Assembly: GCF_003231495.1 (NCBI RefSeq)
Contig: NZ_PQWO01000006.1
Span: 30,001 to 62,000, forward strand
Source of the DNA: Acaryochloris thomasi RCC1774
Lineage (GTDB): Bacteria; Cyanobacteriota; Cyanobacteriia; Thermosynechococcales; Thermosynechococcaceae
Length of the DNA: 32,000 nt
Direction: 5' to 3'
Every line of letters begins with the position of its first letter. The stretch's first letter is position 1. The notes beneath the pieces were generated by a model that was not told where the DNA came from, did no database searches, and saw only the letters and a list, made by a program, of their open reading frames with translations. Both the position numbers and the translations under genes were made by a program. Shown one piece after another: positions 1-32,000 of this stretch.

Positions 1-1397
1 ATGTTCAAGCCTCTAGCTGGGCTTTTCAATCGTTGCAGTCTTTAATTGAAGACTATGGGGTCGTTACAGGTTATCCGAATGATACGTTTCGAGGCGCTCG
101 CGCCCTGAGTCGCTTTGAGTTTGCATCGGTCCTCAACACAGCCATTCAGGAGTTGAGTCAACGTCAGCTATCTCGGTCAGACTTGGATACTCTGCAAACA
201 CTCCAGACAGAGTTTGCCTCAGAATTATCGGCTGTCCAAGGACGAGTTAAAACGCTAGAAGCGAAAACGGCAGACATAGACGCTCATCAGTTCTCTACAG
301 CGACTAAGTTTGTCGGTCAGGTGATTTTTGCCGCCAATGCTGGAGGATTTACGGGAGATCGCATCATTGCTCCTAGTGGGGTTTTGATCAGTGAAAACCA
401 GCCTCGGCCCACTTTTATTCAAAGAACTGCGCTATTTCTAAACACCAGCTTTAACGGGACCGATCAGCTTCAAGTCCGACTGATCACCGGCAGTGATGGT
501 ACGACAGATAATGCCACAGGTCTGCTAGAACCGAACCTGGGCAGCAACCTGGACTACACCACCCAAGGTCGAGACGACCTAATCAGTTTGGCCCGCTTGT
601 ATTACAGCTTTTCTCCGCTGCAGGATCTGCAGCTCACCATTGGGCCACAGCTTGTGATTAGCGACTACGCCGACACCAATAGCTATGCCAATACTCCTCT
701 CGATTTTTCTACCCAGGCATTCATTAATAATTTCGTTCTGTTCCCCCGTCCAGCAGGTGCAGGTGCTGTCCTAGAGTGGAATCCAAACCAAGGTCCCTTC
801 CACCTACGAGCGATGTACGTGGCGGGTGATGCTGCCGGTCTATTGCCCGAAAACGATGGCCTGATTGGGGGTGGGGGACCGGATGATATTGCCTTGTTCC
901 CCGTTGCCGGTCTAGGGGCTGCGGGGGGACTCTTCGGTGATCCTAATCAAGGATTAGTGGAGCTAGAGTATTCTCCTGGATCTTTCGCTATGCGACTCCA
1001 GTACAGTCGCGGCAAGGTGATTGGCAGTGAGTTTGATGTCTTAGGACTCAATGCTGAAGTTGCAGTTAGCGATCGCATCGGCCTATTTGGGCGCTATGGC
1101 TACGGCGCTTACGACAACACCACCCTCGGTGATCTCCGGCCTAACTATTGGATGGCTGGCGTCTCTGTCAAAGATTTATTCATGCCGGATGCACTGGCGG
1201 GCATTGCTGCAGGCCAGCCTCTAATTGAGCGCGCGGTTGGAGATGGCACTCAAACCAACTTTGAGGTTTTCTATAACGTACCGGTTAGCGACAATATCCG
1301 TGTGACGCCGCTGCTGCAGGTGGTGACCAACCCCGGCAATCAAGCCACCAACGGCATCATTTTCTCCAGTACCGTGCGCGTCATTTTTTCTTTCTAG
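1..1397 (+). CDS. SLH-domain / OprB-family outer-membrane porin, 5' end cut by the window edge
   Basis: The frame is open from nt 3 to the stop at 1395-1397, and the ORF-track start at 33 is only an internal TTG. The N-terminal stretch SSWAFQSLQSLIEDYGVVTGYPNDTFRGARALSRFEFASVL matches the S-layer-homology motif. It is followed by a coiled-coil-like linker and a Gly/aromatic-rich barrel-like region ending in a C-terminal Phe (VRVIFSF), as in cyanobacterial SLH-OprB porins. Confidence 0.8.
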   Translation, partial: VQASSWAFQSLQSLIEDYGVVTGYPNDTFRGARALSRFEFASVLNTAIQELSQRQLSRSDLDTLQTLQTEFASELSAVQGRVKTLEAKTADIDAHQFSTATKFVGQVIFAANAGGFTGDRIIAPSGVLISENQPRPTFIQRTALFLNTSFNGTDQLQVRLITGSDGTTDNATGLLEPNLGSNLDYTTQGRDDLISLARLYYSFSPLQDLQLTIGPQLVISDYADTNSYANTPLDFSTQAFINNFVLFPRPAGAGAVLEWNPNQGPFHLRAMYVAGDAAGLLPENDGLIGGGGPDDIALFPVAGLGAAGGLFGDPNQGLVELEYSPGSFAMRLQYSRGKVIGSEFDVLGLNAEVAVSDRIGLFGRYGYGAYDNTTLGDLRPNYWMAGVSVKDLFMPDALAGIAAGQPLIERAVGDGTQTNFEVFYNVPVSDNIRVTPLLQVVTNPGNQATNGIIFSSTVRVIFSF

Positions 1398-1405
1398 TGA
1401 GACCT

Positions 1406-2017
1406 ATGACCAACATTTTGATTGTCTACACCACAAGCCTCGGCAATACCGAAAAGATGGCAAAAGCGATTGCAGATGGCACTCGCTCTGTCGCAGGGGC
1501 TGAGGTCATTTACAAAAGCTCTAATGAAGTCGAGATTGACCATGTTAAGACCTGTCAGGCTTTGATTGTGGGGACACCCATCCGTCATCGAACCGCAGAT
1601 GCCCGTATTAAAGCTTTTATCGAAGACACCCTCGAAAAGCTGTGGTTGACCGATGACATGGTGGGCAAAGTGGGCGGCGTCTTTAGCGTGGGCGGCGGCT
1701 ACGGCAATATGGGTGCGGGTTGTGAGCTGGCTCAGCTTGGTATTTTGAGTGCAATGGCCGCCTGCGGCATGGTGCTGGTGACCTTGCCCAAAACAACGCC
1801 AGGGTTTGACGTAGCGGGAATGCATTGGGGACCCAACGGTCGTTCCGGCGGCCCCAAAATGGAACCCGTCGGGGTCACAACCGAAATGCTGGAGACGGCC
1901 TATCACCACGGGGCCAATGTTGCGAGAGTTGCAGTGGCGCTAGACGGTCAGACACTGATGGCTCACGGCAACATCGCTCCCTCCCCTGAAATCGTTGACC
2001 TGTTTTTAAACGGCTGA
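1406..2017 (+). CDS. Flavodoxin-like fold protein (WrbA / NAD(P)H:quinone oxidoreductase-type family)
   Basis: The N-terminus MTNILIVYTTSLGNTEKMAKAIADG is a typical flavodoxin-like FMN-binding start. The size is about 203 aa. I prefer the ATG at 1406 over the GTG at 1397, which overlaps the porin stop. Confidence 0.65.
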   Translation: MTNILIVYTTSLGNTEKMAKAIADGTRSVAGAEVIYKSSNEVEIDHVKTCQALIVGTPIRHRTADARIKAFIEDTLEKLWLTDDMVGKVGGVFSVGGGYGNMGAGCELAQLGILSAMAACGMVLVTLPKTTPGFDVAGMHWGPNGRSGGPKMEPVGVTTEMLETAYHHGANVARVAVALDGQTLMAHGNIAPSPEIVDLFLNG

Positions 2018-2050
2018 CGCAAACAAAAAACAATAAGGAGACCCACAAAC

Positions 2051-2668
2051 ATGACCGCATTCAATTTCACCCAAGACAACTCGGCCCTACTGCTAATTGA
2101 CCATCAGGTCGGCACAATGAAGCTGATCAAGAACTTACCCCTATCTGAAGTCGAGAAAAACACCCTCGCGCTGGCCCAAATCGCCAAGACGCTTAAAATG
2201 CCAGTCGTTTTGACCAGCAGCCAGGAGGATCGGTTTCAAGGACCATTGATGGAGGCTCTATCAGAAATGCTGCCGGAGGCCTATGCAGCAAGAGTCAAAC
2301 GGGCTGGAATCGTCAATGCCTGGGATGACCCCAATTTCGTCCAAGCCGTTAAGGAGACGGGACGGAAAAACCTGATCATGGCCGGAATCACAACAGATGT
2401 CTGCCTAATCTTTCCCGCCATTAGCGCGGTACAAGAAGGCTACGGTGTTCAAGCCGTGATGGATGCTTCGGGGTCTCCATTTCACCTTTCGGAGCGATTG
2501 GCTCACCAGCGAATGCATGATGCGGGTGTGGTTCTAACGGCAACGATTACATTGCTTGCTGAACTGGTGCAAGACTGGAGCCGTCCCGAGGGCGTTGAAC
2601 TTCAGAAGATGCTATTCAGCGATATCCTTCCCTCCGATTTCATTGAAGGTAATCAGACACCTTACTAA
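2051..2668 (+). CDS. Isochorismatase-family cysteine hydrolase (YcaC-like)
   Basis: The motifs LLLIDHQVG, NAWDDPNFVQAVKETGRKNLIMAGITTDVCLIFPAISA and AVMDASG are collinear with E. coli YcaC-type isochorismatase-family proteins. An AAGGAG Shine-Dalgarno sequence lies at 2034-2039. Confidence 0.8.
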   Translation: MTAFNFTQDNSALLLIDHQVGTMKLIKNLPLSEVEKNTLALAQIAKTLKMPVVLTSSQEDRFQGPLMEALSEMLPEAYAARVKRAGIVNAWDDPNFVQAVKETGRKNLIMAGITTDVCLIFPAISAVQEGYGVQAVMDASGSPFHLSERLAHQRMHDAGVVLTATITLLAELVQDWSRPEGVELQKMLFSDILPSDFIEGNQTPY

Positions 2669-2715
2669 AGGTCTAATAAAGCACTTGAAGTTAACGTTGT
2701 GAGTATTGCGATCGC

Positions 2716-3711
2716 ATGAACCCAGACCTACTCGCCAAAATGACAGCGGACACCCGTGCCTTAGTGGAGCAAATGCAGTCCCAGGACTCCTCTCCACCCG
2801 AGGGGGACTGGATTGAGGCGATCCGCAGTGAGTATCGGCAAATTATTCCCCTCGCTGGGGAAGCTGAAGCCGTTGATTCTGTTGAAGAGTACGAGATTGC
2901 TTCAGATTCTGGCCCCATTCCGCTACGGCTTTATCGCCCCGCCCCCGGCAGACGGCCTGCACTGGTCTACTTGCATGGCGGTGGGTTCGTCAGTGGGGAT
3001 TTGGAAACCCACGATCGGCCTTTACGTGCGATCGCAAACCGCAGCAACTGCACCGTGATTGCCGTTGACTACCGTCTAGCACCTGAACACCCCTTCCCTG
3101 CAGCACCCGAAGATTGCTTTGCCGCTTTGGAATGGGTCAGAAAAGAAGCGGAGCAACTTCAGATTGACGCAACTCAAATTGCAGTCGGAGGCGATAGTGC
3201 AGGAGGCTTGCTGGCTGCCGCCGTTTGTCTGATGTGTCGCGATCGCAACCGGGACCAGCCGACTGTCCAGATCTTGATCTATCCAAACACAGATCTGAAT
3301 GCAGACACTGATTCATGGCGGGAGTTAGATTTTTTGCATCCATCTCAATCTCGTGAAAACTTTCTCAAGCAGGTTGAGTTGTATACCCCCGATCCAGATC
3401 AACGCACGCTAGCCTACGCTTCACCATTGCATGCCTCTGACTTGTCACAGCTAGCACCAGCCCTGATCATCACGGCAGAACTCGACGCTCAACGGGATGA
3501 AGGTGAGGCTTATGCCCAGCGACTGCGCGAGGCAAGTTGTTGGGTGACTCATACTCGTTACCCTGGCGTCATTCATGGCTTCTTTCAGCTAGGGGGCGCG
3601 ATCTCGTCTGGCAAGGTTGCAATCAATGAAGTTGCAGGCTTCCTCCGCCTGCACTTCAGTACTCAAACAGAGGCAGAGCAGGAAGAATACATCCTACGTT
3701 CCGCAGGTTAG
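2716..3711 (+). CDS. Alpha/beta-hydrolase esterase/lipase, family IV (hormone-sensitive-lipase-like)
   Basis: It has the oxyanion-hole motif LHGGGF, the nucleophile elbow GGDSAGG and a C-terminal HGF histidine motif. The length is 331 aa. Confidence 0.8.
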   Translation: MNPDLLAKMTADTRALVEQMQSQDSSPPEGDWIEAIRSEYRQIIPLAGEAEAVDSVEEYEIASDSGPIPLRLYRPAPGRRPALVYLHGGGFVSGDLETHDRPLRAIANRSNCTVIAVDYRLAPEHPFPAAPEDCFAALEWVRKEAEQLQIDATQIAVGGDSAGGLLAAAVCLMCRDRNRDQPTVQILIYPNTDLNADTDSWRELDFLHPSQSRENFLKQVELYTPDPDQRTLAYASPLHASDLSQLAPALIITAELDAQRDEGEAYAQRLREASCWVTHTRYPGVIHGFFQLGGAISSGKVAINEVAGFLRLHFSTQTEAEQEEYILRSAG

Positions 3712-3722
3712 TGAATTCTTGT

Positions 3723-3744
3723 AAGCCTTTTCCAGTAAAGGCTT
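3723..3744 (+). terminator. Candidate stem-loop terminator after the esterase gene
   Basis: AAGCCTTT (3723-3730), a 6-nt loop, then AAAGGCTT (3737-3744) give a perfect 8-bp stem starting 11 nt after the stop codon. The T-tail (TTGAGCTTT) is weak. Confidence 0.35.
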
Positions 3745-4116
3745 TGAGCTTTAGCCCGAAATTCAAGAATACCTCCCTCAGAGCGTTGAGATACAGGTGG
3801 CCGATTAACCTGTATTGCTTTTCCAATCTGGCTTCTAGAGAGTCTGTGATCTGTTTTTTCAGGTGATGCAACCTGGATTGATGGAACAGAGCCGATTTTT
3901 GATAGGCCCTGTAACCCTTCTCTAGTATGGCTCCTAGAAAAGTGTACTACCTGCGGAATGTAGGATACATCACAATCCAGCCCCAGAACTGCATAACCGA
4001 CCATGTGGCCGCAGAAGCCCCTTTTATACCGACAATGCGAGAACTCGCCCGTACTTATCAAGCTTTTTCAACCTACTTTGATCAGCATATCCCCACCCTC
4101 GATCTGAGGTTATGGA

Positions 4117-7100
4117 TTAGTTCTTTCTAAAATTGGAGTCAAGTTGCTCTAGTTGCAGAAGCAAGAGTGTTTCTGCGTCGGCCTCTGATAATTTATTCAA
4201 GCTGGTGGAGTACAGATTTGTCGAGGCCGGCTTAACAGATGAGTCGGCAGGGAATATTTGGTGCATTAAATATTCTGTCAGCAACGGAAGTGTAGGGTAA
4301 TCATAGAGAATCGTTGAAGAAAGCGAACAGCTAAGTGCAGTCTGTAGGCGATTCCTGAATTCGACTGTGGTTAGAGAGTCTAGCCCCAGGTCTGTAAAAC
4401 CAGTTTCAGGATCGTTTAAGGCAGAGGCATCACGCCCCAGCAGTCGGGCCACTTCAGAACGTAAATACTGAAATAGTAAGGACTTGCGATCGCAAGCTCC
4501 TCGAAGGGCCTCCAGCCAATCAGCAGGTTGCTTGACCGCTAGTTCCGACCAAAAGTCAGACATCCCGGTCGGAACGGTCCACTGAGATTGATGAATGGGC
4601 AGAACGCCAGCCTGTGCCCATGATTGCCGTAGCAGATGATCGAGAACAGCCAAACCGATTTGTGGCTCAATGCGATCCATTCCCTGAAAACCAGCATTGA
4701 TATGATTTGCCAAGCCTAGCTGCTCCCACGGTCCCCAATTGATTGAGAGCGCAGGTAATCCGGCGCTTTGACGAGCCTGAGCAAGGGTATCGAGGGCGGC
4801 GTTGGCGGCGGCATAATTCGCCTGTCCTGCTGAACCTAGTAAAGAGGCGGCAGAGGAGAAGAGAACGAAAAAATCTAGATCAAGATCGGCGGTGAGTTGG
4901 TGAAGTGTCCAGGCTCCATTCACTTTTGCCTTCAAGACTGATTCAAATTCCTCCCAGTTTAGGGTTTGAAGCATTCCGTCATCTAAAATACCTGCGGCAT
5001 GAATAATGCCTCTCAGTGGAGGCGTCGCTTGGGGGTGGCTATTGTTCACATGCGTCTTTGGTGCAACGTTTGTGCTATTCACTTTCGATGCGGTGGCGCG
5101 ATGGTAGGGATCCAGTAATCGGGTGACATCATTTCGCTGAGAGATATCGGCCTGCATGACCTGTACCTGTACCCCCGACTTCTCTAGCTGGAGAATCTGC
5201 GTTTGCGCTTTGGGAGAGGGCGATCGCCGTCCGACTAAAATGAGATGCCTTGCACCCTGATCTGCTAGCCACTGTGCAACGAGCAACCCTAAGTCTCCTA
5301 AACCACCCGTAATCAGCACGGACCCCGTTGCAAGTTGGGCTAATGGATTTTTTGATTGTTTAGGAACTACCGGAGTGGCGGCTTGCTCCACCACCACTTT
5401 GCCGATGTGTTTCGCCTGCTGCATGTAGCGAAAAGCATTCACCACCTTCGCTGCCGAGAAGCTTTTGTAGGGTAGTGGCTTCAGCTCACCCGCTTGAAAC
5501 TGCTCCATCACTGCTTTGATAAGCGATTGCACCTGCTCTGGTTCTTTCTCCATTGTTTGCATTAAATCAACGATGGAATAGGTGAGATGAGGCCAGTTTT
5601 TGCAAACGTTTTTAGGTTTCCAGATGCCCTGTTTGCCAATTTCTAGAAAATGGTCGCTGGTGATCGACAGGCTGTGGGGGATGAATTTGCCCGTTAACGA
5701 GTTGAGGGTTATCGTAACGCCCTCTTTTCCCGTGATGGCCTGAATCTCTTCGGCAAAGTCTAGGGTGCGTGAGTTGAAAATGTGTTGGATGCCTTGCGAT
5801 CTCAACCATTCCCACTTCCCCTCCGAAGCCGTGGCAAAAATTTCGGCTCCCGCTTGTTGGGCAATCTGCACTGCAGCCTGACCCACGCCGCCTGCCGCTG
5901 AATGGATCAAGATGCGGTCGTTCGGTCCAATCTTGGCCAGATGATTGAGCGCATAGTGAGCCGTCATGAACGCGACGGGAATTGTGGCAGCTTCTGCGTA
6001 GCTGAGTGATGTGGGTTTAGGGGCGAAGATAGAGGTGGTGGCGTGTTGAGAAAAAGCTGGAGTCGCTATGGCAACCACCGAATCCCCAATCTGGTGGCCG
6101 CTCACTCCAGCTCCGATGGCTATGATATCTCCCGCACATTCCAACCCCAGCGGTCCTGGATTACCAGGATAGAGATCGAGTACATTCAAGACATCTCGGA
6201 AATTTAGCCCCGTTGCCCTTACCCGAATTTCAACCTCACCTGCCTGCGGTCGGCGTCGAGTTTGAGGCTGCCAGCGAAGATTCTCAAGGGTGCCGCGCTC
6301 AGGGATGACGAGCTGACTTGAGACAGATGCCTGAAGCGTTTGTTTCTGTTGGCGATGGGCTGACTCAACGGTCACCGGAGCTAGTCGAGCCACAAATCGC
6401 TGATCGCCTCGCAAAGCCACCTGTACCTCTGGTTCCGATATAAGAATTTCAGACCAGAGAGCCTGATGCTCATCCACAGTGGGCTGAGGGGCCAAGTCGA
6501 TCACAGCCGCAGGGAACTCAGGATGCTCCAGCATTAGTGTCTTCGTCAATCCCCACAGTGGAGCCTGACTGAGAGCAGAGCAATCAAGGCGTTCATCATT
6601 CACTCGCTGGGTACCCCGCGTCACTAGCCAGAGTCGAGAGGGTGCCTGCAGTAACCTCTGGATCAGATGGAGAGCCGAGCCACAATTTTGCTGTATTGTT
6701 GCGCTGATTGCTGCATCGTCTTTTTCTGCATTAACGGCATCTAAACTCCAAAGATGAATGACGCCTTGCAAGGTCAGCGGCAAAGATTGCAACGTCTCTA
6801 ACAAATGGCGCAGCGCCTGTGGATCTTGTGGGTCAAGCTGATGTACTGAGCCACTCTCTTGAGGATCTGGACTCACAAGGATCACATGCTGTTGCCGCTG
6901 CGCGAGTTGGTGGGCAAGCCGCTGACCGACACCCCCTTGATCGGCAAAGATCAGCCATTGCCCTGGCTCCATTACAGTCGGCTCAAGCTGGCCGGACTGC
7001 TCTCGCCAATCCACCTGATATAGCCAGTTTTGCCAAGCTTGCGGCTCCATTCCCAACACCGCTTGGAGATTTGTTCTCTTTGCCGTTAGCCCCGTGACCG

Positions 7101-10100
7101 TAGCGACTCGTTGACCATCAGGACGGTACAGCATCAGATCGGCGGTAACCGTCTCAGCGACGGAATGCAATTGAACATGGCTCCACAGGCAATCGCTGGC
7201 AGGACAGTGGAGGGTTAGAGAATCGAGTCCAATGGGCAACAGCGTTGATGTATCCGACTCCGGTAGGGCTGCAAAAATGGCTTGACAGCAAGCATCTAGC
7301 AGCACGGGATGTAGGCAATAGTTCGAGGCTGACAGTGCTGTCGGAAGCTGGACTTTCGCTAGGGCTGCACTGGGTTTGATCCACAATTTCGTAATGGCTT
7401 GGAACTGTGGTCCGTAATTGAGGCTACGGGTTTGACAAGCCTGATAGTGACTGCTGACCGCCCGCTCCTGCGGGAACTGACGACGTAAATCTTCTAAGTC
7501 GATGACGGGTTCAGAGAGGGGAGTCGTCTGAGAGATACTGCCTGTACAGTGCCTTTGCCACGCGGCGTCTGCACGGGAATTCTGGCTAAAGATCTCAAAG
7601 GTTAATCCTGTCTCTGTTTGCTGCAGGATCGTCTGCACGTTGACAGTGCCAATCAACGGTAGGGCTTGCTCCATCGCAACCGTTTGTACCGTTAGAGGCA
7701 GATCTAAGTTAGGAGATTCTACTCCTGCTGCTAACGCAATTTCTAGGAATGCAGCGCCTGGAAAGATAGCGGTAGTATTAACTTGATGATCCTGTAAGTA
7801 GCTGGACTGCTCAGGTGAAATCTGTGCCTGATACAAAATTTGCTGTAGCGGGGTTGAAATTTTCTGCCCCAGCAACGGATGCCTCGCAGTTGTTCGTAAA
7901 AGAGCCTGGGCTGGCGGTGGATCGAGCCAATATCGCTGCCGCTGAAAGGGATAGGTGGGAAGTGAAACCCGATAATGTTCAAAGCCCTGATCTACGTTTT
8001 CCCAATTGATTGCAACGCCCCGAATGTAGAGCTGGCCGAGACTGTGCAGAATTGTTTCCCAGTCGTTCTTTTGGAAGCAAAGACTGGGGAGGTATAGAGC
8101 GTCAGAGTTCAGATCTGAATTGTGGGGTTTCTCAAGGAGCGCTCGCCCCATGCCTAGCAGCGTAGGCTTGGGGCCGCATTCGAGATAGATGTTGTGCCCT
8201 GACTGGGTCAGGGTTTTCATGCTAGCGGCGAACTGAACGGGTTGCTGAATATGGCGACACCAGTAGATTGGAGTTGAGATCGCATCCCCAATCCTTTTTC
8301 CCGTGAGATTCGAAATTAATTCAATTTGTGGCGGGTGATAGGTGATCTGCTGAGCGATCTGTTCAAATTCCGCTAGTACTGGCTCCATCAACGGCGAATG
8401 AAACCCGTGAGAAACATTGAGGCAGGTTGTCTTAATCCCCTGGGCTGTGAGTTTTTCTGCAACCTGTTCTACTGCAGTTCGCTCACCCGACAGCACCAAA
8501 CTCTCTGGGCCGTTGACGGCTGCGATGGCTAGTGGCCTACCTTCGGTAATTGCAACTTCAGAACGTTCGTGATCGAGGAACTGATTCACCGTGGCTTCAT
8601 CAGCCACGACTGAAACCATGCCGCCATTAGCAGGCAGCGCCTGCATTAAGCGTCCCCTAGCGGCCACCAGCTTTAAGGCATCCTCTAGACTGAAGACGCC
8701 AGCCACGCAGGCCGCCACGTATTCACCAATGCTGTGCCCCATTACGGCGGTGGGTTGAATCCCCCAGGACTGCCAAAGCTGAGAGAGAGCATACTCTAGA
8801 GCAAACAGTGCAGGCTGTGTGTAGGCCGTTTGATCGAGGAGAGACTTTGGTGTTTCCTCTTCTTGTACCTCGAGAGGTGTTTCGGGGTAGAGAAGATCCA
8901 GTAGTGGTCTCTCCAGCAGCGGTCGGAGAATTGTGTTGCAATCTTCTAAAGCCTGACGGAAGACCGGCTGAGTCTCGTAGAGGTCTCGCCCCATGTCGAG
9001 ATATTGCGAGCCTTGACCCGTGAACAGAAAGGCAATTTTGGCTGAAGTATTTTTTGGGGAGACTTTCCCCTGGTAAAGGTTGCTGGCTTGAGGGTTTGAC
9101 AGCCAGTCTTCCAACTTTGTTGTTAGATCGACTAGGGAAGAAGTTGCGAGAGTCTCCGACTGGTCTACGATCAACGCAACCCGCCATTCAAAATGTGCCC
9201 GCCCCACATTGCGTGTAAAACAAACATCCCCTAACGACAGCTCTGGATGATTACGAAAATCGTCAACTGACCTTTGGGCTAACTCTTTTAACGCTTGCTC
9301 TGTTTTGGCGGATAGCGTAAATAGATGCACCGGTCGCTCAATCGTCGGCGATCGCTGAGTAACAGGAACCTCTTCCAAAATGGCGTGGACGTTGCTACCG
9401 CCAATCCCTAGAGAGTTTATCCCCGCCCGACGCGGCGCAGACCTCTCCGGCCAGTCTCTCAGTTTGGTATTCACGAAGAAGGGGCTGTGCTCAAAATCAA
9501 TGCGTGGGTTAGGGGTCTCAAAGTGAAGGCTGGGGGGGATTTTTTGACGCTGAACGGCAAGCGTTGTTTTGATAAATCCCACAATCCCAGAGGCAATATT
9601 TAGGTGGCCCACGTTGGTCTTGACGGAACCGATGGCGCAAAATTGCCGCTGCTGGGTACTGAACGCTCGGGTCAACGCAGAGATCTCAATCGGGTCGCCC
9701 AACTCGGTTCCGGTCCCGTGGGCTTCGACGTAGCCAATGGATGCAGGTGCAACCTCTGCCACTGCCATTGCTTCTGCCGCAACCACCGTTTGCCCTTCGG
9801 CTTGGGGGGCGAGGTAGCCCATCTTTTGTCCCCCGTCATTGCCGAGGGCAGAGCCTTTGATGACGGCGTAGATATTGTCGCGAGATGCGATCGCATCTTC
9901 CAGCTTCTTCAGCACCACCAGCCCCGCGCCACTGCCGAACAACGTTCCCTGTGCCTGAGCATCAAAGGCGCGACAGTGACCATCTGGCGATAGAATCATT
10001 CCCTCCTGATAGAGATGTCCCATCTTCTGCGGCGCATGAACCGATACGCCCCCCGCCAAAGCCATATCACATTCACCATTGAGCAGACTCTGGCTCGCCA

Positions 10101-12732
10101 TGTGAATTGCCACTAGCGACGTTGAGCAAGCCGTTTGCACATTGACGCTCGGCCCTCTGAGATTGAGCTTGTAGGAAACCCGCGTCGCCAGATAGTCCTT
10201 ATCATTAGCCACCGTCATCTGAAAGCCACCCATTGAACTCAGATTCAGCATCTGCATGGGGTCGTGATTATCCAAACGATGGCGGTTGGGATAAACATTG
10301 TTGAGCAAAAAAGTATTCATTGACGCCCCGGCATAGAGCGCAATCGAGCCGTCATAGCACCAAGGATCGTATCCTGCATCCTCTAGACTCTCCCAGGCAC
10401 ACTCTAATAAGAGGCGCTGCTGGGGATCGATTAGCTCTGCCTCCTTGGGGGTATAGCTAAAAAAGTTCGCATCGAAGGTCTCTATCTCACCCAAGATTGG
10501 ACTGGCCTTTACGTAGTCCGATCGCTGTAAAAGTTGTGGATCAACACCTGAAGCTAAGATTTCTTCGTCTGTAAAAAAAGTGATGGACTCAACGCCATCG
10601 CAAAGATTCTGCCAAAACTGCTCCTGGTTTTCTGCCCCCGGAAATCGACAGGAGAGTCCTACTACAGCAATCTCTGTGACCTGTTTCTGCCTTCGTTTTT
10701 TACCTCGTGCTTGGGCCTGCTCTAGCGCTAAATCATTCGACTGACTCTGACTGAGGTATTGAGCTAAAGCATCAATAGTGGGGTACTGAAATAGCTCCAC
10801 GACCGATAGATCGACCTGCAAACGGTTCTGAACCTGATGCAGTACCTGCACCAGCAGCAGCGATGTTCCACCCAGCTCAAAAAAGTTATCGTGGATGCCA
10901 ATTTGCGTTGGCCCTTGGTCGGCCTTCGGGCCTCGCTGCAGCACGCCTTGCCAAATCTCAGCCAACTGCCGCTCAACCTGATTGCGAGGTCTTTGCAGCT
11001 CTGAAAGATCGCCCAACAGCTCCGTGACTTTATTGATCTGAATAGTGAACGCACCGGCTTGAAACTTTGCCCTCAACTGCTGGTGCTGGATTTTACCCAC
11101 TGACGTTTTGGGAATTTCTTCAGGTGCCACTGGGATTAGATAATCGGGGCTTATTCCTAGTTCTAAGCTTAGGGTTCTGCGAATTTGCTTGAGCAAAAGT
11201 GCCAGATCTTGACCCGAGGATGACTCAGGATGAAAGAAAAGAGCCAACTGTTCAGCGCCCTCACCTGCACTGCTGACGGCACAGGCTGCGGTATAGGACA
11301 CCGCTACCCCCTTTAGGTCTTCAACGGCAGCCTCGATTTCATGGGCGTAGTGGTTGATGCCATTGATCACAATCACGTCTTTTTCGCGCCCTGTGATGGT
11401 CAAACGCCCCTGCTTTAAAAACCCCAGGTCGCCGGTTCTAAACCATCCGTCTGAGGTGAAAATTTCCCGATTCAAATCGGGCTGCTGATAATACCCCGCC
11501 GTCACCGTGAGTCCCTGTACCTGCAGCGCCCCAATCTGTCCTTCTATCACTACCTGATCTTGGTGATCCACGATTCGTACCGAGACCCCAGGGATAGGTG
11601 AACCCACCTCTACGAGAGTATCTGTACTCGGTGCAAACTGATGGGAATGGACAATCCCAGAGCAGGTCTCCGTCATACCGTAGCCCGGACTCACCGCTGT
11701 CTGAGTTAAGCTGTGGGGCTTCAGCAGCTCAAGGAACCGCTGGGTCGTTTTGCCCACCACGGCCTCCGCCCCATTGCCCATCCAGCGCATAGAGGACAAA
11801 TCCCACTGTCGCTGTTGAATTTGGTCAGCCTGGTCATTAATCAAGCCATAGGCGAAATTGGGTGCCCAGGTCGCAGTGGCCCGGAACTGCTCAATGCAGT
11901 CTAGCCATCTCAGCGGATTTTGCAGAACCCATTCATTGGCGACCTGAACCTGCTGACACCCTAGAAAGACTTCGGTGAGATGAAACATTACTAGGCTGGC
12001 CACGTGCTCTAGCGGCATCCAGTTGAGGGTAATATCTGCTGCCGATAAGCTATTCGCTGCAGCCATACCAGCAGCGCTCACCAGCAGGTTCTCAGTTGAG
12101 AGCATGACCCCTTTCGGCATACCCGTGCTGCCTGAAGTCATCAGAATTAGAGCAGGATCCTGATGATGCTCTGTGGCCCACTGTCGATCGGGTGGACCGT
12201 CGCGGAGGTTTTCAATCGCCGCAACGGCAATAGACGGAGAATGACCCATCGTAGAGACATCCCGCCTATGTTCGTCACAAAACCTTTGTATTGGTTGCTG
12301 AAGCGCCTGATTTGTCAGAACAATTGGCGCGCTGAGTAGCTGCTGAGTCTGTAGAAGCTGACTGGCTTTGCGGCTGGGGACATCATAGCTCGGAGCCACC
12401 GATAAAGGCACCGGTACGAATCCACCCAGAAAGCAGCCCCACAAAGCCTCGACAAAGGATTGATTGCGGGTCGCTTGCAGAATGATTTTGTCCTGAGGCT
12501 GGGCACCTAAGGTTCTTAGACCATGCAATACCCGCTCAGCACGCGCTAATACCTCAGCATAGGAAGACTCTAAGAGGTTGCCCTGAGCCTCTATATAGAT
12601 AAGCCCCGCAGTTGTTTGAGCCGCCTGCTCCAGTACTGCTGCTAGTGACCGGTGGGCAGATATCTCAGGAGAGATAGCGTCTCCATGGCTAATCGCCAGT
12701 CGCGGTTCATTGACGGGGGGGGTGTGGGTCAT
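4117..12732 (-). CDS. Type I PKS, loading plus module 1: FAAL-type acyl-AMP ligase, CP, KS, AT, DH, ER, KR, ACP
   Basis: An uninterrupted 2871-aa ORF. Ligase: LILMTSGSTGMPKGV, PGYGMTET, WFRTGDLG, GREKDVIVINGINHYAHEIE, PKTSVGKIQ. Carrier protein: FFELGGTSL (Ser624). KS: QTACSTSLVA (Cys869), EAHGTGT, KTNVGHL. AT: FLFTGQGSQY, GHSIGE (Ser1334), HGFH. DH: HQVNTTAIFP, LLDACCQ. ER: LIHSAAGGVGQAAVQ. KR: ITGGLGDLG, HAAGILDDG, NYAAANA. ACP: LGLDSLT (Ser2786). About 40-45 aa follow the ACP core as a C-terminal tail. Confidence 0.95.
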   Translation of the reverse strand: MTHTPPVNEPRLAISHGDAISPEISAHRSLAAVLEQAAQTTAGLIYIEAQGNLLESSYAEVLARAERVLHGLRTLGAQPQDKIILQATRNQSFVEALWGCFLGGFVPVPLSVAPSYDVPSRKASQLLQTQQLLSAPIVLTNQALQQPIQRFCDEHRRDVSTMGHSPSIAVAAIENLRDGPPDRQWATEHHQDPALILMTSGSTGMPKGVMLSTENLLVSAAGMAAANSLSAADITLNWMPLEHVASLVMFHLTEVFLGCQQVQVANEWVLQNPLRWLDCIEQFRATATWAPNFAYGLINDQADQIQQRQWDLSSMRWMGNGAEAVVGKTTQRFLELLKPHSLTQTAVSPGYGMTETCSGIVHSHQFAPSTDTLVEVGSPIPGVSVRIVDHQDQVVIEGQIGALQVQGLTVTAGYYQQPDLNREIFTSDGWFRTGDLGFLKQGRLTITGREKDVIVINGINHYAHEIEAAVEDLKGVAVSYTAACAVSSAGEGAEQLALFFHPESSSGQDLALLLKQIRRTLSLELGISPDYLIPVAPEEIPKTSVGKIQHQQLRAKFQAGAFTIQINKVTELLGDLSELQRPRNQVERQLAEIWQGVLQRGPKADQGPTQIGIHDNFFELGGTSLLLVQVLHQVQNRLQVDLSVVELFQYPTIDALAQYLSQSQSNDLALEQAQARGKKRRQKQVTEIAVVGLSCRFPGAENQEQFWQNLCDGVESITFFTDEEILASGVDPQLLQRSDYVKASPILGEIETFDANFFSYTPKEAELIDPQQRLLLECAWESLEDAGYDPWCYDGSIALYAGASMNTFLLNNVYPNRHRLDNHDPMQMLNLSSMGGFQMTVANDKDYLATRVSYKLNLRGPSVNVQTACSTSLVAIHMASQSLLNGECDMALAGGVSVHAPQKMGHLYQEGMILSPDGHCRAFDAQAQGTLFGSGAGLVVLKKLEDAIASRDNIYAVIKGSALGNDGGQKMGYLAPQAEGQTVVAAEAMAVAEVAPASIGYVEAHGTGTELGDPIEISALTRAFSTQQRQFCAIGSVKTNVGHLNIASGIVGFIKTTLAVQRQKIPPSLHFETPNPRIDFEHSPFFVNTKLRDWPERSAPRRAGINSLGIGGSNVHAILEEVPVTQRSPTIERPVHLFTLSAKTEQALKELAQRSVDDFRNHPELSLGDVCFTRNVGRAHFEWRVALIVDQSETLATSSLVDLTTKLEDWLSNPQASNLYQGKVSPKNTSAKIAFLFTGQGSQYLDMGRDLYETQPVFRQALEDCNTILRPLLERPLLDLLYPETPLEVQEEETPKSLLDQTAYTQPALFALEYALSQLWQSWGIQPTAVMGHSIGEYVAACVAGVFSLEDALKLVAARGRLMQALPANGGMVSVVADEATVNQFLDHERSEVAITEGRPLAIAAVNGPESLVLSGERTAVEQVAEKLTAQGIKTTCLNVSHGFHSPLMEPVLAEFEQIAQQITYHPPQIELISNLTGKRIGDAISTPIYWCRHIQQPVQFAASMKTLTQSGHNIYLECGPKPTLLGMGRALLEKPHNSDLNSDALYLPSLCFQKNDWETILHSLGQLYIRGVAINWENVDQGFEHYRVSLPTYPFQRQRYWLDPPPAQALLRTTARHPLLGQKISTPLQQILYQAQISPEQSSYLQDHQVNTTAIFPGAAFLEIALAAGVESPNLDLPLTVQTVAMEQALPLIGTVNVQTILQQTETGLTFEIFSQNSRADAAWQRHCTGSISQTTPLSEPVIDLEDLRRQFPQERAVSSHYQACQTRSLNYGPQFQAITKLWIKPSAALAKVQLPTALSASNYCLHPVLLDACCQAIFAALPESDTSTLLPIGLDSLTLHCPASDCLWSHVQLHSVAETVTADLMLYRPDGQRVATVTGLTAKRTNLQAVLGMEPQAWQNWLYQVDWREQSGQLEPTVMEPGQWLIFADQGGVGQRLAHQLAQRQQHVILVSPDPQESGSVHQLDPQDPQALRHLLETLQSLPLTLQGVIHLWSLDAVNAEKDDAAISATIQQNCGSALHLIQRLLQAPSRLWLVTRGTQRVNDERLDCSALSQAPLWGLTKTLMLEHPEFPAAVIDLAPQPTVDEHQALWSEILISEPEVQVALRGDQRFVARLAPVTVESAHRQQKQTLQASVSSQLVIPERGTLENLRWQPQTRRRPQAGEVEIRVRATGLNFRDVLNVLDLYPGNPGPLGLECAGDIIAIGAGVSGHQIGDSVVAIATPAFSQHATTSIFAPKPTSLSYAEAATIPVAFMTAHYALNHLAKIGPNDRILIHSAAGGVGQAAVQIAQQAGAEIFATASEGKWEWLRSQGIQHIFNSRTLDFAEEIQAITGKEGVTITLNSLTGKFIPHSLSITSDHFLEIGKQGIWKPKNVCKNWPHLTYSIVDLMQTMEKEPEQVQSLIKAVMEQFQAGELKPLPYKSFSAAKVVNAFRYMQQAKHIGKVVVEQAATPVVPKQSKNPLAQLATGSVLITGGLGDLGLLVAQWLADQGARHLILVGRRSPSPKAQTQILQLEKSGVQVQVMQADISQRNDVTRLLDPYHRATASKVNSTNVAPKTHVNNSHPQATPPLRGIIHAAGILDDGMLQTLNWEEFESVLKAKVNGAWTLHQLTADLDLDFFVLFSSAASLLGSAGQANYAAANAALDTLAQARQSAGLPALSINWGPWEQLGLANHINAGFQGMDRIEPQIGLAVLDHLLRQSWAQAGVLPIHQSQWTVPTGMSDFWSELAVKQPADWLEALRGACDRKSLLFQYLRSEVARLLGRDASALNDPETGFTDLGLDSLTTVEFRNRLQTALSCSLSSTILYDYPTLPLLTEYLMHQIFPADSSVKPASTNLYSTSLNKLSEADAETLLLLQLEQLDSNFRKN
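4243..4485 (-). other. PKS1 domain: ACP
   Basis: The sequence is GFTDLGLDSLTTVEFRNRL, with Ser2786 encoded at 4375-4377. Confidence 0.85.
4693..5331 (-). other. PKS1 domain: ketoreductase (KR) catalytic subdomain, B-type (LDD)
   Basis: It has VLITGGLGDLG (Rossmann), HAAGILDDG (LDD motif) and SSAASLLGSAGQANYAAANA (catalytic Tyr2640). It carries a loop about 25 aa longer than usual before HAAG. Confidence 0.85.
5389..6315 (-). other. PKS1 domain: enoylreductase (ER)
   Basis: It has GEVEIRVRATGLNFRDV, the NADPH motif LIHSAAGGVGQAAVQIAQ, and ends at KHIGKVVV. Confidence 0.85.
7063..7887 (-). other. PKS1 domain: dehydratase (DH)
   Basis: It has HPLLGQ, the catalytic His in LQDHQVNTTAIFPGA (His1649 at 7786-7788), YGPQFQ and LLDACCQ. 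Confidence 0.8.
8143..9042 (-). other. PKS1 domain: acyltransferase (AT), probably malonyl-specific
   Basis: It has FLFTGQGSQY, GHSIGE (Ser1334 at 8731-8733) and HGFH in place of the malonyl HAFH or methylmalonyl YASH signatures. Confidence 0.85.
9370..10671 (-). other. PKS1 domain: ketosynthase (KS)
   Basis: It runs from IAVVGLSCRFPGA to GGSNVHAILEE. The active-site Cys869 is encoded at 10126-10128, and both His motifs are present. Confidence 0.9.
10765..11001 (-). other. PKS1 domain: loading carrier protein (PCP-like GGxS motif)
   Basis: The sequence is IHDNFFELGGTSLLLVQV, with the predicted phosphopantetheine Ser624 encoded at 10861-10863. Confidence 0.8.
11053..12645 (-). other. PKS1 domain: ANL-superfamily fatty acyl-AMP ligase (FAAL-like) loading domain
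   Basis: Residues about 30-560. The core motifs are of the acyl-ligase/FAAL type (YGMTE, GRxKDxIxxxGxNxYxxxIE, PKTSxGKIQ), not the NRPS amino-acid type (NxYGPTE, NGKxDR). Boundaries are approximate. Confidence 0.75.
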
Positions 12733-12905
12733 GGTCTACTTTACTGCGATAATCCTGCTCGGACTGTCGTGGAATGGCCTGTAGAGTCGTAAAGATCTCT
12801 GAGCTGAGGTTTTGCCGACAACACCGGACCCAATGTAACCTGCTGGATGGTGCTGACGATAGATTGAGCGAACCCGTTGCTTTCTTTTCCACTGGGAACA
12901 GAGCT

Positions 12906-12919
12906 GCTTTATATAAAGC
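12906..12919. promoter_or_regulatory. Perfect 14-bp palindrome in the divergent PKS control region (candidate operator or -10-like element)
   Basis: GCTTTATATAAAGC equals its own reverse complement. It lies about 175-185 nt upstream of the PKS1 start codon. Its function is not established. Confidence 0.2.
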
Positions 12920-13408
12920 TCGGACGCTGCCGTCGATGCTTGAGTTCATTCTTTTCGTGAAAGCGCTTGATAATTTGCCTTTAACCTTGACAGAGCATCG
13001 CCATTTTAGAAGAATGACGGTAGTTTGCTCCTGCTTGTAGGCTATCCAAACTCCCGAGGCAGATTTTCCCTCGCTGCGGTTTGCTGACAGAGTCTTCTAC
13101 CCACTTGGTGACTAGAATCATTGTGATGAGTGATGGGAATCATCATGATGTCAACAATAGTTTGTCAAAATAAGCTCAAGGGGTGAGTAAAAATCTGAGT
13201 TGCTAGATGTTTTGCCAACAATTAAGTCCCTTGGCTTGTCCAATTTAATCGAGCGAAGTTCTACTTCTCGAGGAGTCTAAAAAGTGCGCTATTGTCCTAT
13301 TATTCTGCGGCCAATGTTTCTTTTGAGACTTGCAAGCTGTTCTCAATAAACATATTTGGGGAACTTATACTAAGCAAGCAATGACACTAATATATGTCTA
13401 TTGTCCTC

Positions 13409-13436
13409 TTGAATGGCCTCGCCTGTGCACTAGAAT
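13409..13436 (+). promoter_or_regulatory. Candidate sigma70-type promoter for the IPMS-like gene and PKS2
   Basis: TTGAAT (13409-13414), a 16-nt spacer, then TAGAAT (13431-13436). The -10 ends 56 nt upstream of the ATG at 13493. This is a by-eye match only. Confidence 0.35.
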
Positions 13437-13492
13437 AGCTTTAATTTTATTTTCTGATAGTTTATTCGAGATTTAATTAATTACCCCCCCCT

Positions 13493-14662
13493 ATGGAGAC
13501 GATAAAACTACGGGTATCTGACGAAACATTGCGGGATGGTGTCCAGCAAGTTGGCTTGTTCCTCGAGGACGATGCTAAGCGGGTATTGGCTCATCTCATT
13601 GCTCAGACTGGCGTACACCAGATTGCCTTGATGCCTGCAGTTCATGAAAGTGAGGCCGTTCTGGTGCGTGGGTTGGCTGCGGAAGGGCTCCACCGTCAGG
13701 TGGTGGCTTCAACCATGATGGACCGTCAATATATTGATCAGGCAAAAGCCTGTGGTGTTCGGCAAATTATTCTCTTCCATGCTGTTTCCGATCGGCTGCT
13801 GTGTTTGCGGGAACCCAATGTTCAAGCTCAGCCCATAGGTGCAGAGGCAGCTTGCTCTAAGGCCTTAACTGAAAGAGTGCGCTCTCGGATGCTTGAGAAA
13901 GTTGTCGAAAATCTACAGTATGCGACCAGTATCGGCCTAAAAATCAGCTTTGCGGCTGAAGATGCAAGTCGAGCTGACTTTGATTTTTTAGTTGAATGTA
14001 TAAATGTCTTTCAGCCTTATATTGACTGCTTTTTTCTTTGCGATACCGTGGGTGTCCTCACGCCAGAAAAAACCTATATCTGGGTTCAGGATCTGCTGCA
14101 GTGTACCCATCAGCCTTTTTTGTCGGTGCATTTTCATAACGATATGGGGCTAGCGCTAGAGAACACCATTCAGGCCGTGTATGCCGGAGCCATGGGTATT
14201 TCAGGTACCTTTAGCGGTGTCGGAGAACGAGCTGGCAATGTGGCTTTAGAGCAGGTGCTCCACGGATTGAGGGCTAGGTTTGGTTGGGAGGTAGCAGGAA
14301 TTGACTATGAGGCTTTGCCTGAGGTGGTCGATTATCTGACGCAGAAAGGGATTCGAGCAAACCCGCCCTATTCTCGGCAGGCGCGCCAGTTTGAGACGGG
14401 GATTCACGTCAATTCTCTGATTCGCGATCGCAACAGCTACGCTGTGTTCCCCCATGCTGAGCCTGATATCTGGTTTGGCAGATGTAGCGGTGCCAGTAAC
14501 TTCCGTTATTTGTTTGAGACCCATCTGCAGCAATCCTTGACCCAAGCACAGTACGAGCAACTGCGGTCAGCGATTAAGGCCCTCTCTACTGAGAGAAAGC
14601 GGTCTTTCTCGACCGCCGAAGTTTTAGAGTTGCTAGACCAGGGAATTCTTAGAGTCTTTTAG
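13493..14662 (+). CDS. DRE-TIM metallolyase of the 2-isopropylmalate / homocitrate / citramalate synthase family (LeuA/NifV/CimA-like, short form)
   Basis: It has TLRDGVQQ (RDGxQ metal/substrate motif), AAEDASRAD, LCDTVGVLTP, HFHNDMGLALENTIQAVYAGA (HxH metal ligands), GVGERAGNVALEQV and ETGIHVNS. At 389 aa it lacks a LeuA-type C-terminal regulatory domain. It ends 92 bp upstream of PKS2 on the same strand. Confidence 0.8.
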   Translation: METIKLRVSDETLRDGVQQVGLFLEDDAKRVLAHLIAQTGVHQIALMPAVHESEAVLVRGLAAEGLHRQVVASTMMDRQYIDQAKACGVRQIILFHAVSDRLLCLREPNVQAQPIGAEAACSKALTERVRSRMLEKVVENLQYATSIGLKISFAAEDASRADFDFLVECINVFQPYIDCFFLCDTVGVLTPEKTYIWVQDLLQCTHQPFLSVHFHNDMGLALENTIQAVYAGAMGISGTFSGVGERAGNVALEQVLHGLRARFGWEVAGIDYEALPEVVDYLTQKGIRANPPYSRQARQFETGIHVNSLIRDRNSYAVFPHAEPDIWFGRCSGASNFRYLFETHLQQSLTQAQYEQLRSAIKALSTERKRSFSTAEVLELLDQGILRVF

Positions 14663-14754
14663 GTCGCTTACTGTTCAATGTCCTTTGACCCTAAGATAAG
14701 GCTGTCCCCGGCGTTTAGCTCCGCTCAGTACCGTTTGAAGATTTTTAGGCAACC

Positions 14755-17700
14755 ATGACCCTGGACTCCATTGCGATTGTTGGCATCGGTTGTAAATTTC
14801 CGGGGGCGGAAGGGCCGCAAGCATTTTGGAAGCTTCTGCGCGATGGGGTAGATGCGATTACCGACATCCCTAACTCTCGGTGGGACGCTGATCGGTTCTA
14901 TGATCCAGACCCCGGCGCGCCTAATAAAGCGAATACCCGCTGGGGAGGCTTCTTGGAGGGCATTGATCGCTTCGACCCTCAGTTTTTTGGCATTGCCCCC
15001 CGCGAAGTCGCCAGTATGGATCCGCAGCAGCGACTGCTGCTGGAGGTCACCTGGGAAGCCCTGGAAGATGCGGGGCAAATTCCCGAACATCTCCGAGGAT
15101 CTAGGACCGGGGTATTCATTGGGGTCGGGACTCACGATTACTCCATCATGATGTGGCAGGATCCGGTGAATGATCCCTACGCCACGACGGGGACGGGCAA
15201 CTGTATTGCGGCCAATCGAATTTCCTATGTTTACGACCTAAAGGGCCCTAGTTTAGCGATTGATACGGCCTGCTCATCGTCTCTGGTAGCAGTGCATTTG
15301 GCCTGTCAGAGCATCTGGACGGGAGAGTCGAGTCAGGCGCTGGCGGGGGGCGTGAATGTCCTGCTGTTGCCCACCGTGACGGCGGGATTCTCAAAGGGGG
15401 GCTTTATGGCCCCTGATGGTCGCTGTAAGAGCTTTGATGCTAAGGCCGATGGCTACGTTCGCAGTGAAGGGGCGGGGATTGTGCTTCTGAAGCCGCTGGC
15501 CCAAGCGCAGGCAGATGGTGACCCGGTCTATGCGGTGATCAAGGGAAGTGCCGTCAATCAGGATGGATTTAGTAACGGGATGGCGGCTCCAAATCCCAAG
15601 GCGCAGGCAGTGGTGTTGCGTCAGGCATACCAGCAGGCAGGCGTGTCGCCGGGGCAGGTGCAGTACGTCGAGGCCCACGGCACGGGCACTAAGATTGGTG
15701 ACCCGGTGGAAATGGAGGCTCTGGGCGAGGTGCTGGTTGAGGGACGATCGGCAGGGGATGAATGTGCGATCGCATCGGTCAAAACCAACATTGGCCATGC
15801 CGAAACGGCAGCGGGCATCGCCGGATTAATTAAAGCTGCACTCTGTATAAAAGAGCGGAAACTCCCGGCAAACCTACATTTTGAGACCCCCAACCCCGCC
15901 ATCGACTTTGAGCATCTTCCCTTCTATGTACAAAAAACGCTCACCCCTTGGCCCACAACAGCACCGGCCCTAGCGGGCGTCAATTCCTTTGGCTTTGGTG
16001 GCACTAATGCCCATGTCGTCGTCGCGGAGGCTCCCGGAAAAACAGCAGCAGCACCGGCTGCATTACAAGCCCATCACGTTTTTACCTGCTCGGCAAAAAA
16101 TAAAGCGGCCCTCAACGATCTGGCGCAACACTATCTAAACTTTTTAGCACAGCAGTCTGATCTTGATCTCAATGATTTGTGTGGAACTGCCAATCTACGA
16201 CGGACAAGCTTCTCGCATCGATTTGCGATCGCAGCCGACTCACTCACGCAGCTGCAAGACTTCCTCTCGGATTTTCTGGCTGGCGAAGATCATTCCAATA
16301 TTCATAAAAGCATCGCTAGTCAGGATTTGACGCTCGCTTTCCTGTTCACAGGCCAAGGATCTCAGTACGAAGGCATGGGGCAAGCGCTTTATGAGACGCA
16401 GCCCGTCTTCCGAGATGTGCTGGATCGGTGCGACAAAGTCCTACGCTCTGAGCTAGAGATTCCACTACTCGACGTTCTCTATCCATCCCAGAAAAGCGAG
16501 GATTCTCCTTTAAACCAAACGGCTTATACTCAGCCCGCGCTGTTTGCTATTGAGTACGCGCTTTACCAGCTTTGGCAATCTTGGGGCATCCATCCCGCTG
16601 CCGTTACCGGGCACAGCGTTGGTGAATACGTCGCCGCCTGCGTTGCGGGGGTCTTCAGTCTTGAAGATGGTTTGAGGCTGATTGCCGCGCGAGGACGGTT
16701 GATGCAGGTATTGCCGAGCGGCGGTGCCATGGTGGCGGTGGCGGCGAGTGAATCACAGATTAAGGATCTTCTGCCTGCTGCTGTGACGATTGCTGCTATC
16801 AATGGGCCGCAAAGCTTGGTGTTGTCTGGGGAGGGAGATGCGATCGCAACTCTAACCCAAGCCCTGATCGATGCAGGCTTCAAAACCGACGTACTTCAGG
16901 TCTCCCACGCTTTTCACTCAGCGCTGATGGAGCCGATGCTAGATGAATTTAAACAGATTGCCCAGCAAGTCACCTATCACACGCCCCAAATTCCGCTGGT
17001 GTCGAATCTAACGGGTGCGTTGGTCACCGACGAAATCGCCACGCCTGACTACTGGTGTCGCCACGTTCGAGAGCCAGTCCGGTTCCAAGCCGGTATGGAA
17101 ACTCTGTACCAGTTAGGATATCGCACCTTTGTAGAAATGGGGCCAAAGCCAATCCTCTGCGGCATGGGTCATAATTGCCTGCCTCGGCCCGAAAATAATT
17201 GGCTACCGAGCTTGAGGCTCGGACACCCCGCTCAGCTTTGGCGCAGTGTGGGACAGCTTTATACCCTGGGTGCCTCAGTTGATTGGTCCCAGCTTTATCC
17301 CAGCTATCAATATGTTCATCTGCCGACCTACCCCTTTCAGCGGCAGCGTTTTTGGTGGGACGTTGCGGAGCTGCCGGGGATGCGATTACCGAAGGTAGGC
17401 CAGGGGCCATCGCAACCTTGGTCTCTCAATGGTCATACTTCCAAGGCTCATCCCCTATTGGGCGCAAGGCTGCATTTAGCCGGTTCTGCTGAGATCAGAT
17501 TTCAGGCTCTAATCAGTGCTGAGAGTCCAGCCTATCTGAGCGATCATTGTTTGCTGGATCAAGTTGTCCTCCCTGCTACTGCTTATATTGAGATGGCGTT
17601 GGCTGCGGCACGGCAGCTCTATGATCACGATGCGCTCATCCTGGAATCATTCACCATTGAGCAACCTTTATTACTGACTGAGGCTTGCACGCTGCAGTGC

Positions 17701-20700
17701 GTCTTTATCCCTGATCAATGTGCGTATCAGCTAGAGATTTTCAGTCTAGGTATTGGGGAAGAAACATCCCCCGTGCTTCGTCATGCAACGGGCCGTATTC
17801 ATAGCAAGAAAAGCAGCACGGCTACCCAAGATATTGAAGTATTACAGGCACTACCGCTTTCCCCGATTGAAGTTGGAGACCATTATCATGATCTCCAAAA
17901 ACGGGGACTGAATTATGGTCCTTGTTTTCGGGGTATTCAAAAACTGTGGGCAGAAGAGGGACAGGCCCTAAGCCAGATTGCTTTACCGGAAGGCGTGACA
18001 GATGAAGATCGTTACCAAATTCACCCTGCTTTACTAGATGCCTGCTTGCAGACGCTGGGAGCGGTGTTTACGGAAAGCGAAACGTACTTGCCTGTGGGTT
18101 GCGATCGCATCCATCTCTATCATCCCCCCGGTAAAGACATCTGGTGCCACGCCCTGCTTCAACCCGGTGAGGACTCTGCCGCGTTCCGAAAGGCTAACCT
18201 ACAGTTGATGGACGATGCAGGCGCGATCTTCGCGGAACTGATTGACTTCAAGCTCCAGGCCGTCAGCCCTGCTGTATTACGACGATTGGTGAAGCAGGCA
18301 GACCCGCTCGACCACTGGCTCTATGAACCGATTTGGCAACTGCAGCCCCTCGCAGAAGTTACCGAACAGTCTGAGCCTCATCAATGGTTGATTTTTGCAG
18401 ATCGACAGGGATATGCAAAGCAAATTGCCCATCACCTAGAGGAAAAAGGCGATCTCTGTACTTTTGTTTATCTCTCTTCTAGTGCATCAATATCGCCAGC
18501 TGGCTATACCGTTGATCCTGCTCAGCCCCAAGACTTTCTGCAACTCTGGCAAGAGTTACTCCAAAAAGAGCAGCGTCCTGACCAAATTCTCCATCTATGG
18601 AGTTTAGATAGTGGTGATTTAGAGCAGGTTGCAGATGACCTTCAACAGAATCAGCTGCAAAGCTGTGGATCTGTTTTGCATTGGGTGCAGGCGATCGCAT
18701 CTGAGACCTCGCCACCTAAGCTATGGCTGATGACTGCTGGGGCACAGGCGATCACTGACCAACTGGAAGCCCCCCAACAGGCACCGTTATGGGGGCTAGG
18801 TCGGGTGATTCGTCTAGAGCAGTCAGGGATGAACTGTGTCTGTGTGGACTTGGATGCTGAGCCGTCGGAGGAGACTTTAGAGGCTCTCGTTCAAAATTTG
18901 CGACAGCCCGACGATGAGAATCAGGTGGCGTTTCGAGGTTGCGATCGCTACGGTGCCCGCCTCGTCCCCAGAACCTCCAAGACTGTCTCCCAGCGTCCAG
19001 ACGGAGCCTTTCGACTGGGGCTGACAGAATATGGAGTTTTAGATCATCTCTCTTTACTGCCTGCGGAGCGTCATCCCTTGGCATCCTCTGATGTTGAAAT
19101 TGAGGTGTGTGCTTCTGGAATTAACTTCCGCGATGTCCTCAACGCCCTCGGAATGCTGAAGCCCACCCTTGAAAAAATGGGTTTTGCCCAAGCAACAGAG
19201 GTTCCTTTCGGTGGAGAGTGTTCTGGAAAAGTTATCGCAGTGGGTTCTGAAGTTGAAAATCTGAAGATTGGTGATCAGGTCATTGCGGCTCAGGCCGTTG
19301 GCAGCTTGGGGCAATTCGTCACCGTCGATGCCCGGTTTGTGATCCCCAAACCAGAAAAAATTAGCTTTGCCGAAGCCGCGACCCTTCCCACCACCTTTTT
19401 GACCGCTTACTACGGTCTTTGTCACTTGGCTGGGATTAAGAAGGGAGAGCGCATCCTCATTCACTCTGCAGCAGGCGGCGTGGGTCAAGCTGCCGTTCAA
19501 CTTGCTCAGCAAGTCGGGGCCGAAATCTACGCCACCGCCAGTCCCGGCAAATGGCAGTTCCTCAAAGAGACGGGCATTCAGCATGTCATGAACTCCCGCA
19601 CCCTAGCATTTGCCGATCAGCTCATGGAACTCACCAACGGGAAGGGGGTTGATATTGTCTTCAATAGCCTCAACGGAGACTTTATTCCCAAAAGTATAGA
19701 GACCCTGGCCCCCCAAGGCCGCTTTGTTGAAATTGGCAAAATCGGCATTTGGAATGCTGAGCAAGTGACCCAACTCCGCTCAGATGCAAGCTATTATCCC
19801 TTTGATTTACTCGAAGTCTCTCAGCAAGATCCGGTCCTCATCGCCACGATGCTGACCCAGTTGCTGAGTCAGTTTGAAGCGGGTTCTCTCACACCACTCC
19901 CACACAAAGTTTTCCCCATCGAAAAAGCAGCCGATGCCTTCCGCTACATGGCCCAGGCTAAACATATCGGTAAAGTCGTTGTCACCCTGGATGAACACAA
20001 TCCGCCTGGTATCCGAGCAGATGGAGCCTACTTGATTACAGGCGGGTTGGGCGGGTTGGGGCTAGAAGTGGCTCACTGGCTCGTCGAGCAGGGGGCAAAG
20101 CATTTGGTGTTGGTCAGTCGGAGATCGCCTGCCCCCAAAGCACAGGAGCAGATTCAAGCCATAGAGAAAACCGGAGTGCAGGTCCAAGTGGTGCAAGCTG
20201 ATATCTCGCGGCGAGAAGACGTTACTCGATTGCTAGCTCCGTATGATTATGCGGCTGCACCTGCGCCATTTGATAGCTCAAACGTTGCACTGGCCCCCCT
20301 AGCCCCCCAATCCTGGGGGAAAAGAAGACAAAAGCTCGATATCTCCCGAGAATTAAAAAATCGAGAGAGTCGAGACGTTACGAAGCAGCCTCAATCAGAT
20401 ATCCATCAAGAGACATCCCCATCTTCAGGTACTCTCCCCCCAGAATTGGGGGGCTGGGGGGGGCAACGCAGCACCAAACAGTCCAAGTCCAATCGTTCCC
20501 TAGACAATAAACCACTCCTAAAAGGAATCTTCCACGCCGCAGGTACCCTAGATGACGGAATGCTCCAAACCCTAAACTGGGAGCAGTTCTCCACTGTAGC
20601 AGCCCCAAAAATCATGGGAACCTGGCATCTCCATGAGTTTACTCAAAATCTAGAACTCGATCACTTCGTTTGCTTCTCTTCAATGACATCGCTGCTTGGC

Positions 20701-22683
20701 TCCCCCGGCCAGGGCAACTACGCCGCCGCCAACGCTTTTATGGATGCCTTGATGTACCTGCGCCACGCCCAGGGACTTCCTGGGCTCAGCATCAACTGGG
20801 GACCGTGGGGCAAGGCCGGTATGGCCGCGCAGCTTTCCGCCATTGATCAGCAGCGCATGACCGATCAGGGTATTGAAGCGATTCTGCCGGACCAAGGGCT
20901 ACAGATTTTAGAGGGGCTGTTAACCCAGACATCCGCTCAGATCGGCGTGCTACCGATTGATTGGTCGAAGTTTATTCCTCAATTGCCAGAGGCGGCGGCG
21001 GTACCGTTTTTAGAGCAAGTTCGCCCGACGCTGGAACAGAAAGGACCATCGGAGCTGATGCAGCAGTTGATGGGGGCTGAGAGTTGCGATCGCATCTCCA
21101 CCATCCAAAACCACCTTCGCAGCCAGTTAGCTAAAGTCCTTGGCTACAGCTCCATGGACCTGATCGAACCCCAAGATAATTTTGCTGACCTCGGCATGGA
21201 CTCCCTGATGGCGGTCGAGTTCAACAACCGACTCCAGGCCAGCTTCAACCGCACCATTTCTCAAACGACCCTCTTTGATTACCCCACGGTCGAGTCCCTC
21301 GCAGACTATCTCAATCAAGATCTGTTGCTTGGGGATAATGTTCAGGCTCTGTCCGAAACGTCGCTCCCGACAGAATCTTCTGCTTTGACAGATACTGCAA
21401 AGGCTACGTCCGATATCATTCAGTCCTCAAAACCGGTCAAGACTGAGCCAGAACCCTCCCCCCATCTAGAAAATATCCCCCTACCTGATATCCCCGATCA
21501 GTTCTACCAGTTTCATAAATCCCCGGAATATCTCAATCTTCGGCAAGATTTAGATCGCGTTGAAGAACTAGGGAACCCGTTTTTTGAGGTCCATGAAGGG
21601 ACGGCCCGCGACAAAACCCAAATTGGAGGCCAAGAGCTGCTCAGCTATGCCAGCTATAACTACCTGGGCCTCTCAGGCGATCCCAGAATTATCGAAGCCA
21701 CAGAAGCCGCCATTCGCCAGTATGGAACATCAGTGTCAGCCAGCCGAGTCGTCGCTGGAGAACGCCCCATCCATCGGCAGCTAGAGCAAGAGATTGCTAA
21801 TTTTTTAGGCACTGGAGACAGCATTGTCTTTGTCGGGGGACACGCCACCAACGTCACCACCATCGGGCATTTATTCCGTGAAAAAGATCTGATTCTTTGT
21901 GATGCCCTGAGTCACAATAGCATCCGGGAGGGCTGTCAGCTTTCAGGGGCAACGGTGATTGAATTTCCGCACAACGATCGCAACGCTCTAGAGCAGCTTT
22001 TGCAAGACCATCGACAGTCCTATGAAAAGGTACTGATCGCCGTTGAGGGCGTCTACAGTACCGATGGCGACTTGGCTCCGTTACCCGAGATGGTGACCCT
22101 CAAGCAGAAGTTCAAAACCTTTTTGCTCGTGGATGAGGCTCACTCCATCGGCACCTTGGGCGCAACCGGACGCGGAGTCGGTGAACACTTCGGCATTGCA
22201 GCTGAAGATGTCGATCTATGGATGGGGACACTCAGTAAATCTTTCGCGAGCTGTGGCGGCTATATTGCAGGTCGCAAAGAGCTGGTGGAATATCTCAAGT
22301 ACACCTCTCCGGGCTTTGTGTTCAGTGTCGGCATATCCCCGGCGAATACAGCGGCAGCATTAAAAGCGATTCAGGTGTTAAAAGAGGAGCCCGAGCGGGT
22401 TGTGCAGCTCCGAGAGCGGTCGGCTCTATTTTTGCAGCTTGCTCAAGAGATGAAGTTGAATACAGGGGCAAGCCATGATTCTCCTGTGATTCCGATTATT
22501 GTAGGTGAACCCTATAGGGCGGTTCAGCTATCGCGGTTGCTCCTCCAATGCGGAATTAACGCACAACCGATGGTGTTCCCATCGGTGCCTTATAATTCTG
22601 CGCGGGTCAGGTTCTTTGTCACTTCTCTACACTCTGACGAGCAGATTGAAGCGACTGTGGTTGCGATCGCAAGTAGCCTCTAG
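14755..22683 (+). CDS. Type I PKS, module 2 with fused off-loading domain: KS, AT, DH, ER, KR, ACP, alpha-oxoamine synthase (AOS, PLP-dependent)
   Basis: An uninterrupted 2642-aa ORF with an in-frame TAG 9 nt upstream of the ATG. KS: DTACSSSLVA (Cys173), EAHGTGT, KTNIGHA. AT: FLFTGQGSQY, GHSVGE (Ser621), HAFH. DH: LSDHCLLDQVVLP, LLDACLQ. ER: LIHSAAGGVGQAAVQLAQ. KR: ITGGLGGLG, HAAGTLDDG, NYAAANA. ACP: LGMDSLM (Ser2150). AOS: YNYLGL, GGHATN, LVDEAHS, GTLSKSF (Lys2495). Confidence 0.95.
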   Translation: MTLDSIAIVGIGCKFPGAEGPQAFWKLLRDGVDAITDIPNSRWDADRFYDPDPGAPNKANTRWGGFLEGIDRFDPQFFGIAPREVASMDPQQRLLLEVTWEALEDAGQIPEHLRGSRTGVFIGVGTHDYSIMMWQDPVNDPYATTGTGNCIAANRISYVYDLKGPSLAIDTACSSSLVAVHLACQSIWTGESSQALAGGVNVLLLPTVTAGFSKGGFMAPDGRCKSFDAKADGYVRSEGAGIVLLKPLAQAQADGDPVYAVIKGSAVNQDGFSNGMAAPNPKAQAVVLRQAYQQAGVSPGQVQYVEAHGTGTKIGDPVEMEALGEVLVEGRSAGDECAIASVKTNIGHAETAAGIAGLIKAALCIKERKLPANLHFETPNPAIDFEHLPFYVQKTLTPWPTTAPALAGVNSFGFGGTNAHVVVAEAPGKTAAAPAALQAHHVFTCSAKNKAALNDLAQHYLNFLAQQSDLDLNDLCGTANLRRTSFSHRFAIAADSLTQLQDFLSDFLAGEDHSNIHKSIASQDLTLAFLFTGQGSQYEGMGQALYETQPVFRDVLDRCDKVLRSELEIPLLDVLYPSQKSEDSPLNQTAYTQPALFAIEYALYQLWQSWGIHPAAVTGHSVGEYVAACVAGVFSLEDGLRLIAARGRLMQVLPSGGAMVAVAASESQIKDLLPAAVTIAAINGPQSLVLSGEGDAIATLTQALIDAGFKTDVLQVSHAFHSALMEPMLDEFKQIAQQVTYHTPQIPLVSNLTGALVTDEIATPDYWCRHVREPVRFQAGMETLYQLGYRTFVEMGPKPILCGMGHNCLPRPENNWLPSLRLGHPAQLWRSVGQLYTLGASVDWSQLYPSYQYVHLPTYPFQRQRFWWDVAELPGMRLPKVGQGPSQPWSLNGHTSKAHPLLGARLHLAGSAEIRFQALISAESPAYLSDHCLLDQVVLPATAYIEMALAAARQLYDHDALILESFTIEQPLLLTEACTLQCVFIPDQCAYQLEIFSLGIGEETSPVLRHATGRIHSKKSSTATQDIEVLQALPLSPIEVGDHYHDLQKRGLNYGPCFRGIQKLWAEEGQALSQIALPEGVTDEDRYQIHPALLDACLQTLGAVFTESETYLPVGCDRIHLYHPPGKDIWCHALLQPGEDSAAFRKANLQLMDDAGAIFAELIDFKLQAVSPAVLRRLVKQADPLDHWLYEPIWQLQPLAEVTEQSEPHQWLIFADRQGYAKQIAHHLEEKGDLCTFVYLSSSASISPAGYTVDPAQPQDFLQLWQELLQKEQRPDQILHLWSLDSGDLEQVADDLQQNQLQSCGSVLHWVQAIASETSPPKLWLMTAGAQAITDQLEAPQQAPLWGLGRVIRLEQSGMNCVCVDLDAEPSEETLEALVQNLRQPDDENQVAFRGCDRYGARLVPRTSKTVSQRPDGAFRLGLTEYGVLDHLSLLPAERHPLASSDVEIEVCASGINFRDVLNALGMLKPTLEKMGFAQATEVPFGGECSGKVIAVGSEVENLKIGDQVIAAQAVGSLGQFVTVDARFVIPKPEKISFAEAATLPTTFLTAYYGLCHLAGIKKGERILIHSAAGGVGQAAVQLAQQVGAEIYATASPGKWQFLKETGIQHVMNSRTLAFADQLMELTNGKGVDIVFNSLNGDFIPKSIETLAPQGRFVEIGKIGIWNAEQVTQLRSDASYYPFDLLEVSQQDPVLIATMLTQLLSQFEAGSLTPLPHKVFPIEKAADAFRYMAQAKHIGKVVVTLDEHNPPGIRADGAYLITGGLGGLGLEVAHWLVEQGAKHLVLVSRRSPAPKAQEQIQAIEKTGVQVQVVQADISRREDVTRLLAPYDYAAAPAPFDSSNVALAPLAPQSWGKRRQKLDISRELKNRESRDVTKQPQSDIHQETSPSSGTLPPELGGWGGQRSTKQSKSNRSLDNKPLLKGIFHAAGTLDDGMLQTLNWEQFSTVAAPKIMGTWHLHEFTQNLELDHFVCFSSMTSLLGSPGQGNYAAANAFMDALMYLRHAQGLPGLSINWGPWGKAGMAAQLSAIDQQRMTDQGIEAILPDQGLQILEGLLTQTSAQIGVLPIDWSKFIPQLPEAAAVPFLEQVRPTLEQKGPSELMQQLMGAESCDRISTIQNHLRSQLAKVLGYSSMDLIEPQDNFADLGMDSLMAVEFNNRLQASFNRTISQTTLFDYPTVESLADYLNQDLLLGDNVQALSETSLPTESSALTDTAKATSDIIQSSKPVKTEPEPSPHLENIPLPDIPDQFYQFHKSPEYLNLRQDLDRVEELGNPFFEVHEGTARDKTQIGGQELLSYASYNYLGLSGDPRIIEATEAAIRQYGTSVSASRVVAGERPIHRQLEQEIANFLGTGDSIVFVGGHATNVTTIGHLFREKDLILCDALSHNSIREGCQLSGATVIEFPHNDRNALEQLLQDHRQSYEKVLIAVEGVYSTDGDLAPLPEMVTLKQKFKTFLLVDEAHSIGTLGATGRGVGEHFGIAAEDVDLWMGTLSKSFASCGGYIAGRKELVEYLKYTSPGFVFSVGISPANTAAALKAIQVLKEEPERVVQLRERSALFLQLAQEMKLNTGASHDSPVIPIIVGEPYRAVQLSRLLLQCGINAQPMVFPSVPYNSARVRFFVTSLHSDEQIEATVVAIASSL
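14770..16032 (+). other. PKS2 domain: ketosynthase (KS)
   Basis: It starts at residue 6 (IAIVGIGCKFPGA). Cys173 is encoded at 15271-15273 and the domain ends at GGTNAHVVVAE. Confidence 0.9.
16330..17169 (+). other. PKS2 domain: acyltransferase (AT), malonyl-type HAFH motif
   Basis: It has FLFTGQGSQY, GHSVGE (Ser621 at 16615-16617) and VSHAFHS. Confidence 0.85.
17443..18270 (+). other. PKS2 domain: dehydratase (DH)
   Basis: It has HPLLGARL, His931 at 17545-17547 in LSDHCLLDQVVLPATAY, YGPCFRG and LLDACLQ. Confidence 0.8.
19033..19989 (+). other. PKS2 domain: enoylreductase (ER)
   Basis: It has DVEIEVCASGINFRDV, LIHSAAGGVGQAAVQLAQ, and ends at KHIGKVVVTL. Confidence 0.85.
20023..20829 (+). 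other. PKS2 domain: ketoreductase (KR), B-type, interrupted by a long hydrophilic insertion
   Basis: It has YLITGGLGGLG, HAAGTLDDG and GNYAAANA (Tyr1989 at 20719-20721). There are 100 residues between the LL of DVTRLL and HAAG, against 38 in PKS1 and about 15-20 in the typical KRs I recall. Confidence 0.8.
20283..20468. repeat. G/C-run inverted-repeat element (MITE-like or palindromic) lying in frame inside the PKS2 KR domain
   Basis: The left core AGCCCCCCAATCCTGGGGG (20301-20319) compares with the reverse complement of 20436-20455, AGCCCCCCAATTCTGGGGGG; they differ at one position and by one extra terminal G. Complementarity continues imperfectly through C6-C8 runs and CGTTG out to 20283 and 20468. 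The arms flank 116 bp of A-rich sequence. Confidence 0.6.
21103..21318 (+). other. PKS2 domain: ACP
   Basis: The sequence is NFADLGMDSLMAVEFNNRL, with Ser2150 encoded at 21202-21204. Confidence 0.85.
21499..22680 (+). other. PKS2 domain: alpha-oxoamine synthase (class II aminotransferase fold; BioF/KBL/SPT/CqsA family)
   Basis: It has SYASYNYLGLSGDP, VGGHATNVTTIG, DALSHNSIREG, LLVDEAHSIG and MGTLSKSFASCGGY, with the PLP Lys2495 encoded at 22237-22239. A linker of about 60 aa rich in Ser/Thr/Pro/Glu joins it to the ACP. Confidence 0.85.
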
Positions 22684-22752
22684 ATTCCTAACCCATGATT
22701 ATGCTCGTACCTCCAGCAGTGAATGCTGATGAATTGCGGACGTTTTGCGACA

Positions 22753-23109
22753 TCAAGTCCCAATATCGACCCAAACACTCCCGTCTTCAATGCGGGTCGG
22801 GAAAACCGCCAGCGCCGTCTCCGACTTTATTTTGCCGAACAGCTTACCCACCCCCGGCGGGAAAGGACACCAGTCCTGCACGGCCCCTGTCTTTAGGTCG
22901 AACACGCTGCGATGGAAAGGGCAAACGATAGTGCCATCAACAACCTTGCCCTTCGACATCGGTGCCTTGATGTGGGGACAAGAATTCTCCACAGCATAGA
23001 TTTCGCCCTGATGATTCAGGAGCACAACCTTTTTCTGGCTGATCTTAACGACCTGTCTCGCTCCTTCTTGAGCGAGTTCATTCTGCGATACGGCTTTTTC
23101 CCAGCTCAT
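22753..23109 (-). CDS. Small Rieske [2Fe-2S] domain protein (ferredoxin/NirD-like, 118 aa)
   Basis: It has CPH, 16 residues, then CPFH (CPHIKAPMSKGKVVDGTIVCPFH), which is the Rieske cluster-binding signature. A GGAG Shine-Dalgarno sequence lies a few nt upstream of the ATG at 23109. Confidence 0.85.
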   Translation of the reverse strand: MSWEKAVSQNELAQEGARQVVKISQKKVVLLNHQGEIYAVENSCPHIKAPMSKGKVVDGTIVCPFHRSVFDLKTGAVQDWCPFPPGVGKLFGKIKSETALAVFPTRIEDGSVWVDIGT

Positions 23110-23368
23110 AAGTCTCCTCTATCCTCTAGGTAACGGTTTACCTCTTGTCAGTCCACTGTTCTCACCGTTTACAAGCAAAAGCCATGATTACAGAGAGAAA
23201 GTGGATTTCTTACTCATTATTCAAAACTCTGTCAAACTTAGCGCGAATAGTTGCCATTCTTAAAGATGGTCAAATATCTGCCCGCCACCTCGCACTCGTC
23301 AGAACCCTAGCTTTTTGATAGGTTAGGGTACGGGGAAACCGAATTGTACTAACAGCTCATACGTTTTT

Positions 23369-24082
23369 ATGGACGCATCAGCGACATCAGTGGAACATCC
23401 AGATATTGCTGAGCTAGAATCTCAGCTCACCACCGGCTCTGAAAAGACACAGCTCCCAGTGATGGCGCAGCTCCAAGCTGCAGGTGCTGACGGATGTCAG
23501 GTTTTGCAACGTTTTCTCCTCAACCGTCGTCAAGATGTAGCCACCTTTATCGATGGACGCGGTTACGAACTCCTTCTGCAGACAGAGACCGACGAGACCC
23601 AAACCTTTCTACAGGAGAACTTTCCCGCCGGGGTCGTAGCTCTCAACTCTGAGGTGGGAGCTGACTACCTGCCGCTTCAAAAGCTTTTAGCCCGCCAACA
23701 GTTTGAAGAAGCCGATCGCCTCACCTTGCACAAGCTCTGCGAATTAGAGGGGCCAGTTGCCGTTAAGCGTAAATGGATTTACTTTACGCAAATTGAGCAG
23801 TTTCCCATCTCTGACTTACAGACGATGGATCGGCTGTGGTTTGTTCACTCAGAGGGCAAGTTTGGTTTCTCAGTCCAGCGTCAGCTCTGGCTCTCATTGG
23901 GTCGCAACTGGGAAGCGCTCTGGTCCAAAATTGACTGGCGCACTGGACGCGACTGGACGCGCTATCCTGATGGCTTCACCTGGGACTTAACGGCTCCCAA
24001 GGGGCATCTACCGCTGTCCAATCAGCTACGCGGTGTCCAGGTCATGAACGCACTTCTCAACCATCCGGCATGGAAAAGCTAA
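23369..24082 (+). CDS. gun4: GUN4-domain protein (Mg-chelatase activator / porphyrin-binding)
   Basis: The C-terminal region MDRLWFVHSEGKFGFSVQRQLWLSLG...WDLTAPKGHLPL matches the GUN4 domain as in Synechocystis Gun4. At 237 aa it has the usual cyanobacterial size. Confidence 0.85.
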   Translation: MDASATSVEHPDIAELESQLTTGSEKTQLPVMAQLQAAGADGCQVLQRFLLNRRQDVATFIDGRGYELLLQTETDETQTFLQENFPAGVVALNSEVGADYLPLQKLLARQQFEEADRLTLHKLCELEGPVAVKRKWIYFTQIEQFPISDLQTMDRLWFVHSEGKFGFSVQRQLWLSLGRNWEALWSKIDWRTGRDWTRYPDGFTWDLTAPKGHLPLSNQLRGVQVMNALLNHPAWKS

Positions 24083-24221
24083 AGACAGGCTATGACTCAG
24101 CCAATGAGACTCAGCTACTCTTTCTTAGATCGTTTAGTGCCCATTTCGGTTTTCGCTGACCAAATCAGATAAAGGGTCAAGACTCCCACAAAGGCTAAAA
24201 TCTGCACTATGCTTGCGGTGT

Positions 24222-25214
24222 TCATTGAATGCTGGCTTCCTCTGACTGGATAGTACTTGTCACTTCATGGAAGTGGGTAAAGTCAACGTAGCGATGCCCA
24301 TCTTCGGAGTCATAGAAAATATCCACAAAAGCCTGATTCCACAGGATCTCATCCACGCTGTATGTGTGGCGGGCATGGAGTGCTTGGGCCACGGTCTCAT
24401 CGACGCCCGTTAAGGCCACCAGCAGTACCGCCTTTGTCTGCCGCAGTGATTCTAACGTCGCCCCCCGCAGGGGACTATGCTCATTGATGGGATGCATGGC
24501 CGTCCAGGGCAGGTTAAAGCTGGGTGTATGATCTCTCAACAAGGGCAGGGTATAGATGTGTCTGATGGCCGTTCCTTCAATACTGATTTCGTCTCGCAGA
24601 AAATACATCTGCAGCTTTGCCTCTAAGATCTTATTGCGTCTCTGGTTGGCGGCGCGAATCATCAAAGTCGGGACACCATTGTAGGGCGTGATCACAGCAA
24701 AGTCAGAGAACATCACGCGAACGCTGGGGAGTGAAAAGCGAGCAAAAGCAAGTCCTGTTACTAATGCCGTGAACAGGATGCTCGTCAACGCCTCCAAGGT
24801 CACGAGGAAGTGAGCATAGGGGGTGATCGGATGCATCGCCCCGTAGCCAATTGCGCCTAAGGTCTGGACGCTGAAGAAAAACGCATCCCAAAAAGAACCG
24901 GGACTGGCGTTGGCAATGCCGTTTCCCCCCAGTAAATAGGCGACCGCGAATAACGTATTAATCAAGCCATAGACAAGGGTGGCGATTAAGATGAACCCAG
25001 CCCAGGGAATCGTGATCAGAAAATAATAAGGTTCCTGCCAGTGTGCGAGCCAATCGTCTAGTCCTGAGACTTGGAAGGAGCCATTTTGAAACGCCACCTG
25101 AATCTTCGGCGATTGCTTCTGAGAACGGCTGGTTTGTAAGCGTTGCTGAGCAGTCGGTTTCCGAAAGAAGAACTTCACTAACGACCTTCGTAACACTATG
25201 CTCTCCAATCCCAA
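24222..25214 (-). CDS. Inward-rectifier-type potassium channel (KirBac family)
   Basis: It has two TM helices flanking a pore loop with the selectivity filter FFFSVQTLGAIGYGAMHP (compare KirBac SVETLATVGYGDMHP). A cytoplasmic beta-rich C-terminal domain follows. There is no in-frame ATG near the N-terminus: TTG at 25214 or 25208, or GTG at 25196 or 25178, are the possible starts, so the start is uncertain. Confidence 0.85.
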   Translation of the reverse strand: MGLESIVLRRSLVKFFFRKPTAQQRLQTSRSQKQSPKIQVAFQNGSFQVSGLDDWLAHWQEPYYFLITIPWAGFILIATLVYGLINTLFAVAYLLGGNGIANASPGSFWDAFFFSVQTLGAIGYGAMHPITPYAHFLVTLEALTSILFTALVTGLAFARFSLPSVRVMFSDFAVITPYNGVPTLMIRAANQRRNKILEAKLQMYFLRDEISIEGTAIRHIYTLPLLRDHTPSFNLPWTAMHPINEHSPLRGATLESLRQTKAVLLVALTGVDETVAQALHARHTYSVDEILWNQAFVDIFYDSEDGHRYVDFTHFHEVTSTIQSEEASIQ

Positions 25215-25250
25215 TACTGTTTTGGTTATAGCAGCCCTTCTGAGTGCTTA

Positions 25251-26444
25251 CTAGGCAAGGTAGGGGGCGGGGTCGGTGGGCTCACCGTTGAAGCGCACCT
25301 CAAAGTGCAGATGTGGCCCCGTCGAGAGACCTGTAGAACCAATTGCGGCAATGGGCTGTCCCCGCTGTACAGATTGCCCTGGAACCACGTACAGCTCGCT
25401 GGCGTGACCATAGAGCGTTGTAAAACCGTTTCCGTGGCTGATAATCACGCAGTTGCCATAGCCGCCATTCCAGCCTGCTGTGATCACGGTTCCGGCTTCG
25501 GCGGCGTAGATGGGGGTTCCTGTGGGCGCACCAATATCCATGCCGCTATGGAGCCTCCCGCGGCCCAATATGGGGTGATAGCGATAGCCAAAGGAACTGG
25601 TAATAGGTCCATTGGCGGGGATTTGAAACTGTCCGCTACTGGTGGGGGGCGGGGCGCTGCTCGGGAGGCCGGGAACTCTCAAACGCTGCTGCAGCATCGT
25701 AGCAATGCGCTGGGAGTCTTGTGCAAGCTGAAGTTCGGCAGCTTCTAGAGCCTGACGATCGGTTTGCAGGCGGTTAACGAGCTGCCCCTGAATTTTGGCG
25801 TCTTCTTGGAAGTTCGCTTTTTGGCCCAAAAGCTGTTGACTGATCAGGGCAATCTGATTTTTCTGAATTTCGACCTGTAGCCGCTGGTCGGTGAGGCGAT
25901 CGCGATCTGCCTTTAGGGAGACTAGAGCTGTTTGGTCCGATTGGTAGACCAGTTTGAGCTGACGACGGCGATCGAGTAGCTGCTCTAGGGTGTTGCTCTG
26001 CAGCAGCGTAGCCCAGGTGTTGGTATTCCGCTGACGCTGTAAAAAGCGCAGGCGAGCAGAGGTGTTTCCTTGCTTTTGCTCATAGCTGGCCTTGGCCACA
26101 ACTAGCTCTTTCTCGAGCCGTTCTAGGTCTGTTTTGGCCTGATCTAGTTTGGCCTCATTCTCTGCAATTTGGGCGTCGGTAGCCTGTAGAGTTCGCTTAA
26201 TGCCTTGAAGACGATCTCGGGCTAACCCTTCCTGCTGCTGAACCTGGCGACGCTGCTGGGTGATGCCCTGGCGCTTTTGATCGACCGTCTGCTGCTGCCG
26301 CTGCAGTTCGCTGGGGTTTTGCGCCCTCACCGTGGGGGGGCCGTGCAAAACCAAGCTGGCGACGAGAGCCACACTGAACAACGCCACAAAGCCCAGCGGC
26401 AATTTATGTCGCGTCAGGCTTGGGAAAAATTTGAATCTAGACAT
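25251..26444 (-). CDS. M23-family metallopeptidase with N-terminal coiled coil (EnvC / murein-hydrolase-activator-like)
   Basis: It has an N-terminal signal/TM segment, a long Gln/Arg/Leu-rich coiled coil, and a C-terminal LytM/M23 domain with HSGMDI and GPHLHFEVR. I prefer the ATG at 26444 (MSRFKFF) over the TTG at 26465 used in the ORF track. Confidence 0.85.
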   Translation of the reverse strand: MSRFKFFPSLTRHKLPLGFVALFSVALVASLVLHGPPTVRAQNPSELQRQQQTVDQKRQGITQQRRQVQQQEGLARDRLQGIKRTLQATDAQIAENEAKLDQAKTDLERLEKELVVAKASYEQKQGNTSARLRFLQRQRNTNTWATLLQSNTLEQLLDRRRQLKLVYQSDQTALVSLKADRDRLTDQRLQVEIQKNQIALISQQLLGQKANFQEDAKIQGQLVNRLQTDRQALEAAELQLAQDSQRIATMLQQRLRVPGLPSSAPPPTSSGQFQIPANGPITSSFGYRYHPILGRGRLHSGMDIGAPTGTPIYAAEAGTVITAGWNGGYGNCVIISHGNGFTTLYGHASELYVVPGQSVQRGQPIAAIGSTGLSTGPHLHFEVRFNGEPTDPAPYLA

Positions 26445-26722
26445 TGCAGTCCATTGAGCGCTCAAAAAAGTAAGGCCATTATCCTCCTACGATTCTAAGC
26501 TTCTGAGACCTACATGCATAGGTGCGGTTGTTCTCGGCTGCCTTTTTCGAGCGCTGGCGGAAGGCATCTAAGGCGGTCGTTCGTCTGGCCTTGCTATGAT
26601 AGCGGTCGACAAGGTAATGATCACCATCGTCAACGGCAAAATTTTTTGAGCATCTTCTCTGAATTTTTGTGGAACGAAGGGGCGGCACCTGGACTCAAAT
26701 TACATTTTCTCAAAAGACTTAG

Positions 26723-27841
26723 ATGACAGCTACTCTGATTCCTGTACCGCTGCCTCAGCAGGCTTATTCGGTTGCAATTTCATCTTCTCTAACCGACATT
26801 GGCTCGCTGCTGACAAACCCTGAGATCCAGACTACAAAACTGGGTCAAAAAATGGTGGTGGTGTCGAACCCTCAAATTTGGAAGCACTACGGTCAAACGG
26901 TGGTCGATTCTCTGGAGAAGGCTGGCTTTGAGGTGACGCACTGCATTTTACCGGCGGGGGAACGCTACAAAACGCCAAAGTCGGTTCAGAAGATCTATGA
27001 CCATGCCCTCGCGCAACGGCTAGAGCGCTCATCGACCCTCGTGGCATTGGGCGGCGGTGTGATCGGTGATATGACGGGTTTCGCTGCAGCCACTTGGTTA
27101 CGTGGTATTGCGGTTGTACAGATCCCGACCAGTTTACTGGCAATGGTGGATGCGGCGATTGGCGGTAAAACTGGCGTCAATCATCCTCAGGGGAAAAATC
27201 TGATTGGGGCTTTCCATCAGCCTCGGCTGGTGTTGGTGGATCCTAATACGCTGGCGACGTTGCCAAGGCGGGAATTTCGGGCCGGGATGGCTGAGGTGAT
27301 TAAGTATGGTGTCATCTGGGATCGAGAATTGTTTGAAGAATTGGAGAGTTGCGATCGCATCGATCAGCTTCGTTTTCTTGCCCCTGCATTACTCACCAAA
27401 ATCCTGACGCGCTCCTGTCAGGCCAAAGCCGACGTCGTCAGCCAAGACGAAAAAGAAGGTGGCCTCAGAGCCATCCTCAACTACGGTCACACCATCGGCC
27501 ACGCCATCGAAAGCCTGACCCACTACCGCACCTTCAAACATGGCGAAGCCGTCGCCCTTGGCATGATTGCTGCAGGTCACATTGCCGTTGAGCTAGGGCT
27601 TTGGTCTACCGAGGATCTAGACCGCCAGCAGCAGTTGATTCTCAAAGCAGGGCTACCTACCCAACTACCTGACGACTTCCCCAGCGCCGACGTCGCCGAC
27701 CTCTTACTCACTGACAAAAAGGTCAAAGACGGAAAGGTACGCTTTATCTTACCCACTAAAATCGGTGCCGTGACGATCACAGATCAGGTGCCCAAAGCCG
27801 CAATTAAGAAATCCCTGGAGCCAATGCTGTCAGGTGCTTAA
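26723..27841 (+). CDS. aroB: 3-dehydroquinate synthase
   Basis: It has [62 protein letters not shown] and [10 protein letters not shown], the classic AroB nucleotide and metal motifs. The length is 372 aa. Confidence 0.95.
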
Positions 27842-27907
27842 AGCCTTTTCTTCTCAAGGATGGAATGATACTAACCCCAGTGCGGCCCTAATTCTAGATC
27901 GTGTTTT

Positions 27908-28810
27908 CTAACCGGCCAACTCAGAACTCAAGTGCTGATCCTGGCGAAGAAACGCCAGCAGCTCACGATTAACGATCCGAGGGGCTTCTTGCTGGATCCA
28001 GTGGCCGCATTCCGGCACGAACTTGAGCCGGAACGGCGCTTGAATCAGGCGCTCAAATCCCGTCGCAAAGTTAGGGCTCAACACCGTATCATCTTCACCC
28101 CACAGCACTAAAGTCGGGATATTGATCGGCAACAGCGATCGATCTCGCTTCAGCAACGATTCTGGGGCTAGCAATTGCCGGTAGTGATTGATGGCCGAAG
28201 ACAGGGCACCCGTCTTCTCTAAAGCGGCCTGATAAATCTTCAAGGTCTCACTCGAAAAAGGCGTTTTTCGGATTGCCTGCTTTTGGAACCAATTTTGCAA
28301 AAACTGCTGCAGGTTAACCTTAATCAACCATTCCGGCAACCCCGGCACCTGAAAGGCCAGCATGTACCAGCTTCTTCTGAGCTGATCCAAGTTGCTTGAC
28401 AGCTCCCGAAACAGCTTTTGGGGATGCGGCGTATTCAAGAGCACCAATCGTTTTAGATGCTGCGGAAACTTTTCGGCCAGGTTCCAAGCAATCATGCCGC
28501 CGCAATCGTGGCCGACAACGTGAGCACACTGATAGCCCAAATTTTGAATCAGACCTACAATATCTTGGCTGAGGGTATCGATATCGTAGCCATTCTCTGG
28601 CTTATCTGAGTCGTTATATCCCCTCAGATCTGGGACCACCACCTTAAAGTGACGAGCTAGGGCCGGAAGCTGATAGCGCCACGAGTACCAGAACTCAGGA
28701 AAACCGTGGAGTAAAATAACAAGATCCCCCTCACCTTGGGTGACGTAGTGCAACCGGATCTTATTGGTTTGGATAAATTGATGTTGCCAGCAATCACGAG
28801 ATTGGAACAT
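27908..28810 (-). CDS. Alpha/beta hydrolase, epoxide-hydrolase / haloalkane-dehalogenase-like subfamily
   Basis: It has LLHGFPEFWYSWRYQ (HGxP oxyanion motif plus WYSWR), the Asp nucleophile elbow VVGHDCGG, and a C-terminal GHW histidine motif (CGHWIQQE). Confidence 0.8.
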   Translation of the reverse strand: MFQSRDCWQHQFIQTNKIRLHYVTQGEGDLVILLHGFPEFWYSWRYQLPALARHFKVVVPDLRGYNDSDKPENGYDIDTLSQDIVGLIQNLGYQCAHVVGHDCGGMIAWNLAEKFPQHLKRLVLLNTPHPQKLFRELSSNLDQLRRSWYMLAFQVPGLPEWLIKVNLQQFLQNWFQKQAIRKTPFSSETLKIYQAALEKTGALSSAINHYRQLLAPESLLKRDRSLLPINIPTLVLWGEDDTVLSPNFATGFERLIQAPFRLKFVPECGHWIQQEAPRIVNRELLAFLRQDQHLSSELAG

Positions 28811-28987
28811 AATTTCGGTGTGCGATACCTCGTCGCGTGTAGAAATCCTGGCCTACCCACGTTGGCCAGATTTGTAAATGAGCATCCTTAAATCCCCCGT
28901 TCCGTTACTCAGCCTAGCACCCACCGGATAGCGTTGAGCATCTTCGGCTAAAAGTCGCTCTCAGATTCTTCTCTACTTAAGAAAGTC

Positions 28988-29326
28988 CTAATGACGAGCG
29001 GCCGCTAGTTCAGAAGCTGGAACTGTTTTAACCTTGAGCAGGTTTGCCAGCTCCTGCAGCTGGCAAATTGCCTCTGCGCCCTCTAATTTCATGAGTTCTC
29101 GGTCATCACGCATTTCAGTCCAGGTAATACCGTAGTCCGAAACTAAAAAGCGAATGAGATGATCTTCCCCTAAGCTGACCATAAAAGAGGCACTTTCCAT
29201 CTTGCCTCCACAGGTATAGCAAGAGGCCAGGTATCCTCTGCGCTCTAGCACAATCGCTAGAGCCTGCAAATTCATGACCAGATCTTGGACAAATTGGCGA
29301 TGTTGATCAGCTAATCGAAGAAACAC
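28988..29326 (-). CDS. Hypothetical protein (112 aa)
   Basis: A GTG start at 29326 is preceded by AGGAGGA 4 nt upstream. The composition looks protein-like, but I recognise no family. Confidence 0.5.
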   Translation of the reverse strand: MFLRLADQHRQFVQDLVMNLQALAIVLERRGYLASCYTCGGKMESASFMVSLGEDHLIRFLVSDYGITWTEMRDDRELMKLEGAEAICQLQELANLLKVKTVPASELAAARH

Positions 29327-29651
29327 AGGGTCCTCCTAAGTTTCGCACTTAGTATTGTAACGACTTTAAATATATTTAACTTTTGTCGCGTTTACTCCGA
29401 CAAAGCTGTTGAGAGCGCAACTACAGCTCATAAAAGTTTATTTATTGGTGAAATATAAACTCAAAACTGCAATCAAAGTAGTTTAATCTACTCAACCACA
29501 GCGTAGCCTGCAGCACAAACTTAAGATTTAAGGGCGCTGACGACTGAAGGAACAAGCCAAAGTGATGGGGTGGACACCTTTCCTTATGCTGCCCATTGAT
29601 CAAGCCGAAGTTATCAAATATTGCAGTGACATTGCCATAACTTTATAAAGC

Positions 29652-29682
29652 GGAACCTATTCCTACAAAAGGAATAGGTTCC
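29652..29682 (-). terminator. Stem-loop terminator downstream of amt
   Basis: GGAACCTATTCC (29652-29663), a 7-nt loop, then GGAATAGGTTCC (29671-29682) give a perfect 12-bp stem about 58 nt after the amt stop. On the minus strand it is followed by GCTTTATAAAG. Confidence 0.6.
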
Positions 29683-29740
29683 ATAAGTCTGATTCAGCCT
29701 GTAACTTTGGGAGCTGGGAGAATAGAGATGTTGATATCTA

Positions 29741-31204
29741 CTACTTCATCTCTTCTTTTAGGAAGCCACTATAGGCCTCCATGCCATGCTCGCCAATATC
29801 TAAGCCGCGCAGCTCTTCTTCTTGAGGCACCCGGATGCCCGCGACAGCCTTGATGATGCTCCAGACAATACCGCTAACAATCAGCGTGAAGGCTGCGACT
29901 GCTAGAATCCCAACAATTTGGGGGATGAGCTGCACAGTACCGCCCCCCAAGAACAAACCTGCTGCTGGACCTGCACCATCGCCATAGATTGTTCCATCAG
30001 GCCCCTGAGAGAACAGGCCCACAGCCAAGGTTCCCCAAACACCGCAGACACCGTGAACAGAGACAGCACCAACCGGGTCATCAATTCTGAGGCCATCAAT
30101 GATGGTGACAGAAAAAACAACGATGATGCCCGCGACTAAACCAATCACCGCAGCCCAAGGGATAGAGACAAAGGCACAAGGGGCAGTAATGCCCACAAGT
30201 CCGGCTAAGACGCCGTTGATAATCATTGAAAGGTCTGGCTTACCCAGATAGAACCAGGCGGTGAATGTTGCAGAGACTCCACCAAATGCGGCGGCAATAT
30301 TCGTGGTCGTAGCAATGTGGGCAATATCGCTGGCGGCAACACCCATTGTTGAGCCGGGATTAAAGCCAAACCACCCTAGCCACAGAATCAGACAGCCCAG
30401 CGTTGCTAAGCTCATGCTGTGCCCAGGAAGGGCCAGCGGGCCGGATTCAGAATACTTGCCAATCCGTGGGCCGAGGATAACCGCTCCCATTAGAGCAGCC
30501 CAGCCGCCCACAGAGTGAACCACGGTAGAACCGGCGAAGTCCCAGAAGTTGAAGCCGCCGAGCCAGCCGCCACCCCAAATCCAATGGCCGGTGATCGGGT
30601 ACATGATGCCCGTTAGAACAACACTAAAGATAATGAACGAGACAAATTTAATTCGTTCTGCAACTGCACCAGAGACAATCGTCGCCGCTGTACCGGCAAA
30701 CACGAGCTGGAACAGAAATTTCGCCGTCAAAGGCACACCGGTCCAGTTCAAGGCACTAAAAATACCTTGATAGTCATCTCCGGTGAGTGGGCTATTATCA
30801 GCACCCGCGAGAAAGAAGCCACCGGTTCCAAAGATTGGGGTGCCGTCGCCAAACATAAGGCCAAAGCCAATGGCCCAGTAGGCAATTGTGGCTAGGGCGA
30901 AGACGACTAGATTTTTCGCTAGAATATTGACAGCATTCTTCTGACGGCAAAATCCGGTCTCTAACATACCGAAGCCTGCGTTCATGAAGAACACGAGAAA
31001 GGCACAGAACAACACCCACATGGTGTCAAGTCCCACTCTCAGTTCTGCAGCGACTTCAGCCGCATCAGGAGGAGCATCCTGAGCCGTTGCGGCAAAGCCC
31101 CAGAACAAAATAATGATTGCTGCGAAGGGCAGACAGGCCTGCCAAAGAGGCGACAGGCGAATAACTGATTTGAGGTTAGACCTCTTTGGTTTCGGCTTAG
31201 ACAT
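29741..31204 (-). CDS. amt: Ammonium transporter (Amt family)
   Basis: It has multiple TM helices and Amt signatures: [55 protein letters not shown] and [15 protein letters not shown] prefer the ATG at 31204 (MSKPKPKRS...) over the upstream start at 31282 in the ORF track. Confidence 0.93.
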
Positions 31205-31426
31205 CACCACTGTAATGTTCCTTAGATAAGCGAAGGACAAAGTAGACGGTAAACAACTACACGATGGCAGTACAACCCACAAAGCTTAAACAGCTATCTA
31301 TGAGAAGGGCGTCAAGAGTTTACCTTGGTGAGGGACCGAACTGCAGAAAATACAGCTTTAGATGACCTCACAGTCAGGAGTGAACGGTAGTTGAACCGAT
31401 TCCAGCAGGTCTAGTGCCGCCATTCT

Positions 31427-31440
31427 GTATCAATTAATAC
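31427..31440 (-). promoter_or_regulatory. Candidate NtcA-binding site (GTA-N8-TAC) of an amt promoter
   Basis: GTATCAATTAATAC is a perfect GTA-N8-TAC site. Read on the minus strand, it is followed after 22 nt by TGGAAT (31399-31404) as a possible -10. This geometry matches NtcA-activated class II promoters. The implied 5' UTR is about 190 nt. Confidence 0.5.
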
Positions 31441-31559
31441 ATTTTGTTGAGGGCTGGAGAGTTGATTGTGGTCGGTGATTGTGAAACGCTTAGGGATGGG
31501 CTTGAGCTCGTTGATAAGCTGCGCCGCTGGGCGCAGGCTAACCAAGGTACGGCGGCGGA

Positions 31560-32000
31560 ATGACCAAGGTTTGGGAAATTGATTTCTATTCACGGCCCAT
31601 CTTAGATGAGCAGCAAAAGAAAATTTGGGAACTCCTGGTTTGTGATACCCAACGCTCTTTTGAATACACTCAACAATGCTCAGGAGCTGAAGCGAATGCG
31701 CGTTGGCTGCAGAATGCTTTGACTGAGGCGATGGAGCAATGGCGACAGTCTCAGGGGGTGGCCGTATCGGAGCAGCCGGAGAAGATTCGTTTTTTCCGGC
31801 GTCAGATGAGCAGCATTATTACCCGTGCCTGCAAGGGGATAGGGATTCCGGCACAGGCCAGCCGCCGGACCTTCGCGATTTATCAATGGCTGCAGGAGCG
31901 TTCTTTACAGGTCTATCCACAGCATCCAGGCTATCAGCCGCTGATGGCTCCCCCGGCGCAATTTGATCCGATGCCGCCTCAGTCGCTACCGGATGCGTTG
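31560..32000 (+). CDS. Tab2-family (DUF1092) RNA-binding protein homologue, 3' end cut by the window edge
   Basis: This ORF is not in the supplied track because it has no stop in the window. My own translation from the ATG at 31560 gives MTKVWEIDFYSRPILDEQQKKIWELLVCD...IRFFRRQMSSIITRACKGIGIPAQASRRTFAIYQWLQERSLQVYPQHPGYQP, open for 147 codons to nt 32000. It resembles cyanobacterial Tab2 homologues as I remember them. Confidence 0.6.
   Translation, partial: MTKVWEIDFYSRPILDEQQKKIWELLVCDTQRSFEYTQQCSGAEANARWLQNALTEAMEQWRQSQGVAVSEQPEKIRFFRRQMSSIITRACKGIGIPAQASRRTFAIYQWLQERSLQVYPQHPGYQPLMAPPAQFDPMPPQSLPDAL

Follow-up and report, generated by a model that had tools for sequence, protein, structure and literature searches.

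Organization of the locus

The stretch of DNA analysed, hereafter the window, comprises 32,000 nucleotides of Acaryochloris thomasi RCC1774 (NZ_PQWO01000006.1, positions 30,001-62,000 of the forward strand), and all coordinates are positions in the window. Two large PKS genes diverge from a spacer of 760 bp, and the forward-strand PKS gene is preceded, at a distance of 92 bp, by a gene for an HMGL-like protein.

4117..12732, minus strand: PKS1, 2871 aa, A-PCP loading didomain then KS-AT-DH-ER-KR-ACP (ORF, Pfam domains, module alignment)
12733..13492, no strand: divergent promoter spacer, 760 bp (promoter scan, alignments to relatives)
13493..14662, plus strand: predicted HMGL-like 2-alkylmalate synthase, 389 aa, of an HphA-derived 'PKS-type' clade (Pfam HMGL-like)
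14755..22683, plus strand: PKS2, 2642 aa, KS-AT-DH-ER-KR-ACP-AOS (ORF, Pfam domains, module alignment)

This layout had been described in a previous reading of the sequence alone, and its coordinates were exact when checked against the ORFs. Pfam searches returned AMP-binding, PP-binding, KS, AT, DH, ER, KR and PP-binding for PKS1 and KS, AT, DH, ER, KR, PP-binding and Aminotran_1_2 for PKS2, reproducing the domain order of the sequence-only reading except for its FAAL label of the ligase. The catalytic signatures it had listed were all intact in both PKSs as revealed by motif reading, and domain and motif searches found neither degenerate domains nor a terminus other than an α-oxoamine synthase (AOS). 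As it had also stated, Pfam searches of PKS1 and PKS2 gave no match to a TE, a reductase or a condensation domain. Judged from these domains, the three genes should form an intact small assembly line expected to make an amino-ketone.

The promoter scan of the spacer revealed a TTGAAT-16-TAGAAT site at positions 13409-13436 that, with several upstream boxes, is kept in relatives (aligned with L006, L004 and L007). The spacer (12733..13492) gave zero Rfam matches, and no short ORF within it was judged credible.

The loading didomain of PKS1

11038..12654, minus strand: adenylation domain (aa ~27-565), McyG/StsA type (PDB matches, three-way alignment, pocket residues)
10753..10968, minus strand: PCP-type carrier (aa 589-660), LGGTSL (PP-binding match; aligns with McyG PCP motif LGGHSI)

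The adenylation domain scored 515 bits against the structure of McyG (PDB 4R0M) and 470 and 457 bits against those of the keto-acid loader StsA (6ULW and 6ULX), whereas FAAL structures scored 133-197 bits; the match to malonyl-CoA synthetase was weak at 104 bits. The pattern was reversed for genuine cyanobacterial FAALs, which scored 545-674 bits with 7R7E, a cyanobacterial PKS entry presumed to be the FAAL domain of a PKS, 415-477 bits with the FAAL 3KXW and just 132-140 bits with McyG. In a three-way alignment with the loader, the FAALs of Trichodesmium and Spirulina showed a 23-aa insertion after YGMAE and the sequence HDMGL. The loader has a gap in place of the FAAL-specific insertion (~20 residues, from the A5 region to the hinge) and lacks the HDMGL-type substrate-entrance motif, reading PLEHVASLV at that site, comparable to PLDHVGAIV in McyG and PLDHIGGIV in StsA. 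The best NCBIfam matches of the ligase were a long-chain fatty-acid ligase (265 bits, cutoff 572) and a FAAL (259 bits, cutoff 600), both less than half of the cutoff. Identity as a FAAL is ruled out by the missing insertion and motif and by scores for McyG and StsA that are 2.5-4 times those for any FAAL structure. Thus, the FAAL-type ligase of the sequence-only reading lacks both defining features of a FAAL and has McyG and StsA as its nearest solved relatives, and the free fatty acid starter proposed with it was not borne out, the loader grouping in the McyG/StsA clade. The result cautions that an AMP-binding domain ahead of a PKS should not be equated with a FAAL in annotation.

Adenylation domains of the McyG/StsA type have a hydrophobic residue in place of the α-amino-binding Asp235, G-M in place of G-P in A5, and a PCP that follows (PMC11253843). 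The loader has V244 at the position of McyG V227 and StsA I306, GYGMTE aligned with StsA G414-M415, and the PCP motif LGGTSL. Of its 120 best relatives, 15 are A-KR loading modules, the keto-acid architecture. By these features the PKS1 loader is a predicted member of the McyG/StsA-type clade that activates arylalkyl, 2-oxo and 2-hydroxy acids, an assignment of type only. The McyG didomain, which activates phenylpropanoids and truncates C-1 (PMC11209926), is the closest structural relative and aligns end to end; the two have in common the Trp, the motifs GMTE and PCP, and a Val where Asp235 would stand, and each lies ahead of a KS-AT module. The two differ in the pocket, V/A/A/F in McyG versus G/G/G/Y in the window family, and McyG feeds an NRPS-PKS line making Adda, not a line ending in AOS (PMC11253843, PMC11209926). 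The loader pocket, VAVW-G-G-GY-SG, is the same in 46 of 47 orthologues at an overall identity of ~50%, the one change being V to I at the first position. The three Gly residues standing where McyG has V/A/A imply a larger pocket, although pocket-size arguments are weak predictors. An aliphatic chain could just as well be accommodated in a tunnel opened by these residues, making a fatty or branched acid starter possible, a point against the pathway proposed below.

The extension modules

9517..10674, minus strand: KS1 (aa 687-1072), Cys in QTACS, HGTGT, NVGH (Pfam, motifs, module alignment)
8119..9030, minus strand: AT1 (aa 1235-1538), GHSIG, HGFH, QTAYTQPALFA, malonate type (Pfam, motifs, alignment)
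7069..7881, minus strand: DH1 (aa 1618-1888), HPLLG, LLDACCQ (Pfam, alignment)
5386..6309, minus strand: ER1 (aa 2142-2449), AAGGVGQAA (Pfam, NCBIfam, motifs)
4723..5319, minus strand: KR1 (aa 2472-2670), GGLGDLG, LDD, YAAAN (Pfam, motifs)
4258..4458, minus strand: ACP1 (aa 2759-2825), LGLDSL (Pfam, motifs, alignment)
14767..15885, plus strand: KS2 (aa 5-377), DTACS, HGTGT, NIGH (Pfam, motifs)
16339..17172, plus strand: AT2 (aa 529-806), GHSVG, HAFH, QTAYTQPALFA, malonate type (Pfam, motifs)
17449..18279, plus strand: DH2 (aa 899-1175), HPLLG, LLDACLQ (Pfam, alignment)
19024..19986, plus strand: ER2 (aa 1424-1744), AAGGVGQAA (Pfam, NCBIfam, motifs)
20032..20811, plus strand: KR2 (aa 1760-2019), GGLGGLG, LDD, YAAAN (Pfam, motifs, alignment)
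21115..21312, plus strand: ACP2 (aa 2121-2186), LGMDSL (Pfam, alignment)

Each module contains the KS Cys-His-His triad, AT GHSxG, DH HxxxG and Asp, the ER NADPH site, the KR Tyr and NADPH site and the ACP Ser. On the basis of these residues both modules are predicted as fully reducing and malonate-specific, in agreement with the saturated C2 unit that the earlier reading had assigned to each. Module alignment revealed a 17-aa insertion in KS1 relative to KS2; KR2 carries a low-complexity loop insertion of ~60 aa, and ACP1 is followed by a C-terminal tail of ~45 aa that is a possible docking region. Both modules gave their top NCBIfam scores against iterative MAS/Pks2-type synthases, and the chain length is therefore not fixed at Cn+4. 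The fully reducing C2 modules behind that earlier estimate stand, yet the estimate presumes no iteration.

In many relatives (e.g. L003, L014, L017 and L090) PKS2 lies colinear behind PKS1. A hand-over of the chain from PKS1 to PKS2 is probable on two grounds, this colinearity and the lack of a release domain on PKS1. No N-terminal docking region is present on PKS2, KS2 beginning 5 aa past the Met, an observation that counts against the pathway proposed below.

The terminal AOS domain

21535..22671, plus strand: AOS domain (aa 2261-2639), PLP lysine in TLSKSF, DEAHS, SHNS (Pfam, NCBIfam, PDB, loop comparison)

The C-terminal domain of PKS2 matched Aminotran_1_2 with 158 bits, and TLSKSF, SHNS and DEAHS, which hold the PLP Lys, the stacking His and the pyridine-N Asp, aligned with ThAOS and serine palmitoyltransferase (SPT), confirming the terminal AOS named in the sequence-only reading. 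Scores against structures were 237 bits for ThAOS (7POA) and 233 bits for SPT (3A2B). The NCBIfam scores were all below cutoff: bioF 355 (cutoff 426), SPT (CFB) 315 (640), KBL 298 (460) and CqsA-type 178 (428). The domain has Ser at the position of ThAOS V79, as do SPT and BioF, unlike KBL (PMC11906848). Since this Ser is shared with both SPT and BioF and all curated cutoffs were missed, no specific amino acid was assigned. An ACP-AOS protein of Trichodesmium, encoded beside a FAAL, has exactly the substrate loop of this domain, YGTSVSASR, and one of Xenococcaceae has nearly the same; no homologation genes are found near either gene. The shared loop therefore favours an ordinary small amino acid as the AOS substrate, with the homologated acid going to the loader. 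A TE-less line that ends in AOS is most naturally read as releasing a 2-amino-3-ketone, as had been proposed earlier.

The HMGL-like protein

The HMGL-like protein has the catalytic core residues R14, D15, H213 and H215 and reads RDGVQ in place of RDGEQ, the window clade having V or I at the Glu position; this replacement may speak against the pathway proposed below. It scored 199 bits with nifV (cutoff 463) and at most 181 bits with LeuA models (cutoffs 484-748). In the alignment the His and Arg of homocitrate synthase (HCS) correspond to S73 and S152, and the Asn and Glu of isopropylmalate synthase (IPMS) to F181 and S237. IPMS, homocitrate synthase and citramalate synthase (LeuA, NifV, CimA) were rejected as identities, the scores being below cutoffs and the substrate-binding residues replaced. 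Thus, of the IPMS/homocitrate-synthase-like gene described earlier, the Claisen-type family and the 92-bp spacing were upheld, but the protein belongs to the HphA-like family with LeuA and NifV far below cutoff.

The active-site set of HphA, a benzylmalate synthase that is the gatekeeping enzyme in the homologation of amino acids, is A73, D157, A159, M186 and S242 (PMC12961565). The specificity positions in the window protein read S73/S152/A154/F181/S237 against A/D/A/M/S in HphA, whereas the majority in the PKS-type clade is S, C, A, L and S and NRPS-linked relatives from the same search have A, D/E, A, M/V/I and S. The PKS-type proteins form one NJ clade of 65+3 sequences nested inside the HphA-like family, with key positions S73, C/S152, G235 and W265 where HphA has A73, D157 and Met. 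By its residues, the HMGL-like protein is a predicted relative of HphA, not HphA itself. The HphA/HphB/HphCD system, which homologates phenylalanine and tyrosine (PMC12961565), is alike in identity (55-60%), fold, catalytic residues and partner enzymes. In the PKS-type clade the gatekeeper A73 is replaced by Ser, D157 by Cys or Ser and sometimes by Tyr or Trp, and the Met near S242 by Gly, and the context is PKS-AOS rather than NRPS.

Distribution of the cluster family

Orthologues of PKS1 and of the HMGL-like gene are adjacent and divergent in 47 of 85 related loci from many genera, indicating that the arrangement is not due to chance. The HMGL-like gene is probably part of the chemistry, since it is tightly and widely linked to PKS1. 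In about 10 loci a PKS-type HMGL-like gene lacks any PKS neighbour within 10 kb, and the link is thus not obligatory, a further point against the proposed pathway. The position of PKS2-AOS varies among the related loci. An HphCD-like aconitase is encoded in 29 loci and an HphB-like dehydrogenase (Iso_dh) in 13; Iso_dh directly follows the AOS in L026, L074, L088 and L089 and overlaps the AOS stop codon in L088. This placement beside the AOS, not the loader, fits amino-acid supply equally well. Neither an aconitase nor an Iso_dh gene is present in the window, where the proposed pathway would depend on LeuCD/LeuB. No conserved aminotransferase gene was found in the related clusters. Elainella (L001) clusters PKS1, the HMGL-like gene, a methyltransferase and an aconitase, with PKS2 not within 10 kb, and the Spirulina cluster L026 combines a genuine FAAL, the full homologation trio and PKS-AOS. 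Genes beside the AOS gene in related clusters encode an ABC exporter, a MAPEG protein and an outer-membrane protein resembling PagL.

The family has dozens of members in Leptolyngbya-like, pleurocapsalean, chroococcalean and Thermosynechococcaceae-type cyanobacteria. In the searchable literature the three-gene architecture matched no characterised cluster, consistent with the earlier view that the pathway is not a characterised cyanobacterial one, and the synteny comparison proposed with that view showed that the same design recurs. The locus belongs to a widespread, apparently uncharacterised family of cyanobacterial clusters.

Proposed pathway and alternatives

In the pathway proposed from these comparisons, the prospects of which we judge to be about even, a homologated bulky 2-oxo acid would be loaded, extended by two modules and released by the AOS as an α-amino ketone. 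The HMGL-like synthase would condense acetyl-CoA with a bulky 2-oxo acid, and its partners, housekeeping LeuCD/LeuB in this genome and clustered HphCD-like and HphB-like enzymes in many relatives, would yield a 2-oxo acid one carbon longer. The loader would activate the homologated acid and transfer it to the PCP, either intact or, as is reported for McyG, after C-1 has been lost; each module would add a single fully reduced C2 unit, or several in the event of iteration. In a decarboxylative condensation with a common small amino acid of the serine, alanine or glycine type, the AOS would then release the ACP-bound acyl group as starter-(CH2)4-CO-CH(NH2)-R, an α-amino ketone whose tail is unusual. 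The PagL-like, MAPEG and ABC-exporter neighbours in related clusters hint at a product in the cell envelope. These neighbours suggest a lipid, for which a long aliphatic chain fits better than a short aryl tail.

A wider reading, put forward tentatively and with considerable doubt, is that many cyanobacteria share an undescribed pathway in which an HphA-derived set makes a bulky non-proteinogenic acid that is loaded directly by a McyG/StsA-type domain, at least four methylenes are added, and the fused AOS gives a sphingoid-like amino-ketone with an aryl or branched tail that the PagL-like, MAPEG and ABC proteins insert into, or export across, the envelope. If true, this would be a new class of lipid or signal for the phylum.

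Alternatively, homologation might supply the amino acid, a possibility considered rather unlikely: a 2-oxo acid would be lengthened by the HMGL-like enzyme together with aconitase and Iso_dh and transaminated (e.g. to 2-aminobutyrate as in CqsA, or to a homo-amino acid) and condensed by the AOS with the PKS chain. The position of Iso_dh directly behind the AOS in L026, L074, L088 and L089 is consistent with this supply, as are the amino acids made by the HphA/B/CD trio in NRPS clusters (PMC12961565), the acceptance of 2-aminobutyrate by engineered ThAOS V79S, with Ser as in the window AOS (PMC11906848), and the genuine FAAL alongside the full trio and PKS-AOS in Spirulina. However, the identical AOS loop occurs in an ACP-AOS with a FAAL partner and no homologation genes nearby, and the small pocket residues of the synthase (S73, A154, G235) imply a large substrate, whereas small amino acids would suit the Ser of the AOS. 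Moreover, the HMGL-like gene is tied to PKS1 and the loader in 47 loci while PKS2-AOS varies in location, and the related clusters have no conserved aminotransferase gene.

The model of the sequence-only reading, in which a Cn fatty acid is loaded and extended to a saturated Cn+4 chain, giving a base resembling 3-ketosphinganine or a 1-deoxysphingoid base with the IPMS-like gene peripheral, appears improbable. It draws on the long-chain fatty-acid ligase and FAAL models as best NCBIfam matches, on a Gly-rich loader pocket that could fit an alkyl chain, on neighbours in relatives that suggest a membrane lipid, on the FAAL and ACP-AOS pairs of Trichodesmium and others, and on the proven PKS-made sphinganine of Pseudomonas (PMC12134224). 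Set against these are the sub-half-cutoff ligase scores, the missing FAAL insertion and HDMGL motif, the far higher McyG and StsA scores and the many A-KR keto-acid loaders among the relatives; the model also leaves a gene conserved beside PKS1 in 47 loci with no role.

It is very improbable that the HMGL-like enzyme acts in release or branching, using the PKS1 acyl thioester as Claisen donor onto a 2-oxo acid to form an alkylmalate- or alkylcitrate-type acid for processing by aconitase and Iso_dh, with PKS2-AOS working on a separate chain. The absence of a release domain on PKS1 and of a docking region on PKS2, the Elainella cluster and the constant adjacency to PKS1 where the two are paired (47 loci) would suit such a role, but PKS2 colinear after PKS1 in many relatives points to direct hand-over, and HphA-type proteins, with which the enzyme shares 55-60% identity, take acetyl-CoA as donor. 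To our knowledge, no enzyme of the IPMS/HCS family uses a long acyl-ACP donor, which also counts against this role. A PKS-type biotin route, from a C3 dicarboxylate starter through two extensions to pimeloyl-ACP and, with a BioF-like domain and alanine, to 8-amino-7-oxononanoate, is hardly credible: bioF as the top NCBIfam match of the AOS, two fully reducing C2 extensions paralleling BioC/BioH logic and the L001 methyltransferase are outweighed by a bioF score under cutoff with SPT and ThAOS equal or better against PDB, the weak malonyl-CoA synthetase likeness of the loader, the replacement of the HCS distal-carboxylate residues His and Arg by Ser and Cys/Ser, and a patchy, BGC-like distribution unlike that of a vitamin pathway.

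Relation to known systems

Release of a PKS chain by AOS is already established by SgaAB, RedL, SxtA and Fum1/Fum8; new here is that a McyG-type loader and a partner derived from HphA accompany it. Assembly lines seldom end in such a release, which was linked to the making of sphingolipids in bacteria only recently. RedL extends a fatty acid starter with a single non-reducing module and yields a pyrroline precursor, the chain being released by decarboxylative condensation with an amino acid. RedL/RphL-type prodiginine synthases, among which Streptomyces griseoviridis B6VRQ8 is listed as A-ACP-KS-AT-ACP-AOS (PMC3870968), likewise join an adenylation-carrier loader, PKS extension and a C-terminal fused AOS in one line; the window differs in that its two modules are fully reducing and its loader belongs to another clade.

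Bacterial PKS-made sphingoid bases are established, PfSgaAB of Pseudomonas fluorescens MYb115 showing that bacterial PKS-AOS pairs can produce them with a fully reducing type I PKS chain, release by AOS and an amino acid, and no thioesterase (PMC12134224). That proteobacterial system has a single iterative PKS without an adenylation loader (SgaA), a free-standing AOS (SgaB) and no homologation gene, whereas the window divides its two modules between two proteins, has a fused AOS, a McyG-type A-PCP loader and a partner derived from HphA, and is thus not of the SgaAB type. Sphingolipids are reported from two cyanobacteria, the general capacity and enzymes in the phylum still being unclear (PMC8895605), and these reports correct the earlier statement that sphingoid-type lipids are not part of the standard cyanobacterial repertoire. 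Identification of the product would give a function to dozens of orphan clusters, test a PKS route to sphingoid-like amines in cyanobacteria (PMC8895605) and offer biocatalysis a carrier-dependent AOS as well as a homologation enzyme that acts on a new range of substrates (PMC12961565, PMC11906848).

SxtA of saxitoxin biosynthesis (MT-GNAT-ACP-AOS; PMC11906848), the one well-studied cyanobacterial assembly-line protein with a terminal AOS, also joins an ACP-bound acyl group to an amino acid, but with a short acyl group and arginine and without KS/AT modules, an A domain or a homologation enzyme. In the fungal Fum1 and Fum8, sphingofungin and myriocin pathways (PMC7711896, PMC13612406), an AOS similarly joins the chain made by a highly reducing PKS to a small amino acid, and the resulting lipid is an amino-ketone or amino-alcohol; these pathways differ in having eukaryotic iterative PKSs, a separate AOS and no adenylation loader. 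In Rhodobacteria, SPT works with its own ACP and an acyl-ACP synthetase (PMC9386255), a system that resembles the window in that the acyl donor of the AOS is a dedicated carrier charged by an adenylating enzyme. Both this system and the cyanobacterial ACP-AOS systems differ in having a true fatty-acid ligase and no PKS extension modules. The FAAL and ACP-AOS pairs of Trichodesmium, Okeania and others likewise have a carrier-fed AOS, and the ACP-AOS is ~62% identical to the AOS domain of the window.

Gene layout and catalytic domains

The ORF table reproduced exactly the coordinates that the sequence-only reading had assigned to the two PKS genes, the 389-aa gene and the intervals between them:

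4117..12732, minus strand, PKS1, 2871-aa ORF
12733..13492, spacer of 760 bp between PKS1 and the HMGL-like gene
13493..14662, plus strand, HMGL-like gene, 389-aa ORF, with a 92-bp gap before PKS2
14755..22683, plus strand, PKS2, 2642-aa ORF

Pfam returned the domain order AMP-binding, PP-binding, KS, AT, DH, ER, KR, PP-binding for PKS1 and KS, AT, DH, ER, KR, PP-binding, Aminotran_1_2 for PKS2, the last being the α-oxoamine synthase (AOS) domain, and assigned the middle 389-aa protein to HMGL-like. No thioesterase, terminal reductase or condensation domain was found by Pfam in the three proteins, as the earlier reading had stated. The catalytic residues, read by motif searches and pairwise alignment of the PKS1 and PKS2 modules, were intact throughout both modules. 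The KS cysteine lies in QTACS (KS1) and DTACS (KS2), each followed by HGTGT and N[VI]GH; AT1 contains GHSIG and HGFH, AT2 contains GHSVG and HAFH, and both carry the malonate-type signature QTAYTQPALFA. Both DH domains have HPLLG and LLDACxQ, the ER motif is AAGGVGQAA and the KR motifs are GGLGxLG, LDD and YAAAN. The carrier serines lie within LGGTSL, LGLDSL and LGMDSL, and the PLP lysine of the AOS within TLSKSF. The three-gene feature is real and intact, and the domain orders and catalytic signatures read from the sequence were borne out except for the label of fatty acyl-AMP ligase (FAAL) given to the loading domain.

The KS of PKS2 begins 5 residues from the protein start, thus PKS2 is without an N-terminal docking region. 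The C-terminus of PKS1 extends as a tail of ~45 residues beyond the ACP. A low-complexity, charged, Ser/Pro-rich insertion of ~60 aa is located just ahead of the LDD loop of KR2 (window 20287-20505; PKS2 aa about 1845-1917), and the KR of PKS1 has a shorter insertion at the matching position.

The loading domain of PKS1

The best match of PKS1 residues 1-661 to solved structures was the McyG A-PCP didomain (4R0M; 515 bits, nearly end to end), followed by the StsA domain that selects α-ketoisocaproate (6ULW/6ULX; 470/457 bits), whereas FAAL structures gave only 133-197 bits. Two genuine cyanobacterial FAALs, a 614-aa Trichodesmium erythraeum protein adjoining an ACP-AOS gene and a 617-aa protein from a related Spirulina cluster, served as controls and showed the reverse pattern, with 545-674 bits to 7R7E (a cyanobacterial PKS entry which we take to be a PKS FAAL domain), 415-477 to FAAL 3KXW and 132-140 to McyG. 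A three-way alignment revealed a 23-residue FAAL-specific insertion and an HDMGL motif in both controls, whereas the PKS1 loader has a gap at the insertion and PLEHVASLV in place of HDMGL, resembling PLDHVGAIV of McyG and PLDHIGGIV of StsA. The loader also scored less than half the cutoffs of the NCBIfam FAAL and long-chain ligase models. Among the best 120 database relatives of the didomain, 15 were loading modules with the A-KR architecture of keto-acid loaders and one was labelled McyG. Judged by these comparisons, the PKS1 ligase is not a FAAL, and that part of the sequence-only reading does not hold.

The pocket residues described for McyG and StsA (PMC11253843) were mapped onto the loader alignment, giving V-A-V-W-G-G-G(Y)-S-G for the window versus V-G-V-W-V-A-A(F)-S-G for McyG, which implies that the starter pocket of the loader would be larger than that of McyG. 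The string was identical in 46 of 47 orthologues, the exception having one V-to-I change, despite an overall identity of only about 50%, which argues for one common starter throughout the family. For McyG itself, activation of phenylpropanoids and loss of C-1 are reported (PMC11209926).

The HMGL-like synthase

The HMGL-like protein scored far under all LeuA, NifV and CimA cutoffs of NCBIfam. More than 600 cyanobacterial homologues with 55-96% identity were found, many named benzylmalate synthase by JGI, which is HphA, the synthase of the HphA/HphB/HphCD amino-acid homologation set; the closest, 96% identical, is from a marine cyanobacterial MAG. Mutagenesis of HphA identified A73, D157, A159, M186 and S242 as specificity positions (PMC12961565), the equivalents of which were located by alignment to HCS 6KTQ and IPMS 3RMJ. 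Relatives encoded in HphB/HphCD-type operons, several adjoining NRPS-like genes, have A, D/E, A, M/V/I and S, as in true HphA. The PKS-linked proteins have S, C (or S, Y, W), A, L (F in the window) and S, with Gly replacing Met two residues before the last specificity position and Trp replacing Ile at position 265. With S73 and G235 as the typing criterion, the PKS-linked proteins (65+3 sequences) fall into one neighbour-joining clade that is nested within the HphA-like family. Typing by residue 152 alone was rejected, as the clades were not clean, and covariation of this residue (C, S, Y or W) with the loader pocket permitted no inference because the pocket is nearly invariant (46/47).

Two variations within the family were observed. 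The window's sub-clade (window, P0001, P0003, P0005, P0007 and P0008) carries RDG[V/I]Q in place of the RDGEQ found in almost all other members, coinciding with the layout in which the HMGL-like gene is directly upstream of PKS2:

Window 13535-13549, RDG[V/I]Q motif, HMGL-like aa 15-19

In Symploca sp. SIO2E6 (L024 3074-5095; P0100, P0101), a PKS-type HMGL-like protein is fused, in a 673-aa protein, with a domain matching the 2-oxoglutarate dioxygenase families TauD and CsiD.

Conservation among related loci

A tblastn domain map and ORF clustering were applied to 85 related loci, 80 from a scan of species-representative genomes and five added. An orthologous A-PCP-KS-AT-DH-ER-KR-ACP gene, divergent from and directly adjoining the HMGL-like gene, was present in 47 of the 85, from genera including Elainella, Leptolyngbya, Vasconcelosia, Phormidesmis, Thermocoleostomius, Waterburya and Pleurocapsa as well as Thermosynechococcaceae MAGs. 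Culturable carriers include Thermocoleostomius sinensis, Chroococcus sp. FPU101, Leptolyngbya sp. FACHB-8 and Pleurocapsa sp. CCALA 161. The position of PKS2 varies: in L048 and the window's clade it lies downstream of the HMGL-like gene, in L003, L014, L017, L090 and others it is colinear behind PKS1, and in L026 and L074 it is on the far side of the cluster. In 29 of the 85 loci a gene for a fused, permuted aconitase is nearby, and in 13 an isopropylmalate-dehydrogenase-like gene (Iso_dh), as checked with Pfam; with the synthase, they make up the HphA/HphB/HphCD set. The link between the HMGL-like gene and the PKS is strong but not absolute, since about ten loci have a PKS-type HMGL-like gene with no PKS within 10 kb.

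Iso_dh directly follows the AOS in L026, L074, L088 and L089, and a gene for a PagL-like outer-membrane β-barrel follows in L026, L048, L074 and L088, with a MAPEG protein and an ABC exporter added in L088. The PKS2-AOS/Iso_dh/PagL-like sub-operon is located as follows:

L026, 7188-9056
L048, 13953-14909
L074, 15505-17273
L088, 9686-14813

The recurrence of this sub-operon, with the MAPEG protein and ABC exporter in L088, suggests the cell envelope as the place where the product of the family is handled. The window lacks all four genes (Iso_dh, PagL-like, MAPEG, ABC exporter). In L074 the insertion of an IS605 OrfB/TnpB-type transposase (11274-12494) separates the HMGL-like gene from the remaining cluster. 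Leptolyngbya sp. 7M (CP070897) was considered as a natural version of the pathway lacking a PKS and set aside as uninformative, the A-PCP and ACP-AOS being isolated fragments 1.9 Mb apart, each adjoining a Uma2-family gene, in what looks like a cluster broken by rearrangement:

L089, 10001-13514, ACP-AOS fragment and Iso_dh
L091, 10001-12205, McyG-type A-PCP fragment

The AOS domain

The AOS domain matched three structures about equally, ThAOS (7POA) with 237 bits, bacterial SPT (3A2B) with 233 and human SPTLC2 with 230, followed by KBL, BioF and ALAS, with CqsA distant; no NCBIfam equivalog cutoff was reached. Residue V79 of ThAOS limits amino-acid size (PMC11906848), and alignment placed Ser at this position in the window AOS, as in SPT and BioF (cf. 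PMC11906848). The loop YGTSVSASR is identical in the PKS2-AOS domains and a 544-aa ACP-AOS protein of Trichodesmium, and is YGTSACASR in a Xenococcaceae ACP-AOS. The Trichodesmium gene adjoins a true FAAL:

L086, 7749-11635, FAAL (614 aa) then ACP-AOS didomain (544 aa), two-gene cassette of Trichodesmium erythraeum IMS101 (CP000393)

No homologation gene was found near the Trichodesmium or Xenococcaceae ACP-AOS. The (near-)identity of the loop in these proteins is modest evidence that the PKS2 AOS would use an ordinary small amino acid. By design, the Trichodesmium cassette would be a PKS-free route to long-chain amino-ketones; no characterisation of it was found in the literature. Near-identical ACP-AOS proteins are common in Okeania, Dapis, Xenococcaceae and Microcoleaceae. 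A free-standing AOS of Tatlockia sp. (Legionellales; P0227) shares 61% identity with the AOS domain of cyanobacterial PKS2, unusually high for a γ-proteobacterium, which may be the result of horizontal transfer.

Proposed pathway and alternatives

From established family enzymology, the HMGL-like enzyme would condense acetyl-CoA with a 2-oxo acid, each PKS module would add and fully reduce one malonate unit, and the AOS would join a PLP-bound amino acid to the acyl group of the ACP thioester by decarboxylative Claisen condensation. We infer the link between these steps: a bulky 2-oxo acid would be made by the homologation set and would itself serve as substrate for the McyG/StsA-type loader, and loss of C-1 as in McyG may occur here (cf. 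PMC11209926). The clade of the loader, the enlarged synthase and loader pockets, the constant adjacency of PKS1 and the HMGL-like gene and the ordinary-looking AOS pocket argue for this account, to which we give about an even chance. The main alternative, that the homologated acid is transaminated and then supplied to the AOS, draws on the adjacency of AOS and Iso_dh; set against the ordinary-looking AOS pocket, it is unlikely. The sequence-only reading proposed that a FAAL-loaded fatty acid is extended to a saturated Cn+4 chain and released by the AOS as a 2-amino-3-keto lipid. The envelope-related neighbours suggest a lipid and the pocket arguments against this proposal are weak; with a McyG/StsA-type domain in the loading position, it is quite improbable. 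A biotin/pimelate hypothesis was considered and rejected. Both modules resemble iterative MAS/Pks2-type synthases, so in every model the chain may be longer than one C2 unit per module would give.

Relation to known systems

In Pseudomonas fluorescens, an iterative PKS together with a free-standing AOS is known to make sphinganine, and 6,101 homologous clusters were found across diverse bacteria, with Burkholderia as the dominant genus (PMC12134224). Fused AOS domains occur in RedL/RphL-type synthases and SxtA (PMC3870968; PMC11906848), fungi combine an HR-PKS with an AOS for fumonisin-type metabolites (PMC7711896), and proteobacterial SPTs have a dedicated ACP and acyl-ACP synthetase (PMC9386255). 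The release chemistry is of an already known kind. In none of these systems does a McyG-type loader occur together with two split reducing modules, a fused AOS and a partner derived from HphA. The open-access literature yielded no characterised PKS-AOS of cyanobacteria accompanied by an IPMS-like gene, and no paper on the whole combination. New here are the type of loader, the conserved partner from homologation and how widely the family is distributed. Sphingolipids are reported from Scytonema julianum and Moorea producens, and M. producens has a second AOS (571 aa), which the authors describe as untested (PMC8895605). Judging solely by length, we take this protein to be probably one of the ACP-AOS type described here.

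Flanking genes and spacer

The genes flanking the cluster are:

1397-3711, plus strand, tight run of a WrbA-like flavoprotein, a YcaC-like isochorismatase-family hydrolase and a LipP1/HSL-type esterase
3708-4061, minus strand, 117-aa ORF directly downstream of PKS1
22753-23109, minus strand, Rieske-type ferredoxin (118 aa), convergent with PKS2, the stop codon of which is 70 bp away

All five were rejected as cluster members because none is conserved beside the three genes in the closest relatives used for comparison (L004/L005/L073, L006 and L007). An OprB/SLH porin gene precedes the run, which begins at the porin stop codon and is not conserved beside PKS genes elsewhere. The ferredoxin best matched, weakly, the ferredoxin subunits of 3-phenylpropionate/cinnamate and anthranilate dioxygenases. 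The 117-aa ORF matches no family and its sequence is implausible; it is probably not a gene.

An Rfam scan of the whole window gave zero matches, hence no riboswitch was found in the spacer, and the only ORFs within it are short and were not judged credible. Upstream of the HMGL-like gene, a promoter-like site is conserved in L006, L004 and L007, the proteins of which are only 73-87% identical to those of the window:

13409-13436, TTGAAT-16-TAGAAT promoter-like site

Within window 13290-13492 boxes such as GGGAAC, AATGACAC(T) and CTCAAT are conserved in the same three loci and are possible regulator sites.

Follow-up and report, generated by a model that had tools for sequence, protein, structure and literature searches.

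A predicted chain-releasing alpha-oxoamine synthase domain at the C-terminus of a fully reducing polyketide synthase module in Acaryochloris thomasi RCC1774

PKS2, encoded within the 32 000-nucleotide stretch of Acaryochloris thomasi RCC1774 DNA analysed here (the window), is a fully reducing polyketide synthase (PKS) module that probably ends in a functional PLP-requiring alpha-oxoamine synthase (AOS), which would release the chain onto a small amino acid. Its domains were assigned with Pfam and active-site motifs.

14755-22683, plus strand: PKS2 open reading frame, 2,642 aa, KS-AT-DH-ER-KR-ACP-linker-AOS
14767-15885, plus strand: KS (Pfam; Cys-His-His motif)
16339-17172, plus strand: AT, malonyl type (Pfam; GHSVG and HAFH motifs)
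17449-18279, plus strand: DH (Pfam; His...Pro motif)
19087-19983, plus strand: ER (Pfam; GGVG motif)
20032-20811, plus strand: KR (Pfam; LDD and YAAAN motifs)
21115-21312, plus strand: ACP, residues 2121-2186 (Pfam PP-binding; GMDS motif)
21202-21204, plus strand: Ser2150, phosphopantetheine site of the ACP, in the GMDS motif
21313-21498, plus strand: low-complexity ACP-AOS linker, residues 2187-2248, 62 aa
21499-22680, plus strand: AOS domain, residues 2249-2642 (last 394 aa); stop codon at 22681-22683

Three neighbouring genes of the window bear on the interpretation.

2716-3711: HSL-type esterase
4117-12732, minus strand: PKS1, adenylation (FAAL-type)-ACP-KS-AT-DH-ER-KR-ACP, divergent (Pfam)
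13493-14662, plus strand: LeuA-like gene (Pfam HMGL-like, DRE-TIM); PKS2 follows 92 nt downstream, and PKS1 is divergent

PKS2 contains the KS Cys-His-His, AT GHSxG, DH His, ER and KR NADPH motifs and ACP Ser of a fully reducing type I module. The PKS1 and PKS2 modules both retain intact KS, AT, DH, ER and KR motifs; the DH motif reads HxxxDxxxxP in PKS2 and HxxxTxxxxP in PKS1, compared with HxxxGxxxxP. A Pfam search of PKS1 and PKS2 returned no thioesterase, reductase or condensation domain, and because neither has one the AOS is the sole release device in cis; as the original prediction had it, no other domain of PKS1 or PKS2 is competent for release, and the AOS directly follows the last ACP. 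The ACP and the AOS lie in one open reading frame, which places PKS2 in the carrier-protein-fused class, defined as an AOS beside the phosphopantetheine carrier of a PKS or adenylation module on one polypeptide (PMC3870968). The linker before residue 2249, described beforehand as about 60 residues rich in Ser, Thr, Pro and Glu, has 44% of these residues over its 62 aa. Among relatives it spans 53-80 aa, and neither its length nor its sequence is kept, even at 91-93% AOS identity.

The C-terminal domain is a complete, intact AOS. It was matched by Pfam PF00155 (Aminotran_1_2) at residues 2298-2638 (E=4e-46, profile positions 6-361 of 361) and by the NCBIfam bioF model (E=1e-107). The best 11 NCBIfam matches, from E 1e-107 to 6e-37, were either uncharacterised relatives or models of AOS type; PLP enzymes outside the AOS family appeared only at E ~5e-4. 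In a PDB sequence search 54 of 54 matches were AOS-family enzymes, including ThAOS (Thermus thermophilus; E=1e-69) and SmSPT (Sphingobacterium multivorum; E=6e-68), while CqsA, at E=7e-26, trailed SPT and KBL by a wide margin. An AF2 model of the domain (pLDDT 80, pTM 0.78) was submitted to Foldseek, and the top 50 matches were all AOS enzymes (TM 0.81-0.87). Identity to stand-alone AOS enzymes is 29-37%, and 29% to E. coli BioF. Chance cannot account for the match, given these Pfam, NCBIfam, PDB and fold scores. Clustering with ordinary transaminases was looked for; the sequence, profile and fold comparisons point to AOS enzymes alone and never to these, and the domain groups with AOS enzymes in the PDB search, the tree and Foldseek.

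Individual residues were aligned with those of four bacterial AOS enzymes (SmSPT, ThAOS, E. coli BioF and Kbl).

21736-21744, plus strand: Ser2328-Ala2329-Ser2330, substrate-selectivity loop (alignment), Ser2330 being at the ThAOS Val79 position
21913-21915, plus strand: His2387, predicted PLP stacking and substrate-carboxylate anchor, aligned with SmSPT His138
22132-22143, plus strand: Asp2460-Glu-Ala-His2463 (DEAH), aligned with SmSPT Asp210, Ala212 and His213
22237-22239 (codon AAA), plus strand: Lys2495, predicted Schiff-base lysine for PLP, within GTLSKS, aligned with SmSPT Lys244, BioF Lys236 and Kbl Lys244
22609-22611, plus strand: Arg2619, predicted carboxylate binding and quinonoid stabilization, aligned with the conserved Arg of SmSPT, ThAOS, BioF and Kbl

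The landmarks on which the AOS assignment had been founded are present in the translation (YNYLGL at 2301-2306, GGHATN at 2361-2366, SHNSI at 2386-2390, LVDEAHS at 2458-2464 and GTLSKSF at 2491-2497), and the codons of Lys2495 and Ser2150 lie where they had been placed. The PLP contacts sought, with roles from PMC11906848, PMC3870968 and PMC10196870, were a stacking and carboxylate-anchoring His at the SmSPT His138 position and, in DEAH, an Asp to PLP N1 and a His to PLP O3' (PMC10196870), Ser/Thr residues to the phosphate, and an Arg for the substrate carboxylate and the quinonoid (PMC11906848; PMC3870968). The alignment was inspected for displacement of the Lys or of the Asp and His contacts; all are in place, and His2387, Asp2460, His2463, Ser2435, Thr2492, Ser2494, Ser2524 and Arg2619 are in register. 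Family membership as proposed is thus borne out by every catalytic residue and by the sequence, profile and fold matches.

Three residues, Tyr2301, Ser2328 and His2363, are particular to the clade of the PKS2 AOS relative to stand-alone enzymes. At positions 2301 and 2363 all four bacterial references have Asn and Phe where PKS2 has Tyr and His, and substrate or chemistry could therefore deviate. Such replacements would also suit a domain that is inactive or structural, a transaminase or bifunctional, with release taking place elsewhere, for example through the esterase at 2716-3711 acting in trans; a second alpha/beta hydrolase is likewise encoded in the window. This explanation is highly improbable, since the catalytic residues are all kept, the window hydrolases fall outside the thioesterase family and were not found next to the cluster in any relative inspected, and the active SPT subunit human SPTLC2 shares the Tyr, although not the His. 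Both unusual residues are invariant across a very large clade, and on sequence grounds this indicates purifying selection on what would be a working site.

The PKS2 AOS is part of a distinct clade of carrier-fused domains, and its profile scores reach no equivalog cut-off for SPT, BioF, KBL, ALAS or CqsA. The NCBIfam SPT equivalogs were not reached (NF047600, 320.6 against a cut-off of 640; NF047599, 295.3 against 500; NF047603, 219.3 against 670), and in a neighbour-joining tree calculated without support values the clade falls outside SmSPT. BioF was rejected on score (TIGR00858, 360 bits against 426.45), on the 29% identity to the E. coli enzyme and on a PKS rather than biotin context. KBL (303.8 against 460) and ALAS (246.4 against 338.55) were rejected on score and because Ser2330 takes the place of their Val and Thr, respectively, in the specificity loop, and CqsA/LqsA on score (NF005526, 184.2 bits against 428) and the weak PDB match.

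That the amino-acid substrate could not be read by eye was a correct judgement; it was narrowed only through Ser2330. In homologues the selectivity loop extends into the active site of the partner subunit, and it is invariant in the carrier-fused AOS clade. Ser2330 matches the positions of SpSPT Ser102, SmSPT Ser81 and ThAOS Val79, the last being a selectivity determinant occupied by Val in KBL, Thr in ALAS and Ser in SPT and AONS (PMC11906848). Because a Ser of the SPT/AONS type is found here and not Val or Thr, the alignment speaks against an enzyme restricted to glycine and makes Ser or Ala a likelier predicted substrate than Gly. It cannot separate Ser use from Ala use, because E. coli AONS also has Ser at this position (PMC11906848).

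The fusion is not rare. In most of the best 150 representative proteins, from several phyla, this AOS lies C-terminal to PKS, FAAL-ACP or ACP modules, and a carrier protein in cis was always present in the AOS-clade relatives examined. Proteins from Blastopirellula and Magnetococcales have the same domain order as PKS2. Among the related loci compared (L numbers), the PKS-AOS fusion is full-length in L003, L006 and L016-L018, and L005 ends at a contig edge. SDR genes adjoin several clade members, which fits release as an aminoketone because reduction of the product would be expected; no ketoreductase for processing the product was found in the window.

Carrier-fused AOS domains, the dominant architecture in this clade, have been catalogued since 2013, when a survey listed A-CP-KS-AT-AOS and CP-CP-AOS in Streptomyces griseoviridis, KR-CP-AOS in S. 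albus J1074, A-CP-AOS in Microscilla, Blastopirellula and Synechococcus PCC 7002, and CP-AOS in Anabaena circinalis (Milano et al., 2013; PMC3870968). PKS2 resembles these in having the AOS directly after the carrier at the PKS C-terminus, in conserving the PLP and catalytic residues and in finding its nearest structural template in SmSPT; it differs in its complete DH-ER-KR loop, the FAAL-primed second module and the LeuA-like gene. The characterised prodiginine-type enzyme RedL (A-ACP-KS-AT-ACP-AOS) has no reducing domains and makes a pyrrole with glycine. ThAOS (7POA), SmSPT (3A2B/8GUH), KBL, ALAS and BioF share the fold (TM 0.83-0.87) and all catalytic residues but are stand-alone acyl-CoA users without a fused carrier. 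In the tambjamine and prodigiosin pathways, the TamD/PigH-type ACP-AOS ('SerT') proteins (PMC4698589) use a pyrrolyl-beta-ketoacyl substrate on the way to a bipyrrole, compared with the saturated long acyl chain proposed for PKS2.

Two precedents count as functional support for the proposed AOS reaction. In Pseudomonas fluorescens MYb115 the iterative type I PKS SgaA and the AOS SgaB, which has SPT activity, yield sphinganines, and homologous clusters are widespread (PMC12134224). As proposed for PKS2, a reducing type I PKS there builds the chain, which an AOS-family enzyme then condenses with an amino acid into a long-chain base; PfSgaAB has a separate AOS and a single iterative module, whereas PKS2 has the AOS in cis, a FAAL-primed module and putative serine use. 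In the AasR/AcpR/SPT system of Rhodobacteria a dedicated ACP is charged by an adenylating enzyme of its own, and the SPT prefers this acyl-ACP to acyl-CoA (PMC9386255). The adenylation-ACP-AOS logic is the same, and FAAL-ACP-AOS relatives resemble a single-chain version of it, but the Rhodobacterial system consists of three separate proteins without PKS extension and its SPT is in the canonical SPT clade, unlike the PKS2 AOS with its scores far under the SPT cut-offs.

In the proposed mechanism PKS1, the probable priming module, would activate a fatty acid through its adenylation-ACP loading region; two malonyl extensions with full reduction, probably one each on PKS1 and PKS2, would then give a saturated acyl chain on Ser2150. 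The AOS, dimeric like the PKS, would pass from the internal aldimine at Lys2495 to an external aldimine of PLP with a small L-amino acid, and once deprotonated this would attack the acyl-S-ACP thioester presented in cis via the flexible linker. Loss of CO2 would give a free long-chain alpha-aminoketone, serine leading to a 3-keto-sphingoid-type base and alanine to its 1-deoxy analogue, so that C-N incorporation and chain release would form a single step.

The LeuA-like gene is left unaccounted for by this model. Its protein scored 199 bits against the NCBIfam nifV cut-off of 463 and matched a homocitrate synthase in the PDB (2e-32). The gene neighbourhood is kept in L003, L006, L013, L014, L015, L100 and L101; the gene co-occurs with FAAL-PKS genes in five other cyanobacterial genomes, often together with LeuDC- and LeuB-like genes, a new observation, and is divergently paired with a FAAL-PKS in the window, L013, L015, L100 and L101. 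No AOS lies within 10 kb of the cassette and FAAL-PKS in L013 or L101.

These divergent pairs, two of them with no AOS nearby, would fit separate PKS1 and PKS2 lines, with PKS2-AOS primed by malonyl or acetyl and acting iteratively in the manner of Pseudomonas SgaA (PMC12134224) with its AOS, and the PKS1 product passing to the LeuA-like enzyme (for example as an alkylmalate-type acyl donor) or a cassette acid priming PKS1. PKS1 itself lacks a release domain, and the hand-over from PKS1 to PKS2 is not secured because PKS2 begins at once with the KS, without an N-terminal docking region; the single-module KS-AT-DH-ER-KR-ACP-AOS genes of L016-L018, without an adjacent FAAL-PKS, would also fit iterative use. 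Two separate lines nevertheless appear doubtful. A PKS1-type FAAL-PKS is co-linear with an AOS-terminated module in Chroococcus L011 and is followed by a second KS-led PKS gene, ending at the locus edge, in L015 and L100, and the tail of about 60 aa after the ACP of PKS1 could act as a docking element. To our knowledge, characterised LeuA-family enzymes use acetyl-CoA and not long acyl-ACPs.

The position of the LeuA-like gene, on the same strand just upstream of PKS2, would also suit an AOS that uses a purpose-made non-proteinogenic amino acid, with a head group that is not sphingoid-like. Homologation of a 2-oxoacid by the LeuA-like enzyme with LeuDC/LeuB-like or housekeeping partners would give, for example, 2-oxobutyrate or 2-oxoadipate, and transamination 2-aminobutyrate, 2-aminoadipate or another homo-amino acid. 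The PKS, AOS, LeuB-like and LeuDC-like genes are consecutive on one strand in L014, a LeuB-like gene lies 40 nt after PKS-AOS in L017, and 2-aminobutyrate is accepted by ThAOS and its V79S variant (PMC11906848) and homoserine by SmSPT (PMC10196870). We consider this route unlikely: FAAL-ACP-AOS relatives have an identical substrate loop and ACP-AOS relatives differ only by Ser2328->Cys, yet the cassette is near none of about 70 FAAL-ACP-AOS or ACP-AOS loci; in L013 and L101 it sits beside a FAAL-PKS with no AOS within 10 kb; no dedicated aminotransferase was seen; and in the window the LeuA-like gene is the only member of the LeuA/LeuB/LeuDC cassette.

PKS2 with its AOS is thus a real, uncharacterised feature of a large recognised class and a moderately interesting genome-mining lead. 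We suggest, tentatively, that the conserved cyanobacterial cluster of FAAL-PKS, LeuA-like and PKS-AOS genes, often with fused LeuDC-/LeuB-like genes, might couple 2-oxoacid homologation to a PKS-AOS line that makes long-chain amino lipids of an undescribed class. If so, the cluster could be the missing genetic basis of cyanobacterial sphingoid-type bases, or could specify a non-canonical head group or starter.

The 2642-residue product of PKS2 (14755–22683, + strand) was annotated with Pfam, and its key residues were located from motifs and from the translation. The following features, all encoded on the + strand, were found.

Residues 5–377, + strand: KS (Pfam)
Residues 529–806, + strand: AT (Pfam)
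Residues 899–1175, + strand: DH (Pfam)
Residues 1445–1743, + strand: ER (Pfam)
Residues about 1760–2019, + strand: KR (Pfam)
Residues 2121–2186, + strand: ACP, its serine being Ser2150 (Pfam, motif)
Residues 2298–2638, + strand: full-length Aminotran_1_2 match (Pfam, E = 4e-46)
Nucleotides 22237–22239, + strand: Lys2495, codon AAA (translation)

The five AOS (alpha-oxoamine synthase) family motifs named in the original prediction were all present in the PKS2 reading frame at the residues assigned to them, and the translation bore out the positions of both Lys2495 (22237–22239) and the ACP serine (Ser2150). The predicted Ser/Thr/Pro/Glu-rich linker of about 60 residues was measured as a 62-residue low-complexity stretch that separates the ACP from residue 2249, 44% of which are Ser, Thr, Pro or Glu; ACP–AOS linkers are 53–80 residues long and are unconserved even among relatives with 91–93% identical AOS domains. 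In PKS2 and the divergent FAAL-type PKS1 alike, the motifs of KS (Cys-His-His), AT (malonyl type), DH (His...Pro), ER and KR (B-type) are intact, and the chain on Ser2150 should therefore be saturated. The DH motif reads HxxxDxxxxP in PKS2 (17449–18279) and HxxxTxxxxP in PKS1 instead of the canonical HxxxGxxxxP, with the catalytic His and Pro kept in both.

Sequence searches of the structure database with the 394-residue C-terminal domain (residues 2249–2642) returned the AOS family only. The best matches were Thermus ThAOS (E = 1e-69) and Sphingobacterium SPT (E = 6e-68), with the human and plant SPT large subunits at E = 4e-67; KBL, BioF, ALAS, cysteate acyl-ACP transferase and CqsA ranked lower. 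The top 11 NCBIfam matches were AOS-type models or uncharacterised relatives, none of which reached its curated cut-off (score/cut-off: bioF 360/426, SPT 321/640, KBL 304/460, ALAS 246/339, CqsA-type 184/428). An AlphaFold2 model of the domain (pLDDT 80, pTM 0.78) was generated from ten members of the clade, by which we mean the related PKS-, FAAL-ACP- and ACP-fused AOS domains; it superposed with TM 0.86–0.87 on ThAOS, SmSPT and KBL, and all of the top 50 Foldseek matches were AOS enzymes. The clade was aligned jointly with authentic E. coli BioF and Kbl and with ThAOS and SmSPT, the last two as partial sequences transcribed from HMMER alignments, here and in the tree. This alignment recovered the published equivalence of Kbl Val79 and BioF Ser76 and placed His2387, Ser2435, Asp2460, Ala2462, His2463, Thr2492, Ser2494, Lys2495, Ser2524 and Arg2619 on functional residues of SmSPT, with roles in PLP stacking, N1, O3' and phosphate binding, the Schiff base and the substrate carboxylate (PMC10196870, PMC11906848, PMC3870968). 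The AOS assignment of the original prediction therefore stands: the Lys, Asp and His contacts are not displaced, and clustering with ordinary transaminases was not seen. An ordinary transaminase or another PLP class was ruled out, since sequence, profile and fold match AOS enzymes alone.

The wider window was searched for other means of chain release, and the relevant genes are as follows.

2716–3711: HSL-type esterase, an alpha/beta hydrolase
4117–12732, − strand: PKS1, adenylation-ACP-KS-AT-DH-ER-KR-ACP (Pfam), transcribed divergently from PKS2
27908–28810: Abhydrolase_1 protein, an alpha/beta hydrolase

Neither PKS2 nor PKS1 contains a thioesterase, reductase or condensation domain by Pfam, which upholds the proposal that the AOS domain is the only release device in cis. 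Release by the HSL-type esterase or the Abhydrolase_1 protein is unlikely, as neither is of the thioesterase family; no counterparts of the two adjoin the cluster in the relatives examined. In the route that we infer from this architecture, the adenylation domain of PKS1 would load a fatty acid, to which PKS1 and then PKS2 would each add one fully reduced malonyl unit, and the flexible linker would let the acyl-S-ACP (Ser2150) swing into the AOS dimer. There an amino acid–PLP quinonoid would attack the acyl thioester, and decarboxylation with release would yield a free long-chain alpha-aminoketone. The nearest functional analogues are PfSgaAB of Pseudomonas, the SgaA PKS of which is iterative (PMC12134224), and the AasR/AcpR/SPT trio, in which the preferred substrate of SPT is acyl-ACP (PMC9386255).

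In Chroococcus sp. FPU101 (L011) a counterpart of PKS1 (FAAL-PKS), a KS-AT-DH... protein and a KR-ACP-AOS protein follow one another in co-linear order. This order speaks for a line of two modules that the adenylation domain primes, and argues against the alternative that PKS2 may work iteratively by analogy with Pseudomonas SgaA. Iterative use nevertheless stays plausible given the single-module PKS-AOS genes of three loci (L016–L018), which have no adjoining FAAL-PKS, and it would suit a PKS2 that starts right at the KS (MTLDSIAIVG) with no N-terminal docking region, as do its counterparts in L003, L006 and L016. PKS1 has a tail of about 60 residues beyond its ACP.

Among the closest relatives, two Thermosynechococcaceae MAGs (L003, L006) keep the pair of LeuA-like gene and PKS-AOS, with AOS identities of 90–93%, and Pleurocapsa (L005) has a fused PKS-AOS. 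A Leptolyngbyaceae MAG (L007) has a P450 gene, then a frameshifted, apparently AT-less PKS-AOS, then an SDR gene; this PKS-AOS (4558–11213) lies in four overlapping reading frames of a low-coverage MAG, probably through frameshift errors, and Pfam found no AT domain in it. The complete genome of Leptolyngbya sp. IPPAS B-1204 (L014) has the AOS called as a separate 391-residue gene (19262–20437, − strand) which shares about 115 nt with the end of the PKS gene (20323 onwards, − strand); either the linker is naturally split there or a frameshift is responsible. Urate-catabolism genes (OHCU decarboxylase; transthyretin-like HIU hydrolase) are found close to the PKS-AOS in L017 (14047–14550) and to the FAAL-PKS in L101 (313–1177), a hint that the two parts of the cluster used to be contiguous in that lineage.

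When 1.84 billion representatives were searched exhaustively with HMMER, 5031 proteins scored at E ≤ 1e-30. The 150 closest (50%-identity clusters) are mostly 1000–2860 residues long and carry the AOS at their very C-terminal end. In a phmmer architecture census of these 150, which undercounts diverged domains, at least 69 had a KS upstream and 22 more were PKS fragments, while 20 were adenylation...AOS proteins without a KS, eight ACP-AOS only and 31 AOS only; at least ten had the full DH-ER-KR loop. The order KS-AT-DH-ER-KR-ACP-AOS recurs unchanged in proteins of Blastopirellula marina (Planctomycetes) and of a Magnetococcales MAG. A metagenome scan gave at least 578 relatives, the best 80 loci of which comprise three full PKS-AOS (65–71% identity), about 45 FAAL-ACP-AOS tridomain proteins (55–60%) and a remainder of ACP-AOS or truncated proteins. 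The carrier-fused domains formed one clade with sub-clades that track architecture in a neighbour-joining tree without support values, the only references being ThAOS, SmSPT and E. coli BioF and Kbl; identity is 57–67% within the clade and 29–37% to SmSPT, ThAOS, Kbl and BioF.

RedL and SxtA are characterised examples of carrier-fused AOS domains. Proteins of the types A-CP-AOS, CP-CP-AOS, A-CP-KS-AT-AOS and KR-CP-AOS were catalogued by Milano et al. (2013), according to whom the PLP family concerned occurs mainly in PKS clusters (PMC3870968), and ACP-AOS proteins of the TamD type have been described as well (PMC4698589). Being common in sequence data and already in the literature, the class is a known kind to which PKS2 belongs, and a PKS with a terminal AOS domain will not surprise a specialist. 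A characterised example of the fully reducing sub-type was not found; nor was, in the open-access literature, a characterised FAAL-ACP-AOS or PKS-SPT fusion.

The FAAL-ACP-AOS tridomain proteins (L033, L037, L040–L094; about 45 loci) are the most abundant metagenome architecture of the clade and resemble the rhodobacterial AasR/AcpR/SPT trio joined into one chain; no characterisation of them was found in the searchable literature. A stand-alone ACP-AOS gene of about 550 residues occurs in many cyanobacteria (Xenococcaceae, Okeania, Hyella, Pleurocapsa; L001 10001–11671, L022–L030, L036, L038), with 58–62% identity to the AOS of the window and, in L001 and L002, no PKS neighbours. It is probably of the same type as the 571-residue second AOS of Moorea producens (PMC8895605). 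P0343 (2624 residues; Logan contig) has its AOS mid-protein (725–1068), preceded by an AMP-binding domain and followed by a second one, a PP-binding domain and a class-III aminotransferase (1782–2173), so that two different PLP domains share one polypeptide.

The position of ThAOS Val79 is an experimentally established determinant of amino-acid selectivity, being Val in KBLs, Thr in ALAS, Leu in Alb29 and Ser in S. paucimobilis SPT and E. coli AONS; the ThAOS V79S variant accepts Ser, Ala, Gly and 2-aminobutyrate (PMC11906848). The window AOS has Ser2330 at this position, in a GTSVSASR loop that is invariant across the clade in the alignment, which argues against a glycine-only enzyme. Judged from the residue, Ser2330 would fit Ser or Ala and does not tell them apart; in SmSPT the serine hydroxyl is recognised mainly by the PLP phosphate and waters (PMC10196870). 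Where the bacterial references have Asn, the window AOS has Tyr2301 (SYNYLG), which is also Tyr in human SPTLC2; His2363 (GGHATN) stands in place of a Phe found in every reference compared, SPTLC2 included. The selectivity-loop residues are the same in the PKS-fused and FAAL-ACP-fused classes, and the sole loop difference in the ACP-fused class is Ser2328 to Cys. These shared residues suggest that the whole clade uses a single common, generally available amino acid. SDR genes lie directly beside seven clade members (L007, L020, L031, L032, L034, L035, L069), as reduction of the 3-keto group to an amino alcohol would need.

A possible source of a special substrate was considered in the gene immediately upstream of PKS2.

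13493–14662, + strand: LeuA-like gene, 389-residue DRE-TIM (HMGL-like) protein, 92 nt upstream of PKS2 and divergent from PKS1

Its nearest family is NifV/homocitrate synthase, far under the cut-off (199/463, NCBIfam), and its motif is LRDGVQ, as against LREGEQ in the homocitrate synthase that is its best structural match; with matches this low and a deviating motif, no substrate could be assigned from the sequence. The protein belongs to a large cyanobacterial family (60–68% identity), and all five homologues with retrievable context lie in a PKS setting, four divergent from a FAAL-PKS as in the window (L013 Elainella, L015 Thermocoleostomius, L100, L101) and one near a PKS-AOS (L014 Leptolyngbya). 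A fused LeuD-LeuC-type (homoaconitase/IPM-isomerase family) gene is present in four of the five contexts and a LeuB-like gene, scoring under the LeuB cut-off, in two; in L017 a LeuB-like gene lies 40 nt past the PKS-AOS. The LeuA-, LeuD-LeuC- and LeuB-like genes together form a 2-oxoacid homologation cassette inside the PKS cluster. That the cassette makes a special amino acid for the AOS is less likely, because the substrate loop is invariant across the clade, none of roughly 70 FAAL-ACP-AOS or ACP-AOS loci has cassette-type genes, and in L013 and L101 the cassette adjoins the FAAL-PKS with no AOS found within 10 kb. Its role may instead be to provide a starter acid or to act on what PKS1 produces; no precedent was found for such a cassette paired with such a PKS. 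The ThDP enzyme upstream of the L016 PKS-AOS was rejected as a branched-chain-type cassette component, since its scores exceed the housekeeping acetolactate synthase cut-offs. Two LeuA-like homologues from Symploca (P0492, P0493; 673 residues) carry a fused Fe/2-oxoglutarate dioxygenase domain of the TauD/CsiD type.

The 760 bp divergent promoter region contained no riboswitch or other RNA at Rfam gathering thresholds that could have pointed to the metabolite, and tblastn found no aconitase, IsoDH, SDR, P450 or MT genes in the window. A Rieske-type [2Fe-2S] ferredoxin gene (118 residues; 22753–23109, − strand) converges on the 3' end of PKS2 at a distance of 70 nt, and a 117-residue reading frame without a family match (3708–4061, − strand) lies immediately downstream of PKS1; neither is linked to the cluster in relatives.

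The ACP-AOS didomain would be a compact, self-contained release module that forms both a C–C and a C–N bond, and could serve PKS engineering. Cyanobacterial sphingolipids are reported from two species only, with no biosynthetic gene known, and tests of additional cyanobacterial AOS homologues have been called for (PMC8895605). If the AOS works as proposed here, the cluster would convert fatty acids to free long-chain alpha-aminoketones, the entry to sphingoid-type bases. The carrier-fused clade is the obvious candidate set for the synthesis of such bases in cyanobacteria, which makes the question of cyanobacterial sphingolipids directly testable.
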